Source of the DNA: Nitrospinota bacterium
Lineage (GTDB): Bacteria > Nitrospinota > Nitrospinia > Nitrospinales > VA-1
Assembly (NCBI GenBank): GCA_038108555.1
Contig: JAYNIA010000003.1
Location: 70,381 to 134,380, forward strand
DNA: 64,000 bases
Reading direction: 5' to 3'
Made by a program: the position numbers and the translations under genes. This document shows, piece by piece, positions 1-64,000 of this stretch (positions are counted from its first letter, which is position 1; each line of letters opens with the position of its first letter). Under the pieces are notes generated by a model. It was not told the DNA's origin and did no database searches. It saw only the letters and a program-made list of their open reading frames with translations.

Positions 1-686
1 TAAAGCATGATGGGCTTTCCATGACTGGGAGCCTCACTCAATCGCACATTCCTCGGAATTACACTTTTCAAAAGAAAATCGCTGAAATATTTTTGTACCT
101 GATCCTTTACCTGGGTGGCCAGCAGAGTCCTTCCATCAAACATAGTCAATAAAATGCCTTCAACTTTTAGATCCGGGTTGATGGATTTTTTCACCAGCTT
201 AAGAGTTTTTAATAAATGACTGAGTCCCTGCAACGCATAGTATTCGCACTGCATCGGTATCAACACCGAATTGGACACCGCTAACGCATTCAAGGTTAAA
301 AGGCCCAACGAGGGCGGGCAATCTATAACCACAAATTCATATTCATCGATTTGATTCAGCGCCTGCTTTAAAACTTTTTCGCGGCAATCTTTTGCCACCA
401 GTTCAATTTCAGCGCCCGTTAAATCTACTCTCGAAGGAATTATTTTGAGAGTTTCTATCTCCGTTGAGCAAGTGACTTCCTTGACACTGGCTTCACCCAT
501 TAATAGTTCGTAAACCCCTTTTGCATCTTCCTCCACACCCAATCCACTGGAGGCATTTCCCTGAGGGTCCACATCTATCAACAAAACTTTTTTGCCCGAA
601 AGGGCTATTGACGCAGAAAGGTTGATTGCAGTGGTTGTTTTTCCCACGCCGCCTTTTTGGTTTGCAATGCTGATTATTTTGCTCAT
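1..686 (-). CDS. parA: Chromosome partitioning ATPase ParA/Soj (3' end runs off the window)
   Basis: Manual translation from ATG at 686: MSKIISIANQKGGVGKTTTAINLSAS...VLLIDVDPQGNASSGLG; deviant Walker A; later IDCPPSLG and IPMQCEYYALQG motifs. Absent from the ORF track because there is no stop in the window. Confidence 0.95.
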   Translation of the reverse strand, partial: MSKIISIANQKGGVGKTTTAINLSASIALSGKKVLLIDVDPQGNASSGLGVEEDAKGVYELLMGEASVKEVTCSTEIETLKIIPSRVDLTGAEIELVAKDCREKVLKQALNQIDEYEFVVIDCPPSLGLLTLNALAVSNSVLIPMQCEYYALQGLSHLLKTLKLVKKSINPDLKVEGILLTMFDGRTLLATQVKDQVQKYFSDFLLKSVIPRNVRLSEAPSHGKPIML

Positions 687-854
687 GGAGGTGAAATTTA
701 GGAGTTTTCAGGATTTTAACAAGTTGCCAAAAATAGTTGGGACGACTTTAAACCAAATTGCCTGAAATAATCTACCTAAAATTAGCATAAATCTTATTTA
801 CTAACAAATATATTTCCTTTTTTAGCAAATATTTACCCACTTCATTGGGTCCAA

Positions 855-870
855 TGTTTCACGTGAAACA
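855..870. promoter_or_regulatory. parS site (ParB binding)
   Basis: Perfect palindrome TGTTTCACGTGAAACA, the canonical parS consensus, upstream of parA. Confidence 0.95.
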
Positions 871-899
871 ATCAAATTGGGTGGGCTAAGTTCTGATAA

Positions 900-915
900 T
901 GTTTCACGTGAAACA
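900..915. promoter_or_regulatory. parS site (second copy)
   Basis: Identical palindrome TGTTTCACGTGAAACA, 45 bp after the first. Confidence 0.95.
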
Positions 916-920
916 ATTTT

Positions 921-1553
921 TCATGCTTGGGACTTTTCAAAAACCATAAGGCTGGAATGTTTATCATTGAATCCGGTCACCATCAATTTTTTCTTCAGTG
1001 AAAAACCATCAGCGGGGTTTAGAGCGTCCTTGATTTCCTCATGGTTTTTCTTCAGGACAACCTTCCCCCCCTCTCCCAAAAATGGGGAGGCTAAATATAG
1101 GCAGGTTTGTATATCTGAAACGGCTCTGAAAATTACTGCCTCGACCAATCCTTCGCTTTGAATATCTTCCGCCCTCTGGTTAACGACATTAATTCCCTTA
1201 AGACCAAGATTGAGAATTACGGCCTCGAGAAAGCTGCATCGTTTCCCCTGGCTATCAATTAATGTGATGGTTAATTCTGGATAAATAATTTTTAGAGGAA
1301 TGCCAGGAAACCCTCCTCCACTGCCTATATCTACTACCTTCTCATTCGGGAATATAACCCGGGCATATTGCAGGGAATCAAAAATATGGCGCTGAAGAAT
1401 TTCCAGGGCAGTTTTTTCTGAGGTGAGATTAATCTTCTGATTCCACTTTACCAGAAGTTCCAGATAATCACTAAACTGGGTCACCATTGTATTGGTGATA
1501 TTTTGGGAGGTTAATTCCAGGCGGGGATCTTCTAAAACTTCCTTTATATCCAT
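921..1553 (-). CDS. rsmG: 16S rRNA m7G527 methyltransferase RsmG (GidB)
   Basis: WNQKINLTS, RHIFDSL, DIGSGGGFPGIPL, RAED motifs; usual position upstream of parA. Confidence 0.95.
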   Translation of the reverse strand: MDIKEVLEDPRLELTSQNITNTMVTQFSDYLELLVKWNQKINLTSEKTALEILQRHIFDSLQYARVIFPNEKVVDIGSGGGFPGIPLKIIYPELTITLIDSQGKRCSFLEAVILNLGLKGINVVNQRAEDIQSEGLVEAVIFRAVSDIQTCLYLASPFLGEGGKVVLKKNHEEIKDALNPADGFSLKKKLMVTGFNDKHSSLMVFEKSQA

Positions 1554-1583
1554 TTGGGGGAATATTTTAGAAATAGGGCTGAA

Positions 1584-2564
1584 TCAGCCTTTCAATATTT
1601 TTTTGAATTCCTGGGTCAGCAAGGGGACAATTTTTATGGCATCGCCAACAATTCCATAATCAGCTACAGAAAATATGGCGGCATGGGGATCGGTGTTAAT
1701 TGCAACAATGCAGCGCGAGGAAGACATCCCTGCTAGATGCTGCACCGCACCTGAAATTCCGCAGGCAATATACAAATCGGGGGAAACCGTTCTACCGGTT
1801 TGACCTACCTGATGGGTATATTCCTGCCAACCGTTATCCACCACTGGTCGAGACGCTGCCACCGCTGCACCTAGTACTTCCGCCAGGTCTTCGAGCAACT
1901 TAAAGTTTTCAGGCCCCTGCATACCCAGTCCACCGGAGACAATTATTCGGGCTTCTGTAATATCCAACTCGGCCCCTACTTCTCTGACAAGTCCTTTTAC
2001 AATCACTGAAAAATCTGGAAGACTAGCCTCAATTTTTTCAACCTCGCCGGTCCGGGATTCATCTGCACCTTCCCCTCTAAAGACATTCGGACGTAAGGTA
2101 ACAAGATAGGGTTTGGGACCTTTCAATTGGCAAAGGGAATGTGCCTTACCAGAAAACAGCGGCCTTTTGACCATTAACTCCCCTTCTTCTGAGAGCTGCA
2201 GGTCAATACAATCGGTGGCTAACCCAACCTTCAATTGGGTGGCAACCGCTGCCGCAAGCTCCTTCCCATTATTGGAGGCTGACATTAGGACCAGATCGGG
2301 TTGAGAGTTTTCAATCTCACTCACCAGACCCGAAGTATATGCTTCGTGGGTGTAGTTTTCAAAGTCGGGATGAGAGCAAACATTCACCTTATCTGCCCCC
2401 TCTTGAATTAAAGCTTGCGAATCCACATCGGGATTGCTGGAAAAATATAATGCGGTTATTGACTCAGATATTTTACCGGCTGCATTTAGAACTTCAAAGG
2501 TAACCGGCTTGATTCCATTTTGGTCGTGCTCTACGACCACAGCTATAGATAGGCTTTTTTCCAC
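1584..2564 (-). CDS. etfA: Electron transfer flavoprotein alpha subunit
   Basis: VSGGLG, ASRPVVD, QVGQTGRTVSPDLYIACGISGAVQHLAGM FAD-binding motifs. Confidence 0.95.
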   Translation of the reverse strand: MEKSLSIAVVVEHDQNGIKPVTFEVLNAAGKISESITALYFSSNPDVDSQALIQEGADKVNVCSHPDFENYTHEAYTSGLVSEIENSQPDLVLMSASNNGKELAAAVATQLKVGLATDCIDLQLSEEGELMVKRPLFSGKAHSLCQLKGPKPYLVTLRPNVFRGEGADESRTGEVEKIEASLPDFSVIVKGLVREVGAELDITEARIIVSGGLGMQGPENFKLLEDLAEVLGAAVAASRPVVDNGWQEYTHQVGQTGRTVSPDLYIACGISGAVQHLAGMSSSRCIVAINTDPHAAIFSVADYGIVGDAIKIVPLLTQEFKKILKG

Positions 2565-2707
2565 GGGAAACGCTCAGTTATTTTATTAATTTGAAAAGGA
2601 GGAAGGATAACCCAGTCGCAAAAAAACTACAACGGAGAAAAAAGGAGGAAGAATTAAAACAAAATTTTTGAAATTATAGGCTAGGCCCATTTATGCAAAA
2701 ATATAAA

Positions 2708-2875
2708 TCAATACTTGCCGGGAGGCCTGAATAAAGGCAGATCGAGAATCCATTCCACTTCCCAGATTTCTCCAATAGTGCCAAGTCCAAGTAAAAGGAC
2801 ATAAACAACAAGTGCAGCCAACCCTAACTTTTCTTTATTTTTTTGAAAAAAATTTTGGTCGGTGGTTTCATTCAT
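2708..2875 (-). CDS. Small single-TM membrane protein (55 aa), below the ORF track cutoff
   Basis: Manual translation MNETTDQNFFQKNKEKLGLAALVVYVLLLGLGTIGEIWEVEWILDLPLFRPPGKY; AGAGGA RBS upstream; co-oriented between etfB and etfA. Confidence 0.65.
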   Translation of the reverse strand: MNETTDQNFFQKNKEKLGLAALVVYVLLLGLGTIGEIWEVEWILDLPLFRPPGKY

Positions 2876-2895
2876 TTTGAAAAAATCCTCTAAAA

Positions 2896-3687
2896 TTAAA
2901 TGATCTTTTCTTCTTCACGGATGATGGTCGCCAACTGTTTAGCCATTTCTTCATCCGTACCCTCGAGAATTATTCCCTTTTTCCTCTCAGGAGGCAAGGA
3001 GAGTTTTATTTCCTGCAATTTGTTATTTTCGGGATTTAGCGCTTCCGCATCCAACCCCAAATCTGTTGCGGAAAGGTTCTGGATCTCTTTTTTCTTGGCA
3101 GCCATTATTCCTTTTAAGGAAGGAAGACGGGGTTCATTCAAACCTTTCTGACAAGTGGCAAGAAAAGGCAAAGTCATATTTTTTCGAATTTCACTTCCCC
3201 CTTCGATCTGCCGGGTGATGTCTGCCGATTTAAAATCATCTGAAAATTGAATTTTGGTAACAATGGTAACAAAGGGTATTTCCAACAAAACAGCCAGTGC
3301 TGGTCCCACTTGAGCCATATCATCATCGACAGCCTGCCGACCGCAAAGAACAAGATCAAAAGAATGTTTTTGAACAGCCCTGGCTAAAACACTCGCCACA
3401 AGAGAATTGTCAATTCCATCGAATAACGGATCTGATATATGAACCGCATGATCAGCACCCATGGCCAGAGCTCTTTTCAGGGTTTCTTTTACGCTGTCGG
3501 GTCCCAGGGATAAAACCGTAATTTCCGAATCCGGCAAAGCGGTTTTAATGCGAACGGCTTCTTCGACGGCAAATTCGTCGTAAGGATTCATGATAAAGGG
3601 ACTGCCAGGAGAAACTATTTTTTCATCCTGGATTTCAATCTTAGCCCCGGTATCCAGCACCTGTTTAATACAAACAATTATTTTCAT
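2896..3687 (-). CDS. etfB: Electron transfer flavoprotein beta subunit
   Basis: MKIIVCIKQV, NPYDEFAVEEA, ALAMGAD, CGRQAVDDD, NEPRLPSLKGIMAAKKK. Confidence 0.95.
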   Translation of the reverse strand: MKIIVCIKQVLDTGAKIEIQDEKIVSPGSPFIMNPYDEFAVEEAVRIKTALPDSEITVLSLGPDSVKETLKRALAMGADHAVHISDPLFDGIDNSLVASVLARAVQKHSFDLVLCGRQAVDDDMAQVGPALAVLLEIPFVTIVTKIQFSDDFKSADITRQIEGGSEIRKNMTLPFLATCQKGLNEPRLPSLKGIMAAKKKEIQNLSATDLGLDAEALNPENNKLQEIKLSLPPERKKGIILEGTDEEMAKQLATIIREEEKII

Positions 3688-3761
3688 TTAAAAATTCAAT
3701 AGCCTAGTGACTGTCATAATCTATTATGTCATTGAACATTTAAATATAAAAACTAAACTTT

Positions 3762-4115
3762 TTATTTTAAAAATTTACTTATTTTCTTCAATCCCGCTTT
3801 GACATGTTCACGCAGGGCTTGCGGACTGATCTTCATTATTTTCGCTGCAAGATTCTTTTTAAGTCCGCCATAGAACACAAGGGAAACAGCAACAATCTGG
3901 CGGTCGGTCAGCCCCATACTGCCAATGTCGATGGATTGTTCTTTAAGATAGGAAAATTCTCCCTGAGGTTGGAATTCTAAACAATCACTATCCAACCCTT
4001 GAATATTGCTTAAAATTTCCAACTCATCTGAGGGAAAATACCTTAAATGATAATCCCCTTCTAGTTCCTTCAGGGACAATTCCTCTTTATTAATACCCAA
4101 CCCTGAATCAAACAT
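3762..4115 (-). CDS. Sigma-70 region 4-like HTH protein, putative activator of the phage-like operon
   Basis: C-terminal LTDRQIVAVSLVFYGGLKKNLAAKIMKISPQALREHVKAGLKKI fits a sigma r4 HTH; ATG at 4115 overlaps the stop of the upstream ORF (track start 4166). Confidence 0.6.
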   Translation of the reverse strand: MFDSGLGINKEELSLKELEGDYHLRYFPSDELEILSNIQGLDSDCLEFQPQGEFSYLKEQSIDIGSMGLTDRQIVAVSLVFYGGLKKNLAAKIMKISPQALREHVKAGLKKISKFLK

Positions 4116-4533
4116 TCCAGTACCTTTCGAAATATTTTTTAAATTGATGACCCTCATAAGCGACAAAATATGGAAACCATTTTGGTGGTCGTAATTCCGT
4201 CAGGTCTGATTTTAATCTCCCAGGTAGGGAGTCAGGTAATCCTGATATGGGGATTCCATTTATAAACATTTTGTCCTGGGAAACGGACACTCTCCAATAT
4301 TCCCTCCCAATTTTAAAGTGAAACCACCACGCCTCTAGATCAATTTTGCCCTGGTATAAATAGTTACCGCAATACAAACACCTCCACCCCACTTGGGTTC
4401 GATACAAACCACGCAAACCACATCCTCTTGATATTTCTTCCCCACTTTCGAGCAGGATTTTCTTTTTGAAACACTCTTTGAGATATTTTTCCTTTTTATG
4501 AAGCTTGTTATTCTTTATCTTGATTTTTGCCAT
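4108..4533 (-). CDS. Hypothetical basic protein with Cys motifs (possible Zn ribbon)
   Basis: 141 aa ORF with GGGAG RBS; RGCG and CLYCG motifs; divergent from the repressor. Confidence 0.55.
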   Translation of the reverse strand: MAKIKIKNNKLHKKEKYLKECFKKKILLESGEEISRGCGLRGLYRTQVGWRCLYCGNYLYQGKIDLEAWWFHFKIGREYWRVSVSQDKMFINGIPISGLPDSLPGRLKSDLTELRPPKWFPYFVAYEGHQFKKYFERYWNV

Positions 4534-4785
4534 AATCCATCTCCCAACTTTACAAACCCAAAATATATAAACATATCCAATTTTTTGGCTATATTAATTT
4601 AAAACTATTAAATTTCATCCCGTACTATTCAAAATTATCCCCAAAAAATGCTATAATTGCTGAAATATGTTTTGATAATGCCAATACCTAGGAGCATAAA
4701 TCTTTATCAAACATCCTTTTTCCGAAACTTTAAAAGCACCCGTTTGAGCTTCGGAATTGGGACATTTTTCATTCAACCGAATATT

Positions 4786-4814
4786 AATATGAGACAATAG
4801 TCCCTATTTGTCAA
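4786..4814 (-). promoter_or_regulatory. Sigma70-type promoter divergent from the repressor, with an imperfect inverted repeat in the spacer
   Basis: Minus strand TTGACA-N17-CATATT; spacer contains GACAAATAG-GGA-CTATTGTC. Confidence 0.5.
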
Positions 4815-4830
4815 GTTTTTTTTAAAACTC

Positions 4831-5724
4831 ATGCCCATAAAAAATAGGATTTGGGAAAGAATAAAAGCATTACCGGGAAGTGATAATCTGGCAAAGTTTT
4901 GTCGGGAGGTAGGCTTAAATTATGAAAGTTATCGGAAAAGTTACCAGAGGAGTAATGGGCCTCCGGACTCCATAGCGTTGGAAAAAATAGCAAGCCATTT
5001 CGGATTGAATTTGAATTGGCTGATAACGGGTAAAGATTCGCTTAGTCCTATCAATCAAATCATCGGAAAAAAACTAAGGGAATATAGAAAGGCGAAAGGC
5101 TGGACCCTTGAGCAATTTGGGCAATATCTTGAAATGGTTCCGCAGATATTAAAAAATTACGAAAATGGAAGTTTGCCGGTTACTTTTGACTTAATAATTA
5201 CCCTATCCGAAAAAATGAACATACCCGCCCACGAATTGATAAAAGAAGGGGGTGCGGCGTCTGTTCAAACCCCCGAGCTTAAAGTGTTTCAACCTGCAAG
5301 TATGTCGAATACACCGGCCATAAAAAGCGAAGATTATGTATCTATTCCCTTAACAGATTCCTCCATCGCAGCAGGCCAACCCATTATTCAGGAAAACAAC
5401 ATTGAAGATTACGTTCTCCTCCACATTCGGGCTGCTGGAAAAAGAAATAATCTGGTTGCCAGTCGGGTAGATGGGGAATCAATGGAGCCCATGCTTCATT
5501 CAGGGGATATTGTGGTTATAGATCGGGATGATAAAAAATGGTCCAAAAATAGAATTTTTGCAATATTCCATGAAGGGGGTTTGACCGCCAAATATTTAGA
5601 GAAACAAAAAAACCTGCTCCTGCTCAGGCCTATCAACCCCCTTTCCCAAGTGCAGATCATCAACCTGGATGAAAACCCAGATCCTGTTGTGGGTCGGGTT
5701 ATTGGCGCGTGGAAAGAGTTATAA
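4831..5724 (+). CDS. CI/LexA-like repressor: two XRE HTH domains plus S24 autoprotease
   Basis: LNWLITG and LREYRKAKGWTLEQFG HTH motifs; Ala-Gly cleavage site (IAAG); catalytic Ser (GESMEP) and Lys (TAKYL). Confidence 0.88.
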   Translation: MPIKNRIWERIKALPGSDNLAKFCREVGLNYESYRKSYQRSNGPPDSIALEKIASHFGLNLNWLITGKDSLSPINQIIGKKLREYRKAKGWTLEQFGQYLEMVPQILKNYENGSLPVTFDLIITLSEKMNIPAHELIKEGGAASVQTPELKVFQPASMSNTPAIKSEDYVSIPLTDSSIAAGQPIIQENNIEDYVLLHIRAAGKRNNLVASRVDGESMEPMLHSGDIVVIDRDDKKWSKNRIFAIFHEGGLTAKYLEKQKNLLLLRPINPLSQVQIINLDENPDPVVGRVIGAWKEL

Positions 5725-5785
5725 ATCCCTATCTATTTGCATTTTTTAGTTTTACAACAAATTCTGGTGGGGCATAATACTATTC

Positions 5786-6208
5786 ATGGAAGAAAAGAAA
5801 AAAGACACAGGCCCCCCTCTCAAAATTTTACTGGCCGATGACACAGCGGTAAATGTTGCTTTAGCAACCAAATTAATGAAAAGAAGGGGTCATGACATTA
5901 CCACGGTCGAAAATGGTCTTGAGGCCTTTGAAGCCTTTCAAAAGGATTCTTTCGATGTAATTCTTATGGATATCCACATGCCTGTTATGGATGGTTTGGA
6001 GTCCACCAAAAAAATAAGGGAATTCGAAACATCCAATCCTTCCAAGGCTCCCACACCTATTATCGCTATGACCGCAAATAACGAGCAAAGCGATCACGAA
6101 ATCTATTTGAATAGTGGAATGAATGGAATCATTACCAAACCTTTAGAAATAAAAAAGGTTGTTTTCCAAATTCGGGAAATAATTGAAAAATTCCAGGCTC
6201 AATCCTGA
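5786..6208 (+). CDS. Single-domain response regulator (receiver)
   Basis: ILLADD, ILMDIHMPVMDG, IIAMTAN, TKP. Confidence 0.9.
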   Translation: MEEKKKDTGPPLKILLADDTAVNVALATKLMKRRGHDITTVENGLEAFEAFQKDSFDVILMDIHMPVMDGLESTKKIREFETSNPSKAPTPIIAMTANNEQSDHEIYLNSGMNGIITKPLEIKKVVFQIREIIEKFQAQS

Positions 6209-6224
6209 AAATCCCCTCTCTGTT

Positions 6225-6686
6225 TTATATTGTTGCAATTGCTTCCTTTTGAAATAAGACTGTAACAATAATTTTATCCCCCGGATTACCGGAACCCACT
6301 TGTGAGAATTTCAAACCCAATCGATCACTAATTGAAAATACAACTTTTGTAGAAAGCGAAGTTTTTTCATATTGATTCCCATCAGTCAATGTCGCTTCAT
6401 TATTTTGTGCTATAGAGTTTTTTAATATATCAATCTTAAGGTCCTGCCCTGTGGGAGGATTGAGAGAAAAAATTCCTATGGCCCGAACTGCAATTGTTTC
6501 TTCAGGAACAAATCCATCAAAAAAAACCGTTTCATCAATGGCAGGACCATGAACGGAAAGGGTAAAACAAAGGAGGCTCCCCAAATCGTCAACGGCATTG
6601 GCAAATTCTGTATATTCGGTCTCCCAGTTCAAATCCCCGGCACCGGGTATGGGAAGGTTTAAATTGTTGGTGAAAGTGTTAGCCAT
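6225..6686 (-). CDS. Putative small tail fibre / tail tip protein
   Basis: N-terminus (TNNLNLPIPGAGDLNW) resembles phage fibre attachment segments; last gene of the tail module. Confidence 0.5.
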   Translation of the reverse strand: MANTFTNNLNLPIPGAGDLNWETEYTEFANAVDDLGSLLCFTLSVHGPAIDETVFFDGFVPEETIAVRAIGIFSLNPPTGQDLKIDILKNSIAQNNEATLTDGNQYEKTSLSTKVVFSISDRLGLKFSQVGSGNPGDKIIVTVLFQKEAIATI

Positions 6687-6721
6687 TCATTGCCTCCTGA
6701 TATTGGTATTTGTATCGTCCT

Positions 6722-9616
6722 TTAATTTCTTTCCAGGCCTGCAAAACCACTGGTACCAAATTCCTGCAATCCAAACCCGGCATTGCCAATAAATCCACCC
6801 ATTTGTCTGGCAAAAATTTTTATTGAATCCATCCTATTTTCAATTCCAGAACCCACGACTCTTTCCGATCCAAGAACAAGTGCCCTAATATTTTGAAGCT
6901 CATGAGTAGGTGGATTTATTTCAATGATGTCCCCTTTTTCTATTTCCATATTGTCTAGAAGCAGTGAAATTTCATAAACATCCCTGGGTTCCTTAAACTC
7001 ATGTAAATAAAAATTTCCAATATCTTTGGCCATGGGTTGGTCCCGGATCCAGTTAAAGTCAAACCCGTGGGGATTTTCTTTAATTCCAAATTTTTTTTGG
7101 GACTCCATATCAAATAAATTTTCAACCGCCTGAAAATTATCCCCTACCCAGTTTCTTTTAAACTTGAGAACAATATAGTTAACAACATTACTAACCGGGT
7201 TACGCTTTGCCTTGAATCCAATTACCCCATTGGGATCAATTAAAACCATATTGTTGGGAATAATTTTGTTTATAGCCGTTTCTGTTGTAGAAAAATTTAA
7301 GGGGCGAAATAAAATTTTTGCCTGCCCAAGGTCCCAGTAAAAATAAGCCCGGCATTCCTTCCCCCATTGTTGCCACAACTCCTGGTAGGAAATCTTTTCC
7401 TTCAAAATACCCGCAAAGGAGTAACCCGAATTTTCAAACAAAACCCCAGCCTGATCCATGAAAGTAGCATCAATGTTAGAGGAATCCAATCCCAACCCTT
7501 GAACCAGAGACCATTTATAAACATGGTCGGGACGCTCGATCAGCGAATTTTGGACTCCGGTAATGCTTCCCGACAAGTCATCTTTAACCCCTTCAATGGT
7601 AGCGGAGACATTATCGGTAAATTCAATTCGTCTTCTTGCATATTCTATTTCGTAAGCCAGATGAACGATGAAAGCAGTTCTTCCATCACTTGATCCGTTA
7701 TATTGAATCTGACTCTCCCGGTTTTTAAACCAGGCCCAATCTCCATTCACATGGGAAGAAATATCAATTAAATCAACAACACTTCGGGTAGCTTTTTCAG
7801 CAGTAGAATTTACAGAGGGACTTGAAGAGTGAGCGGTTATTTCTCCTGCCTTTGAAGTAAAAGTATTTGTTGCTTGTGAAGAAACCGAATCGGGGGTTGC
7901 CATGGTAATAACCCGGGTGGCTGATCGAATATAAAAACTAATAAAAGTAGTATTGTGGCTAATTACAATTGTATTGCAGGCGTTATTAATGTTTCCCCCG
8001 GTGGTATAGTTCTGAGCGGTTCCGCTTATGGACCAAAGCTGATAACCGAACGATCCGTTACATTGCGAAGTCGCAGATACTGCCTTGAAAGATCCACCTG
8101 ATGCTGTTCCAGTCCATTCAAAAGCGATTCCATATTCTGCGGTATCCCAAGTACCCGGTCCCGGATCAGCGAAAGTAATAGTATGTGTTTGACCCGACGA
8201 CAATGATATTACCTGCCCGCCTACACCGGATAATGCATTCTGAGTAATCTTTTGCGGGTTAGCTTCTGTATGTTGATGTTCCGGATCGCTGATAGGAAAC
8301 CCCAATGTGTCCAAATGAGTATGAGTGATATCCGTCGTACCGCTTGCCACAATGACATCATCAACAGCGGGAGGTGACAAGGTTCCCACCTGACCGATAC
8401 CAGAAATATGTGCAGTTAAACTATCATTGGGTAATTTTTCCTCAACAAAATGCTCGACCCTTAAAAATACTTTTCCAATTTCCCCAATTCTGGGCAAATC
8501 ATCCGTTTGATTTAAAGAAAGTAAATTATTGTTCTGGTTGATTTTTGCATAATTTGTAGGGCTATTGGGTATGGCAGCATTTATGGGATCAACAGCATTA
8601 TTACCCGTGCCTACCTGATCGTTTTGCACCTGAAGGAATTTGGTGTCAATGGAATCCGATTTTTTAGGTTTGGAGCTGAAAACCACTTCTCCCAGATTTA
8701 CATCCGTCACATAATCCAGGGGGTCGGCAAGATGCCCATCCACTTTCACATTGGAAATTTGTTTTATGGGAAAGGCAGGGTCACTGAATAAATAGCGATG
8801 ATCTGAGACTTTTTCCAACACGGAATCATCCGCGTAATGAAACTCATTAATCCCACTGCATCCCAAAAACTGGGTTGAATTGATACTTGAATAATTAATT
8901 TCATCATCATTGACTATTAAAGTCCCCGAAGGAGGGAAGTTCTCAGTCGAGGCCACGGTTAAAATCGTGCCTCCTGGAATAGCCACTGAAGTTAAAATTG
9001 TTTTTTGGGATTTTCGAACTAAAACGCCGGGGGCATTATCAATATTCCCAATAACAATAGGTTTGGTTTTTCCCAGTGAATTTTCCGGAGCATTTGGATA
9101 GTCACTCAGATTGATGGAATTCCCAATAATATTCGCCCCATAACTTTCTGAAATATCGATTAAATCAAAGGAGCAAATGGATTCATCAAAATTAACAGGG
9201 TCTCCTATACGAGCCACGAAAATTTCTGCAAAATCTGAACTCGCTAAACCTTCACCATCAAACCATTGGTAAATCTTAACAATTGCCGATTCAGGAGGAC
9301 GATGGCGGAACAAATTTGAAAACCTTTTACCCGAACCAATGAAATTTACAGGCGTATTGACAAGTTGAACTGTTAAACTACTTCCGGAATTGTTTGACAA
9401 AATATCGGAGGAAATCAGCCTGTCAATATTACCCATATCCTTTACTAAGGGAAACCAATCAACTCCATCGATATTTATTCCATCCCGATCTGTCAACCGC
9501 AGTTGCAGGGCTGGCAGCCCATTTATTTCTGGCCAATCTATTTGCATGAGATTAACCGGAGCATTCGCTTTTTTGTTTCGGGCTGCATTTAAACCTGTTG
9601 TAAAATCCGTTCTCAT
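6722..9616 (-). CDS. Large tail tip / baseplate hub protein (964 aa)
   Basis: Position after tape measure and Dit-like gene; GKTKPIVIG hub-like motif; central Thr/Ser/Gly-rich beta region. Confidence 0.7.
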   Translation of the reverse strand: MRTDFTTGLNAARNKKANAPVNLMQIDWPEINGLPALQLRLTDRDGINIDGVDWFPLVKDMGNIDRLISSDILSNNSGSSLTVQLVNTPVNFIGSGKRFSNLFRHRPPESAIVKIYQWFDGEGLASSDFAEIFVARIGDPVNFDESICSFDLIDISESYGANIIGNSINLSDYPNAPENSLGKTKPIVIGNIDNAPGVLVRKSQKTILTSVAIPGGTILTVASTENFPPSGTLIVNDDEINYSSINSTQFLGCSGINEFHYADDSVLEKVSDHRYLFSDPAFPIKQISNVKVDGHLADPLDYVTDVNLGEVVFSSKPKKSDSIDTKFLQVQNDQVGTGNNAVDPINAAIPNSPTNYAKINQNNNLLSLNQTDDLPRIGEIGKVFLRVEHFVEEKLPNDSLTAHISGIGQVGTLSPPAVDDVIVASGTTDITHTHLDTLGFPISDPEHQHTEANPQKITQNALSGVGGQVISLSSGQTHTITFADPGPGTWDTAEYGIAFEWTGTASGGSFKAVSATSQCNGSFGYQLWSISGTAQNYTTGGNINNACNTIVISHNTTFISFYIRSATRVITMATPDSVSSQATNTFTSKAGEITAHSSSPSVNSTAEKATRSVVDLIDISSHVNGDWAWFKNRESQIQYNGSSDGRTAFIVHLAYEIEYARRRIEFTDNVSATIEGVKDDLSGSITGVQNSLIERPDHVYKWSLVQGLGLDSSNIDATFMDQAGVLFENSGYSFAGILKEKISYQELWQQWGKECRAYFYWDLGQAKILFRPLNFSTTETAINKIIPNNMVLIDPNGVIGFKAKRNPVSNVVNYIVLKFKRNWVGDNFQAVENLFDMESQKKFGIKENPHGFDFNWIRDQPMAKDIGNFYLHEFKEPRDVYEISLLLDNMEIEKGDIIEINPPTHELQNIRALVLGSERVVGSGIENRMDSIKIFARQMGGFIGNAGFGLQEFGTSGFAGLERN

Positions 9617-9641
9617 ATATTTTCCTAACAGAAAAATGCAT

Positions 9642-9959
9642 TCAATTTATTGCGTTATGGCCTAGTTTCATAAACTCGAGCTTGTCATCCAACGTCATGG
9701 ACATGGAATTGATTCTTTCATCTATATCTTCCCTTACACGTCTTTTCAGGATTTCCATCAATTTTTCTTTCCAATTTTCTTGTTGACGGAGCTGCATATA
9801 GAAATCTGATCGGAGGGTTATGGATTTAACAAATGCCAGGCTGCCATCCTTAAAAAATACACGTACTGGAAAATTTTGACGCTGACCTATTTCCTGAATT
9901 TCCTCTACATCTATTTGAAACGAAAAATCCCCGGGAGTGCAGTTCTTCCAATCCAACAT
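9642..9959 (-). CDS. Hypothetical protein within the tail operon
   Basis: 105 aa ORF, AGGAG RBS, tightly spaced with neighbours. Confidence 0.6.
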   Translation of the reverse strand: MLDWKNCTPGDFSFQIDVEEIQEIGQRQNFPVRVFFKDGSLAFVKSITLRSDFYMQLRQQENWKEKLMEILKRRVREDIDERINSMSMTLDDKLEFMKLGHNAIN

Positions 9960-9968
9960 CTTTATCTC

Positions 9969-10349
9969 CTATTGTTTATGCAATTCTATCGAACCTGAGT
10001 ACTTTCCAAATACAACCAACTGAAAATCAAAAGCGTTCATCCATCTGACCGTGTGGAGGTTAGCCTCCCTATCTTCAAATTCAAAAAGCTCAAATGACTT
10101 TTTAACCGTTTCAAAAAAACTCAATGCAGCATTCCGTTCGCTTTGACTTATATTGCTGAATAAAAACAGGAACGTTTCACGCTTTACCCCTTTTTCCTGA
10201 ATATAGATAGTCCCACCAGAAGTAACAGCCTTAATCTGTTCAGGAAAGTCAACCGGTTCAATGGCTGGATAATCGGGCATTTTTGTAGGAACCCATTGAG
10301 CTATCGGGGATACTTTTGTAGGAAAATAAAAACCAAAACTCATGAACAA
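9969..10349 (-). CDS. Putative distal tail (Dit-like) protein
   Basis: Directly after the tape measure gene; size and aromatic beta pattern (FEFED...HTVRW) typical of Dit-like proteins. Confidence 0.55.
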   Translation of the reverse strand: MFMSFGFYFPTKVSPIAQWVPTKMPDYPAIEPVDFPEQIKAVTSGGTIYIQEKGVKRETFLFLFSNISQSERNAALSFFETVKKSFELFEFEDREANLHTVRWMNAFDFQLVVFGKYSGSIELHKQ

Positions 10350-10441
10350 ACTCCAATTAATGCTATCCGCTTGCGAGTAAAAGGATTAAAACTATTTTTT
10401 CTGGATGGAGCGAAGGAAAGGTTGATTCTAAAGTTTAATAT

Positions 10442-11206
10442 TTATTTTGATCTTCTTCTTTCAAGGCGGCGCAACTCATCCTGCAATTGAACGGCAAGCT
10501 GGCGAAAATTCTGTCGACTCATGTTGGAAGGGCTCACAGAATCAGGAAGATTTAAATTGATATTTACATTTTTAATTGCCATTCCGGTGGTGTTACCCAA
10601 CCTTCTTTCTTCAGCTTGGGTTTTATTTAGAACGGCTTCATCTTTGTATATTATTGCCAACATATCCCTGGGAACGCGGTCAATCCCAGTGGAAAACGCC
10701 TTTAATGAGCCAAAAGTATCAAATCCCCCGGGGTTGACTGAAGTCCCATCAAAGGCACCTGGGTTTGCTGAAGATTCGTCTTTATCTATATCAAAATCAC
10801 TATCGTTTGAACCTTTAGAGCCAATTTTTTTAACTTTTATTTTTTGAATAATGGGCTTTGAAAAAGTTTTTTCGATTTTCTTTCGAATTTCCAAGGCCTC
10901 TTCTGTTGCTTTATCTACCAATTCAAGGTGTAGCAAAAATGGATTTTGAGCTTGAAAACTCCTCAATAACACTTCGATCTCCCTCAATTGATCGCGAACA
11001 TTTGGAGGTAAAATTTGAAACTCAATTGGTTCGGCGTTTTCTAGATCTTTTAATAAATCAGCAATTACTTTAAATCCTTTATCATTTTGAACGCGATTAA
11101 TCCCTTCCAATGCCTTTTTGTAGTTTTCAAGGGATTTTTGGGCTGATTCAGTAAACTGATCCTCAAACCTAACAACAATTTTAGTGTTTACAGTTGTTGA
11201 AACCAT
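10442..11206 (-). CDS. Short tape measure protein (254 aa)
   Basis: Follows the chaperone pair; N-terminal IVVRFEDQFT; helical middle; C-terminal FSTGIDRVPRDMLAIIYKDEAVL motif typical of tape measure C-termini. Confidence 0.7.
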   Translation of the reverse strand: MVSTTVNTKIVVRFEDQFTESAQKSLENYKKALEGINRVQNDKGFKVIADLLKDLENAEPIEFQILPPNVRDQLREIEVLLRSFQAQNPFLLHLELVDKATEEALEIRKKIEKTFSKPIIQKIKVKKIGSKGSNDSDFDIDKDESSANPGAFDGTSVNPGGFDTFGSLKAFSTGIDRVPRDMLAIIYKDEAVLNKTQAEERRLGNTTGMAIKNVNINLNLPDSVSPSNMSRQNFRQLAVQLQDELRRLERRRSK

Positions 11207-11232
11207 AAAGAAGTACCAGAAATCATTTAATT

Positions 11233-11502
11233 TTAATACGGTTGCGATTTATTTAATCGAAAATTATCCATAAAAGCCATTGCTTTCCATTCAAAAATAC
11301 TTAGATCATTCTTTTCGAAAGGATATCCAGCCTTTTTTAGCAAGTACATAGTTTCCAGAGTCCCGACCCATGTTCGAAATTCATGAGGGTAGTTTTCAAG
11401 AATTTTTTGTGCCGGATGATTCAGGATATTCCATTCGGGGTTTTCAGTTTCTTCATAAACACGGCTTAAAAATTTCTGATACGCTACTTCCAGTTCCGGC
11501 AC
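11233..11502 (-). CDS. Tail assembly chaperone, frameshift extension (T part of gpGT)
   Basis: Lies in the -1 frame of the upstream ORF and stays open back through the slippery site at 11526-11535. Confidence 0.7.
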   Translation of the reverse strand: MPELEVAYQKFLSRVYEETENPEWNILNHPAQKILENYPHEFRTWVGTLETMYLLKKAGYPFEKNDLSIFEWKAMAFMDNFRLNKSQPY

Positions 11503-11522
11503 ATTTTCCTGAAAGTAGCCTA

Positions 11523-11918
11523 CTAGTTTTTTAAAACAGCATTTTCCATTTTTCCATTCACCCCCTCAAAAACCAGAGCTGCAGCATGCTTAAAGGATGG
11601 CAACACAAATTTTTTCCAATCAGGGGTTTTGGGGGTTAAAGGTTTTTCCATGCCCTTAACTGGGTCTGTAAAAACGGCTTCTCCAATATTGCCCTCCTTA
11701 TCCTTTACTTTTATATCCAGCAGCAACCGGTCAATAAAATCGATGCGCGCTGAGGAAGAGTGATCTTCCATCAGGTTTCCAGAGGTTCCAAATTTAAATC
11801 TCGATCTTAGAAAATTACAATATTCTTCCGATGTTGAGTTTCTTAGAATCAGAAGGACTTTAATTTCACCATAAGGGATTTCTATGTTTACAGTCCCGGG
11901 GTTAAGATTTACTTTCAT
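11523..11918 (-). CDS. Tail assembly chaperone (gpG-like)
   Basis: Between tail tube and tape measure; ends GTT TTA AAA AAC TAG. Confidence 0.7.
   Translation of the reverse strand: MKVNLNPGTVNIEIPYGEIKVLLILRNSTSEEYCNFLRSRFKFGTSGNLMEDHSSSARIDFIDRLLLDIKVKDKEGNIGEAVFTDPVKGMEKPLTPKTPDWKKFVLPSFKHAAALVFEGVNGKMENAVLKN
11526..11535 (-). other. Programmed -1 ribosomal frameshift site
   Basis: T TTA AAA AAC contains two overlapping X XXY YYZ heptamers; the -1 frame reads LVGYFQENVPELEVAYQ into the next ORF. Confidence 0.8.
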
Positions 11919-11935
11919 CCTGGCCTCTCCATTGA

Positions 11936-12979
11936 TCAGCTTAAATAATGAGTTTGCTGGTTAATTATTTTTACAATCACCGATCCATATGTTTCATCTT
12001 CCAACACCTGAAATTCGGCATTTACAGTAACAATATCTCCATCTCTATCTTTCTTTGCTTCTTTATAAACAACTTTTGGGAAAACAATGTCACAGGAAAA
12101 ATTAAAAGTCCCCGATCCGCCTGATATAACCGACCCGGTAATGGGAATATTTAAAACATATGGGGTACCATTAATAAGTCCTGTTTTATGGGAGTCGTCT
12201 TGCATCTCCAATACAGCAGACAGACTCTGCTTGTATTTGTCACCACGTTCAACTCGCGATACAAAACCGCTTCCATCTCCCATTTCATAAATGGGATTTG
12301 CCTGATTATCAATAGTCCATTCAAAAGACTGTAAGTCTCCCTGAAACGAAACCGGTGAACCCCCTACCGAAAGATCCCCTGCTGCAACGGAACCTGTGAG
12401 AGAACCGCCGCGAGTAAAATTCACATCGCCGTATCGGAGGTAAGATTCTCCGACAACCGTGGGTTTTAAATCAGAACTGAATTCTTCTTTTCCCATCCCT
12501 CCAAATTGAGCTTCCAGCTTTACAAAATCTCCCCTTTCACCACTTACTTTTACGGACTTGCCAAATAACCCGGTAAACCGTTTTGCTGCTATTCCATCAT
12601 ATTCCACCATTGTCAGCGAGGGCAGGTTGATGTTATCCAAATCTCTTTCTATAAAATGCCGGTAAACGGTTGGATCATTGATATTATCCGGTTGATCTGT
12701 GGTCACCTTTCCCATAACCAGGGAAAGAAAATGAGCCAGGTTGTGGGGCATGGCGCGTTGTTGGTGACTTCCATCTAACTTCCAATTCAAAATTTCCTGG
12801 ATTGCGGGTTCATTGAGCCCCGTTACCTCATTTTCATCAGTTTGAACTTCATTTGGATGAAGATCGGTAATGGGCCCTTCAAAATTGAATGCTGTTCCCA
12901 GGGTAGCTGTATTCCCATAAGAAGATTCTTTAATTATAGAAAATACGCGCCACCCAGTAGTTATTCTTTTGGTTGCCAT
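11936..12979 (-). CDS. Major tail tube protein (siphovirus-type)
   Basis: 347 aa; KESSYG N-terminal motif, beta-rich; position between the terminator and chaperone genes; no sheath gene present. Confidence 0.75.
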   Translation of the reverse strand: MATKRITTGWRVFSIIKESSYGNTATLGTAFNFEGPITDLHPNEVQTDENEVTGLNEPAIQEILNWKLDGSHQQRAMPHNLAHFLSLVMGKVTTDQPDNINDPTVYRHFIERDLDNINLPSLTMVEYDGIAAKRFTGLFGKSVKVSGERGDFVKLEAQFGGMGKEEFSSDLKPTVVGESYLRYGDVNFTRGGSLTGSVAAGDLSVGGSPVSFQGDLQSFEWTIDNQANPIYEMGDGSGFVSRVERGDKYKQSLSAVLEMQDDSHKTGLINGTPYVLNIPITGSVISGGSGTFNFSCDIVFPKVVYKEAKKDRDGDIVTVNAEFQVLEDETYGSVIVKIINQQTHYLS

Positions 12980-13036
12980 AAAATAATCCTCGAACTGTAT
13001 AGGAAGAACATCCTTCCCTTATTATTTTTTGAATTA

Positions 13037-13507
13037 TTAGAAAGAGGAGATTAATTCTATTTGTGCGGTGATCGTCGAAATAAAATAATAATATTCACCT
13101 TTTTTGAATTGTTCCTCCGTGGTACTTACATTATTGACGAAGGCATCTATTCCCAAGTTATTTGTTGAGCTTTTTTGTTTTTCTAAAACTCGTTCAATGT
13201 TTTGAACCAATGAAAGGTTATCCTCCATCCCCATTTGTGCGTTTCGATGCCGGGTTATTGCAACCACCTGAGCTGAAACTGTTTCTTTTATTTCATTGGT
13301 GGTTTGGATTTCCTGCTGCTTCCCCTCTGAATTTGGCAAAATCGCCAGGGCAGGTAGGTCATTAGGAGCATAGAAAAGAGAATCTTTTTCATTTTGGATT
13401 GAAAACCCGCGTTTAAAAGTTTCTATGGTTTGAACGTTATTGGTTATCCATGGATCGTTTTCCAATGTGGTTTTGATGCCATTCGCTAAAGCTGCATAAT
13501 CAGTCAC
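13037..13507 (-). CDS. Putative tail terminator/completion protein
   Basis: Position immediately before the tail tube; 156 aa; DLPALAILP motif. Confidence 0.55.
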   Translation of the reverse strand: MTDYAALANGIKTTLENDPWITNNVQTIETFKRGFSIQNEKDSLFYAPNDLPALAILPNSEGKQQEIQTTNEIKETVSAQVVAITRHRNAQMGMEDNLSLVQNIERVLEKQKSSTNNLGIDAFVNNVSTTEEQFKKGEYYYFISTITAQIELISSF

Positions 13508-13524
13508 AAATTTTCCTCCAAAAG

Positions 13525-14007
13525 CTAAATTTGCTTTGTTCCAAATTCTTTTTTAAGAGCCTTTTCCATTTTTGTTTTGGCCTGAAGTGAAGCAGTTTCA
13601 ACTGCATTTCCCAAAACTCTAAAAGGGGGTGTGCCAGGATGGTTGAATTGTTTTACAGGATGCTTGGCCCCCGGCCAGAACAAATATTTCTTTTTCCTGG
13701 CTCGAATAATATGAGGTCGGCTTCCAAATTCAAGAATTGGAGCGATAGGAGAATTGCTTTTCAAATATCCAGTAGAAAAAGATAGGGCATCTCCTTCTAT
13801 AAATTCAGAATGAATAGATTGAAAATATTTTCCCGTTCTCATTCTGGGTTTTTTATCCTGGGAAAGAATTCGTTCCTTTGCAATACTTTCAGATTGATTT
13901 ATTAACATGCGACCCATTTCTCGGGCTGCATTTTGGACCCCAAAGGACAAACTCTCTAGCCATTTCCATAATCTTTCAAAGGATTTTATTTTATTATTAA
14001 TGAACAT
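13525..14007 (-). CDS. HK97 gp10-like neck/tail component
   Basis: RTGKYFQSI, APILEFGSRPH, HPGTPPF motifs. Confidence 0.75.
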   Translation of the reverse strand: MFINNKIKSFERLWKWLESLSFGVQNAAREMGRMLINQSESIAKERILSQDKKPRMRTGKYFQSIHSEFIEGDALSFSTGYLKSNSPIAPILEFGSRPHIIRARKKKYLFWPGAKHPVKQFNHPGTPPFRVLGNAVETASLQAKTKMEKALKKEFGTKQI

Positions 14008-14015
14008 AATATTAT

Positions 14016-14651
14016 TTAGAGCTGGACTAATCGATAAGGTTCCCAGAGCATCTTAACCAATGGTGGAAGAGGTATTCGGTTCATTTCCAATAACCCCGGG
14101 GTCGATTCATCGGATTCAAATAGTTTGGATTTATTGGAAAAAATAAGTTTTATCCAATGCAGCATTCCCTGTTTGATTCCTTCTGGAACATCGCTTACTA
14201 AAGATCCGTAGCCAGAAACAAACTCAATTTCAACGGAGCTAAATTTCCTAAGGCTTGTAGGCCAAGAACTATTTTCATTTAAGGCTATCCTTCCAGGAGA
14301 AGGAGCCGTATCGACAAAATAGTTTTCCGCATCAAAAACAGAAGCAATATTTCCCGTATCGTAGGTCTTGATAAAAACAACGGATTGAATGGGTGGCCTT
14401 GGGATAACAATTATTCGCTCATTCAAATTGCCTGACCTGCCTTCACATCTAAAAGGAAGATGGTCAAGCCATAGTGTCCAAGTTTGGGTAATAAAGGATC
14501 TTCCGGTCCATTCTTCAGCCCGTTGGCGAACCGCAGTAATCATCGAAGATATTAAGTCGTCATTGTTTCCATCATCAATCCGCAGATGATTTTTCGCTTC
14601 CACCAATGAAACCGGTTCAATAGAAGGTTGGGTTTTTATTTTTAGAGCCAT
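14016..14651 (-). CDS. Head-tail connector/adaptor (gp6-like)
   Basis: EPVSLVEAKNHLRID...AEEWTGRSFITQTW...GYG...VPEGIKQGML...PYR. Confidence 0.88.
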   Translation of the reverse strand: MALKIKTQPSIEPVSLVEAKNHLRIDDGNNDDLISSMITAVRQRAEEWTGRSFITQTWTLWLDHLPFRCEGRSGNLNERIIVIPRPPIQSVVFIKTYDTGNIASVFDAENYFVDTAPSPGRIALNENSSWPTSLRKFSSVEIEFVSGYGSLVSDVPEGIKQGMLHWIKLIFSNKSKLFESDESTPGLLEMNRIPLPPLVKMLWEPYRLVQL

Positions 14652-14666
14652 AATTTGTTGATCAAC

Positions 14667-14861
14667 TTATTTTCCGGTTTTTGTTCTTTTATTTTCTGGA
14701 GCTTTTCCCAGATTTTTAGATTGAATCTTTTTTGCCCAGCGTTTGCGAAGAAAAACCTTGGCCAACTCTTCTGGAAGATCAACGGTATCTTCTGCGCAAT
14801 AGGTGAAAACAGAGATACCATCGGGGGAACCCTGGCGAGTTTTCAACATTTTAATTTTCAT
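14667..14861 (-). CDS. Small phage head-associated protein (64 aa)
   Basis: Small ORF between capsid and adaptor genes with the KAPENK motif often seen at this position. Confidence 0.55.
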   Translation of the reverse strand: MKIKMLKTRQGSPDGISVFTYCAEDTVDLPEELAKVFLRKRWAKKIQSKNLGKAPENKRTKTGK

Positions 14862-14885
14862 AAAGAATCCAAAAGATGAGGGTAA

Positions 14886-14912
14886 TTCCTTTCCCAGAAA
14901 ATGGGAAAGGAA
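14886..14912 (-). terminator. Stem-loop after the capsid/decoration genes
   Basis: TTCCTTTCCCA-GAAAA-TGGGAAAGGAA perfect 11-bp inverted repeat; weak U tract. Confidence 0.45.
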
Positions 14913-14922
14913 CTAAGGAATA

Positions 14923-15300
14923 TTAATTAACAGGTGCCAAGTGAGGAATGCCGCGAATTATCATCGCGGCGACCTGGGCACCGGTTGTAGCGCCGACAAC
15001 GGTTAACACCGCTCGCAGGTAGCGTTTGCTTCCCTTGTATCCAACGCGCTGATTGGTATTAGAAACCAGGTCCACCAAAGACCCTTCCTGGTCATTGGCA
15101 TTGACATCGTTCCAGTTGGAATTATCATCGGATTCCTGAATCTTTGGTGTATGAGTACCATCCGTGACCGTACCAACACTAAAAACTATGGCCGAGGCCC
15201 GGAAATCCCTGATATCGACCCCGGCACCATTTTCATCTGCAATATAGTCATCAGGATCAATTGAATTGATCGCATCAAAATTGTTTTTCATATCTTTCAT
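14923..15300 (-). CDS. Putative capsid decoration/cement protein
   Basis: Directly after the major capsid gene; IQESDDNSNW and GYKGSKRYLRAVLT motifs typical of jelly-roll decoration proteins. Confidence 0.65.
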   Translation of the reverse strand: MKDMKNNFDAINSIDPDDYIADENGAGVDIRDFRASAIVFSVGTVTDGTHTPKIQESDDNSNWNDVNANDQEGSLVDLVSNTNQRVGYKGSKRYLRAVLTVVGATTGAQVAAMIIRGIPHLAPVN

Positions 15301-15346
15301 TTGATTCTCCGTTATTTTTTTATGTATTTTTCCTTCAAAAAAACGA

Positions 15347-16543
15347 TTAGGCAGCAGTTTTCTGAATTGCGAAGGCTTCGAAATTCGTTACATCGCCCCC
15401 GGTGCGCTTCGTTGTATAAAATAAAACGAAGGGTTTTGAACTAAAGGGATCTCGAAGAACCCGCAGTCCCATTCGGTCCACAATGGTATAAGCCTGACTG
15501 AAATCACCGAAGGCAACGGACAAAGAATTTGGGGCAACCTGAGGCATATCCTCCATGCGTTCAATGGCATGACCCAATAAAGTTTGAGGTTCGCCTTCCT
15601 GAAATCCTGGCTGCCAAATATATGAACCGCTGGAATCTTTGAGTTTGGAAACTTCTTCGATCGCACTTCGAGACATCAACCATTTGGCGTTGGGTACGTA
15701 GGGACTTTTTAAAGCATAAAACAAAGTTCGCAATCCGTCGGCGGTCAAGGAGCTGGCATCTCCTGTATTGATCTGTTGAACTTCCCCTGGATTATTTGTT
15801 CCCCCTGCATAAGTGAGAATTCCCCTTGGTTTTCCAACTCCGTCACCGTTGATATAAGAAGCGTTTTCTATGCGTGACATTTTGTCCGCAATCTTCATGG
15901 ATAACCACATTTCAACATCAATTCGGGAATCATCTAACAAGGTTTGCGTGGCCTTTGGCATAGCATATAGTTCGTGGACCGGAATCCGACGAACTCCAAT
16001 TTTTGGGGTATTGGTTTCGGTTCGTGCGGCCCGTTCACTGGTCCACCCGCTGTCTGCTTCGTTTAGATCTTCCGGGATTTCAAGTGCATCCGTGGAGATC
16101 GTTTCCACCGTTGCAATATTACGCATGGGCGAAGTTTCAAAAACTTTTTGAATGGCATGCTCTGAAATTTCCGGGGTCATCCAATAACCTCCATCCGGAT
16201 CGCTATCAGAGGAAAGTAATTTCACCTCCTCTGCAGACAATAGTCCCTCCCCTTTACGCAGATAATTCGTAATGGCCTGTTTTCTGGTTTGAGAAAGTGG
16301 ATCCGAATTTTTTGTTTCATCCATAGCTATTCCCGGACGACTCAATTTAGTTTCAACTTTCTCTATCCGCTCCTTAACCTCGCTCAGATTTTGGATTTCC
16401 TTTGCAATCCGGTTGACTTGTTCCTCTAAAACAGGGTCGGCATATCCCTTTTTCTGAATTTCAGATAGACGTTGGTCATTCTTTACCCTATGTTCCAAAA
16501 ATGCCTGGTTCAGCTCTTCAACAAGTTGCTTTATTTCTTCCAT
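15347..16543 (-). CDS. HK97-fold major capsid protein
   Basis: N-terminal coiled-coil delta domain, DGGYWMTPE, GDGVGKPRGIL, FGDFSQAYTIVDR, LRDPFSSKPFVLFYTTKRTGG. Confidence 0.95.
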   Translation of the reverse strand: MEEIKQLVEELNQAFLEHRVKNDQRLSEIQKKGYADPVLEEQVNRIAKEIQNLSEVKERIEKVETKLSRPGIAMDETKNSDPLSQTRKQAITNYLRKGEGLLSAEEVKLLSSDSDPDGGYWMTPEISEHAIQKVFETSPMRNIATVETISTDALEIPEDLNEADSGWTSERAARTETNTPKIGVRRIPVHELYAMPKATQTLLDDSRIDVEMWLSMKIADKMSRIENASYINGDGVGKPRGILTYAGGTNNPGEVQQINTGDASSLTADGLRTLFYALKSPYVPNAKWLMSRSAIEEVSKLKDSSGSYIWQPGFQEGEPQTLLGHAIERMEDMPQVAPNSLSVAFGDFSQAYTIVDRMGLRVLRDPFSSKPFVLFYTTKRTGGDVTNFEAFAIQKTAA

Positions 16544-16663
16544 ATTGAACTCTCCTTAAAAAAGAAACCCCCGCCAGACCTTCCATGAAATGCCATATAT
16601 AATAATGAACCTTTTCATTATTTTTGGCCCAAACGAGGGGAATAATAGTTAATTTCTAATAGA

Positions 16664-17350
16664 TTATGAGGCTTTTACTGTACTCAATAACTGGTGAAGG
16701 GAGGCCCTTAAAACTTCAATTTCCCTGGAGTTTTCGGCTTCAACAAAGTGGGGTTTTCCCGGCCCATTTTTGCTGTTAACAAGAAGGGATTTTAAGTTGT
16801 GGATAGCTAATTCTGTTTGTTTGTGATCCATTCCAACCGCATTTTTCAAAAACTGGCCGATCATTTCTTTTTTCCCTTTGACACTGATAACCCCTGCGTG
16901 TCGATTCATGGGAAAAGTAACAACGCTATATTCGAGAAGTTGGATCTCTTTTAATCGGCGGACTTCAGGACGGTGGTGATCCGCCTCTTCTTTGATTACG
17001 CGAAAGCCAATAGACAACCCCGTTTTCCCGCCAATATTTTGAGCCATTTTCATGAGACTATGGCGTTCCCTAGCTGCGGTCACATTAAGGTCAAGTAAAC
17101 CTCTAACAAATAAACCGCGGTCATCCTCATAGGCTTCTACGTTCCAACCAATCTGGCGGGTGGGATCGTGGTGGTCGAGAATAGGGAATCGGCCCTTATT
17201 CTCTGTCAGTGTTTTTTTATAAGCGCCTTTTTCCACCACGTCGCCACCCAGATCAATAGATCCAAAGGTAGAGGCATACCCACAAAACTCACCAGAATCA
17301 TTTATTGCATCCATTTTGAATGGAAACGATTTAAACTCTTTCATAGTCAC
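16664..17350 (-). CDS. HK97-family prohead protease
   Basis: FCGYASTFG, DHHD, GLSIGF, EYSVVTFPMN. Confidence 0.93.
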   Translation of the reverse strand: MTMKEFKSFPFKMDAINDSGEFCGYASTFGSIDLGGDVVEKGAYKKTLTENKGRFPILDHHDPTRQIGWNVEAYEDDRGLFVRGLLDLNVTAARERHSLMKMAQNIGGKTGLSIGFRVIKEEADHHRPEVRRLKEIQLLEYSVVTFPMNRHAGVISVKGKKEMIGQFLKNAVGMDHKQTELAIHNLKSLLVNSKNGPGKPHFVEAENSREIEVLRASLHQLLSTVKAS

Positions 17351-17355
17351 CTTCT

Positions 17356-18540
17356 TTAAATAGAAAAGTTTTGCAAACGGGGAACCAATTTATCCCCTCC
17401 AGGCACATCATCGAATCCGACCATCCGGCGTTTTTCATTCAAAGTTAAAAAATCACTTTGATTCACACGATTCCATAAAGCCTCCTGGTCTTCAGACAAG
17501 GCTTCAATACCATCTTTATTGAAATCCAAGAAAAGGTCTTTACCGAATCGGGGAACCAGCCAATTGTTAAGCGCATCGCGTAATCGATTCAAGAAAGGAC
17601 AAACGACTTCTGTGTACAAAGCTTTCCGTGCTTCTTTACGGTTTTGATAAGTTGCCGGGCCCAAACCTATCAACTCGGGAGGTACGTTATAAACCTGAGC
17701 AACCTGCAGGGCGCTCATTTTTAATCCTTCAATCCAATCCATATCTTTTGGAGAGATACCCAACTCTTTCCATTCCAGATCCTGTTCCAATAACAAAGGG
17801 TCCCTGGCGTTATTCACTCCTTGTATCTGCCGACGCATTTCTGATTTCAATCGTTCAAACTGTTCATCGGTCAACCGTTGCTTGCAGGTCAAAGCCCCGG
17901 AGGGAACCGCCGCATTTTGTAGTAGCGACGCATTCCATTTGTCACCATTGTTTAATTTATCAATGGCTAAAGCTGCTACCTGTATTGGTGATAAACCATA
18001 CCAATCGTCCAAAGGATGAAACAATTTGAGATGAAGAATCCGTTCCGGCGAAAATTTTACCTTCCGTCCGGATACCGTATACTCGTACCCACCTACAAAA
18101 TGTATGGGATCAGGAATCACCCTCATTCGATCTGGACGCAAGGTATATAGTTCTTTGGGAGGGCTATTATGAGGTCCGATACATTCCAGATAAGCGTTGC
18201 CGGACAAATAGAAAAAGCTGGCAACCGATTCCACCCATTCAAATTTTCCCTGCAATGGATTAGGCCTTTCCATTAGATCTAGAATAGGATGCTGCAAAAC
18301 TTCCCGGCGTTCGCCATTAGGCAAATTACGAAATAGCAACCAAGGAACACCCGCAACAGCTGAGGAAATTTCTTTCACACAAGAAAATAGAACACTATTT
18401 TGTGTGAACCCTTCTTTGGCTAAAATTTCGTAATCCGTCTTGGGGGAAACTCCGTGTCCTCCAGGCAACCACAACGTCATGGCGCGGGTGGCGGTACTAC
18501 CTTTTTTTCTGATTCTTTTGAACCAATCTATTAATTTCAT
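17356..18540 (-). CDS. HK97-family portal protein
   Basis: PNPLQ, GNAY, LRPDRM, HPLDDWYGLSP, PSGAL, NVPPELIG, LTLNEKR. Confidence 0.95.
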   Translation of the reverse strand: MKLIDWFKRIRKKGSTATRAMTLWLPGGHGVSPKTDYEILAKEGFTQNSVLFSCVKEISSAVAGVPWLLFRNLPNGERREVLQHPILDLMERPNPLQGKFEWVESVASFFYLSGNAYLECIGPHNSPPKELYTLRPDRMRVIPDPIHFVGGYEYTVSGRKVKFSPERILHLKLFHPLDDWYGLSPIQVAALAIDKLNNGDKWNASLLQNAAVPSGALTCKQRLTDEQFERLKSEMRRQIQGVNNARDPLLLEQDLEWKELGISPKDMDWIEGLKMSALQVAQVYNVPPELIGLGPATYQNRKEARKALYTEVVCPFLNRLRDALNNWLVPRFGKDLFLDFNKDGIEALSEDQEALWNRVNQSDFLTLNEKRRMVGFDDVPGGDKLVPRLQNFSI

Positions 18541-18589
18541 AATTTTAAAAAACTAATATGGGAGAAAGAAAAACAAAAAAATATCCTTC

Positions 18590-19375
18590 TTAAATAACAG
18601 CAGCTATACCGGTTGGATTTGCAAACGATGAGCTGGTGTATTTTGTGTTGGGAAATTTATGTTGAGGACGCCCTTCTCTATCAATTAAAACAATCCAATC
18701 TTCTGGCTGATAGTAGGTGACCCAATAAAACCCGTTCGAGGGATCATAGGTAATCCCTTGCAACGAAGTAGGAACTGGATCCAGCTTTTCCAGGGTAACC
18801 GAATGGATAAAATTCATACCCAGATCAAAAACAAACAGGGAGTTAAAAAAATTATCGGTAATGATAATTCGTTGAAGTACCGGATCGATACACAAATCCT
18901 GAGGGCTGGCCAATCCTGATGTTGATAGATCAAAAGTCTGGATCAAACTGCCATTTCTTTGGAGATGATAAAGGTTGAAGGATGTGAGTCCGTCCGATAT
19001 TAGCCAAAGAGTAAAATCCCATGGATCAATGCAAATACCTTCAATTTGAGTTGCGGAAGGGTCGAATTGATCAATCCCAAAAGAACTTATGGGAGAACCA
19101 TTTTGGGAATCAATATTCCAAACACGAATATCGGTCGATGTTCCGCTGCTATTATTTTCGGTAGAAACCCATAGAGAATTATCCGAAGGGTCCAATGCCA
19201 ATCCATCAGGAGGTGGATTGACAGGAGAAAAAACGCTGGAGGGGATAGAGTTTCCTATTTCATTTCCCCATTTATCGACCTTAAAAATCTTTCTTGCATC
19301 GCTTGAAATTATTAAGGATCCGTTTAAAAATCTATTATTTGATACAATGGGTGACAGGCTTGAAGATTTAATCAT
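18590..19375 (-). CDS. Beta-propeller repeat protein, putative head spike fibre
   Basis: Repeats GLALDP / GICIDP / DLCIDP / GITYDP / PTGIA; start overlaps the stop of the spike-base gene. Confidence 0.55.
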   Translation of the reverse strand: MIKSSSLSPIVSNNRFLNGSLIISSDARKIFKVDKWGNEIGNSIPSSVFSPVNPPPDGLALDPSDNSLWVSTENNSSGTSTDIRVWNIDSQNGSPISSFGIDQFDPSATQIEGICIDPWDFTLWLISDGLTSFNLYHLQRNGSLIQTFDLSTSGLASPQDLCIDPVLQRIIITDNFFNSLFVFDLGMNFIHSVTLEKLDPVPTSLQGITYDPSNGFYWVTYYQPEDWIVLIDREGRPQHKFPNTKYTSSSFANPTGIAAVI

Positions 19376-19671
19376 TACTCACCTGCCAAATAATCGCCCG
19401 CAGATGACCCCGCTGAATTGGTACCCACTCGCACCCAAAAACCTTTTGCTTCAAACCCAACGGGACAATTTTTAAAAATTACAATTTCTCCCTCAACATT
19501 CTGCACTTCAAGATCACCTGCAACTCCACAATAAATAACGCGACAAACCCTGGAAAGAGGGTTTACTGCATGTGGCGTTACTGTTTCCCAATGCACAGGT
19601 GGACTTTCCAATCCCTGCTGGGAATATTTATCTTTCCAACGGCTGGACGCTAACAATATGTCTTGGGGCAT
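19375..19671 (-). CDS. Head spike base protein, RcGTA GhsA (rcc01079)-like
   Basis: GLESPPVHWETVTPHAVNPLSRVCRVIYCGVAGDLEV matches my recollection of the GhsA pattern (LESPA...ITPSD..DL....RAL.V..GG.L); not database-verified. Confidence 0.65.
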   Translation of the reverse strand: MPQDILLASSRWKDKYSQQGLESPPVHWETVTPHAVNPLSRVCRVIYCGVAGDLEVQNVEGEIVIFKNCPVGFEAKGFWVRVGTNSAGSSAGDYLAGE

Positions 19672-19699
19672 ATTATCTTCCTTTCATATCCGGAAATTT

Positions 19700-21292
19700 T
19701 CAGGTTAATCTTCTAATTCGTGGACCAGACAACCCTGAGTTAATCAAATTAAAAAACATTTCCAGAGCATCGGGTCCGTCATCGTGATTGGCTTTGGGGA
19801 AATATTTCAATTGATCCAACAACAAGGTCTGGTTTTTTCGAAATCGAATCAATCCATTTTTAATATGAGGTTGCAATTTTGAAATCCTCAAAATTTTATC
19901 GTTAATGGGTCTCACCCCTTCGACTGGAGGATAAATTTTCCTTCGTGCTCCTTCTTTAATTACCTGATCTTTAAACAATTGTTGAAACTGTACTTCCTCA
20001 ATGGCGATTTTTTCAAAGTGATACTTTTTTTGATATTCGAACAGGGTTTCCATTATTGAATCAGGATGGCGTTTTTCAATATCAGCTTGAATAATATCGA
20101 TGATGCCATCGGGGTTTACACAACCTACTAATATTGCAGATGGGTCTGCTTTTTTAGATGCTGACCCCATGGAAGGATCAACCGCGCAGTAGAAATGACT
20201 GTTTTTGTCTAAAAAAATTGGTTCCGGAATAAACCGAAACCATTCTTCCTGAAAAAGACAATCATCAGGGTTAACCGGTTCATTTTGCTTCTCTGAATCA
20301 AAATAGGCAGGTCCATCGGAAACTCGCATCGTCATCAAAAAGTAATACGATTCTGCTTCGGGCCAGAGAACTTTTGTTCCCTCTAACATTTCGATTTTAT
20401 GTTTATCAAAAAACCTTTTTGCTCTGTTCTCCGCATCAACAACTCTGGAAGTAAAAAGTGATTCCCATTTTTCCCAAAGTTTTGAAGAAGACCATTTGAT
20501 TACAGCTTTCCACTTTTTACCATGCCAACCCGGCCTGACTAATAATCTTGAAAGTAAAGAGTCGTAATGAAGAATTGTTCCCACCACTATGAAAACGGTA
20601 GAGCGACCTCCAATTTTCATTAGGGCTTTAAAAAACCATTTACGATCTTTTTCACGTTGGTCAGGGGAATCAATATTTTCATCATCTTCCAGGTCATCGC
20701 AAATAACAAGATCAGGTCTCCGGTTTCCATGGCGTGCGCCTCGAAACCGTTTTCTTTTTCCACAACTGCGAACAGCTACTCCATTTTTCGTAACAATTTT
20801 TGTGGCCTTCCAAGTTCTACCCGAACCACAAACCTCTGGGAAGTCCTCTATCAACCTTTCATTCGCTTCAAGTTCAACTTTAATCTGCTCCAGAAGCTCT
20901 TCTGATTGGTCGGAGGTATCAGAAACTAAAACAATAAATTTTTTTCTTAATCCGACAATGCACCAAAGGGGTAAGATTAAAGAAGAGAGTGTTGATTTAG
21001 CATTGCCGCGGGGAGCGGCCAAAGCTTCTTTACTTCCTTTGCCGGAAACTTGCGATTCAATTATTAGCTGGCCAAATCGTTTGAACATTTCCTCATGCAT
21101 TTGGGAGCATTTTTCGGTCAGGTGATGCGGGAAATAATGTCTGGCAAAAAACTTCAAGTCTTTTAGAGCTTTTTCTTTGTGTTTTTCTTTTTGTTTATGG
21201 CTCCTTTTATTGAAGGGTTTGAGCTTTTCTTTAATTTTATTTCCTGTTGCCTCTTTTGGCCTTTTGCTTCTAATTCCTGGTAATCCCACCAT
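19700..21292 (-). CDS. Terminase large subunit
   Basis: Walker A AAPRGNAKST, Walker B VICDDLED, VVGT motif III, nuclease AVDPS and HDDGPDAL. Confidence 0.92.
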   Translation of the reverse strand: MVGLPGIRSKRPKEATGNKIKEKLKPFNKRSHKQKEKHKEKALKDLKFFARHYFPHHLTEKCSQMHEEMFKRFGQLIIESQVSGKGSKEALAAPRGNAKSTLSSLILPLWCIVGLRKKFIVLVSDTSDQSEELLEQIKVELEANERLIEDFPEVCGSGRTWKATKIVTKNGVAVRSCGKRKRFRGARHGNRRPDLVICDDLEDDENIDSPDQREKDRKWFFKALMKIGGRSTVFIVVGTILHYDSLLSRLLVRPGWHGKKWKAVIKWSSSKLWEKWESLFTSRVVDAENRAKRFFDKHKIEMLEGTKVLWPEAESYYFLMTMRVSDGPAYFDSEKQNEPVNPDDCLFQEEWFRFIPEPIFLDKNSHFYCAVDPSMGSASKKADPSAILVGCVNPDGIIDIIQADIEKRHPDSIMETLFEYQKKYHFEKIAIEEVQFQQLFKDQVIKEGARRKIYPPVEGVRPINDKILRISKLQPHIKNGLIRFRKNQTLLLDQLKYFPKANHDDGPDALEMFFNLINSGLSGPRIRRLT

Positions 21293-21621
21293 TGCTGGAT
21301 AACTTTTTCTTCAATTTTTTCGACGTGATCCCCTATTAAGTGAGCTGCTGAAACTTCTTTGTTTTCAGCTAAATAAACCGCAACTGTTTGAAGAGTTTCT
21401 GAAAGCAGTTGCATGGGGTCTATCTTCCCGGTTTGGATTTTAAGTTTGAGTAAATCCTGGATTTTTCCAATATATGCACAATAAACACGGTGGTTTTTCA
21501 AATCGTCAGGTGATTTTTTAATCAGTTTCTGAACTACCTTTTTATTTTCCTCCAACTCATTTATCAGCCTTGATAAATCCGATAATTCACCATTTAAAAC
21601 TTTAAGCGATCTTGTTGTCAC
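21163..21621 (-). CDS. Putative terminase small subunit (helical; no obvious N-terminal HTH)
   Basis: Directly upstream of and overlapping TerL; AGGAG RBS; helical/coiled-coil sequence. Confidence 0.5.
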   Translation of the reverse strand: MTTRSLKVLNGELSDLSRLINELEENKKVVQKLIKKSPDDLKNHRVYCAYIGKIQDLLKLKIQTGKIDPMQLLSETLQTVAVYLAENKEVSAAHLIGDHVEKIEEKVIQQWWDYQELEAKGQKRQQEIKLKKSSNPSIKGAINKKKNTKKKL

Positions 21622-21967
21622 TTACATTCAAGGCTCCTACAATTTGATTTACCGATTTATTTAGTTCATTAAGCTGTTTAAAAATCCTTGAAATAAGTCC
21701 CTCCGTTTTACCCACGGCAATATAAAAAGCTTTTTTTTCTACATATTGCTCAAAGTTGTATTTTTGATCGCTTTGCCTGGTTTTTTCCAATTCACGAAGG
21801 AGGTTTTCCATTTCTTCCAGATTTTGTTTTAGATCATTCAACCTTCTATTATTTTCTCCAATCATCCAGCGAACAAACCATCCAAGGGTTCCCAAAGTAA
21901 ATAATGCGAAAAAGGTCAACCAGGGGGTTAAAGTTCTAAATAGCTCCAGGGACATATGGAATCTCAA
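21602..21967 (-). CDS. Membrane-anchored coiled-coil protein
   Basis: N-terminal TM (WLTFFALFTLGTLGWFV) followed by heptad-like coiled coil. Confidence 0.6.
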   Translation of the reverse strand: MRFHMSLELFRTLTPWLTFFALFTLGTLGWFVRWMIGENNRRLNDLKQNLEEMENLLRELEKTRQSDQKYNFEQYVEKKAFYIAVGKTEGLISRIFKQLNELNKSVNQIVGALNVSDNKIA

Positions 21968-21999
21968 AAAACGGAGTGTTATTAATAGATTTTTTTCAA

Positions 22000-22233
22000 T
22001 TAGGAGTGAGGAAAATTTACTTTTTTCACGACCTCATGGATTACCTCTTCCTGATTATTTTTTATAGCAGCCCTTAAAGTTGAAAGCCCCACTGCCTCCA
22101 AAACCCATGTCATCGAGTCACTGGATACAAACTCATGAAGGGAAATATTACCGGTGGAAAAATTTAAAAATGATATGAAAAGCATCAAAACTGAAGTGAG
22201 ATAAGTCTTTCTTCCCTTTAACCAGTCCATCAT
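22000..22233 (-). CDS. Holin-like small membrane protein
   Basis: WLKGRKTY + TM, second hydrophobic segment ending GLSTLRAAI, charged tail; first gene of the operon. Confidence 0.55.
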   Translation of the reverse strand: MMDWLKGRKTYLTSVLMLFISFLNFSTGNISLHEFVSSDSMTWVLEAVGLSTLRAAIKNNQEEVIHEVVKKVNFPHS

Positions 22234-22265
22234 AAACTCTTTTATTGAATTGTTATTTTGAAAGG

Positions 22266-22288
22266 TGGGCCGGGAATCTCCCGGCCCA
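22266..22288. terminator. GC-rich hairpin in the leader of the phage-like operon
   Basis: TGGGCCGGGA-ATC-TCCCGGCCCA perfect 10-bp stem. Confidence 0.5.
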
Positions 22289-22688
22289 TTTTAGGTAGGA
22301 AACAATCCTTTGCACAAAGTATTGGGGAGATAAATAGAATTTTTGGGCATTTTTTAATTTTGAGTAAATTTACAATTTATAAATCCTTTAAAAAAAGAAT
22401 GCCAACCTCTCCTCTCACTATATGTAATTCAAAGGAAGGTAATAAATTCCTAAACTATTGGAAAAAGAAGGTTTTTTTTCAGTAAAAATGAAGCATTGAA
22501 AATTCAAAGTGACTGGAAGGAAAATTAAAAATTTAACGAAAAATTTTTTGGGTCTAAAAACTTTTGTTAATACATGAGTTGAGTCGATAGATCTTTTTTA
22601 CAATTTTTTCATGTTGCTTTTACAATTGTCATTCTATATATTGACGCCTCAATTCCCCCTACAAACGATTTTAATTGCTCCGGTTTTT

Positions 22689-24059
22689 ATGGAACCCAAA
22701 GAAACTATTTGGAAAAAATGTCTCGAAAAAATTGAGGAAAGCATCCTTCCTGATAGTTTCGCAACCTGGTTTTCATCCACGTATCCCCGGAATATGGATG
22801 ACGGGTTAATAACCATCGCTGTTCCCAACCAGTTTTACAGAAAATGTTTAATTGAGAACTACCGGGAATTAATAGAGGACACTCTAAAAAATGTATCGGA
22901 ACAACCCCTCTTGGTGGACTTTTGTGTTGAATCGGAAAAAGTAGCCCAAACAGAACCACAAAAACATACCGCAGTCGCTGTTGAGGAACCGGAACCTCGG
23001 GGCACTTCAATTAAAACAGAGTCTTGTACTAAAACACTCAGCCCTAAGTATAGTTTTTCCAACTTTATCGTGGGTTCGAGCAATCAATTTGCCCATGCGG
23101 CAGCTTTGGCTGTGGCTAATAATCCAACCTTGGCCTACAATCCCCTTTTTATTTATGGCGCTGTGGGTTTGGGAAAGACCCATCTCTTACATGCAATAGG
23201 TAATCAAATTTGTGAAAACAACCCGGGATCAAGAGTTCGTTACATTTCTGCCGAAAGTTTCACTGTCGATTTGATTGAATCAATCAAAAAAGACAAAATG
23301 CCATTTTTCAGAGAGCGTTATAGGCCCTTGGATATTCTGCTGGTAGACGACATTCAATTCATTGCCGGTAAGGAAAGGACACAAGAAGAGTTTTTCTACA
23401 CTTTCAATGCTCTTTACGAATCACACAAACAGGTTGTAATTTCGAGTGATAGATATCCTAAAGATATTCACAATATGGAAGAAAGGCTGCGTTCCCGGTT
23501 TGAATCCGGTTTAATTGCCGATATCAATCCTCCGGACTTGGAAACCAAGGTTGCTATTCTCTACAAAAAAGCGGAGCTCCATAAAAAACACATTCCACAA
23601 GACGTTGCTATCTTTATAGCAAGCAACATAAAATCAAATATCCGGGAGCTGGAAGGGTTCCTTTTAAGGATTATCGCTTACTCGTCTTTCACTCACCGGG
23701 AATTGGATTTGGAGTTGACTAAAGAGGTTTTGAAAGATTTTACGTTTGATAAAACAAGGAATTTTACCATCCAAAATATCCTCAAAACAGTGGCGTCCTA
23801 CTACGACATAAAAGTGTCCGATATTAAGTCAAAAAGGAGAACCCGGGAGATTTCAAACACCCGCCAAATAGCGATGTATTTGTGCCGGGAACACACAAAA
23901 TCTTCCTTGCCGGAAATTGGTAAACAGTTCGGAGGTAAGGATCACACAACGGTAATTTTCTCCCACAAAAAGATATCAAATAGTATCAAAGAAAACAATG
24001 ATTTACAGAGCTCCATTCGCGAGATTTTAAACCTGATAGAAAATGGAAAACCTGTATAA
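22689..24059 (+). CDS. dnaA: Chromosomal replication initiator DnaA
   Basis: NPLFIYGAVGLGKTHL, DDIQF, RLRSRF, GGKDHTTV; start more likely ATG 22689 (MEPKETIWKKCL) than the track start 22611. Confidence 0.97.
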   Translation: MEPKETIWKKCLEKIEESILPDSFATWFSSTYPRNMDDGLITIAVPNQFYRKCLIENYRELIEDTLKNVSEQPLLVDFCVESEKVAQTEPQKHTAVAVEEPEPRGTSIKTESCTKTLSPKYSFSNFIVGSSNQFAHAAALAVANNPTLAYNPLFIYGAVGLGKTHLLHAIGNQICENNPGSRVRYISAESFTVDLIESIKKDKMPFFRERYRPLDILLVDDIQFIAGKERTQEEFFYTFNALYESHKQVVISSDRYPKDIHNMEERLRSRFESGLIADINPPDLETKVAILYKKAELHKKHIPQDVAIFIASNIKSNIRELEGFLLRIIAYSSFTHRELDLELTKEVLKDFTFDKTRNFTIQNILKTVASYYDIKVSDIKSKRRTREISNTRQIAMYLCREHTKSSLPEIGKQFGGKDHTTVIFSHKKISNSIKENNDLQSSIREILNLIENGKPV

Positions 24060-26893
<2,834 letters not shown>

Positions 26894-26947
26894 TTTTTTG
26901 TCCAAACATTGTTTCTAAAAATATTTTTTCCCAAGAAAGGCTAAAGA

Positions 26948-29365
26948 ATGCCCGAAACCATTGACCCGATAAGCATTGACGATGAAATGAAAAGCGCTTA
27001 CCTCGATTATGCCATGAGCGTAATTATTGGTCGCGCTTTGCCGGATATCAGGGACGGGCTAAAACCAGTGCATCGCAGGGTTTTATTTGCCATGCATGAG
27101 ACGGGGAATGTTTTTAATAAACCTTATAAGAAATCCGCACGTATTGTGGGTGACGTCATAGGTAAATACCATCCGCACGGTGACCAGGCAGTTTATGACA
27201 CCATCGTTCGTTTGGCCCAAGAGTTCTCGCAGCGAAACCCTCTGGTAGATGGCCAGGGAAACTTTGGTTCCATCGATGGCGATTCGGCGGCTGCAATGCG
27301 ATACACAGAAATCCGCATGCAGGAAATCACCGGAGAATTATTACGCGATTTGGAAAAAGAAACTGTCCAGTTTGTACCTAACTACGACGAGTCGACCAAA
27401 GAGCCTTCGGTTCTTCCCGCAAGCTTTCCCCAGTTACTGGTTAATGGTTCATCCGGGATTGCGGTTGGAATGGCAACGAACATTCCTCCGCATAATTTGG
27501 GAGAAATTGTGGATGCCGCAGTTTACCTGATTGATGAACCGGAATGTTCCATTGATGATTTAATTCAAATTGTGAAAGGTCCTGATTTTCCCACAAAGGG
27601 AATCATTCATGGAACCAATGGAATTATTTCTGCCTATAAAACGGGACGGGGAATTATCCGGGTAAGGGGTCGTGCAGAAATTGAAACCATGGAAAAAGGA
27701 GATCGGGAAAGGATTGTAATTAACGAGCTACCTTTCCAGGTAAATAAAGCCCGGTTGGTTGAAAAAATAGCAGAACTGGTCAGGGATAAAAAACTGGAAG
27801 GGATCTCCGACCTTAGAGATGAGTCTGATCGCGAGGGAGTTAGGGTTGTTGTCGAGTTGAAAAAGGGCACGATGGGTCAGGTGGTTTTGAATACGCTTTA
27901 TAAAAATACTCAACTGCAAGATACGTTCGGGGTAATCCTCCTCGCATTGGTCAACAACCAGCCCAAGGTATTAACTTTAAAAGAATATTTACGCTACTTT
28001 ATTCTGTTTCGCAAAGAAGTCGTAACCCTTCGAACAGAATTTGACCTTAGAAAAGCCCGGGAAAAAGAACATATTCTTGAAGGATTGAAAATTGCTCTCG
28101 ATAATCTCGATGCGGTTGTAAAACTCATTCGAGACGCTGAAGACCCTGTCTCAGCAAAGGAAGGCCTCATGTCCACTTTTGAGTTGTCGGAAATACAGGC
28201 GAAGTCAATTTTGGAAATGAGATTGCAAAGGTTAACGGGTTTGGAGCGACAGAAAATTTTAGATGATCTGGAAGATATTCGGAAGAAAATCGAAGAGTAC
28301 CTTCACATCCTCGCGAATGAGGACGTAAAACTAAAAATCATTAAAGAAGAACTCATTGAAATAAAAACCAAATACAGTGACGAGCGAAGAACAGAAATAG
28401 TTGAAACAGATGAAGGGGATCTGGTTATTGAAGATCTGATTGCCGATGAGGATACTGTGGTGGTTTATACCCGTAGCGGTTATATCAAACGCCATTCCGT
28501 CGATAACTACCGGGCGCAACGGCGCGGTGGCAAGGGGATTCGTGGTATGGATCTTAAAGAGGAGGATGTTGTTGAAAAACTTTTCATTGCCTCAACTCTC
28601 AGTCACATGCTTGTTTTTACCAGCATTGGAAAAGTTCATTGGTTAAGGGTTTTCTCAATTCCTGAAGTCAGCCGCACAGCAAAAGGAAAATCCATAGCAA
28701 ATCTTTTGAGTTTGCAACCTGGAGAATCGATTGCCAGTATTTTATCGGTTCGAAAATTTGAAGAAGATAAATTTGTGATGGTTGCGACGGAACGTGGAAT
28801 CGTAAAGAAAACTTCATTGATGGCCTATAGCAAACCCAGACAAGGAGGGGTCATAGGGTTAACCATTGACGATGGAGACCGGTTGATTGGCGCAGAGCTG
28901 TGTGATGGTGAAAGCGATATTCTATTGGCGACTGAAAAAGGGTTTTCTATTCGATTCTCTGAAAAAGAAGCCCGACCCATTGGTAGAACCGGAAGAGGTG
29001 TCAGGGGCATTCGCTTAAAACCAGATGATCGTGTTGTTGGAGCCGAGATAGTTCACCCGGGTAATATGTTATTGACCGTCACCTCGAATGGATATGGAAA
29101 GAGAACCCAGCTTGAGGAGTACCCGGTTCAGGGCCGGGGCGGCCTTGGGGTCATGACCATTCGTTGCAATGATAAAATTGGAGCGGTTGTGGGTATTCAA
29201 CAGGTAACGGATAACGATCAGCTATTGGTTATCACTTCCGATGGAAATATTGTTCGAATGAAGGTAAATGAAATTTCTGTAATTGGCCGAAACACCCAGG
29301 GGGTAAGGCTTGTAGGAACCGGTGAGTCAAACCGGGTTGTAAGTGTAGAAAAACTGGTTGAGTAA
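26948..29365 (+). CDS. gyrA: DNA gyrase subunit A
   Basis: [15 protein letters not shown], GyrA box QRRGGKG. Confidence 0.98.
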
Positions 29366-29393
29366 ATTAAACGGAAATTTCGCTTTCTGAAAT

Positions 29394-30194
29394 ATGAATA
29401 AAAAAGTTTCTCCCGCCTCATCTTTGGCCATTTTTTTTTCTGCCCTGTTTTTTCTCGTTTCCTGCGGCGAACAAAGTGATCCTTTAATAAATAAAGCCAA
29501 TGAAGAATGGATTCAGGGGCATAATCATAGTGCCCTTGAGTTGCTGAACGAAGTTTTAAAAAAAAATCCTTCCGGTCCTAAAGCAGAAGAAGCCCTTTTC
29601 AGGATGGGAGAGATCCATCATTTCAGTTTGAACAACAGCACACGGGCTTTGGTTTTTTTCCAGGAGGTTCGGCAAATGAATCCCCAGGGGCCTTTTGGAT
29701 TTAAAGCTCAAAAATATATCGCAGAAATAGCGGAGTTTGGATTAAAGGATTACGACCAGGCCATTATTGAATATCAAAACCTGATTAATTTTTATAAGAA
29801 TGAGCCTTCCAATGGGGATCACCAGTACCGTATTGCTTCGATTTATTATAAAAAACAAAATTACGAACAGGCTCTGGTAGAACTACAAATTCTTTTGGAG
29901 AATTATCCCGACAGTCCCTGGGCCGAGGAAACAAAATTTAAAATTATTGAAATTCTTTATGCGCTAAACCGCTGCCCTGAAGCCAGAGAACAATACCGGC
30001 ATTTCAATTTGGAATACTCAGAAAGCCGCTTTAAATCAGAAATGGATTTTGTGGTCGCATCTTGCCTTGAAGAAGAAGGCCATCTTCAAGATGCATACAA
30101 CCGGTTTAAGGCATTAGAGGGGCAATATACTTATCCCGCAATATTGAAAATGAAACTGGTAGGAATAGAAAAAAGGATTGAAAAGAAAAGATAA
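29394..30194 (+). CDS. TPR lipoprotein (BamD/CpoB-like)
   Basis: Lipobox LVSC; TPR helices with YPDSPW motif. Confidence 0.7.
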   Translation: MNKKVSPASSLAIFFSALFFLVSCGEQSDPLINKANEEWIQGHNHSALELLNEVLKKNPSGPKAEEALFRMGEIHHFSLNNSTRALVFFQEVRQMNPQGPFGFKAQKYIAEIAEFGLKDYDQAIIEYQNLINFYKNEPSNGDHQYRIASIYYKKQNYEQALVELQILLENYPDSPWAEETKFKIIEILYALNRCPEAREQYRHFNLEYSESRFKSEMDFVVASCLEEEGHLQDAYNRFKALEGQYTYPAILKMKLVGIEKRIEKKR

Positions 30195-31465
30195 TGCTAG
30201 ATATTAAATTTATCCGGGAAAACCTTGAAACCGTAAAGAAAGGTCTTGAACGCCGAAATGGGACCCGACCTGACCTAGAGTCTTTGTTAAACCAGGAGGA
30301 TGAAAGGCGACAGGGACTTCAGGAGTCTGAGCAATTAAAAAATAAAAAGAAGAAACTTTCTGCTGAAGTTGGAAGGCTCAAACAGCAGGGAGAAGATGCC
30401 TCCCAACAAATGGAAGAAGTGAAAAACCTGAATGTATCTATCAAAGAATTAGATGACAAGGTTGAAGAGCTGGCATCTTCTATCCACGAAAAACTTTTGG
30501 GGATTCCCAATCTGCCTGATAAAAGTATTCCTGATGGTCAAGATGAGTCTGGCAACCGGTTTATTCGTGATTGGGGAAGCAAACCAGAAATAACCAAACC
30601 TCTCAATCATGTTGAAATTGGTGAAAAGCTTGGACTCTTGGATATGAAACGGGCTGCAAAAATTTCCGGCGCCAGGTTTGCAGTTTACCGTGGGGGAGGA
30701 GCGGCTTTGCTGAGGGGATTGATCAACTTTATGGTGGATGTCCAGACTCAGGAGAATGGATATGAGGAACTCTACCCTCCCTTCCTGGTCAATGAAGAGA
30801 GTCTGCTTGGTACAGGCCAATTACCCAAGTTCGGTGAAGAACTATTTACCATGAGGGATGATCCTCTTTTTCTGATTCCGACAGCGGAGGTTCCTGTTAC
30901 AAACTTCCACAGATCAGAAATTTTGGAAGAAGAAGCATTACCCATTTGTTATACCGCTTATACTCCCTGTTTCCGGAGAGAAGCAGGGTCTTATGGAAAA
31001 GATACTCAGGGTTTAATCCGGCAACACCAGTTTGACAAAGTGGAACTGGTGAAATTTTGTAAAGCCAGTGAATCTGGACAGGAATTGGAAAAACTTTTGG
31101 TGGACGCGGAATCGATATTAAAGAAATTGGATTTACACTATCGGGTCATGGAATTATGTGTTGGAGATCTGGGGTTTTCTTCAACGAAAACCTATGACCT
31201 TGAGGTATGGCTACCCAGTCAAAATACATATAGAGAAATATCATCATGCAGTAACTTTACAGATTATCAGGCACGTCGGGCAAAGATTCGTTGTAAAAAG
31301 AAAACCGGGGGAAAACCGGAATTCGTCCATACTTTGAATGGATCGGGCCTCGCAGCGGGTCGGCTGTTTGTGGCCATTCTGGAAAATTACCAAAATGAAG
31401 ATGGAACAGTTACGGTTCCAGAAGCGATTCGGCCCTATTTAAAAGGACGCGAGGTTTTATCGTAA
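30194..31465 (+). CDS. serS: Serine--tRNA ligase
   Basis: MLDIKFIREN, LIPTAEVP, FRREAGSYGKDT, EISSCSN, HTLNGSGLA. Confidence 0.98.
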   Translation: MLDIKFIRENLETVKKGLERRNGTRPDLESLLNQEDERRQGLQESEQLKNKKKKLSAEVGRLKQQGEDASQQMEEVKNLNVSIKELDDKVEELASSIHEKLLGIPNLPDKSIPDGQDESGNRFIRDWGSKPEITKPLNHVEIGEKLGLLDMKRAAKISGARFAVYRGGGAALLRGLINFMVDVQTQENGYEELYPPFLVNEESLLGTGQLPKFGEELFTMRDDPLFLIPTAEVPVTNFHRSEILEEEALPICYTAYTPCFRREAGSYGKDTQGLIRQHQFDKVELVKFCKASESGQELEKLLVDAESILKKLDLHYRVMELCVGDLGFSSTKTYDLEVWLPSQNTYREISSCSNFTDYQARRAKIRCKKKTGGKPEFVHTLNGSGLAAGRLFVAILENYQNEDGTVTVPEAIRPYLKGREVLS

Positions 31466-31568
31466 AAATTAAGGGGTTATCATTGATTTTAAAAGGCTAA
31501 CCGGGGAAAACAGTTCCCTTGACTTTTGACTTCAAGTAGATAAATATAAGCCCTGTCCGATACATTCA

Positions 31569-31654
31569 GGAGGGATGGCCGAGTGGTTTAAGGCGGCGGT
31601 CTTGAAAACCGTTGAACGAAAGTTCCGTGGGTTCGAATCCTACTCCCTCCGCCA
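31569..31654 (+). tRNA. tRNA-Ser(TGA)
   Basis: Cloverleaf with long variable arm; anticodon loop CT-TGA-AA; GTTCGAATC; ends GCCA. Confidence 0.95.
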
Positions 31655-31709
31655 TCAGGCTATACCTGAAGGTAGAATTTCCGGACCTAGAAAATAAATT
31701 TAATGATTA

Positions 31710-31801
<92 letters not shown>

Positions 31802-31852
31802 CCCTATGGGGGCTTTGGGGTTACAAACAAAAAAATAAAAAGGCCAAACCCA

Positions 31853-32455
31853 ATGAAAGCTAAAAATTTATTCAAAGCATTTTTCTTTATAGCTGCGGGT
31901 CTGCTGATAAGTTGTTCAGGAAGTGGTGATGACGATACACCCCCTCCACAAGCTAAAAGGATCAGCGAGGTTAATGTTCCCAAGTTTGAAGGGTCAAGAT
32001 CGAAACCGGTTCAAGCGGTTGCTGAAAATATGCCTTCTACCAATCCCGAAGAGGTTCATCCCGGCGTAAAAGAAGGAGTCAAAATCGATCGTGGGATTGT
32101 GGTTCCCAAGGATGTCGAAGGCCAATGGAAAGCTGTAAAACTAATGGTTCGAAACAAGGTGGATGAATCCAGAAATTCCATGAAAACGGCTTCCCTGGGT
32201 AGCAGTTTTCAGTTGGAAGGATCGGATATTAAAGTGACTGTTGGTCCTTTTATGCCGAACTTTGTAATGACCCAAACTAATTACACTTCCAAGGGAAACG
32301 AATTGACCAACCCTGCGGTCCGGTTGGTAGTTGAAGAAAAAGGTAAAACATTATATGAAGGATGGGCATTTTCCAAATACCCGACAATGTACGCTTTTGA
32401 ACATGACGAGTTTGCATTGCAGTTAATGGATTATATCCCTGCCGATGTTTCCTGA
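31853..32455 (+). CDS. Lipoprotein, DUF2155-like
   Basis: Lipobox LISC; NPAVRL...YEGWAFSKYP...FEH C-terminal pattern. Confidence 0.6.
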   Translation: MKAKNLFKAFFFIAAGLLISCSGSGDDDTPPPQAKRISEVNVPKFEGSRSKPVQAVAENMPSTNPEEVHPGVKEGVKIDRGIVVPKDVEGQWKAVKLMVRNKVDESRNSMKTASLGSSFQLEGSDIKVTVGPFMPNFVMTQTNYTSKGNELTNPAVRLVVEEKGKTLYEGWAFSKYPTMYAFEHDEFALQLMDYIPADVS

Positions 32456-32477
32456 TATAATGTAAAGAAAAAAACAG

Positions 32478-32551
32478 GCGCCCATGGCTCAGCTGGATAG
32501 AGCGACGGTTTGCGGTACCGTAGGTCGGAGGTTCGAGTCCTCCTGGGCGCG
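32478..32551 (+). tRNA. tRNA-Arg(GCG), CCA not encoded
   Basis: GCGCCCA/TGGGCGC acceptor stem; anticodon arm ACGGT-TTGCGGT-ACCGT; Arg-type D loop AGCTGGATA. Confidence 0.92.
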
Positions 32552-32704
32552 CTCTTTTTTACTTGGTTTCATAATCCCCTATTTAATTCAATTTGTTGGA
32601 GTTAGGGTTTTTAATCGGGTATTTTTAGCGGAAAAAAAGGACTCTTTTTTGAATAAAACTAATCTTGCTGTTATCTTCAATATAAAGGAAAACTCTAAGA
32701 GGAA

Positions 32705-33073
32705 ATGACCATGGATATAGTTAAAGATTTCATGTCCACCCCTGTCCTAAGTGTTGATGTCAATGCTCCGGTAGAAGAAGCAGCAAAGATAATGCAGGAA
32801 AAAAGTGTGAGTTGCCTTTTGGTCAAGGAAAATGAGGACCACATCGGTCTCATTACAACAACCGATCTGGTTAAAAAAGTTATGGCTAAAGGATTGGATG
32901 CCAAAGCCACAAAATGTAATGACGTTATGTCAAAGCCGGTTCTTTCTATAAACCATTACCTTACCCGAAGTGATGCCAATTTGATGATGCAGAGAAACCA
33001 AATTAAGCATCTTGCAGTTACAGATCAAAAAACGGTGATTGGAATATTAACTCCCAAAGATATGATTGCCTAA
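32705..33073 (+). CDS. CBS-domain pair protein
   Basis: VKDFMSTPV, GLITTTDL, DVMSKPV, GILTPKD. Confidence 0.9.
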   Translation: MTMDIVKDFMSTPVLSVDVNAPVEEAAKIMQEKSVSCLLVKENEDHIGLITTTDLVKKVMAKGLDAKATKCNDVMSKPVLSINHYLTRSDANLMMQRNQIKHLAVTDQKTVIGILTPKDMIA

Positions 33074-33227
33074 AGATACTGGAAGTATTGGCGACATAAC
33101 GATTGAATATTCGTTTCGATAAAATTAAAATATTCCCTTATCTGCGGTTGGGTCGGGCAAAACGTCTTGGGTCAGAAAAAAAGACGTGGTCTCGGCCTTT
33201 TTTTATTAAAATGCATTAGCACCTGAG

Positions 33228-33317
<90 letters not shown>

Positions 33318-33422
33318 CTATTAGCAGAGGGCAGTTTGCAAAAAGTGAGAGCAGTAACATCAAGTTAATACGAGATGTTTTTGTTTTAAAAAATAATCCC
33401 CTCGCAAGAGGGTAAAAATATT

Positions 33423-33533
33423 GGCAGTTTTGTTGGGCCCCACGCAACATGGCTTTGTGAAACCCGTCAGGTCCGGAAGGAAGCAGCGGTAACAAAATCC
33501 CTTGTGTGCTGTGGGATCCCCAGCAATTCTGCC
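33423..33533 (+). ncRNA. ffs: Signal recognition particle RNA (4.5S)
   Basis: Helix 8 motif GTCAGGTCCGGAAGGAAGCAGC; terminal stem GGCAG/CTGCC; usual position upstream of dnaX. Confidence 0.93.
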
Positions 33534-33567
33534 TTTCCCCTTCGTTTTATTTATAAGGTTCATCCTT

Positions 33568-35151
33568 ATGGACTTCCAGGTATCCGCGCGTAAATGGCGT
33601 CCGCAAAAATTCAGTGAGCTGATTGGTCAGGAACATATCGTCCGAACTCTTTCCAATGCCATCGAACTTGAGCGTGTTTCCCACGCTTTTTTATTTTCAG
33701 GAACTCGCGGGGTAGGAAAAACGACAACCGCGCGAATCCTCGCACGGGTTTTGAATTGTGAGAAGGGGCCTACCATAGACCCTTGCGGTGTCTGTTCCTT
33801 TTGTACAGAAATAACCGATGGAAATTGCGTTGATGTCCAGGAAATAGATGGAGCTTCCAACAATGGAGTTCAGGAGGTTCGTGATCTCATTGACAACGTG
33901 CAATATGCCACTTCCGCTGCCCGGTACAAGGTATACATCATTGATGAGGTTCATATGCTTTCGAAAAGTGCTTTCAATGCATTATTGAAAACACTTGAAG
34001 AGCCCCCGGCTAAAGTCATTTTCATATTTGCAACAACCGAACTGATAAAAATTCCAGAAACGATCCTTTCCCGGTGTCAATGTTTCGAGTTCAAACCCCT
34101 GTCTCAATCGCAAATCACCAAACAATTGCAGTTGATTTGTGATCAGGAAAAAATAGAAATCGAGAAAAGGGGACTTGAAGATATATCCAAAATCGGCGCA
34201 GGAAGTATGCGCGATGCCCAGAGTCTGTTAGACCAGGTTATAGCCTATAGTGGACGAAAGGTGGATACGGAATCCGTAGAAGCCGTATTGGGAATTGTGG
34301 GAGGGAATACCCTTGAAACTTTTGTTGACCGACTAATAGAACGGGAACCGTCAGCACTGGTAACACTGATTCAGGAAATTGTGAAACAGGGAAAAGACCT
34401 GGGATTGTTCTGCAGAAGCCTGATGGAATATCTAAGGAATCTTTTGATCGTAAAAATTTCCAACCAGCCGGAAGCCCTATTGAACACGCAAACCTATAGT
34501 TTGGAAAAATTAAAAGAACAGGCAGAAAAGCTTCATGCAGATGAATTGCAGGTCATGTTTTCGGTTCTTTCAAAAACTGAAATGGATATGAAAAGAAGTT
34601 CCCTGTCACAAATGGTTTTTGAAATGGCTTTGTTACGGTTGATTGAAACACGACCTTTTAAAAAAATAGACGAACTTATTAATACTATCAACCAGGCAGA
34701 AAGCGCTTTTGTTCCGCCTGCTCAAAGTCCATCAGCGGAAAACATATCTAACAATGCCCCAGTTCCGACACAGGTGGTTGAAAATGCCCCGGTTTCGTGG
34801 GATCAATTCAAACAACAGGTTGCTCGCACCAAACCCTTTTTCGAACATTATCTTGAAAAATGCCAAGTGAAAGTTTTTAACGATAAAGAACTTCATCTAA
34901 CGTTTTCAGATAATTTTACTTTTGATCTGGTAGAAACACCCGAAAATATTCAGTATCTGAAAGAAATTGCAAAAACCGTTTGTGGCCATGATTTGGATAT
35001 AAAGTTAACCCTCGATGCAACCTCTTCGGAACCTGTTGCGCCGACCGAAGAAAAAAAAAAGCCTTTAGAGTCTGATGGGGGACAACAGAAATCTGAATCG
35101 GAAATTATTCAGGACGCACTGGACATTTTTGGTGGGATTGTGATCAAATAA
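33568..35151 (+). CDS. dnaX: DNA polymerase III subunit tau/gamma
   Basis: ARKWRPQKF, GTRGVGKTT, Zn-binding Cys cluster, IDEVHML, SRC; start at ATG 33568 (track start lies inside ffs). Confidence 0.96.
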   Translation: MDFQVSARKWRPQKFSELIGQEHIVRTLSNAIELERVSHAFLFSGTRGVGKTTTARILARVLNCEKGPTIDPCGVCSFCTEITDGNCVDVQEIDGASNNGVQEVRDLIDNVQYATSAARYKVYIIDEVHMLSKSAFNALLKTLEEPPAKVIFIFATTELIKIPETILSRCQCFEFKPLSQSQITKQLQLICDQEKIEIEKRGLEDISKIGAGSMRDAQSLLDQVIAYSGRKVDTESVEAVLGIVGGNTLETFVDRLIEREPSALVTLIQEIVKQGKDLGLFCRSLMEYLRNLLIVKISNQPEALLNTQTYSLEKLKEQAEKLHADELQVMFSVLSKTEMDMKRSSLSQMVFEMALLRLIETRPFKKIDELINTINQAESAFVPPAQSPSAENISNNAPVPTQVVENAPVSWDQFKQQVARTKPFFEHYLEKCQVKVFNDKELHLTFSDNFTFDLVETPENIQYLKEIAKTVCGHDLDIKLTLDATSSEPVAPTEEKKKPLESDGGQQKSESEIIQDALDIFGGIVIK

Positions 35152-35198
35152 AAATTATTACCTTAACGAGGAAAGTGCCCAGAGGCATTTAATCCATT

Positions 35199-35525
35199 AT
35201 GTTTGATAAAGGTTGGACGGGATTATTTAAACAAGCTACGGAAATGCAATCCAAACTGGCTGAAATTCAGGAAGGGTTGGCAGAGAAGACCGTTGAAGTG
35301 AGTACCGGCGGGGGAATGGTAAAGGTGGTGGCGAACGGCCTTAATGAAATAATTTCTATTAAAATAGATGATGAACTGATTAACATGAACGACCGTGAAG
35401 TCCTCGAAGACTTGATGGCTGCCGCAATAAACGAAGTCAGTAAAAAAGTAAAAGAATTGGCCCAAGAGGAGATGACAAAAATTACCGGAGGCCTAAAAAT
35501 CCCCGGCCTCTTCCCACCAACTTGA
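35199..35525 (+). CDS. ybaB: Nucleoid-associated protein YbaB/EbfC
   Basis: GGGMVKVVANG, LEDLMAAAINE; dnaX-ybaB-recR order. Confidence 0.93.
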   Translation: MFDKGWTGLFKQATEMQSKLAEIQEGLAEKTVEVSTGGGMVKVVANGLNEIISIKIDDELINMNDREVLEDLMAAAINEVSKKVKELAQEEMTKITGGLKIPGLFPPT

Positions 35526-35612
35526 TAAGAAAAACCAGAATTTTTCTGATAAAGGGGCAACACTTTTGTTTCAATTTAACAAGCTTCGACCAAATACCAA
35601 CGGAGGTACTCC

Positions 35613-36212
35613 GTGAAGAGGCCGCCGGCGGTTATAGAGTTGATTGATGAGTTAAAAAAGCTTCCAGGTATTGGACAAAAAACAGCCGAACGTCTTTCTT
35701 TTTATTTGATGCGCGGCAAAGCCGATCAGGCCAACAAGCTTGCAAATGCCATCCAGAATATTAAAGAAAAAATAATTCTTTGTTCTTCCTGTTATGGAAT
35801 AACCGAAGCAGACCCTTGTCCCATTTGTTCGGACACCTCACGCGACCAAAAACAAATCTGCGTAGTTGAAGAACCCCATGATGTTTATGTTATGGAGAAC
35901 ATGGGATATTTCAAAGGTGTGTACCATGTTTTGATGGGGGTTATCTCACCTTTGGATGGGATCGGTCCAGACGATTTGAATATTGAGCCTTTGAAAGAAA
36001 AAGTTGGCAAACAAGGAATTCGGGAGGTGATTCTTGCGACCAACCCGGATATGGAAGGAGAATCCACCGCAGTTTTTATATCCAAAGTTCTGAAGCCCCT
36101 TAATGTGAAAGTCACCCGCATTGCCAGGGGTTTGCCGGTGGGATCGGATATTGAATACGCCGATTCTGTTACCCTGCTGAAGTCTTTGGAAGGTCGTATG
36201 GAAATGGGCTAG
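35613..36212 (+). CDS. recR: Recombination protein RecR
   Basis: LPGIGQKTAERL, C4 zinc finger, YHVLMG, TOPRIM EVILATNP. Confidence 0.96.
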   Translation: MKRPPAVIELIDELKKLPGIGQKTAERLSFYLMRGKADQANKLANAIQNIKEKIILCSSCYGITEADPCPICSDTSRDQKQICVVEEPHDVYVMENMGYFKGVYHVLMGVISPLDGIGPDDLNIEPLKEKVGKQGIREVILATNPDMEGESTAVFISKVLKPLNVKVTRIARGLPVGSDIEYADSVTLLKSLEGRMEMG

Positions 36213-36389
36213 CACACTAGGCGTGGGGCCAATAGGTCAGGACATATATGGCCAACCATGTGGTTGGGCCTTTTACTATTGTTTTGCTTATATTTTTTCC
36301 TACGTAGTGGGAAAAATATTTTAATTGCTATTGACATTTAGGTAAAACTGGACTATTTTTCAATGTTTTAAGCTTTCAATCGACTCCAT

Positions 36390-36464
36390 TCCGGTGTGGC
36401 GCAATGGTAGCGCAATCGGCTGTTAACCGATGTGTTACAGGTTCGAGTCCTGTCACCGGAGCCA
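36390..36464 (+). tRNA. tRNA-Asn(GTT)
   Basis: TCCGGTG/CACCGGA acceptor stem; loop CT-GTT-AA; CCA encoded; TTGACA-N17-TATTTT upstream (36331-36359). Confidence 0.95.
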
Positions 36465-36500
36465 TTTATATACCGTCATTAAAGACGGAACGCAAAATTG

Positions 36501-36537
36501 AAACCCTGCCAGACTCCGGCAGGGTTTTGTTTTTTTG
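36501..36537 (+). terminator. Intrinsic terminator after tRNA-Asn
   Basis: AAACCCTGCC-loop-GGCAGGGTTT followed by a T tract. Confidence 0.75.
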
Positions 36538-36616
36538 GAAACAGGTTGCATTGCTAAAAATGATTGGTTATTCTCTCTCAAGTGAGAAAAAACCTTTTTC
36601 AACAATAAGATACGAC

Positions 36617-37588
36617 ATGATTAACCGTCCCAGAAGAAATCGACTGACCGCAGGAATTCGCGGATTGGTGCAGGAAACAACGATCCAGCCCCGGAACCTG
36701 GTCTGGCCGACTTTTGTACAAGAGGGTACGAACCAAAGAACGGCCATTGGTTCCATGCCGGGGGTCGCCCGACTTTCTATCGACCAGTTGGTGGCCGACT
36801 CAAAAAAGGCTTTCGAGCTGGGAATTCCGGCTGTCGCACTTTTTCCGGCCATTGATGATTCCCTGAAAAATTCTGAAGGTAAGGAAAGTTTAAATCCTGA
36901 TGGATTACTCCAACGGGCGATCAAGGAATTAAAAAACCAAATCCCTGAGATGGTGGTTATTACTGATGTTGCTTTGGACCCCTATTCCAGTGACGGCCAT
37001 GACGGTCTCGTAAGGGATGGACAAATACTCAATGATGAAACGCTACCGCTGCTTGCAGGCATGGCCGTGGCTCAGGCACAGGCCGGCGCAGATGTCGTTG
37101 CTCCCTCCGATATGATGGATGGTCGGGTGGAAGCAATTCGACTGGCACTCGATGAAGCAGGATTCGAAAATGTTTTGATCTGCAGTTATTGCGCGAAGTA
37201 CGCGTCATCCTTTTATGGGCCCTTTCGTGATGCTTTGGAATCGGCACCGAAAGAAGGAGACAAGAAAACCTATCAGATGGACCCGGCCAATGTCCGTGAG
37301 GCCATCCGTGAAATACATGCCGATGAGGAGGAAGGAGCGGACTGGCTATTGATCAAGCCTGGCTTGCCTTATCTGGATGTGATACGTTTGACGCGCGAAC
37401 ACTCGGAGTTGCCCATTGCCGCTTATCATGTCAGTGGAGAGTATGCGATGCTGAAAGCCGCCGCTGAAAAAGGTTGGCTCGATTATGAGAACTGCCTGAT
37501 GGAAGCTCTTTTGAGTATGAGACGGGCAGGAGCCGACATGATCTTCACGTATGGGGCCATTGAAGCCGCCAAACTCATGCATCGATAA
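36617..37588 (+). CDS. hemB: Porphobilinogen synthase (metal-site Cys replaced by Ala/Asp)
   Basis: RPRRNR, DVALDPYSSDGHDG, APSDMMDGRV, KYASSFYGPFRDA, IKPG; start ATG 36617. Confidence 0.96.
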   Translation: MINRPRRNRLTAGIRGLVQETTIQPRNLVWPTFVQEGTNQRTAIGSMPGVARLSIDQLVADSKKAFELGIPAVALFPAIDDSLKNSEGKESLNPDGLLQRAIKELKNQIPEMVVITDVALDPYSSDGHDGLVRDGQILNDETLPLLAGMAVAQAQAGADVVAPSDMMDGRVEAIRLALDEAGFENVLICSYCAKYASSFYGPFRDALESAPKEGDKKTYQMDPANVREAIREIHADEEEGADWLLIKPGLPYLDVIRLTREHSELPIAAYHVSGEYAMLKAAAEKGWLDYENCLMEALLSMRRAGADMIFTYGAIEAAKLMHR

Positions 37589-37639
37589 CAATATTAAAGT
37601 TCCATCCCGTTTTTTCCAACTCTCACCTTAAAGGCCGCC

Positions 37640-38455
37640 GTGTCTAAAACCGAACACTGGGTTCATGATTTAGATCCTTTCCTTCTCCAGTTCACAGAAA
37701 ACTTTGGCATCCGTTATTACGGGCTGGCATATGCGTTGGGATTTGTTGCAGCCATTTGGTTACTCCATATTTTCTGTAAGAAGGGGAAAGCGGCGCTCAC
37801 ACCCGAGCAACAGTCATTAACCATAACCGCAATTATGGTGGGGGTCCTTTTAGGGGGTCGCCTGGGTTATATGTTTTTCTATGCTTTTCAGGATTTGATT
37901 CACCGACCCTGGAGCGTCTTTCAGGTTTGGAAAGGAGGCATGGCAAGTCATGGAGGATTCATCGGGGTAATCATTGCCTGCTGGTGGATTTCGAAAAAAC
38001 TAAATATCAGCTTTTTACAACTCGGCGATATTTTATGTCCCTTGGTTCCACCGGGAATTTTTTTGGGCCGCATTGCCAATTTCATCAATGGAGAATTATG
38101 GGGAAAAGTTTCCAACGTTTCCTGGGCCGTTATTTTTCCGCAAAGCGCACCCATTGGAACGCCATTGGAGTTGATTGTTCCCCGGCACCCCTCACAACTT
38201 TATGCGGCAGGATTGGAAGGATTGTTGTTGCTGATTTATTCCCAATGGAGATTCTGGCGGACGGATGTTTTAGCAACCCCTGGAAGATTGACCGGAGAAT
38301 TTTTAGCCCTCTATTCTGTGGTTCGGATTTTTGGGGAGCAGTTTCGCGAACCCGATGCCCCACTCATCATGGACCTCAGCCGCGGCAGTTTTTACAGTCT
38401 TTTTCTTTTAGCTGCCGGCACTTTCCTTATTCTCCGCTCACGAAAAACCGCCTGA
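37640..38455 (+). CDS. lgt: Prolipoprotein diacylglyceryl transferase
   Basis: RYYGLAY, GGRLGY, GGMASHGG, GRIANFINGELWG, RHPSQLY. Confidence 0.96.
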   Translation: MSKTEHWVHDLDPFLLQFTENFGIRYYGLAYALGFVAAIWLLHIFCKKGKAALTPEQQSLTITAIMVGVLLGGRLGYMFFYAFQDLIHRPWSVFQVWKGGMASHGGFIGVIIACWWISKKLNISFLQLGDILCPLVPPGIFLGRIANFINGELWGKVSNVSWAVIFPQSAPIGTPLELIVPRHPSQLYAAGLEGLLLLIYSQWRFWRTDVLATPGRLTGEFLALYSVVRIFGEQFREPDAPLIMDLSRGSFYSLFLLAAGTFLILRSRKTA

Positions 38456-38485
38456 ATTTTTCCCAAATCCCCCCTCCATTAGCAC

Positions 38486-38689
38486 CCGTTACAAAAACCC
38501 TAAGAGATAGTTATAAATGGGTTTAATACTAGTTACAAATAGTGGTTATGGTAGTTATAATCACTAAATAGTATAGTTATAATTAAAAAACCACCAATAT
38601 ATTGTATATATTGATAAAAAAACAACCTGTTTTGCCATCATTGACAATGATCTATAACTAGTTATAATAATTATTACAACTAGTTATAA
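38486..38689. repeat. 22-bp phased TAGTTAYAA repeat array overlapping a consensus promoter
   Basis: Copies start at 38486 (degenerate), 38508, 38530, 38552, 38574, then 38659 and 38681; TTGACA (38641)-N16-TATAAT (38663). Confidence 0.8.
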
Positions 38690-38706
38690 TATAGGTTTCT
38701 TAAAAA

Positions 38707-39762
38707 ATGGTCAAAAATCAGGCTGAAGAAATACGGGCTTATCTGCTGGATAAGATCCCGGTGCACCCGAAAAACATCGTGGCCAAAGCAGCGAAGGCAT
38801 TTGCCTGCAGCCGGACGACGGTGCACCGGCATTTGAACCGGTTGCTCCGCGATGGAAAAATCATCAAGTCCGGCACCACCCGCCAGGTGCAATATTTTTT
38901 AAAGACCGATAAGAATAAAGAGATTCATGTGTCTTTGAAAAACCCTGTAGAAGAACACAAAGTCTGGAAGGAAAATTTTCAGGAAGATTTTAAAAACTTA
39001 CCCAAAAACATTCGTGAAATTTGCGAATACGGTTTTCAGGAAATGCTTAACAACGCCATCGATCATTCTGAAGGAACCAGAGTAAATATAAAAACGGAGT
39101 GGACATCAGACAACATCGAGTTATTTATTGAAGATGATGGTATTGGAATATTTAGAAAGATTAAGAATACCTTGAACCTTGAAGATGAGCGCGAAAGCGC
39201 ATTACACCTTTCTAAAGGCAAGTTTACTACAGATCCAGAACACCATACTGGGGAAGGAATTTTTTTTACATCAAGGGCTTTCGATGATTTTATCATTCAT
39301 TCAAAAGGAATGTTTTATAAACGGGAAAACTTGGATAAAGACTGGTTCATCGAATCAAAGAATAGTTCAAATCTCCTTGGAACAGGCTTATTAATGAAAA
39401 TTAGCTTAAATTCAAATAGGGTAATCCAGGATATTTTTTCAGAATTTGTGGGAGAAAACTCGGATGGAATGCCCAAATTTGAAAAAACCCATATTATGGT
39501 TGTCCTGAGTAACTTGGGTGATGAGCGCTATATATCTCGCTCGCAAGCTCGCCGTATAGTTCTGGGTTTGGAAAAGTTCAAACATGTGGTCTTAGATTTT
39601 AAAGATGTTTCAACAGTGGGTCAGGGGTTTGTTGATGAAGTATTTCGTGTGTTTCAAAACAAGTATCCAAAAATTAAAATCGAGTACACCAACGCCAATG
39701 ACGATGTGAAATTTATGATTGAGCGTAGTCTTCCACCGTTGCCAAATGGCGTGATAAAATAA
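38707..39762 (+). CDS. HTH + GHKL ATPase-like + STAS-like (DUF4325) protein
   Basis: N-terminal HTH (SRTTVHRHLNRL), EMLNNAIDHS, DDGIGI, HTGEGIFF, SRSQARRI...LDFKDV..VGQGFVDEVFRV. Confidence 0.8.
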   Translation: MVKNQAEEIRAYLLDKIPVHPKNIVAKAAKAFACSRTTVHRHLNRLLRDGKIIKSGTTRQVQYFLKTDKNKEIHVSLKNPVEEHKVWKENFQEDFKNLPKNIREICEYGFQEMLNNAIDHSEGTRVNIKTEWTSDNIELFIEDDGIGIFRKIKNTLNLEDERESALHLSKGKFTTDPEHHTGEGIFFTSRAFDDFIIHSKGMFYKRENLDKDWFIESKNSSNLLGTGLLMKISLNSNRVIQDIFSEFVGENSDGMPKFEKTHIMVVLSNLGDERYISRSQARRIVLGLEKFKHVVLDFKDVSTVGQGFVDEVFRVFQNKYPKIKIEYTNANDDVKFMIERSLPPLPNGVIK

Positions 39763-39784
39763 AAGGAAAAAATCTATTTAATCC

Positions 39785-40465
39785 ATGGATATAAAATCCG
39801 GAATATTGGCGTTGATGTTATTCCTTTTGCCGCAGGCGGAGTTGAAAACCGTCAACGGTGAAGTGATTTCCATTAAAGACGGCGATACTTTTGTAATAAA
39901 GGATCAGAGGGACAAGCTTTATAAAGTGAGGCTTTCTGATATCGACGCCCCGGAAATTGGCCAACCTTTTGGTCGACCGGCAAAAAGATTGTTGGAGGAT
40001 TTGGCTTTAAATAAAATTGTAAGGGTCAACTACACATTGGTTGATAAGTATGGACGATTGATCGGCGAAGTGTTTCTACCCGATGGAAAAATGTTAAACG
40101 AGGAAGCTATTAAAAATGGATTGGCCTGGCATTACCGGGTGAAGCATCCGCACAGTACCTTTTTAGAAAAGATGGAGTACAAAGCCTGGAAAAAGAAAAT
40201 GGGGTTGTGGGTGCAGGATAACCCTATTCCTCCCTGGGAGTATCGTCGGGAGGCCCGGGTGCCTAATCCTCCAACCAACGAGGAGAATATGGACTATGAC
40301 CTTTATCTGACTTATGGGATTATTGGCGATCCCAAAACCCGGATTTATCAATGGCCCATGTGCAAAGATTATCCTAAATCCCGGAAAGGTTATATTCCTT
40401 TTGGAAATTTACTGGATGCGGAGACGTTGGGATATCGTGCTGCAAGAGGTTGTGAAACTAATTAA
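39785..40465 (+). CDS. Secreted thermonuclease (SNase family)
   Basis: Signal peptide; DGDT, VRLSDIDAPE, DKYGR, GLAWHY, PPWEYR. Confidence 0.88.
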   Translation: MDIKSGILALMLFLLPQAELKTVNGEVISIKDGDTFVIKDQRDKLYKVRLSDIDAPEIGQPFGRPAKRLLEDLALNKIVRVNYTLVDKYGRLIGEVFLPDGKMLNEEAIKNGLAWHYRVKHPHSTFLEKMEYKAWKKKMGLWVQDNPIPPWEYRREARVPNPPTNEENMDYDLYLTYGIIGDPKTRIYQWPMCKDYPKSRKGYIPFGNLLDAETLGYRAARGCETN

Positions 40466-40526
40466 TGTCATCCCCTATTTCATTGGGTAATATGGAAGCG
40501 TTACCTTTTTTTAATACAAAATAAAA

Positions 40527-41948
40527 ATGACAGAACTCTTATTCGTAGTTGATAACGATGTTCCCCACAGGAGCATGATGACCACCTGGTTGGAAGATCA
40601 GGGTTATAAGGTCAAAGTTTTTGATAACGGTGAGTTGTGTCTGAATTGTCTTGATGAGAACCCGGGAGCCATATGTCTGGACATCAATATGCCCGGATTG
40701 CCGGGACTGGAAATCCTGAAACAATTGCGTCTGGCCAACCGGGACATTCCGGTCATGGTGGTCACAAAAGACGATGCATTGGATTCTGCAATTGAAGCCA
40801 TGAAAATTGGTGCTTTCGATTACATGGTGAAGCCGGTGGATAAAATCCGGCTAAAAACCAATGTGGAAAAGGCCATCGAAATGCATACTATGGTTGCAAA
40901 AATCCAGCGTTTGCAGGGAGAGCTTAAAAAAACCTATTCCTATAAAAACATTGTGGGCCAAAGCGAGCCCATGCGCCAGGTTTTCGGGCAGATTGATGAA
41001 GTATCGGGAATTAACATCAACGTTTTTATAGGGGGAGAAAGCGGAACAGGTAAGGAGCTGGTTGCAAAAGCGATCCATTTTAACAGTGCTTATAAGAGTG
41101 GAGATTTTGTGGCTATCAATTGCGGGGCTATACCTGAAGCATTACAGGAAAACGAATTCTTTGGCCATGAAAAAGGCGCGTTTACCGGGGCAGATGATTC
41201 GCGACAGGGAAAACTTGAGGTTGCAAATGGAGGCACTCTGTTTTTAGATGAAATAGGTGAAATGTCGCCCAAGATGCAGGTAAAACTTTTGCGGTTTTTA
41301 CAAGAAAAAAGTTTTGAAAAAGTAGGTGGAACAAAAAAAATTCATGTGGATTTAAGAATCATTTCCGCAACCAACCGAAACCTGGAGGATGCGGTCAGAG
41401 AAGGCCGTTTTCGGGAAGACCTTTATTACCGATTGATGGTGTATCTCATCTCATTGCCCCCGTTGAGAGTAAGGAAAGAAGATATACCTCTGTTGATAAA
41501 TCATTTTTTAAAAAAATATAAAAACGAAATTCCCAAGAATATTTCAACGGTAAGTTCGCATGCGATGGAAGCGTTGATGCGTTATCCCTGGCCGGGAAAT
41601 GTCAGGCAGCTTGAAAATGAAATATACCGGGCGATGGTCACCACTCAAACCAACAGTGTTCAAATTGAAAACCTGTCGCCGGAAATCCAAAAACTGAGAG
41701 AAGGATATGTCGACCATGGAAACCAATTTGTTCCCTATATGGACCAATCAGAAAAAATGTCCTTTCCCGCCAGTCCGCCATCAATTTCACCAACGTTGAC
41801 AGGTACCAAATTTAATGAAATAGAAAAAAATGCGATGATAGAAGCTCTGGATCGTGCAAATGGAAACATCCCTATGGCGGCGAAGGCCCTGGGTATAAGC
41901 CGGGCCACCTTTTACAGGAAAATTAAAAAATATCGATCTGCCAGTTAA
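40527..41948 (+). CDS. Sigma54-dependent NtrC-family response regulator
   Basis: Receiver domain, GESGTGKE, GAFTGA, FREDLYYRL, WPGNVRQL, Fis HTH. Confidence 0.95.
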   Translation: MTELLFVVDNDVPHRSMMTTWLEDQGYKVKVFDNGELCLNCLDENPGAICLDINMPGLPGLEILKQLRLANRDIPVMVVTKDDALDSAIEAMKIGAFDYMVKPVDKIRLKTNVEKAIEMHTMVAKIQRLQGELKKTYSYKNIVGQSEPMRQVFGQIDEVSGININVFIGGESGTGKELVAKAIHFNSAYKSGDFVAINCGAIPEALQENEFFGHEKGAFTGADDSRQGKLEVANGGTLFLDEIGEMSPKMQVKLLRFLQEKSFEKVGGTKKIHVDLRIISATNRNLEDAVREGRFREDLYYRLMVYLISLPPLRVRKEDIPLLINHFLKKYKNEIPKNISTVSSHAMEALMRYPWPGNVRQLENEIYRAMVTTQTNSVQIENLSPEIQKLREGYVDHGNQFVPYMDQSEKMSFPASPPSISPTLTGTKFNEIEKNAMIEALDRANGNIPMAAKALGISRATFYRKIKKYRSAS

Positions 41949-41960
41949 TTCCTCCCCCCA

Positions 41961-42030
41961 ATTCTCAATTGTCTCAAAAAATCTCATATTGATACTTTTT
42001 ATCTCATTTTGATACATTGTCTCATTTTTA
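41961..42030. promoter_or_regulatory. Putative enhancer (UAS) repeats for the NtrC-family activator
   Basis: Repeated TCTCA half sites, including ATCTCA-TAT-TGATAC and ATCTCA-TTT-TGATAC, about 100-160 bp upstream of the sigma54 promoter. Confidence 0.55.
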
Positions 42031-42123
42031 TTAAATTGTTATTCCGATAACCCAAACTTAAGAAAGCTAATAACCTTTTATAAAATAAAGGGTTTATTAT
42101 TTTTTCCCACATTTGTGGGGGTA

Positions 42124-42139
42124 TGGCATATATTATGCA
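42124..42139 (+). promoter_or_regulatory. Sigma54 promoter
   Basis: TGGCAT-ATATT-ATGCA; GG-N10-GC spacing. Confidence 0.75.
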
Positions 42140-42186
42140 ATTACATATTGTATATGTAATGCATGATATTCGGAAAGGTAAATAAA

Positions 42187-42429
42187 ATGACGACAGCAAC
42201 CATAAAAACTCAATCTCAAAACCCTGTCAAGCGGAGTGAAAAGGTAAGAAAAAAGTCTGGCAAAAAGGCTCCGGCCAAGAAATCTCCCTGGACAGCGGTA
42301 TTTATTTTCCTGATCTTTGCGGGTCTGGTGGCATATTTGTTCTCCCCGAACGTTCCAGACTCGCAAAGAGCGGGTTCTACAGGAAAAAATATATCTGAAG
42401 GTGGTTTTGTGGGCAGGTTGGCAAAATAA
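42187..42429 (+). CDS. Small membrane protein with basic N-terminus
   Basis: Lys-rich N-terminus, then TM (WTAVFIFLIFAGLVAYLF); first gene after the sigma54 promoter. Confidence 0.55.
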   Translation: MTTATIKTQSQNPVKRSEKVRKKSGKKAPAKKSPWTAVFIFLIFAGLVAYLFSPNVPDSQRAGSTGKNISEGGFVGRLAK

Positions 42430-42444
42430 AGAGCTTGATTTGCC

Positions 42445-42861
42445 ATGCCTGTTCAACCAAATGGGAAGATTGTTAAGGACTTCCAAAAAGGCGAAACCCT
42501 AATCTGCGAAGGTGATAGGAGCGATTGCGCTTATATCATGGAATCCGGGAGGGCAGAGGTTCTAAAAAGCCTCCCGAATGGCAGGAGCCAGGTGGTAGGT
42601 GTCCTTTCAGAAAACGATATTTTTGGGGAACTGGGTCTTATTGATGGATTTCCCAGATCGGCTACCGTAAAGGCTTTGGAGCCTTGCCGGGTTTCTGTTT
42701 TAACCCAGGAGGCTTTCAATTCCTTAGCAAAGCATAACCCTCAGGCGCTAATGCCCATATTAAAAATTTTAGCAAACCGTCTCCGGCAAACCCTGGTAAT
42801 ACTGGACGAATTAGAATCCAAAGAAAAAACTACAAAATCAATTCCTGTTGGTAGTCTGTAG
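42445..42861 (+). CDS. Stand-alone cyclic-nucleotide-binding domain protein (1)
   Basis: FGELGLIDGFPRSATVKA phosphate-binding cassette. Confidence 0.9.
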   Translation: MPVQPNGKIVKDFQKGETLICEGDRSDCAYIMESGRAEVLKSLPNGRSQVVGVLSENDIFGELGLIDGFPRSATVKALEPCRVSVLTQEAFNSLAKHNPQALMPILKILANRLRQTLVILDELESKEKTTKSIPVGSL

Positions 42862-42964
42862 CGATACATAATTCATTCCATAAGATCTTCATTGCTCGTC
42901 TTGCGGGGACAGGCCACTTGACGAAAAAATTTAGCCAAATTCAATTCATGTTTTTCATAAGGAT

Positions 42965-43369
42965 GTGAATAAGATGAAAACTAACAATTATAAAAAAGGC
43001 GAAGTTATTATTAAGGAAGGTTCTCTTAGTACCGGGGCTTTTATCATAGAATCTGGACGCGTAGAAGTTTCAAAAAATTTACCGAATGGAAAATCCCAAG
43101 TAATATCCATCCTTGATAAAAATGATATTTTTGGAGAGATGGGTTTGATCGATCAATTGCCAAGGTCAGCAACGGTCAGGGCTCTGGAAGACAGTTCTAT
43201 TTCTATTATGACGCCAGACAATTTTAATTTACTTGCAAAAAGAAATCCCCAGGCACTGATGCCCATTTTAAAGGTATTGGCTACACGCTTGAGAAGCACA
43301 CTCAAAATCCTGGAAGAAATAGACGAAAAGGAATCCCAAAATCAAGCGGCGGTAGCGGGAAGTATTTAG
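42965..43369 (+). CDS. Stand-alone cyclic-nucleotide-binding domain protein (2)
   Basis: FGEMGLIDQLPRSATVRA. Confidence 0.9.
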   Translation: MNKMKTNNYKKGEVIIKEGSLSTGAFIIESGRVEVSKNLPNGKSQVISILDKNDIFGEMGLIDQLPRSATVRALEDSSISIMTPDNFNLLAKRNPQALMPILKVLATRLRSTLKILEEIDEKESQNQAAVAGSI

Positions 43370-43394
43370 TTAAATTATCAAATAAGTTTTAACC

Positions 43395-43443
43395 AAAAAA
43401 ACCTGAGCCGGCACGGATAAGTGCCGGTTTTTCAGGTTTTTTT
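43395..43443 (+). terminator. Intrinsic terminator
   Basis: AAAAAAACCTGA-GCCGGCAC-loop-GTGCCGG...TCAGGTTTTTTT. Confidence 0.65.
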
Positions 43444-43554
43444 GTTTTTTTACCATCTAAGGGAATATTGATTTTTCCAAGTTAAAGTAATAGACTGAGA
43501 AGAATCTTGGAAAAGAAAGAATGGATCGTTTTTCCGATATTTATTTCAAAATAG

Positions 43555-43956
43555 TTGAGGGTTATGAAAACGAGATATTACAAAAAAGGTGATGAAATAA
43601 TAAAAGAAGGCATGTTGAGCGATTGTGCCTACATCATCGAATCAGGGCGGGTGGAAGTTTCCAAGCAAAAGCCGAATGGTGAAAAACAGAGCATAGGAAT
43701 TTTGCAGGAAAATGACATTTTTGGTGAAATGGGATTGATAGATGGCCTGCCCCGCTCGGCCAGTGTAGTAGCTTTAGAGGATTGCTCTATCTCCATCATG
43801 ACCCAGGAAGCTTTTAATTCTCTGGCCCAGCATAATGCTCAAGCTCTGATGCCCATTCTCAAAGTTCTGGCAAAGCGCCTACGTTCTACCCTCCGATTGG
43901 TGGAAGATTTGCAGGACGGCAAAAACCCCCCCTCTTCCATTGGTGAAAACGTCTAA
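43555..43956 (+). CDS. Stand-alone cyclic-nucleotide-binding domain protein (3)
   Basis: FGEMGLIDGLPRSASVVA. Confidence 0.9.
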   Translation: MRVMKTRYYKKGDEIIKEGMLSDCAYIIESGRVEVSKQKPNGEKQSIGILQENDIFGEMGLIDGLPRSASVVALEDCSISIMTQEAFNSLAQHNAQALMPILKVLAKRLRSTLRLVEDLQDGKNPPSSIGENV

Positions 43957-44085
43957 ATTTCACCTTTGTTTTACTCTCACCCCTTTAGTTTTTTGCTCCA
44001 GTATTTGCAAGCTTGCAGTGGAGAACAAAGGTGGTGTAAGCTGAAACATCCAGGTTGTTCCTTAAACTAAACTTTTTAAATTATT

Positions 44086-45357
44086 ATGGTTTCAGAGTTA
44101 TTGTCTCCTGCCGGGAGTCCTGAAAAATTAAAATATGCTTTTGCCTATGGTGCCGATGCGGTCTATGCGGGGATTCCAAAGTTTTCCCTCCGGGCCAAGG
44201 AAAATCCTTTTAAAGATCACCTCTTAAAAGAAGCGATTGACTACACCCATAAATTGGGAAAAAAAATTTTTATAACAGCCAATATTCTTCCTCCCAATAG
44301 AAAAATTGAATCGTTTAAAAAATCTTTAGCTCAACATGCTGAGATGGGACCGGATGCTTTTATCATGGCGGATCCTGGAATGATTCAATTCGCCTTGAAA
44401 GAGTTTCCTGAAATTCCTGTTCATTTGTCGGTGCAAACAAACACCATTAACTGGTCCTCGGTCGAGTTCTGGCACAACCTGGGCGTGAAACGGATTATTC
44501 TTTCGCGTGAATTATCCCTTGAGGAAATCAGTGAGATTCATGAAAAAGTTCCTGGAATCGAGTTGGAATCTTTCGTACATGGTGCCATTTGCATTGCATA
44601 TTCCGGCCGTTGTTTATTATCGAATTATTTTAACCATCGTGATGCCAATCAGGGAACCTGCACCAATAGCTGTCGCTGGGAGTACGATATTCATGAGGAA
44701 AAAGGCAATGATATGGAGGAATACCAGCCTCTTAAAGGGCAATATGCCATTGAAGAAAAGCAAAGGGATGGAGAGTTAATGCCAATTGAAGAGGATGAGC
44801 ATGGAACCTATATCATGAATTCGAAAGACCTTCGGGCCATCGAGTTTCTGGGTCCTTTAAAAAAAGCGGGTGTTGTTTCTTTTAAAATTGAAGGCCGGTC
44901 CAAATCAATTTATTACCTTTCTTTGGTGACTCGAGCTTATCGACAAGCTATTGATGACTTGGAGAACAATCGGAAATTTAATCCTGGTTTGATTGCCGAA
45001 ATTGGAAAGACGGCCAATCGGGGTTTCACTTCGGCTTTTTTAATTTCAGCGGCAAACCGTGAAACAGAAAGGTTCGACTCCCCCCAGGAAATAAATCAGC
45101 CGCAGATTTTTGGAGGTCAGGTGGTTAATGAGCGTTCCGGATGGATGGAGGTCGATGTCAGAAACAGAATCGAGTTAGGCGATGAGGCTGAATGCCTTTC
45201 CCCGGGCGGACAATACAAATTTAAAATAAATGCTATGGAGTCGAAAGCAGGGGAGAAAATTTCTGTGGCACATGGAGGAAATGGAACGGTTTGGGTTCAG
45301 GCAGAGGGCCCGGTAGAACCCTATTCGTTACTGAGTCTTTTTAAAAATTCTTCCTGA
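44086..45357 (+). CDS. trhP: U32-family tRNA hydroxylation protein (TrhP/YegQ)
   Basis: ELLSPAG, YGADAVYAG, HLSVQ, FVHGAICIAYSGRCLLS, RDANQGTCTNSCRW, KIEGRSKS. Confidence 0.85.
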   Translation: MVSELLSPAGSPEKLKYAFAYGADAVYAGIPKFSLRAKENPFKDHLLKEAIDYTHKLGKKIFITANILPPNRKIESFKKSLAQHAEMGPDAFIMADPGMIQFALKEFPEIPVHLSVQTNTINWSSVEFWHNLGVKRIILSRELSLEEISEIHEKVPGIELESFVHGAICIAYSGRCLLSNYFNHRDANQGTCTNSCRWEYDIHEEKGNDMEEYQPLKGQYAIEEKQRDGELMPIEEDEHGTYIMNSKDLRAIEFLGPLKKAGVVSFKIEGRSKSIYYLSLVTRAYRQAIDDLENNRKFNPGLIAEIGKTANRGFTSAFLISAANRETERFDSPQEINQPQIFGGQVVNERSGWMEVDVRNRIELGDEAECLSPGGQYKFKINAMESKAGEKISVAHGGNGTVWVQAEGPVEPYSLLSLFKNSS

Positions 45358-45403
45358 TAACGTAGTATGTTGAAATGAGATATTACTCAGGGATGTTTTA
45401 ATT

Positions 45404-45577
45404 CTAGTCATTTTTTGCGGAATTTGCCCAGGAAATTGTAAGCACGACTCCGACGATCAAAATTACCAAAACCCAATCTGTGAAGGTGCTAATCCTGTAA
45501 TCAAAAATATCCTTTGCGAGTGTGCCATCAAATGCTATGGCAAATAAAATAAAAACAAATAATATTAAAAATTTCAT
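45404..45577 (-). CDS. Small two-TM membrane protein (57 aa), below the ORF track cutoff
   Basis: Manual translation MKFLILFVFILFAIAFDGTLAKDIFDYRISTFTDWVLVILIVGVVLTISWANSAKND; AGGGA upstream; fills the trhP-hpnH gap. Confidence 0.5.
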   Translation of the reverse strand: MKFLILFVFILFAIAFDGTLAKDIFDYRISTFTDWVLVILIVGVVLTISWANSAKND

Positions 45578-45745
45578 CAAAGATTAATTTCCCTGGAATT
45601 TTTTGACCCTTCGATGGGAGATTTTACACCAAATAATTGCTTAGTCTATTGATTGCAAAGGATAAATTTCTTTGCTCTCCATTTGAAGCATCTTATAATG
45701 GTCATTTTAAGATTGTATTTTCAACCGTTAATCTAAAAATAAATT

Positions 45746-46753
45746 ATGCCGGTTCCCGTTTTTCAAGCATTTAAAATAGGCTCATATATTTTCAGGCAAA
45801 AAATGAAAGGTAAAAAGCGTTATCCTTTAGTGATGATGCTGGAGCCTTTATTCCGTTGCAACCTGGAATGCATTGGGTGTGGAAAAATTCAAAAACCCAA
45901 TGAAATTCTGAAACAAAATATGAGCCCCGAACAATGCTTTAAGGCAGCAAAAGAATGTGGGGCTCCTGTAGTTTCCATTGCCGGAGGCGAGCCTTTAATG
46001 CATCCGCAGATTGTGGAAATAGTCGAGGGTCTGATTGCTCAAAAAAGATTTATTTACCTGTGCACAAATGCCATTTTGTTAAAGGAGCATTTAGACCTGT
46101 TGCCCGTAAGCCCTTATCTCACCCTTTCCATCCATCTGGATGGTATGGAAGAAGACCATGACCGAGTGGTAGATCAGGAAGGTACATTTAAACTGGCTAC
46201 AGAAGCGGTTCGGGAAGCCAAGAAAAGAGGTTTCCGAGTTACCAGTGCAACCACCTTTTTTGAGGATACTACGATAGAAAAAGCGGAAGAGTTTCTGGAC
46301 TTCTTGAAACCTCTTGGGGTGGATGGAATTACGATGGCCTCTGCTTTCAGATACCCTGATGCTCCCGACCAGGACCATTTTTTTGGCAGAAGAAAAACGT
46401 TTGAATTTTTCGATAAGCTTCTGGAAAAAAACAAAAACGGTCGATGGGATATCAATCACTCCCCACTATACCTTGAGTTTTTAAGAGGAAAGAGGGATTA
46501 CTCATGTACCCCCTGGGGTAATCCAAACTACTCGGTGCTGGGTTGGCAAAAACCCTGCTATTTACTCGATGAAGGTTATGCGGAAACATTTAAGGAGTTG
46601 ATGGAAACTACGGAATGGGAAAACTACGGCCACGAAAATAATAAAAAGTGTGCGGACTGCACGGCCCATTGTGGATATGAACCCACCGCCGTAGATGAAG
46701 CAACCTCCACCATTCGAGGTATGTTCGACTCCGCCAAAATGGTATTTCAATAG
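45746..46753 (+). CDS. hpnH: Adenosyl-hopene transferase (radical SAM, hopanoid synthesis)
   Basis: YPLVMMLEPLFRCNLECIGCGKI, SIAGGEPL, CTPWGNP, GWQKPCYLL, CADCTAHCGYE. Confidence 0.92.
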   Translation: MPVPVFQAFKIGSYIFRQKMKGKKRYPLVMMLEPLFRCNLECIGCGKIQKPNEILKQNMSPEQCFKAAKECGAPVVSIAGGEPLMHPQIVEIVEGLIAQKRFIYLCTNAILLKEHLDLLPVSPYLTLSIHLDGMEEDHDRVVDQEGTFKLATEAVREAKKRGFRVTSATTFFEDTTIEKAEEFLDFLKPLGVDGITMASAFRYPDAPDQDHFFGRRKTFEFFDKLLEKNKNGRWDINHSPLYLEFLRGKRDYSCTPWGNPNYSVLGWQKPCYLLDEGYAETFKELMETTEWENYGHENNKKCADCTAHCGYEPTAVDEATSTIRGMFDSAKMVFQ

Positions 46754-46754
46754 G

Positions 46755-47219
46755 CTAGTTTTGGTCTAGAGACTCCGGCAGGACGGTTTCGGCGTTTGTT
46801 ATTGCGTCTTTCAATTGTTCCGGGGTAATTCCTTCCGCCATTTTCAGGTTGGCCCCCTCCAGCAATGTGTTTTCCAGTTCGGCTTGCATTAAATCTGCCC
46901 GCACTAGATTGGTATTTTTCAAATTGCTGTTTTTCAGATTGGCCCACCTTAGATTTGCTCCCCGTAAGTTTGCGCCTTCCAGGTTGGTATTTTCAAGATT
47001 GGCGTTTTTAAAATACGCACCGTAAAGATAGGCTCCTTCAAGATTGGCATCTTTCAGGTTGGCTCCAATTAAAACAGCCCCTCTCAATTTGCAGTTTTTT
47101 AAGTCTGCATATTTACCTTCGTTACCCTTCGAATCAAGCCATTTTTTATGGTCGGAAAGGATAATTTTTAGTTCGGCGGCTGAGATTGCTTCGGAAGAAT
47201 CGGAAGTTTGATCGTTCAT
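46755..47219 (-). CDS. Pentapeptide repeat protein
   Basis: HKKWL..G..ADL N-cap and tandem ANLxx repeats. Confidence 0.9.
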   Translation of the reverse strand: MNDQTSDSSEAISAAELKIILSDHKKWLDSKGNEGKYADLKNCKLRGAVLIGANLKDANLEGAYLYGAYFKNANLENTNLEGANLRGANLRWANLKNSNLKNTNLVRADLMQAELENTLLEGANLKMAEGITPEQLKDAITNAETVLPESLDQN

Positions 47220-47270
47220 CCGGGTATTGTACCTTCAAGACAATACCGGAAGCAAGCCTTCTGGATGGGA

Positions 47271-48116
47271 TTAGGAAGCTATGACCTGATCGTAAAGTTT
47301 TTTAAATCTTTTATTATTGGGATCGACCTGCAACGCTTTTTCTAAAGATAATTTTGCAGATTTTTTATTTTTAGCTTTAAGGTGTGTTGTGGCGAGCTGA
47401 TAGTAGGCTTCAAGGTAAAGCGGATTTACCTGGAGCGAGCTTTGAAAAGCCTGAACCGCTTTTTCAGTATTTCCCATGGTTTTGTAAAGAACACCCAGGT
47501 TGAATTGGGTGAGCATTCCATTGGTATTTAACTTCAGGGATTTTAATAGAGTGGTTTCGGCTTTTTCGAATTCCCCGGTGACCCGGTAACTGTCCCCCAG
47601 GTTATTCAAGAAGGTGGTATTCCCCGGTTCAAATGTAATTGCCTTTTTATAATATTCAATGGCTTTATCCAGTTTTTTTTCTGACTTATAAATATTTCCA
47701 ATATTGTTTAAGGCTTTTCCATCATTGTCATCGTTTTTTAAACTGACTGCTTTTTCCCAATCCATCAAGGCCTGATCTTTGTTTCCAGAGGTGTAATGGA
47801 CCATTCCCAGATTGATATAGGCCTGTGTATCCATGGGATCGAGAGAGATGGCTTTTTCAAAATTGACTTCTGCTTCATCATGACGACTCATTCCAAACAA
47901 AAGGAGTCCTTTTTTCCGATATATTTTTGAGTTTTCAGGATTGAACTTAATGGCCAAGTCGAATTCCTCAATCGCATTTTTAAAAAGGTTTAATTGAGCA
48001 AACTCCAGACCCAATTTGTAATGCGATTCAGATTCTTTAATATCAATTTTAGATTGACCGGATGAGCAAGCAGAGAAAAATGAAATGATTAAAGCGAAGA
48101 AAATAAAGTTTCTCAT
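47271..48116 (-). CDS. TPR lipoprotein
   Basis: Lipobox FSAC; multiple TPRs (AYINLG, ALNNIG, LNNLG). Confidence 0.85.
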   Translation of the reverse strand: MRNFIFFALIISFFSACSSGQSKIDIKESESHYKLGLEFAQLNLFKNAIEEFDLAIKFNPENSKIYRKKGLLLFGMSRHDEAEVNFEKAISLDPMDTQAYINLGMVHYTSGNKDQALMDWEKAVSLKNDDNDGKALNNIGNIYKSEKKLDKAIEYYKKAITFEPGNTTFLNNLGDSYRVTGEFEKAETTLLKSLKLNTNGMLTQFNLGVLYKTMGNTEKAVQAFQSSLQVNPLYLEAYYQLATTHLKAKNKKSAKLSLEKALQVDPNNKRFKKLYDQVIAS

Positions 48117-48149
48117 AGTTCAGATCCTTTGAACAATAAGTAGGGTAAG

Positions 48150-48182
48150 AAAAAAGGGGCCAACCATTCCTGGCTGGCCCCT
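48150..48182 (-). terminator. Intrinsic terminator after the secreted paralog pair
   Basis: Minus strand AGGGGCCAGCCA-loop-TGGTTGGCCCC followed by a T tract. Confidence 0.65.
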
Positions 48183-48202
48183 GGAAAAAACTAATGGTTT
48201 TA

Positions 48203-48883
48203 CTAGTTAATTCCACGTACAGGGCGAGCAACTTCTTGCCCTGATAGCTGGTTCTGACCTAAGGTGGAATTAATGGTAGTCAAGTTACCACCCAGGGTAG
48301 AGTCTTGGGCGTCACCAACAAATTCCATAGCAAAACCTGTTCCTGATGATTCAATGAAGACAATCCCCCAAATGCTGAGCTGCGCGAGATTGTCAAATTT
48401 ATGCGTACTTCCAACAGTGACGAAGCGGCTTGCAGCTGCAGCTTCAGCACGTTCGCTCAGTGCAGTTACACGAATGGCACCGAACTGTGCTGAATCAACC
48501 GTTGGAATCAAATGAGTTCGAGAATCTGTAAACGAACTATTTGAAGTGTTGATTGTGGAGTGACTTTGATTCACTACAAATACCCGATGGGTTTCACCGG
48601 CATCAACAGTAAAAATTGCTACACGACCCGCTGTATTGTTTACAGTAGTGGTCATGTCAATAACTTCCAGGGCTACACCAATTTGTGTCAATGCAGTATC
48701 CAGAGAAGGATGACTGACACCAATGAAGGTATAACTGTCATTGGGTACAGCCTGGGCATAGGGTGAATAAGCCAAACGAGAGCTGTGCCGGGTATCTGGC
48801 GCTGTCGTTTGTGCTTGCACTGATTGGGTGAACGCAATCATCCCAAAAAGCAAAAGCAACATTATTTTATTAAACTGTTTCAT
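48203..48883 (-). CDS. Secreted beta-rich protein of unknown function (paralog B)
   Basis: Signal peptide (VQA); shares SPY..SYTFI.VSH.SL..QIGV and WG.V..E...TGFAMEF.GD..DS with its neighbour. Confidence 0.8.
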   Translation of the reverse strand: MKQFNKIMLLLLFGMIAFTQSVQAQTTAPDTRHSSRLAYSPYAQAVPNDSYTFIGVSHPSLDTALTQIGVALEVIDMTTTVNNTAGRVAIFTVDAGETHRVFVVNQSHSTINTSNSSFTDSRTHLIPTVDSAQFGAIRVTALSERAEAAAASRFVTVGSTHKFDNLAQLSIWGIVFIESSGTGFAMEFVGDAQDSTLGGNLTTINSTLGQNQLSGQEVARPVRGIN

Positions 48884-48936
48884 GGATCTATCTCCTAATT
48901 GGAATATTCATTCATTAATGGAATTTTGAGTAAACA

Positions 48937-49566
48937 CTACGGTGCTGCCGGTCCAGATACACTTGCTGCCGCACCAACAAATACCGGAGCTGCTGCTGAA
49001 TCGACCATGTCGCCAATGAATTCCATGGCGAAACCGGTTGTGTTTTGCTCTACAACCACCGCACCCCAAAAAGACAACATAGTTGCATCACGGAAACCTG
49101 CACCGGTGGTACCTTGATCCAATCTTAATGTGGTTGAGCCTTGGTCACCAATAACCGTGGTGGGTGAAGTTGCAATGGGATCAATACGAATATGCCCATG
49201 CTCAAAGTTGGTGGTTCCTGTAATGAATTGTCCCGTCGGAATACTCGTTGGGTTAATAGTAGCGTGATTTGTTCTCGCAATGAATATTCTCTCGGTATTT
49301 CCAGATTCGATGGTAAAAGATACTGCTGTTCCAAAAGCAGATTGATCATTTGTAATTGCATTGATGGTTACACCTATTTGCGAGGCCATACCAGAAAGCG
49401 AGGTGTGACTGACTGCAATAAATGTATATGAACCAGAATCTGACTGCCAGTAAGGAGAAACAATCCTGGAACTGTTTTCTACAGCAAAAGCGTTTCCTGC
49501 CAAGAGGGCAAGAAAAGCCAATATTGCGACCATATTTGGAACTCGCTTTATCAGCTTAGTTTTCAT
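48937..49566 (-). CDS. Secreted beta-rich protein of unknown function (paralog A)
   Basis: Signal peptide (AFA); same shared motifs; strong AGGAGAG RBS. Confidence 0.8.
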   Translation of the reverse strand: MKTKLIKRVPNMVAILAFLALLAGNAFAVENSSRIVSPYWQSDSGSYTFIAVSHTSLSGMASQIGVTINAITNDQSAFGTAVSFTIESGNTERIFIARTNHATINPTSIPTGQFITGTTNFEHGHIRIDPIATSPTTVIGDQGSTTLRLDQGTTGAGFRDATMLSFWGAVVVEQNTTGFAMEFIGDMVDSAAAPVFVGAAASVSGPAAP

Positions 49567-50060
49567 TATACTTCTCTCCTATATATATGCTTCAAAATGA
49601 AATTGATATCTAGTTTGGTTGAATCTGTGGAACATTATTTTTTCCAGGCACCTCCTTATTGTTATTAAGTTCAAATTTCTATATTGATCATGAGGTAGTC
49701 AAAAATGCTCTATCTCATTGAGTATTATAGCATATTGGCTTTTCCATGCTTTTTCGAAATTCCATTTTCAAGTCCTTTAAAAAGCTAAAAATAGCCATAA
49801 CCCATTAAAAATAATAGGTTTTTTAGCTTCCCTACCCAAGGGGATCACGTGCTAAATTTGGAGCAATACTTTACATAGCTTGTATCGGACGCAGGCATGC
49901 AATTCTTTAGAATTATTTTCACAAAAATGGACAAAATTAGTCAGGCCTTTGAAACAACATAACCTATTGAGAATGAAGACCTTATTTGCTATAATCCGGA
50001 AATGCTCACGAAATTTTTATGCTTTTTACCTGAAAGATCGGTCCTTTTCGGGGAGGAATT

Positions 50061-50840
50061 ATGAGGTTCTTAATTTGGAAAGTGCCTGTAATCGTTCTAC
50101 TGGTAAGTTTTCCGCTTTTTGGTTGTGCAACTTCGGGTGGTGTGGATTCCCTGGTAGAGAAGAAGGAGCTTGCCCAGAAGAAGTATAGAGAAGCGCTTCA
50201 GTTTGGATCTTTGAACCAAAAAAGTAAAATGTTGAAGGCTCTAAATGAAGCTATTGAGCTTGACCCAAACGATGCCAATTTTCATTTTTATCTTGGGCAG
50301 TCCTATTTCGTAGAAGGAGATTTCGAAAGGGCGGAATCAGAATTTTTAAAAAGTATCCACTTAAACAATGGGTTAAGAGATGCCTATGAACAACTTGGGC
50401 AAATTAGCATGAGGAAAAAGGAATGGAAAAAGGCCATTGCAAATTTTAATAAAACCTTGTCCCTTCCCGGAACTCGTAATCCTTTACAAATATATAATTG
50501 GCTAGCTCTGAGTCATTATAATCTGGGTGAAAACGAACAGGCTGAAGTTGAATGGAAAAAGGCGCTTCAAATAAAAGAAAATGCTGCTATTCGTCTCAAT
50601 CTAGGCCTGGCTTATATAGATAAATCCAAATTTGAATTAGCAAAAGATTCTCTGGAAATGGCAATCCAGCTCCAGCCCCGGTTTGCACAGGCGCATTTTG
50701 AGTTGGCCCAACTCTATATCCGGGAAAATAAAAAGGAAAAAGCCAAGGAACATTTTAAAAACACGATTCTATATTCTCCAAGGAGCGCATTCGCAATGCA
50801 GTCCAAGGAATATCTGGAAAAAATTGACCTGAGAAAATAG
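50061..50840 (+). CDS. TPR lipoprotein, PilF/PilW-like pilotin
   Basis: Lipobox LFGC; TPRs; upstream of rodZ and pil genes. Confidence 0.65.
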   Translation: MRFLIWKVPVIVLLVSFPLFGCATSGGVDSLVEKKELAQKKYREALQFGSLNQKSKMLKALNEAIELDPNDANFHFYLGQSYFVEGDFERAESEFLKSIHLNNGLRDAYEQLGQISMRKKEWKKAIANFNKTLSLPGTRNPLQIYNWLALSHYNLGENEQAEVEWKKALQIKENAAIRLNLGLAYIDKSKFELAKDSLEMAIQLQPRFAQAHFELAQLYIRENKKEKAKEHFKNTILYSPRSAFAMQSKEYLEKIDLRK

Positions 50841-50848
50841 TTAGGGCT

Positions 50849-51751
50849 ATGGTAGAAAATTTCGGATCCTATTTAAAACATGAAAGGGAATTACGGGGAG
50901 TTCCTTTGGAGGAGATATCCGGGGCTACCAAGATTCATATCCGATTCCTGCAGGCTTTAGAAGACAACCGGTTTGACGATTTACCGGGGGAAGTGTTTAT
51001 CAAAGGCTATATCCGGTCTTATGCAGATACTATTGGTTCGGATGTGGAAGAAGTTTTGAATATTTATGAGGAATCCGTTGGAGTCAAGTCTCAAAAAAAT
51101 GATACTCCTTCAGAATCTCAACCGAATGTATCCGCTAAAAAGTTCCTGGGTATGGCGTTGGGGGGACTTTTATTAATAGCCCTGGGTTTTGGAATCAAGT
51201 TTTTAATTTTGGATGAAAATAATACAAAGCCGGAAAAAGTAAGTAAGCCGTCTATGCAACCCAGCTCAGCGGTTAAGAAAGAGATAGCTCCAAAAATAGA
51301 AGAAGAGCCTATTAAAGAAGTGATTGTAGAAAAGACTGTGCTTCCAACCGAGACAACTGTTAAAGAAGAAAAAGAAGTAGCGGCGGTTTCTGAAGAGGAA
51401 AAGAAAACAGAATCTGTGGAACCGGAAACGGAAATTCAAAAGCAGGAAGCTAGCTCGACGCCAAAAGAAGAAGCAGGCTCAGAGGGCATAGAAAATCCTA
51501 AGCCCTTAAAGCTTACCATAAAAGTTGAAAACGATTCATGGTTCAATTTAACCATTGATGATTTCCGAGAGGAAGATTTTATATTGCAGGCAGGTGAAGT
51601 AAAAAGCTATTGGGGAAATGAAGTTTTTCGGTTAACCATTGGTAACAAAAATGGGACAGAAATAATTTTGAATGAAAAGAGCTTGGTTCTTCCGGAAGGA
51701 AAGGAAAACGTCATAAAAGATTTTATTATTAACACTAAATTAATCGAGTGA
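50849..51751 (+). CDS. rodZ: RodZ-like cell shape protein
   Basis: N-terminal HTH (FGSYLKHERE..LPGEVFIKGYIRSYA), TM, C-terminal DUF4115-like domain. Confidence 0.8.
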   Translation: MVENFGSYLKHERELRGVPLEEISGATKIHIRFLQALEDNRFDDLPGEVFIKGYIRSYADTIGSDVEEVLNIYEESVGVKSQKNDTPSESQPNVSAKKFLGMALGGLLLIALGFGIKFLILDENNTKPEKVSKPSMQPSSAVKKEIAPKIEEEPIKEVIVEKTVLPTETTVKEEKEVAAVSEEEKKTESVEPETEIQKQEASSTPKEEAGSEGIENPKPLKLTIKVENDSWFNLTIDDFREEDFILQAGEVKSYWGNEVFRLTIGNKNGTEIILNEKSLVLPEGKENVIKDFIINTKLIE

Positions 51752-51754
51752 GCC

Positions 51755-52828
51755 GTGGCAAAAATAGACGCATTTTTTAAATTGATGAATGATCAAGGTG
51801 CTTCTGACCTGCATTTGGTTGCAGGTTCGCAGCCAATTTTACGTGTTCATGGAGATATGGAGAGGGTGAAATACAAGCCTCTCGATAATGATGAATTAAA
51901 AGCAATGCTTTATGAGATTGCCCCAGAAAACAAGATAAAAGTTTTTGAGGAAACGGGCGACGTTGACTTTGCATATGAAATTCCCGGATTGGCAAGATAC
52001 CGTGCAAATTATTTTCAACAGAAATGGGGAGTTGGCGCCGTATTCAGGGAAATTCCAAGTACTATTTTGACCGCAGAACAACTGAACCTACCCAGGGTTA
52101 TTACAAAATTGTCCATGCTCCACAAGGGGATGGTTTTAGTTACCGGTCCTACGGGTAGTGGTAAGTCCACAACCTTGGCGGCGATGATGGATTATGTAAA
52201 TAGAAACAAGAAAAGTCATATTATCACTGTTGAAGACCCGGTGGAGTTTGTTCATCAAAGTCAAAGTTGTATTGTGAATCACCGCGAGGTTGGGGTTCAC
52301 ACGCATGGGTTTAAATCTGCCTTAAAGGGAGCCCTTCGGGAAGACCCGGATATCATTCTGGTAGGTGAAATGCGTGATTTGGAAACCATCGAACTGGCTT
52401 TGGAAGCGGCTTCAACCGGTCACCTTGTTTTTGGAACTTTGCATACACAAAGTGCCGCAAAAACAATTGACCGTGTGATTGATGTTTTCCCTGCTCATCA
52501 GCAGGCGCAAATTAGAACCACTCTGTCGGAATCACTAAAAGGAGTCGTAGCCCAGAACCTGTTCAAGCGGATTGATAAAAAAGGTCGAATGGCGGTATTG
52601 GAAGTTTTAGTGGTAACACCTGCGGTTTCCAACTTGATTCGTGAGGGAAAGACATTCCAGATTCCTTCTGCAATACAAACGGGGAAAAAATTTGGAATGC
52701 AGTCTCTTGATGATGCAATTTTAGAAGCTTTAGAAGCTAAAAAGATCAGTGCGGAAGATGCTTATGATAAAGCAATAGTCAAAGAACGTTTTCTTCCATA
52801 TTTGAAAACACCTCCAGAATTTATTTGA
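51755..52828 (+). CDS. pilT: Type IV pilus retraction ATPase PilT
   Basis: ASDLHL, TGPTGSGKSTT, EDPVEF, ALREDPD, TGHLVFGTLHT, NLIREGK. Confidence 0.92.
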   Translation: MAKIDAFFKLMNDQGASDLHLVAGSQPILRVHGDMERVKYKPLDNDELKAMLYEIAPENKIKVFEETGDVDFAYEIPGLARYRANYFQQKWGVGAVFREIPSTILTAEQLNLPRVITKLSMLHKGMVLVTGPTGSGKSTTLAAMMDYVNRNKKSHIITVEDPVEFVHQSQSCIVNHREVGVHTHGFKSALKGALREDPDIILVGEMRDLETIELALEAASTGHLVFGTLHTQSAAKTIDRVIDVFPAHQQAQIRTTLSESLKGVVAQNLFKRIDKKGRMAVLEVLVVTPAVSNLIREGKTFQIPSAIQTGKKFGMQSLDDAILEALEAKKISAEDAYDKAIVKERFLPYLKTPPEFI

Positions 52829-52835
52829 GCGAGCT

Positions 52836-54005
52836 ATGAGAAAAGCGGAAATAGATCATATTCTAACCACCATGCTGGAAGCTTTCGGAAACATTTCCGA
52901 TTTAAATATCACGGTGGGAAAACCCTGCCAGGTGGAATCTTCGGGACAGTTGACAGGGGTTCCTATTGTTCCTCCGATAGAAAAGTTGACTCCCTTTCAG
53001 GCAGAAGTTTTTGCTTTGAATCTAATAAACTCTGACCGTCGATTGACAGAAATACTGATCCGCGAAGGTTCATGTGACTGTTCGTATTTTCTCGTGGGAA
53101 AGGCGCGCTTTCGAGTCAATATTTTTGCACAACGTGGGTATTATTCCGTGGTTTTGAGAAAGCTTGAAACACGAATTCCTTCGATTGAGGATTTAAAGCT
53201 TCCGCCCCAGTTTGCAAAGGCTGCTGAAGAAAAAAATGGATTGATTCTTGTAACAGGTGCAACGGGAAGTGGTAAATCGACAACTCTTGCAGCCTTGTTG
53301 AATAAAATGAATGAAGAGAAATCCATGCACATCATTACCCTGGAAGACCCGGTGGAGTTTGTGCATCCGCATAAAAAAGCCACCTTTAACCAAAGGGAAT
53401 TGGGAAGTGACTATGATGCATTTTCAAGCGGGTTGCGTGCGGCTCTAAGGCAAGCGCCGAAAGTCATTCTGGTGGGTGAAATGCGGGACCGGGAAACGGT
53501 GGAGATCGGTATGAGCGCTGCGGAAACCGGGCATCTGGTTATGAGTACTTTGCATACGGTTGATGCAGGTCAAACGATTAACAGGATTGTGGGTATGTTT
53601 TCCCAGGAAGAAGAGCAACAAATAAGAATTCGATTGGCAGATACGGTCCGTTGGATTATTTGTCAACGTCTCCTTCCAAAAGTCGGGGGTGGTCGTGTAG
53701 CGCTTTTGGAAATTATGTCTTCCAATATGAGGGTTAAAGATACCATCATTAATGGTGAATCTGAGGGAAAAACCTATTACGATATTATTACTAATGGTGA
53801 TGCTTATGGAATGTGGACCTTCGATCAGCATATTTTGAAATTATTTAAAGAAGGACTTATCACAGAAGAAACGGCTTTGGCTTATGCCTCGAGAAAAGCT
53901 ATCGTCGGTCGGGGTATTGACACCCTAAAAGCTGAAAAAGGGGAAAAAACAACCGACATTGATGATCTTTCAATGGATGATGAATACGATGCTGGAATTA
54001 AATAA
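52836..54005 (+). CDS. PilT/PilU-family ATPase (second)
   Basis: TGATGSGKSTT, ALRQAPKVILVGEMRD, TGHLVMSTLHT. Confidence 0.88.
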   Translation: MRKAEIDHILTTMLEAFGNISDLNITVGKPCQVESSGQLTGVPIVPPIEKLTPFQAEVFALNLINSDRRLTEILIREGSCDCSYFLVGKARFRVNIFAQRGYYSVVLRKLETRIPSIEDLKLPPQFAKAAEEKNGLILVTGATGSGKSTTLAALLNKMNEEKSMHIITLEDPVEFVHPHKKATFNQRELGSDYDAFSSGLRAALRQAPKVILVGEMRDRETVEIGMSAAETGHLVMSTLHTVDAGQTINRIVGMFSQEEEQQIRIRLADTVRWIICQRLLPKVGGGRVALLEIMSSNMRVKDTIINGESEGKTYYDIITNGDAYGMWTFDQHILKLFKEGLITEETALAYASRKAIVGRGIDTLKAEKGEKTTDIDDLSMDDEYDAGIK

Positions 54006-54023
54006 AAATTTAAGAAAGGAAAT

Positions 54024-54707
54024 TTGATAATGCAGGTCACCTGTAACGCATGCAAAAAAAGCATGAACATCCCGGATGAAAAACTGCCAAAAGATCAGGC
54101 TTTTTCGATTACTTGTCCCGGTTGTAAAACAAAAATAAAAGTGGATCAGCATTTAAAACCGAAGCAAAGTGAACCTGCTCCCCCTCCCGCCCAAGAAAAA
54201 GAAGAGACTGTGGACACAGCAAGCATGATAGTCAGTCAGGAGGAATATGACGATGATGAAGACCTGGTTATTTATGATGATAATGATCAACTTGCTTTGG
54301 TTTTAGACGATAAAAATAAAGATGTTTGGACCAAAGCCCTGGAGGAAAAGGATTTTAAAATCCAATATGCCAAATCTCCGGAGCATGCCGTTCATAAAAT
54401 GAAGTTCACTCATTTTCATTTTGTTGCATTGAATGAAAACTTTGGAAATGTTCCTTTAGACCAAAATGTTTTATATCAAACGGTAATTGAAATGCCTATG
54501 GTGACTCGAAGGAATATCTTTTTTGCTTTGGTGGGTGCAAATTTTAAATCGTTGAACAATATGCAGGCTTTTCAGAAAAGCGTAAACGTAGTTATCAATG
54601 AAAAAGATCTGGAAAAACTGGGAGATATTCTAAAAAAATCTATCTCGGAAAACGAAATTTTTTACAAAGTTTATAAAGAAACACTTCACGCAATGGGTAA
54701 AGCATGA
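54024..54707 (+). CDS. Zinc-ribbon protein with degenerate receiver-like C-terminal domain
   Basis: CNAC...IPDEKLP...CPGC N-terminal Zn ribbon. Confidence 0.7.
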   Translation: MIMQVTCNACKKSMNIPDEKLPKDQAFSITCPGCKTKIKVDQHLKPKQSEPAPPPAQEKEETVDTASMIVSQEEYDDDEDLVIYDDNDQLALVLDDKNKDVWTKALEEKDFKIQYAKSPEHAVHKMKFTHFHFVALNENFGNVPLDQNVLYQTVIEMPMVTRRNIFFALVGANFKSLNNMQAFQKSVNVVINEKDLEKLGDILKKSISENEIFYKVYKETLHAMGKA

Positions 54708-55129
54708 GTCTTAAAGATACGCCGATTAGGCAGCATTATGCCGATGGTGATGTCATCATCACCGAAGGAATAATGAGTAACAATGCTTATGTTGTTTTGA
54801 AAGGCAGCGTAAGAATTACAAAAAAAATAGATAAAAAAGTAGTTTCGGTTGGAACCCTGAAAGAAGGGGATGTATTTGGTGAAATGGGTCTTCTTTCACA
54901 ATCGGTCCGAAGCGCCAATGTTTCTGCGATCGGAGATGTCACCGTTGGCGTCATCGACAAGGAAACGTTTGATGGGGTTATGAATGACCTTCCCGAAGAT
55001 CTCCGGCCGATTATACTTTCACTGGTGGAACGATTAAAAATTACAACCCAATTGTTGACAAGAATTGGATTGGAACTTGAAACTACCCGGAATAAAATTA
55101 ACTCCTATACTTTGAAAGAAAAAGAATAG
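54704..55129 (+). CDS. Stand-alone cyclic-nucleotide-binding domain protein (4), inside the pil operon
   Basis: FGEMGLLSQSVRSANVSA; ATGA overlap with the upstream gene. Confidence 0.88.
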   Translation: MSLKDTPIRQHYADGDVIITEGIMSNNAYVVLKGSVRITKKIDKKVVSVGTLKEGDVFGEMGLLSQSVRSANVSAIGDVTVGVIDKETFDGVMNDLPEDLRPIILSLVERLKITTQLLTRIGLELETTRNKINSYTLKEKE

Positions 55130-55135
55130 TTCGCT

Positions 55136-56335
55136 ATGCCAACTTTCACTTATAAAGCAAAGGTTAAGGGCAAAGTCCAATCGGGAGAAGTTGAAGCCGA
55201 AGATGAAAAGTCAGCTATTGCAAAATTAAAGCTGCAAAAAATCCGTGCTACTTCGGTAAAAAAGAAATCCCAGAGTTCTTTTTTAAGTAATAAAAAAGTC
55301 CACAAAATCACTACCCGGGATGTAGTCATTTTTACTCGCCAGTTTTCAACGATGGTGGATGCGGGTCTGCCATTGGTTCAATGCCTGGATATTCTTGGAA
55401 AGCAATCTGAAAACCCCACTTTCGGTGAAAAAATTCTGGAAGTTAAAGGTAATATTGAAATGGGGAACAACCTTTCAGACTCCCTCAGAAAATATGAAAA
55501 TGTTTGGGATACCTTGTACTGCAACCTTGTCGAAGCGGGGGAAGTGGGCGGTATTCTGGATGTTATCTTAAGACGTCTCGCGGATTATATTGAAAAAGCC
55601 GAGGCTTTGAAGAAGAAAGTTAAATCTGCGATGGTTTATCCGGGTGCAATCGTCACGGTTGCATTTCTGGTTGTGGCTTTTTTAATGATTTTTGTTATTC
55701 CTTCTTTTGCAACCATGTTTTCCAAAGGGGGAGCTGAACTTCCGGGTCCAACCCAGATTGTAATGGACGTCAGTGACTTTTTCCAAAACCAATGGTATGT
55801 AATGATAGGTTGTTTTGTAGCTTTCTTTTTTACTTTCAAAAAGACTTATGCCACCAAAAGGGGAAGAATTGAAATTGACCGACTGGCATTAAAGCTTCCT
55901 GTTTTCGGTATTCTCATTCGAAAGGTATCTGTTGCAAAATTCACCCGGACGCTGGGAACGCTGATTTCCAGTGGTGTGCCTTTGATCGAGGGACTGGATA
56001 TTTGTGCTAAAACAGCGGGGAATTCAATTGTTGAAATAGCCGTTGTAAAGACGATCGAAGCTATTAAAGAGGGGGAAACGATTGCAGCGCCTCTTTCCCG
56101 TGAGAATGTTTTTCCCCCCATGGTTATTCAAATGATTGATGTGGGAGAATCCTCAGGTTCTTTGGATAAGATGTTGGCAAAAATTGCAGATTTCTATGAC
56201 GAAGAAGTTGATGCTGCAGTGGAAGGTTTAACGGCATTATTGGAACCCATGCTGATGGTGTTCCTGGGCTGTGTTGTGGGATTCATTGTTGTTGCAATGT
56301 ACCTTCCCATTTTCAAGATGGGAGAAACTATCTAA
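55136..56335 (+). CDS. pilC: Type IV pilus platform protein PilC
   Basis: FTRQFSTMVDAGLPL, EAGEVGG, SAMVYP, GESSGSLD, LEP, AMYLPIF. Confidence 0.93.
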   Translation: MPTFTYKAKVKGKVQSGEVEAEDEKSAIAKLKLQKIRATSVKKKSQSSFLSNKKVHKITTRDVVIFTRQFSTMVDAGLPLVQCLDILGKQSENPTFGEKILEVKGNIEMGNNLSDSLRKYENVWDTLYCNLVEAGEVGGILDVILRRLADYIEKAEALKKKVKSAMVYPGAIVTVAFLVVAFLMIFVIPSFATMFSKGGAELPGPTQIVMDVSDFFQNQWYVMIGCFVAFFFTFKKTYATKRGRIEIDRLALKLPVFGILIRKVSVAKFTRTLGTLISSGVPLIEGLDICAKTAGNSIVEIAVVKTIEAIKEGETIAAPLSRENVFPPMVIQMIDVGESSGSLDKMLAKIADFYDEEVDAAVEGLTALLEPMLMVFLGCVVGFIVVAMYLPIFKMGETI

Positions 56336-56352
56336 TTTCAAAATCCGCAGCT

Positions 56353-58047
56353 ATGATTCGCCCTCAACACAATATAGATAAAGAGTTAGAACAGCGAATC
56401 AAAAGAATTATGCTGTTGCGGGTCTTCTTCCTGACCGGTTTCGTAGTATTGCTTTTGACCTTTCAGGAACGTCTGGGGATAACCGCTCCCATCGGCCCTC
56501 TTTGCATTGTCATCAGTGTTGGTTTTTTATTTTCCCTCATATACGCTCTTCTTTTTAAAATATTACCGTTAAATTTAACCGCTTCCACTCAGGTTGTAGG
56601 GGACCTGTTACTGGTAGGAGGAATCTTATATACCACGGGGGGTATAGATAGCCCAATATCATTCCTTTTTCTTTTTGTAATCATTGCCACCAGTGTCATG
56701 CTTCCGAGCACTGCAGTTTTTCTCGCAGCCTCTGGTTCAAGTATTATTTATGGAGGCCTGGTTGACCTTGAGTATTACGGTTTTATTACTCCCGTTTATT
56801 TGTTTCCTGAATCAAAAATTTCATTTGAAAGCGGTTATGTTTTTTATATTATCTTTTTAAATATTGGGGCATTTTATACAGTTGCCTATCTCAGTAGTTT
56901 CCTTTCCCATCGCCTGAGAATTATTAAAGATGAACTTAAAAAAACCAGCTTAAACTTAAAAGAACAAAGAGCTTTTAATCGGAATATCGTCCAGTATATG
57001 GGAAATGGGTTAGTAACGATTGATCGGGAAGGAATAATTACATCGATTAATCCAGCCGCAGAATCTCTTACAGGCTTTACCTCTCAAGAAAGTCTTAATA
57101 AAAATATAAATTCACTGATACCTTCTTTGCAACTGGACCAGTTTTTTCAGGAAACTAGGACAGATGATTTCCCGGATCAAATTGAAAGAGATTTCACCAG
57201 AAAGGATGGAAAGAAAATTTTTTTAAGAGTCAAGGTCAGTAATCTTTCAGATTTAAATGTTCCCGGTTATATTCTGGTATTTGAGGATTTGACGGAAATT
57301 AAGTTCATGCAGAATAAAATGCTTCGAACAGAACAGTTGGCAGCTGTTGGGAGATTTTCCGCAGGACTGGCTCATGAAATAAGAAACCCTCTTACATCGT
57401 TGAGCGGTTCTATTCAGGTGTTAGCCAAAGGTCTTAATCTAGAAGACTCTTACAAGAAGTTGATGAACATTGTTATTAAAGAAACTGACCGCCTGAATAC
57501 CATTCTTTCAGATTTCCTGACATACTCTCAGCCTAAAAAAAATACGAATACTATTGTAGATTTGACCCAATTGATTCAAGATGTAATTATTCTTTTAAAG
57601 AATAGTGAAAATTTCAGTGGGGATAAACAGATTCAATTTGAAAGAGCGGCAGATCACGTTATTTTTCATGGCGATGAGGAGCAAATAAAGCAGGTGGTTT
57701 GGAATTTATGCATCAATGCGCTTGAGGCTATGACTAAGGGTACGATTACAATAAAATTAAAGGAAGTTTCTTCTTTTCATAATAATAATTTTCATGCAGA
57801 TAAAAAAGGTGTGGTTTTAGAAATTGTGGATGAAGGATGTGGAATTGCACCGGATCAGATGGAAAATATTTACGATCCGTTTTATTCTAGTAAAAAAGAT
57901 GGTGTCGGCCTTGGTTTGGCAACGGTGAACCAGATTGTGCATCGAAACGAGGGCACGATGGATGTCAAAAGTATTTTAGGTGAGGGAACGACCTTTACTG
58001 TATTTCTCCCTGACCTGGAGGCCTCTTTATCCCTGGCACCAAATTAA
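56353..58047 (+). CDS. pilS: PilS-like sensor histidine kinase
   Basis: Multi-TM N-terminus with TGG.DSP, PAS domain, AHEIRNPL, NLCINA, DEGCG, GVGLGL. Confidence 0.8.
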   Translation: MIRPQHNIDKELEQRIKRIMLLRVFFLTGFVVLLLTFQERLGITAPIGPLCIVISVGFLFSLIYALLFKILPLNLTASTQVVGDLLLVGGILYTTGGIDSPISFLFLFVIIATSVMLPSTAVFLAASGSSIIYGGLVDLEYYGFITPVYLFPESKISFESGYVFYIIFLNIGAFYTVAYLSSFLSHRLRIIKDELKKTSLNLKEQRAFNRNIVQYMGNGLVTIDREGIITSINPAAESLTGFTSQESLNKNINSLIPSLQLDQFFQETRTDDFPDQIERDFTRKDGKKIFLRVKVSNLSDLNVPGYILVFEDLTEIKFMQNKMLRTEQLAAVGRFSAGLAHEIRNPLTSLSGSIQVLAKGLNLEDSYKKLMNIVIKETDRLNTILSDFLTYSQPKKNTNTIVDLTQLIQDVIILLKNSENFSGDKQIQFERAADHVIFHGDEEQIKQVVWNLCINALEAMTKGTITIKLKEVSSFHNNNFHADKKGVVLEIVDEGCGIAPDQMENIYDPFYSSKKDGVGLGLATVNQIVHRNEGTMDVKSILGEGTTFTVFLPDLEASLSLAPN

Positions 58048-58061
58048 TTAAAGGAAAAGTT

Positions 58062-58292
58062 ATGTCAGATAGCGGCGGTCCAATAAAAATTACAAATGCA
58101 TCTGAAATTGCCGTCTGTACTTGTATGCAATCAAATCATTGGCCTTTTTGTGATGCTACGCACCATACTACAGGTGGAGAACCGGAAATTTTGGAGTTGG
58201 ATAAAAATAAAACTTATTACCTTTGCGGATGTTATAGAACAAAGAAAAGACCGTTTTGTGATGGATCTCACGAAAAAATAAATAAGTCCTGA
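58062..58292 (+). CDS. CDGSH iron-sulfur protein (two motifs)
   Basis: CTCMQSNHWPFCDATH and CGCYRTKKRPFCDGSH. Confidence 0.9.
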   Translation: MSDSGGPIKITNASEIAVCTCMQSNHWPFCDATHHTTGGEPEILELDKNKTYYLCGCYRTKKRPFCDGSHEKINKS

Positions 58293-58349
58293 TTAAAAAT
58301 TTCCCGTCCAAACTTTTATCCCTGAGCTTTACTGCGATTCAAGATCACT

Positions 58350-59192
58350 GTGCAAAATTTCTTAGATAAATTTATATTTTTTCTTCTTTTCTTTTTTCTT
58401 TCCGGTTGCATGTCGGTGATTAAGGATGATGGTCAGGAAAATATGGTCTTTATTCCAAAAGGCCCTTTTACGATGGGGTTTGAAATCGATAACGAAAATG
58501 AATGGGGAGATATGGATGAAGAGCCGGTTCACCCAGTCACTCTTTCATCTTACTGGATCGATAAATATGAAGTGACCAGCTCAAACTTTGCAAACTTCCT
58601 GAATCAAAATAAGAATGAAGCTCATCGTTTTATAGAAATTGCTCCTTCTGTAACTGTGAAGCTTGAAGATGGAAACTATAAACCCAGGGAAGGATTGGAA
58701 AACTTTCCCGTCAACCGGGTTTCATGGTTTGGAGCCGATGCCTATTGCAGATGGAAAGGAAAGAGACTACCTACCGAGGCCGAATGGGAAAAGGCCGCCA
58801 GAGGAACCGATCAAAGAATTTTCCCATGGGGCAACGAATATCCTGATAACAGCCGGGTCACCTTCAGAAGGAAGTTCAAGGAAAAAGGATTTCAGGTTAT
58901 GGAACCGGTGGATGGAATGAAAAACGGAGTCTCCCCTTATGGGGTTCATCATATGGCAGGTAATGTTTGGGAGTGGGTGTCGGACTGGTTTGACGCTGCA
59001 ATTTATCAGGATGAAAACAGGGTAGACCCACAAGGTCCCGAGTCGGGTGTAAGCAAAGTCCTGAGAGGCGGGAACTGGTATTACAAAGCTTATTATATGA
59101 GAACCACCTACCGGTTTAATGAAAAACCGGAAATCTTTAAGGTGTGGCAAGGCTTCCGTTGCGCCCGCAAGGCAATGCCCGGTGATGGCTAA
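58350..59192 (+). CDS. FGE/SUMF1-domain lipoprotein
   Basis: IDKYEVT, PVNRVSW, RLPTEAEWEKAARG, MAGNVWEW, GFRCA. Confidence 0.9.
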   Translation: MQNFLDKFIFFLLFFFLSGCMSVIKDDGQENMVFIPKGPFTMGFEIDNENEWGDMDEEPVHPVTLSSYWIDKYEVTSSNFANFLNQNKNEAHRFIEIAPSVTVKLEDGNYKPREGLENFPVNRVSWFGADAYCRWKGKRLPTEAEWEKAARGTDQRIFPWGNEYPDNSRVTFRRKFKEKGFQVMEPVDGMKNGVSPYGVHHMAGNVWEWVSDWFDAAIYQDENRVDPQGPESGVSKVLRGGNWYYKAYYMRTTYRFNEKPEIFKVWQGFRCARKAMPGDG

Positions 59193-59208
59193 ACATTCGC
59201 CATTTGTG

Positions 59209-60129
59209 TTAGCGGTTTTTCCTCTTTAGGGCTTTTTTTAGCATCCAGGGAATATTAACTTTGGTTCTGCAAAATCTATAAATGGCTTCGTTCAAAGTTA
59301 ATAGGGAACAATGGTCCGTCAATATCCCAGCTTCACTGCAATTGGAAACTACCACCGGGTTGTCCCTTTTCCAGGTAGTGAATGCCCAACTGAACCATTT
59401 CTTTGATACCGACATGGATTTCAAAGTGCGGAGTTGTTGATTGTTCATATCGGTTTCCAGACAAATGCTGTCTTTTTGTTTTTCGACCATGGTTTTTAAA
59501 CCTTTTCCCGAAGCATCACTGCCGTGACTGTGAGAGTTCTTTTTGGGATAGGATAAATCTTGTCCCGCAAATAGAACGGGATTGCACCCCGCCTGAAATG
59601 CAAGATCATAAGTAACCGAAAGCACCGTACCTCCGGGGGTCAGAATTCCCACCTGTGGAACCATTTTCTGAATCTCCACCAGAGTAGGAATATCAGGTGC
59701 GAATTTATTAAAAAATAAAACTTCTCCCTGCCAAAGTTCAAGAATACTGGGATGAACGATGGTTGGAACCACCAGGGTGATACCCTGTTGCGGAACATTG
59801 GTTAGAAAGCGGGCAATTTCTTCTTGAGGATCTAAAACGACAACAAAGTTTGGAACGATTCCATGAGCCAGCAAAGGTTTTAAGGCTGCATCGCAACAAA
59901 GGATGATTGCTTTTTCACAAGCCTTTCGCAGATACCTTATATTTTTGTCGAGAGAAGGGCCGGCACCGACCACAATGCAGGGGATGTCGCGAAACCGATT
60001 CTTGAGTGCAATCACTCCCGGGTTTCTTTGAATGGCATTTTTGTTACTTAAAAAATTTCTTTGCCAGACTTGATTGAAGCGAAGGAGGGTTGCGGATTTG
60101 ACTTCGCGGATTTGTTCATCGCGGCTCAT
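59209..60129 (-). CDS. Maf-like / MptE-like motility-associated glycosyltransferase
   Basis: IVVGAGPSLDKN, VVVLDP, GGTV, GCNPVLFAGQDLSY; downstream of flagellar genes. Confidence 0.8.
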   Translation of the reverse strand: MSRDEQIREVKSATLLRFNQVWQRNFLSNKNAIQRNPGVIALKNRFRDIPCIVVGAGPSLDKNIRYLRKACEKAIILCCDAALKPLLAHGIVPNFVVVLDPQEEIARFLTNVPQQGITLVVPTIVHPSILELWQGEVLFFNKFAPDIPTLVEIQKMVPQVGILTPGGTVLSVTYDLAFQAGCNPVLFAGQDLSYPKKNSHSHGSDASGKGLKTMVEKQKDSICLETDMNNQQLRTLKSMSVSKKWFSWAFTTWKRDNPVVVSNCSEAGILTDHCSLLTLNEAIYRFCRTKVNIPWMLKKALKRKNR

Positions 60130-60170
60130 GGGGGTAATGTAACAAAGTCATTCGTCAGTAACAAGTGAAC

Positions 60171-60202
60171 AAAAAAAAGACCCGGGTCGAAACCCGGGTC
60201 TT
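60171..60202 (-). terminator. Intrinsic terminator after flgE
   Basis: AAGACCCGGGT-TTCG-ACCCGGGTCTTTTTTTT on the minus strand. Confidence 0.85.
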
Positions 60203-60227
60203 GAGGAGATTAATTTACTAACTAATA

Positions 60228-61463
60228 TTACCTTACCAGGTTGACGGCCTCGGTGAGAAGGTCATCCGTGGTGGTAATGATTCTGGCGCTGGCCTGGAAG
60301 GCCTGCTGCGTTTGAATCAAGGTAACAAACTGCTCTGCCAGGTCAACATTTGCGAGCTCTAATGATTGACCAACAATGGCACCGAAACCACCCGTCTGGG
60401 CCAGACCGATTACCGGTTGACCGGACTCGGCGGATTCAGCAAACAGGTTTTGCCCCTGTCGGGTTAAACCAGAGGGAGCCAGGAAGTCCGCCATTGCCAC
60501 TTGGTATAGCGAGTCGGTTTGTCCATTATTAAAGAGCCCGTTAATGATTCCGTTGGAATCGACAGATAACCCAACCAGAGTACCTGTGGTAAAACCATCC
60601 TGGGTTAGAGAGTTATTATTCGAGGCTGCAGCGAACCCGGTTAGTTTACCCAAGGTTGCTCCACCTGCGTCTACCAGATCCCAGGTTAGTGTTTGTGTTG
60701 CCGCTGCAGGATTTGCTGCGGAATAATCAATCACGATCGTTTGGTCTGCAAGCGATCCATTGATTGCCGAAAGTTGACCCGAAGTATCAAATGTGACCGT
60801 TCCAGACGCACCGGTAGTTACAGTTCCATCAGAAGGACTCAGGGTATAAGTCCAGGAGTTGGAACCAGCGACTTTCGTGAATTGGATATTTAACAGAATT
60901 TGTGAACCCACCGAATTGAAAAGGGTGACGGGTGAATTGAATGTTGAAGCCGCAGTTGCAGCTGAATTCAGGTTTGCACCCAGTTGAAAGGTGGTGGATG
61001 CCTGGGGAGCAGATTGCACACCTGCAAGATCGATGTTGGTTGTACTAGTGGAAACTACTCCATTGGTGATTTGGTTGCCCTGCAAAATTTCACCGGTGAT
61101 GGCCTGTACCAAACCGTTATCGTTTAATCTAAATTGGCCCGCGCGGGTATAAAAATTTCCGGTTCCATTGTTAACAATAAAGAAACCGGAGCCGTCAATG
61201 GCCATATCCAGAGCGTTTGATGAAGATTCAAAAGATCCCTGTTGGAAGGATTGAATGGTTCCCTGTAATTGTGAACCCCGTCCCAATTGGCTAGTAACAG
61301 ATCCATTGGTCAGGATGGAGCTGAAAATATCACTGAAAACCGCCTTACTTCCCTTGAACCCAACGGTATTTACGTTGGAAATATTATCACCAATTACTCC
61401 CATAGCCTGGGAATTACCAGTGAGGCCGGTGACCCCGGTGAATAATGAACTTACTAATGACAT
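60228..61463 (-). CDS. flgE: Flagellar hook protein
   Basis: IGDNISNVNTVGFK, DMAIDGSGFF, YTRAGQF, LELANVDLAEQF. Confidence 0.93.
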   Translation of the reverse strand: MSLVSSLFTGVTGLTGNSQAMGVIGDNISNVNTVGFKGSKAVFSDIFSSILTNGSVTSQLGRGSQLQGTIQSFQQGSFESSSNALDMAIDGSGFFIVNNGTGNFYTRAGQFRLNDNGLVQAITGEILQGNQITNGVVSTSTTNIDLAGVQSAPQASTTFQLGANLNSAATAASTFNSPVTLFNSVGSQILLNIQFTKVAGSNSWTYTLSPSDGTVTTGASGTVTFDTSGQLSAINGSLADQTIVIDYSAANPAAATQTLTWDLVDAGGATLGKLTGFAAASNNNSLTQDGFTTGTLVGLSVDSNGIINGLFNNGQTDSLYQVAMADFLAPSGLTRQGQNLFAESAESGQPVIGLAQTGGFGAIVGQSLELANVDLAEQFVTLIQTQQAFQASARIITTTDDLLTEAVNLVR

Positions 61464-61484
61464 ATTTAATCTCCTCTTTCTATT

Positions 61485-62147
61485 TTAAGCACTGACTTTT
61501 GAAATTTCGTTTACATTGACTTTTTGTCCGTTAACAATGGCAAAAGCTTCATTTCCTTCAAAAATAATATCGGTAACCAATCCTGCGGAGAATGTCCCTG
61601 TTTCAATAAAGTTGCCAGAGGAATCCTGAGCAGTGACACCAAATGTATAAGTTCCTGCCGGGAGTTGTTGCCCTGAAGCATCTTTTCCACTCCATACAAA
61701 TTCTTTAATGCCTTCACTTGAAGCACCGATGTTAATTGAGGAAACATTAGCTCCGGTAGAATCAAAAACATTGATAGTTACATCAGCGGCTTCTTCAGCC
61801 AATGAGAAACTCAAGGTTTCTGTTTCGTCCTCTCCCAACTCAAAACTGTTTCCAGGTGCATCTACTGTTTTTCCAATCAAGTTGACCATTGAAGAGTTAC
61901 TCAATGCCAAATCAAAAGCCTGACTTTCTTCCAGAGTATCGTTGATATTGGTCAGCTGTTCGAGACTACTAAATTGGGCAAGCTGTGCTGCAAATTCCTG
62001 TCCTTCCTGAGGGGAAAGCGGATCCTGATGTTCCAATTGAGCTACCAGCAACTGAAGAAAATCATTTTTACCCAGACTGGCGCCACCGGTTAGTGAGGTG
62101 GTACTTTCAGAACTGGTGTTTGGAGTCGGTGTTATTCCTGCAATCAT
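61485..62147 (-). CDS. flgD: Flagellar hook capping protein
   Basis: FLQLLVAQLEHQDPLSP, AQLAQFSSLEQL. Confidence 0.93.
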   Translation of the reverse strand: MIAGITPTPNTSSESTTSLTGGASLGKNDFLQLLVAQLEHQDPLSPQEGQEFAAQLAQFSSLEQLTNINDTLEESQAFDLALSNSSMVNLIGKTVDAPGNSFELGEDETETLSFSLAEEAADVTINVFDSTGANVSSINIGASSEGIKEFVWSGKDASGQQLPAGTYTFGVTAQDSSGNFIETGTFSAGLVTDIIFEGNEAFAIVNGQKVNVNEISKVSA

Positions 62148-62183
62148 AAATTTCGAGTCCTTAAAAAGTTAATTTAAATTTTC

Positions 62184-63791
62184 TTAAGCCAGTACACTGA
62201 TAGATTGGTTTCCATCAAAAATAAATGGCATGTTCGTTTCTTCAAATTCCAGGTCCATATCAGATGAAGCCATTTGATCCTGCTGCAAGGAGCCTGATGG
62301 GTCCCTATCGCCTAACTCTTTTTCGTTTTGGTTTGGGTTGCCAGATTCCCCGCCAACCGTTACGGAAAAGCTGTCGACTTTAAGGCCCTGGTCGCTCATC
62401 GCATCGCGAAGCTGCCCGAAATTACTTTCTATCGTTTGTTTCACCGCATGATTTTCAGCAATGATAACGGTGCGAACCGAATCACCCACGGTGGAAATAT
62501 TCAGCCGAACCGTTCCCAGTGAAGGAGGGTCGAGCTTTACATGAACTTCGTTTTGAGCCCCCGTAGTGCGGACATTTAACTTATTAACAATCTGATTTAT
62601 GATTTTGGTTTCCGAAGCACCGCGAGCAATCATTTTCTCAGGTAATACCGACTTGTTGGCCTGGGTGGCTTTTATTGCGTTGTCTGCAACAGAGGTAGGT
62701 GCTTGAACCTGGAGGTCCGGCCCTGTTTTTGCGGCATCAACTCCTTTAAATGCACTTGCATCTTTTCCACCCTCAGTTTGAACCAATGTGGCTTGTGCAT
62801 TGTTGTCTTTTAAAAGCTGAGTTAGATTGGAATCTTTAACTCCCTTATCCCCTGCAGATTCTTTGGGGTTAATGCGTGGAGCCTCTTCAGCTTTAGGAGT
62901 TTGAGGCAATTTATCGAGAGAGGCTGCGCGTTCACTTTTTTCCGGTTTTGCGGAAACTTCTTTTGCCTGGGCGCTAACACCTGCTTCGTTTCCTTTGTCC
63001 CGCTGACCCGTATTTTTTGAGGATTCCGATTGATCCACCTGCTTGGCAGATTCTTTTTCTGCAGATGCAACTTGTTGCTCCTGAATATCTTTTTTAACAT
63101 TAAGGTCGAGGGTTTTATCGACTTCCTTTTGAGCGGTGGCGGCGGTGGTTGTAGTGGATGGAGTTTTGAGATAGTTGACTAAATTTTTTGCCTGCTCATC
63201 TGTCAAACCTGCTTTTTTCAAAAGGTCGATGGCTTGGCCTTCGTGTTTTTGAAGGCGTGCAATCAATTCACTTTCTGAAAGGGCATCATAATCTTCCCCC
63301 GCTAAAATTCCATTTTGATTCAGGTTTTGAGTAAGTGATTTCAGCAGCGATTGAATATCCCGTTCCCCGTTCAACCCAAGATATTCAAGTAAAGCTTCGA
63401 ACTCTTCCTGTTCAATTCCAAGCTCTTTTAATTTCGCCGCAAATTCAGCGCTTTTTTCAAAAGCGGTTTCTTTGTTTTCGATATTTGCAGGTTTAACCGG
63501 TTCGTTTGCTACAGATGCAGCGGTTTCATCATATTTATCAGAATCCGTTTTTGCTTTGTCATTGCTGTTTTTTATCTTGGGTTTTGCCTTGTCTGCCTGT
63601 CCTATTTCGTTTTGATTATTGTTTTGTGCCGAATCTCCAGCATTAGTCTGCTGCGCCTTTTCTACTTGATGCGTAGCATCGCTTAGAAAATCATTAAAAT
63701 CACTATCACTTCCATAATCCGGTTTGGGAGTAGTCGGTTCCACAGGTGCCTGGGGTGCAAACAGTGCTAAAACGCTTGAATTACTTGGCAT
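62184..63791 (-). CDS. fliK: Flagellar hook-length control protein
   Basis: Low-complexity N-terminus; C-terminal KLDPPSLGTVRL...QLRDAMSDQGLKV; fliK-flgD-flgE order. Confidence 0.88.
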   Translation of the reverse strand: MPSNSSVLALFAPQAPVEPTTPKPDYGSDSDFNDFLSDATHQVEKAQQTNAGDSAQNNNQNEIGQADKAKPKIKNSNDKAKTDSDKYDETAASVANEPVKPANIENKETAFEKSAEFAAKLKELGIEQEEFEALLEYLGLNGERDIQSLLKSLTQNLNQNGILAGEDYDALSESELIARLQKHEGQAIDLLKKAGLTDEQAKNLVNYLKTPSTTTTAATAQKEVDKTLDLNVKKDIQEQQVASAEKESAKQVDQSESSKNTGQRDKGNEAGVSAQAKEVSAKPEKSERAASLDKLPQTPKAEEAPRINPKESAGDKGVKDSNLTQLLKDNNAQATLVQTEGGKDASAFKGVDAAKTGPDLQVQAPTSVADNAIKATQANKSVLPEKMIARGASETKIINQIVNKLNVRTTGAQNEVHVKLDPPSLGTVRLNISTVGDSVRTVIIAENHAVKQTIESNFGQLRDAMSDQGLKVDSFSVTVGGESGNPNQNEKELGDRDPSGSLQQDQMASSDMDLEFEETNMPFIFDGNQSISVLA

Positions 63792-63842
63792 CGATTAATT
63801 TCCGTTAAAAGGTTTTGAATATTATGCTGCACCTATCCCTTG

Positions 63843-63858
63843 AGCAAAACCAATGCCA
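63843..63858 (-). promoter_or_regulatory. Sigma54 promoter for fliK-flgD-flgE
   Basis: Minus strand TGGCAT-TGGTT-TTGCT about 50 bp upstream of fliK. Confidence 0.8.
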
Positions 63859-64000
63859 AACTGGAAAATAATCGACTAATACCTTTATTTATAATAATTT
63901 ATAAGGGTTGAGGTTGTTCAGATCTAACAGAAAAACCCGGTAAAAACTGCCTTTTGGGAGGGAAGATTTTCCTGATTTTGTGTGAAGGCAAAGCTCATGT

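Follow-up and report, generated by a model that had tools for sequence, protein, structure and literature searches.

The 64,000-nucleotide stretch of DNA analysed here (the window) carries, next to dnaA, a cluster of phage-derived packaging, head and tail genes that we take to be an independently domesticated element resembling gene transfer agents (GTAs), and most likely a GTA itself, a reading that seems probable though by no means certain. By analogy with known GTAs, the particles it is predicted to form would probably pack pieces of the host's own chromosome. As in a GTA, phage-derived structural genes are fixed in the chromosome and vertically inherited, and genes for replication, excision or integration are absent from the cluster. 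The host belongs to the Nitrospinales (judged by the names Nitrospinota, Nitrospinales or Nitrospina on GyrA cluster members and terminase homologues), and the first-pass annotation was right to place it outside the alphaproteobacteria. A literature search found no description of the Nitrospinales cluster.

The cluster consists of 22 uninterrupted minus-strand genes, read from position 22233 to 6225 with intergenic gaps mostly below 60 nt. This agrees with the first-pass count of about 20 co-oriented, tightly spaced genes; the ribosome-binding sites also claimed are borne out only in part, with a simple motif before 11 of the 21 starts tested. Terminase, portal, protease, capsid, adaptor, neck and tube were assigned through PHROG, Pfam and NCBIfam. 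As had been stated, family searches of the locus found no integrase, transposase, replication gene or endolysin, a repeat search found repeats only at chance level and no att pair, and the closest tRNA lies at 31569. A PHROG search found no contractile sheath gene at the locus, and family searches recognized no head-closure gene in the cluster. The genome encodes three tyrosine recombinases, all away from the cluster, two of which resemble XerC/XerD by context; no serine recombinase was found in it. Housekeeping genes had been placed on both sides, which is correct for the dnaA side only: at the left end a regulatory block (3762-6208; an XRE-S24 repressor with a response regulator, plus two divergent genes), overlooked in the first pass, lies between the structural cluster and etfB and travels with the cluster in relatives. 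The cumulative GC skew changes direction at roughly 22-24 kb of the window, and the replication origin region is probably located there, at dnaA. The features are as follows.

22611..24059, plus strand: dnaA, a host gene divergent from the operon (PF00308)
22000..22233, minus strand: 77-aa membrane protein, probable holin, opening the structural operon
21602..21967, minus strand: 121-aa membrane/coiled-coil protein of the type preceding terminase in Mu-like phages (weak PHROG matches)
21163..21621, minus strand: small terminase with basic C-terminal tail, lacking the N-terminal helix-turn-helix (profile search)
19700..21292, minus strand: large terminase, transposable-phage (D3112-like) type (phrog_38, E 4e-115)
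19375..19671, minus strand: head spike base protein, RCAP_Rcc01079 family (NF048002, 43.3 bits, cut-off 28)
18590..19375, minus strand: NHL-repeat beta-propeller (PF01436), probable head fibre
17356..18540, minus strand: HK97-type portal (PF04860, TIGR01537)
16664..17350, minus strand: prohead protease (PF04586, TIGR01543)
15347..16543, minus strand: HK97-type major capsid protein (PF05065, TIGR01554)
14923..15300, minus strand: probable capsid cement/decoration protein (phrog_5707, E 1.5e-22; weak Bbp16 match, E 0.02)
14667..14861, minus strand: conserved 64-aa protein (tblastn matches in f1, f2 and f4 clusters)
14016..14651, minus strand: head-tail adaptor (TIGR02215 above cut-off; phrog_442)
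13525..14007, minus strand: neck/tail-completion protein (phrog_5, E 8e-10)
13037..13507, minus strand: probable tail terminator, by position only
11936..12979, minus strand: non-contractile tail tube protein (PF18906, E 6e-12; phrog_290)
11523..11918, minus strand: tail assembly chaperone with a -1 frameshift slippery site at its end (about 11526-11532)
11233..11502, minus strand: chaperone frameshift extension, whose frame runs on from the slippery site; kept in relatives
10442..11206, minus strand: short tape-measure protein, 254 aa (position; shared C-terminal domain)
9969..10349, minus strand: probable distal tail protein (weak PHROG hints only)
9642..9959, minus strand: 105-aa tail-tip protein (homologues in Mu-like prophages)
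6722..9616, minus strand: tail-tip hub/central fibre, lambda J- and T5 pb3-like (AlphaFold model and Foldseek)
6225..6686, minus strand: 153-aa tail-associated protein, the final structural gene
5786..6208, plus strand: single-domain response regulator directly downstream of the repressor (PF00072)
4831..5724, plus strand: CI/LexA-like XRE-S24 repressor with intact self-cleavage site (PF00717 and helix-turn-helix)
4759..4814, minus strand: predicted sigma-70 promoter, -35 at 4814 (promoter scan)
4108..4533, minus strand: conserved 141-aa cysteine-motif protein, candidate activator
3762..4166, minus strand: sigma-70 region-4-like DNA-binding protein, candidate late activator or antiterminator (phrog_3512)

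The head genes resemble those of RcGTA. The first-pass claim that portal and capsid are of RcGTA type is upheld by their best solved-structure matches in the PDB, which are the RcGTA portal (E 2e-77) and capsid (E 1e-74), and the likeness extends to the adaptor and the head spike base; RcGTA-like heads occur in free phages too, so that it denotes kinship and not orthology. The capsid matches the best INPHARED phage at 46-51%. In another genus a laminin-G protein takes the place of the NHL-repeat beta-propeller.

The packaging genes point elsewhere. The best phage matches of the large terminase are DMS3, MP38 and JBD30 (41-43%), and its catalytic residues are intact, 11 ATPase and nuclease motif residues being invariant in 21 of 21 cluster copies. 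Profile searches with the small terminase found homologues of 175-192 aa that have about 65 additional N-terminal residues. This family aligns over its full length (hhalign 98%, E 1.4e-13) with the DUF1804/HTH genes upstream of transposable-phage terminases; the cluster small terminases by themselves align with these genes only weakly and in their C-terminal part (E 0.008), and their tie to named phage families passes through the intermediate homologues. On these alignments the N-terminal helix-turn-helix, kept by the phage relatives, has been lost from the cluster small terminase, as it has in RcGTA. Its absence is proposed as a mark of GTA small terminases in the portion of PMC6854486 consulted. 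The product of 21602..21967 has a 29% homologue ahead of the terminase genes in the Mu-like prophage of genome G048.

The tail is non-contractile. The assembly chaperone, whose role presumably matches that of lambda G/GT, ends in an A-run followed by C and a stop codon in all seven copies inspected. The tape measure has no family match and is 254 aa here versus mostly 330-390 aa in relatives; its C-terminal domain is common to the 650-1050 aa tape measures of Mu-like prophages. The putative tail terminator has no informative family or structure match, even with a profile. Mu-like prophages carry homologues of the probable distal tail protein, 40-49% identical, after the tape measure, and homologues of the last structural gene sit ahead of fibre genes both in relatives and in Mu-like prophages. 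The AlphaFold model of the hub (pLDDT 73.5) has its best Foldseek matches, at low TM-scores, among the tail tips of lambda, DT57C and T5 (E 4e-13 to 1e-10). Mu-like prophages of these hosts have the tail tip in common with the cluster, one in G069 being 80% identical. In family f2 the neck, tube and tape measure are absent from all eight non-remnant copies.

The RcGTA parallel drawn in the first pass puts lysis and regulatory genes elsewhere; this does not hold for the regulators, nor, in several relatives, for the endolysin. The first gene of the operon is a probable holin, judged by its position and hydrophobicity; it has no family match, and its homologues come after an M15 endolysin in relatives and in the G069 Mu-like prophage. 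In several relatives the operon itself begins with an M15 endolysin, just upstream of the probable holin. Searches of this genome, which is 92% complete, gave neither an M15 endolysin nor a phage lysozyme, and an M15 query matched none of 16 other genomes of the same genus.

The regulators adjoin the cluster. The repressor is distinct from the LexA that the host genome also encodes, and its Ala181-Gly182, Ser217 and Lys254 are invariant in 26 of 26 copies; the response regulator adjoins it in many carriers. A predicted palindromic operator (4791-4804) lies between the -35 and -10 elements, with a weaker second site at 4759-4772. All 18 intergenic regions compared, drawn from four families, retain promoter and operator, and with an operator matrix built without this genome the site at the locus is the second-best match genome-wide. 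The cysteine-motif protein has no family match and 22 invariant columns across 22 copies; Sigma70_r4 is detected in 8 of 17 homologues of the neighbouring gene product. A cleavable repressor and a conserved operator facing two probable activator genes suggest induction by DNA damage. The regulators may have other targets, because four f3 genomes retain them with the structural genes gone.

Comparison with known systems argues that the cluster is, by its gene content, a chimera and not a member of the RcGTA family. The RcGTA architecture that had been claimed applies only to the head (portal, capsid, adaptor, spike base); the lysis genes and tail tip are transposable-phage-related, as is, by its nearest relatives, the terminase. 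The host is of a different phylum, the large terminase is nearest to transposable phages, and the tail has a PF18906 tube and lambda-J-like hub instead of the DUF2460/hub/NlpC/megatron set. None of the DUF2460, hub, NlpC/P60 and megatron families matched the locus; among fetched loci the set occurs in G036 alone, and the G036 DUF2460, hub and megatron-like queries found no match in this genome. A further difference is that the repressor, and in relatives the endolysin, are at the cluster locus. With Casadabanvirus D3112/DMS3 and the Nitrospinales Mu-like prophages, the cluster shares the large terminase family, a DUF1804-related small terminase, the lysis-to-terminase gene order and tail-tip genes. 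It differs from them in having no transposase A/B, early region, GemA or Mor at the locus, an HK97 portal and capsid in place of the Mu head, and a fixed chromosomal site; none of 73 viral contigs with a related terminase has an HK97 portal or capsid match. The switch recalls, in arrangement only, that of CcGTA from Caulobacter crescentus, where, in the sections consulted of PMC9632790 and PMC11150451, the LexA/cI-like RogA represses the two-gene activator operon GafY/GafZ, one product of which carries a helix-turn-helix resembling that of a sigma factor. In those sections the CcGTA producer genome, like ours, has no recognisable endolysin, and RogA lacks the cleavage residues that the cluster repressor keeps; the cluster's switch also differs in adjoining its structural genes.

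Inheritance of the cluster is largely vertical. The capsid gene is present, nearly always in single copy, in 41 of 120 genomes of the phylum, all in families f1, f2 and f4 of one order. The cluster start directly adjoins dnaA in 33 of these 41; of the rest, four contigs end too early, one cluster is split (with the terminase at dnaA), two are relocated and one is an orphan capsid. Cluster trees have 9 of 12 splits in common with a dnaA+gyrB+gyrA tree (random mean 0.3), and portal clades correspond to the three families; in the terminase tree two non-cluster terminases, one of them on the phage-like contig L229, nest among cluster copies. The ratio dN/dS is 0.033-0.196 in three unsaturated same-genus pairs. 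The synteny, tree-congruence and dN/dS checks proposed in the first-pass annotation thus all favour its claim of a domesticated, host-encoded element. Loss or reduction of the cluster in many lineages counts against the GTA reading: 79 of 120 genomes have no capsid match, and some (G010, G017, G025, G034) keep deletion remnants at dnaA.

The strongest alternative, to which we allow a minor but real chance, is that a defective phage was domesticated for killing competitors or for anti-phage interference as a PBSX-like particle or decoy; host DNA might be packaged, but gene transfer would not be the selected role. PBSX of Bacillus subtilis is a conserved defective prophage with an XRE repressor that is induced by DNA damage, packages host DNA and kills with a contractile tail. 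The cluster shares the conserved defective state and the XRE repressor, and would share the DNA-damage induction and the packaging of host DNA; its tail is non-contractile and its structural genes are unrelated. A DNA-damage-type switch with lysis genes, a tail tip of the same family as that of these hosts' Mu-like prophages, the tube-less copies kept by f2, and purifying selection would all suit such a particle. Against it, terminase, portal and head are intact and selected, which a tail-only weapon would not need, and six window proteins tested gave no defence-system match beyond generic HTH domains. Tailocins and PBSX-like killers are contractile, or are tails without head and terminase; here there is no sheath, and head and packaging genes are under selection.

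It is improbable that the cluster is a resident helper supplying particles to a Mu-like element or satellite that keeps its transposition genes at another site. The transposable-phage type of the large terminase would fit, as would a separate Mu-like prophage left end on contig C62 of the same genome, with a repressor-transposase block, given that this assembly yielded no second terminase and, in a portal search run without a positive control, no Mu portal. However, the C62 element is broken by the contig end, and the Mu-type transposase family turned up in just 12 of 120 genomes and in 7 of the 41 carriers (away from the cluster locus in those inspected), with none in the single-contig carriers G018, G037, G051 and G092. 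The Mu-like prophages of G025, G048 and G069, seen complete, have their own heads and a different terminase.

Slightly less credible still is a prophage remnant that decays slowly, shielded by its origin position, and no longer makes functional particles. Frequent loss, remnants, shuffled gene order and insertions within the cluster among relatives would be expected of it, as would the loss of tail or endolysin genes from whole lineages and the core-gene stops or frameshifts in 5 of 41 carriers. Against this, synonymous sites are near saturation while proteins remain 60-90% identical, with dN/dS mostly <0.2, and catalytic residues, frameshift signal and operator are conserved across families. 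An active phage family integrating repeatedly and recently at a dnaA hotspot is very unlikely and largely refuted by tree congruence: L229 has the same terminase-head combination (terminase 59%, capsid 61%), but the locus has no integrase or att site, the trees follow the host, and the 12 viral-database contigs with capsids of at least 65% identity are short and show the cluster gene order in the part fetched.

Returning to the GTA reading, its history and mechanism may be pictured as follows. A phage would have combined transposable-phage lysis and terminase genes with a head of HK97/RcGTA-like type and a tail that is short and non-contractile, and settled at dnaA in a Nitrospinales ancestor; it lost its replication and transposition genes and has since been passed on as a host locus, the part of the series that is shown. 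From the conserved cleavage triad and operator, RecA-type DNA-damage signalling would cleave the CI-like repressor and free the promoter of the cysteine-motif and sigma-region-4 genes, whose products may turn on the structural operon. As in RcGTA, the terminase would cut the host chromosome at no fixed sequence and fill heads, which the small terminase without its sequence-reading domain would explain. Cells would be lysed by the holin plus, where present, the M15 endolysin, and the particles, as in Caulobacter and Rhodobacter, may inject the DNA into related cells, where it would serve as a template in recombination or repair. More tentatively, and at clearly lower confidence than the GTA reading itself, this would be an independently evolved GTA ancestral to the main marine nitrite-oxidizer order, seated at the replication origin and fired by DNA damage, built from a transposable-phage packaging motor whose helix-turn-helix loss is convergent with RcGTA, with a working particle that one whole family has pared down to head, adaptor and tail tip, tube and tape measure being gone, and continued trading of tail-tip and terminase genes with Mu-like phages.

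Known independent GTA lineages are few, and their sequence-based discovery is the field's stated bottleneck in the part of PMC6854486 consulted; the host group comprises the most abundant known marine nitrite oxidizers, according to the consulted part of PMC8026999. Because records of the cluster capsid exist for named strains, cultured or enriched, this candidate GTA is open to experiment. It would provide a second, independent case for the proposed rule that a phage becomes a GTA when its small terminase loses the DNA-binding domain. Cluster fragments in viral databases may inflate counts of 'Nitrospina phages'. One order contains lineages that keep the cluster, lineages that have lost it and lineages that keep it without a tube, a pattern that would offer a natural test of why such elements persist.

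Gene calling resolves the structural locus into 22 uninterrupted genes, all on the minus strand, lying between dnaA and a regulatory block that precedes etfB. The first-pass annotation had described a co-oriented head-tail operon free of integrase, replication and endolysin genes, and this description holds. Family scans of the locus recognized the large terminase, HK97 portal, protease, capsid, adaptor, neck and tube, and found no integrase, transposase, replication gene or endolysin. No tRNA lies close by, and a search for an att repeat at the locus found none. The AlphaFold model of the 964-aa protein is similar to the tail-tip hubs of lambda (J) and T5. The features discussed here are:

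6225..22233, minus strand, phage-derived structural genes
21163..21621, minus strand, small terminase, 152 aa
19375..19671, minus strand, spike base, 98 aa
13037..13507, minus strand, probable tail terminator, 156 aa
9969..10349, minus strand, probable distal tail protein, 126 aa
6722..9616, minus strand, tail-tip hub, 964 aa
3762..6208, regulatory block
4831..5724, XRE-S24 repressor
4791..4804, operator
4108..4533, candidate activator, 141 aa
3762..4166, candidate activator, 134 aa

The dnaA gene is divergent from the cluster and starts about 400 bases from the first cluster gene, and the turning point of the cumulative GC skew falls at 22-24 kb; the operon is therefore probably a leading-strand unit whose transcription heads away from the origin. 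The cluster has a GC content of 0.40 (genome 0.43), and by codon score its seven long genes fall at the 61st-99th percentile among 1537 long frames. Promoter and terminator counts did not exceed chance. A look-up of RNA data for 12000-21999 listed no holder, which counts neither for nor against expression. Elsewhere in the window, dnaA, gyrB and gyrA follow one another directly (22611-26893 for the three genes) with no intervening dnaN or recF, as in the relatives read, and a tandem trio of small proteins of 133-138 aa (42445-43956) resembles, by eye, cyclic-nucleotide-binding domains.

A capsid match occurs in 41 of 120 genomes of the phylum, and in 25/57 of those at least 90% complete. By family, the carriers number 27/69 in f1 (this genome not counted), 9/21 in f2 and 4/5 in f4, with none among six genomes of f3 or 18 across five other families. 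The locus was fetched for all 41 carriers, and the synteny proposed for checking at the first pass was found in 33, where the cluster start directly adjoins dnaA; these include G051, in which the adjacency spans the record start, and G034, which holds only a deletion remnant. In four others (G003, G068, G075, G090) the contig stops before the junction can be read. In G027 the terminase genes adjoin dnaA and the head lies elsewhere, in G030 and G033 the head is at a different site and the terminase on a separate contig, and G070 has an orphan capsid. Among 16 capsid-negative genomes whose dnaA flank was inspected, dnaA directly abuts etfB in four (G002, G007, G009, G015), remnants of both cluster ends persist in three (G010, G017, G025), the regulatory block alone is retained in four, all of f3, other genes lie there in four, and the contig stops at dnaA in one. 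This distribution of carriers, remnants and clean junctions points to a cluster that the order's ancestor already carried and that has been deleted repeatedly since. The host names attached to members of the GyrA cluster and to terminase homologues are Nitrospinota, Nitrospinales and Nitrospina. Deposited records of the capsid bear the names Nitrospina watsonii, Ca. Nitrohelix vancouverensis and Ca. Nitronauta litoralis. A genome-collection scan with a single terminase as query gave one match, which was unrelated; the IMG/VR entries L201-L212 and L214 are, over the part fetched, just pieces of this chromosomal cluster.

Vertical inheritance and selection had also been proposed for checking. 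Trees of the cluster proteins and of dnaA+gyrB+gyrA from 15 genomes, built with FastTree, have 9 of 12 splits in common; the host alignment is incomplete for several genomes, and the conflicts are confined to three short branches. Random trees have a mean of 0.3 and a maximum of 3 in common. A quick IQ-TREE run places 17 cluster portals together (support 85), and subgroups among them correspond to f4, f2 and f1 (supports 92, 96 and 94). The dN/dS values of head, neck and packaging genes are 0.033-0.196 in three unsaturated pairs, with 0.044 for dnaA in the only pair having it. For tail genes the values are about 0.04-0.34, from pairs that are more distant and partly saturated; those for the f2 pair G028-G037, which is near saturation, are 0.14-0.45. 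A stop or frameshift interrupts a core gene in 5 of the 41 loci. Eleven motif residues of the terminase are invariant in 21/21 copies, and the tail chaperone pair retains its slippery site in 7/7.

The likeness to the Rhodobacter capsulatus gene transfer agent (RcGTA) noted in the first-pass annotation stands for the head but not for the whole. RcGTA structures are the best matches of capsid and portal, and the 98-aa gene encodes a spike base of RcGTA type, whereas the nearest relatives of the terminase are those of D3112-like transposable phages. Among 73 viral contigs collected with a close terminase (P0039), an HK97 portal or capsid was matched in none, a Mu portal in 22, and GemA, Mor or transposase in 44. 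The cluster is a chimera and not an RcGTA. The closest free-looking relative is L229, a phage-like IMG/VR contig of 7264 bases with the same terminase-head combination (terminase 59% and capsid 61% identical), an M15 endolysin, a small terminase of full length and an extended portal. That portal branches as the sister of those in the cluster, yet its terminase nests within the f1 copies, arguing that the cluster terminases do not form a clean clade. In G036 (L038:35-6127) an RcGTA-like baseplate has been exchanged into the cluster, the native tape-measure start being joined to DUF2460, hub, NlpC/P60 and megatron-like baseplate genes.

Complete Mu-like prophages in G025, G048 and G069 carry lysis and tail-tip genes like those of the cluster (25-50%), but have Mu heads and a different terminase. 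Exchange has continued: in G069 the hub of the prophage shares 80% identity with the hub of the cluster in that genome, and it nests among cluster copies. A rival reading is that the cluster and a Mu-like element elsewhere in the genome are parts of a split prophage. The left end of such an element, cut by the contig end, is present (G000:C62:9761-12932, fetched as L110) with a repressor, a small gene, a 635-aa transposase and the beginning of one further gene, and a search of the assembly found no second terminase. However, the transposase family occurs in 12/120 genomes, only seven of them capsid carriers, and was not found in four single-contig carriers, so the Mu-like element cannot be a required partner. 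A Mu-portal search of this genome gave no match and, lacking a positive control, is uninformative.

The terminases of transposable phages work by headful and make their cuts in the host DNA that flanks the inserted genome. This would suit packaging of host DNA, and the particle may well package such DNA. The small-terminase gene overlaps the start of the large-terminase gene. A profile search with it collected 49 proteins, eight of which (175-192 aa) have about 65 additional N-terminal residues, modelled by AlphaFold as three short helices. Genes that lie upstream of the terminases in transposable phages align with this family from end to end (98%, E 1.4e-13); of those 27 genes, ten match DUF1804 and nine match HTH_23. 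Within the family alignment the cluster proteins start only at the coiled coil and finish with a basic tail, so that, as in RcGTA, the N-terminal part of phage relatives is missing. According to the accessible text of PMC6854486, the RcGTA protein has no N-terminal DNA-binding domain, the proposed basis of random packaging. Direct profile comparison of the cluster small terminase with DMS3-24 was not significant (probability 0.5%), a structure search with its full-length homologue returned only generic coiled coils, the ESM Atlas gave small-terminase families as leads only for the 152-aa protein (all sub-0.9), and a metagenome scan with the full-length homologue P0140 found no match. Equal contig sizes, the one line of evidence here, suggest that small terminases P0140, P0144 and P0159 pair with terminases P0039, P0059 and P0070. 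In six relatives, the first gene under the repressor-controlled promoter encodes an SbcC/Rad50-like coiled-coil ATPase of 640-830 aa, not found in this genome, which might process DNA ends for packaging:

SbcC/Rad50-like ATPases (weak AAA_23 and LmuB matches)
L029:3639-5870
L040:8074-10329
L081:4174-6084
L090:3797-6037
L089:4983-7475
L102:6593-8887

An M15 peptidase is the first operon gene in G021, G067, G069, G071 and G107, and is assigned by position in G020, G022 and G017; searches of this genome and of 16 others in the genus did not find it. This resembles Caulobacter, which produces GTAs without a recognizable endolysin (accessible text of PMC9632790 and PMC11150451). A GH108 endolysin search of this genome gave no match and had no positive control, and so is uninformative. 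In f2, the adaptor is followed directly by tail-tip genes in 8/8 non-remnant clusters, and the tube family is absent genome-wide in 4/4 genomes tested, the f1 control being positive. No head-closure gene was recognized in any cluster copy, and the 126-aa and 156-aa proteins gave no informative structure match. Tape-measure and chaperone genes relocate or duplicate within the cluster (L024, L031, L026, L080, L029, L109), for example with a short tape measure placed between the terminase and portal genes. In many copies the tape-measure gene is immediately preceded by genes for small zinc-ribbon membrane proteins, antisense to it and often tandem, which are possibly exclusion or immunity genes:

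Antisense zinc-ribbon membrane proteins
L019:15094-16241
L021:16933-18477
L024:8545-9120

The repressor retains its Ala-Gly site and Ser-Lys dyad in 26/26 copies. Between it and the 141-aa gene lies a sigma-70 promoter whose -35 and -10 elements enclose a palindrome (conserved in 18/18 regions), and the second divergent gene, of 134 aa, encodes a sigma region-4-like HTH. For the 141-aa protein, a search of the ESM Atlas yielded no usable family. The arrangement is like that of Caulobacter, where RogA acts over gafYZ (PMC9632790 and PMC11150451, accessible text): a repressor over a two-gene divergent unit, one product having a sigma-like HTH. Unlike RogA, which is incapable of self-cleavage, the cluster repressor keeps the residues for it. 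Linkage and frequent joint loss suggest that the block controls the structural operon, with caution because regulatory genes survive without structural genes in f3. A role as host SOS regulator was rejected, since the host encodes a separate LexA and no regulon was evident in the top 25 matrix matches; conserved blocks upstream of dnaA were likewise rejected as cluster signals because they persist in genomes without the cluster.

The accessible literature on GTAs, phages and prophages of Nitrospina and Nitrospinota, which takes in few subscription journals, held no description of this element. PMC8026999 reports phage-related genes in variable regions, with no mention of GTA, capsid or terminase in the accessible text and supplement; as far as their accessible parts go, bioRxiv 2022.02.18.481119 covers GTAs of Alphaproteobacteria only, and bioRxiv 2024.02.28.582576 has no content bearing on it. 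Taken as a whole, this Nitrospinales locus is real, derived from a phage, ancient and under selection; it lies outside the RcGTA family, and its function is most likely that of a gene transfer agent, a reading we hold with moderate confidence.
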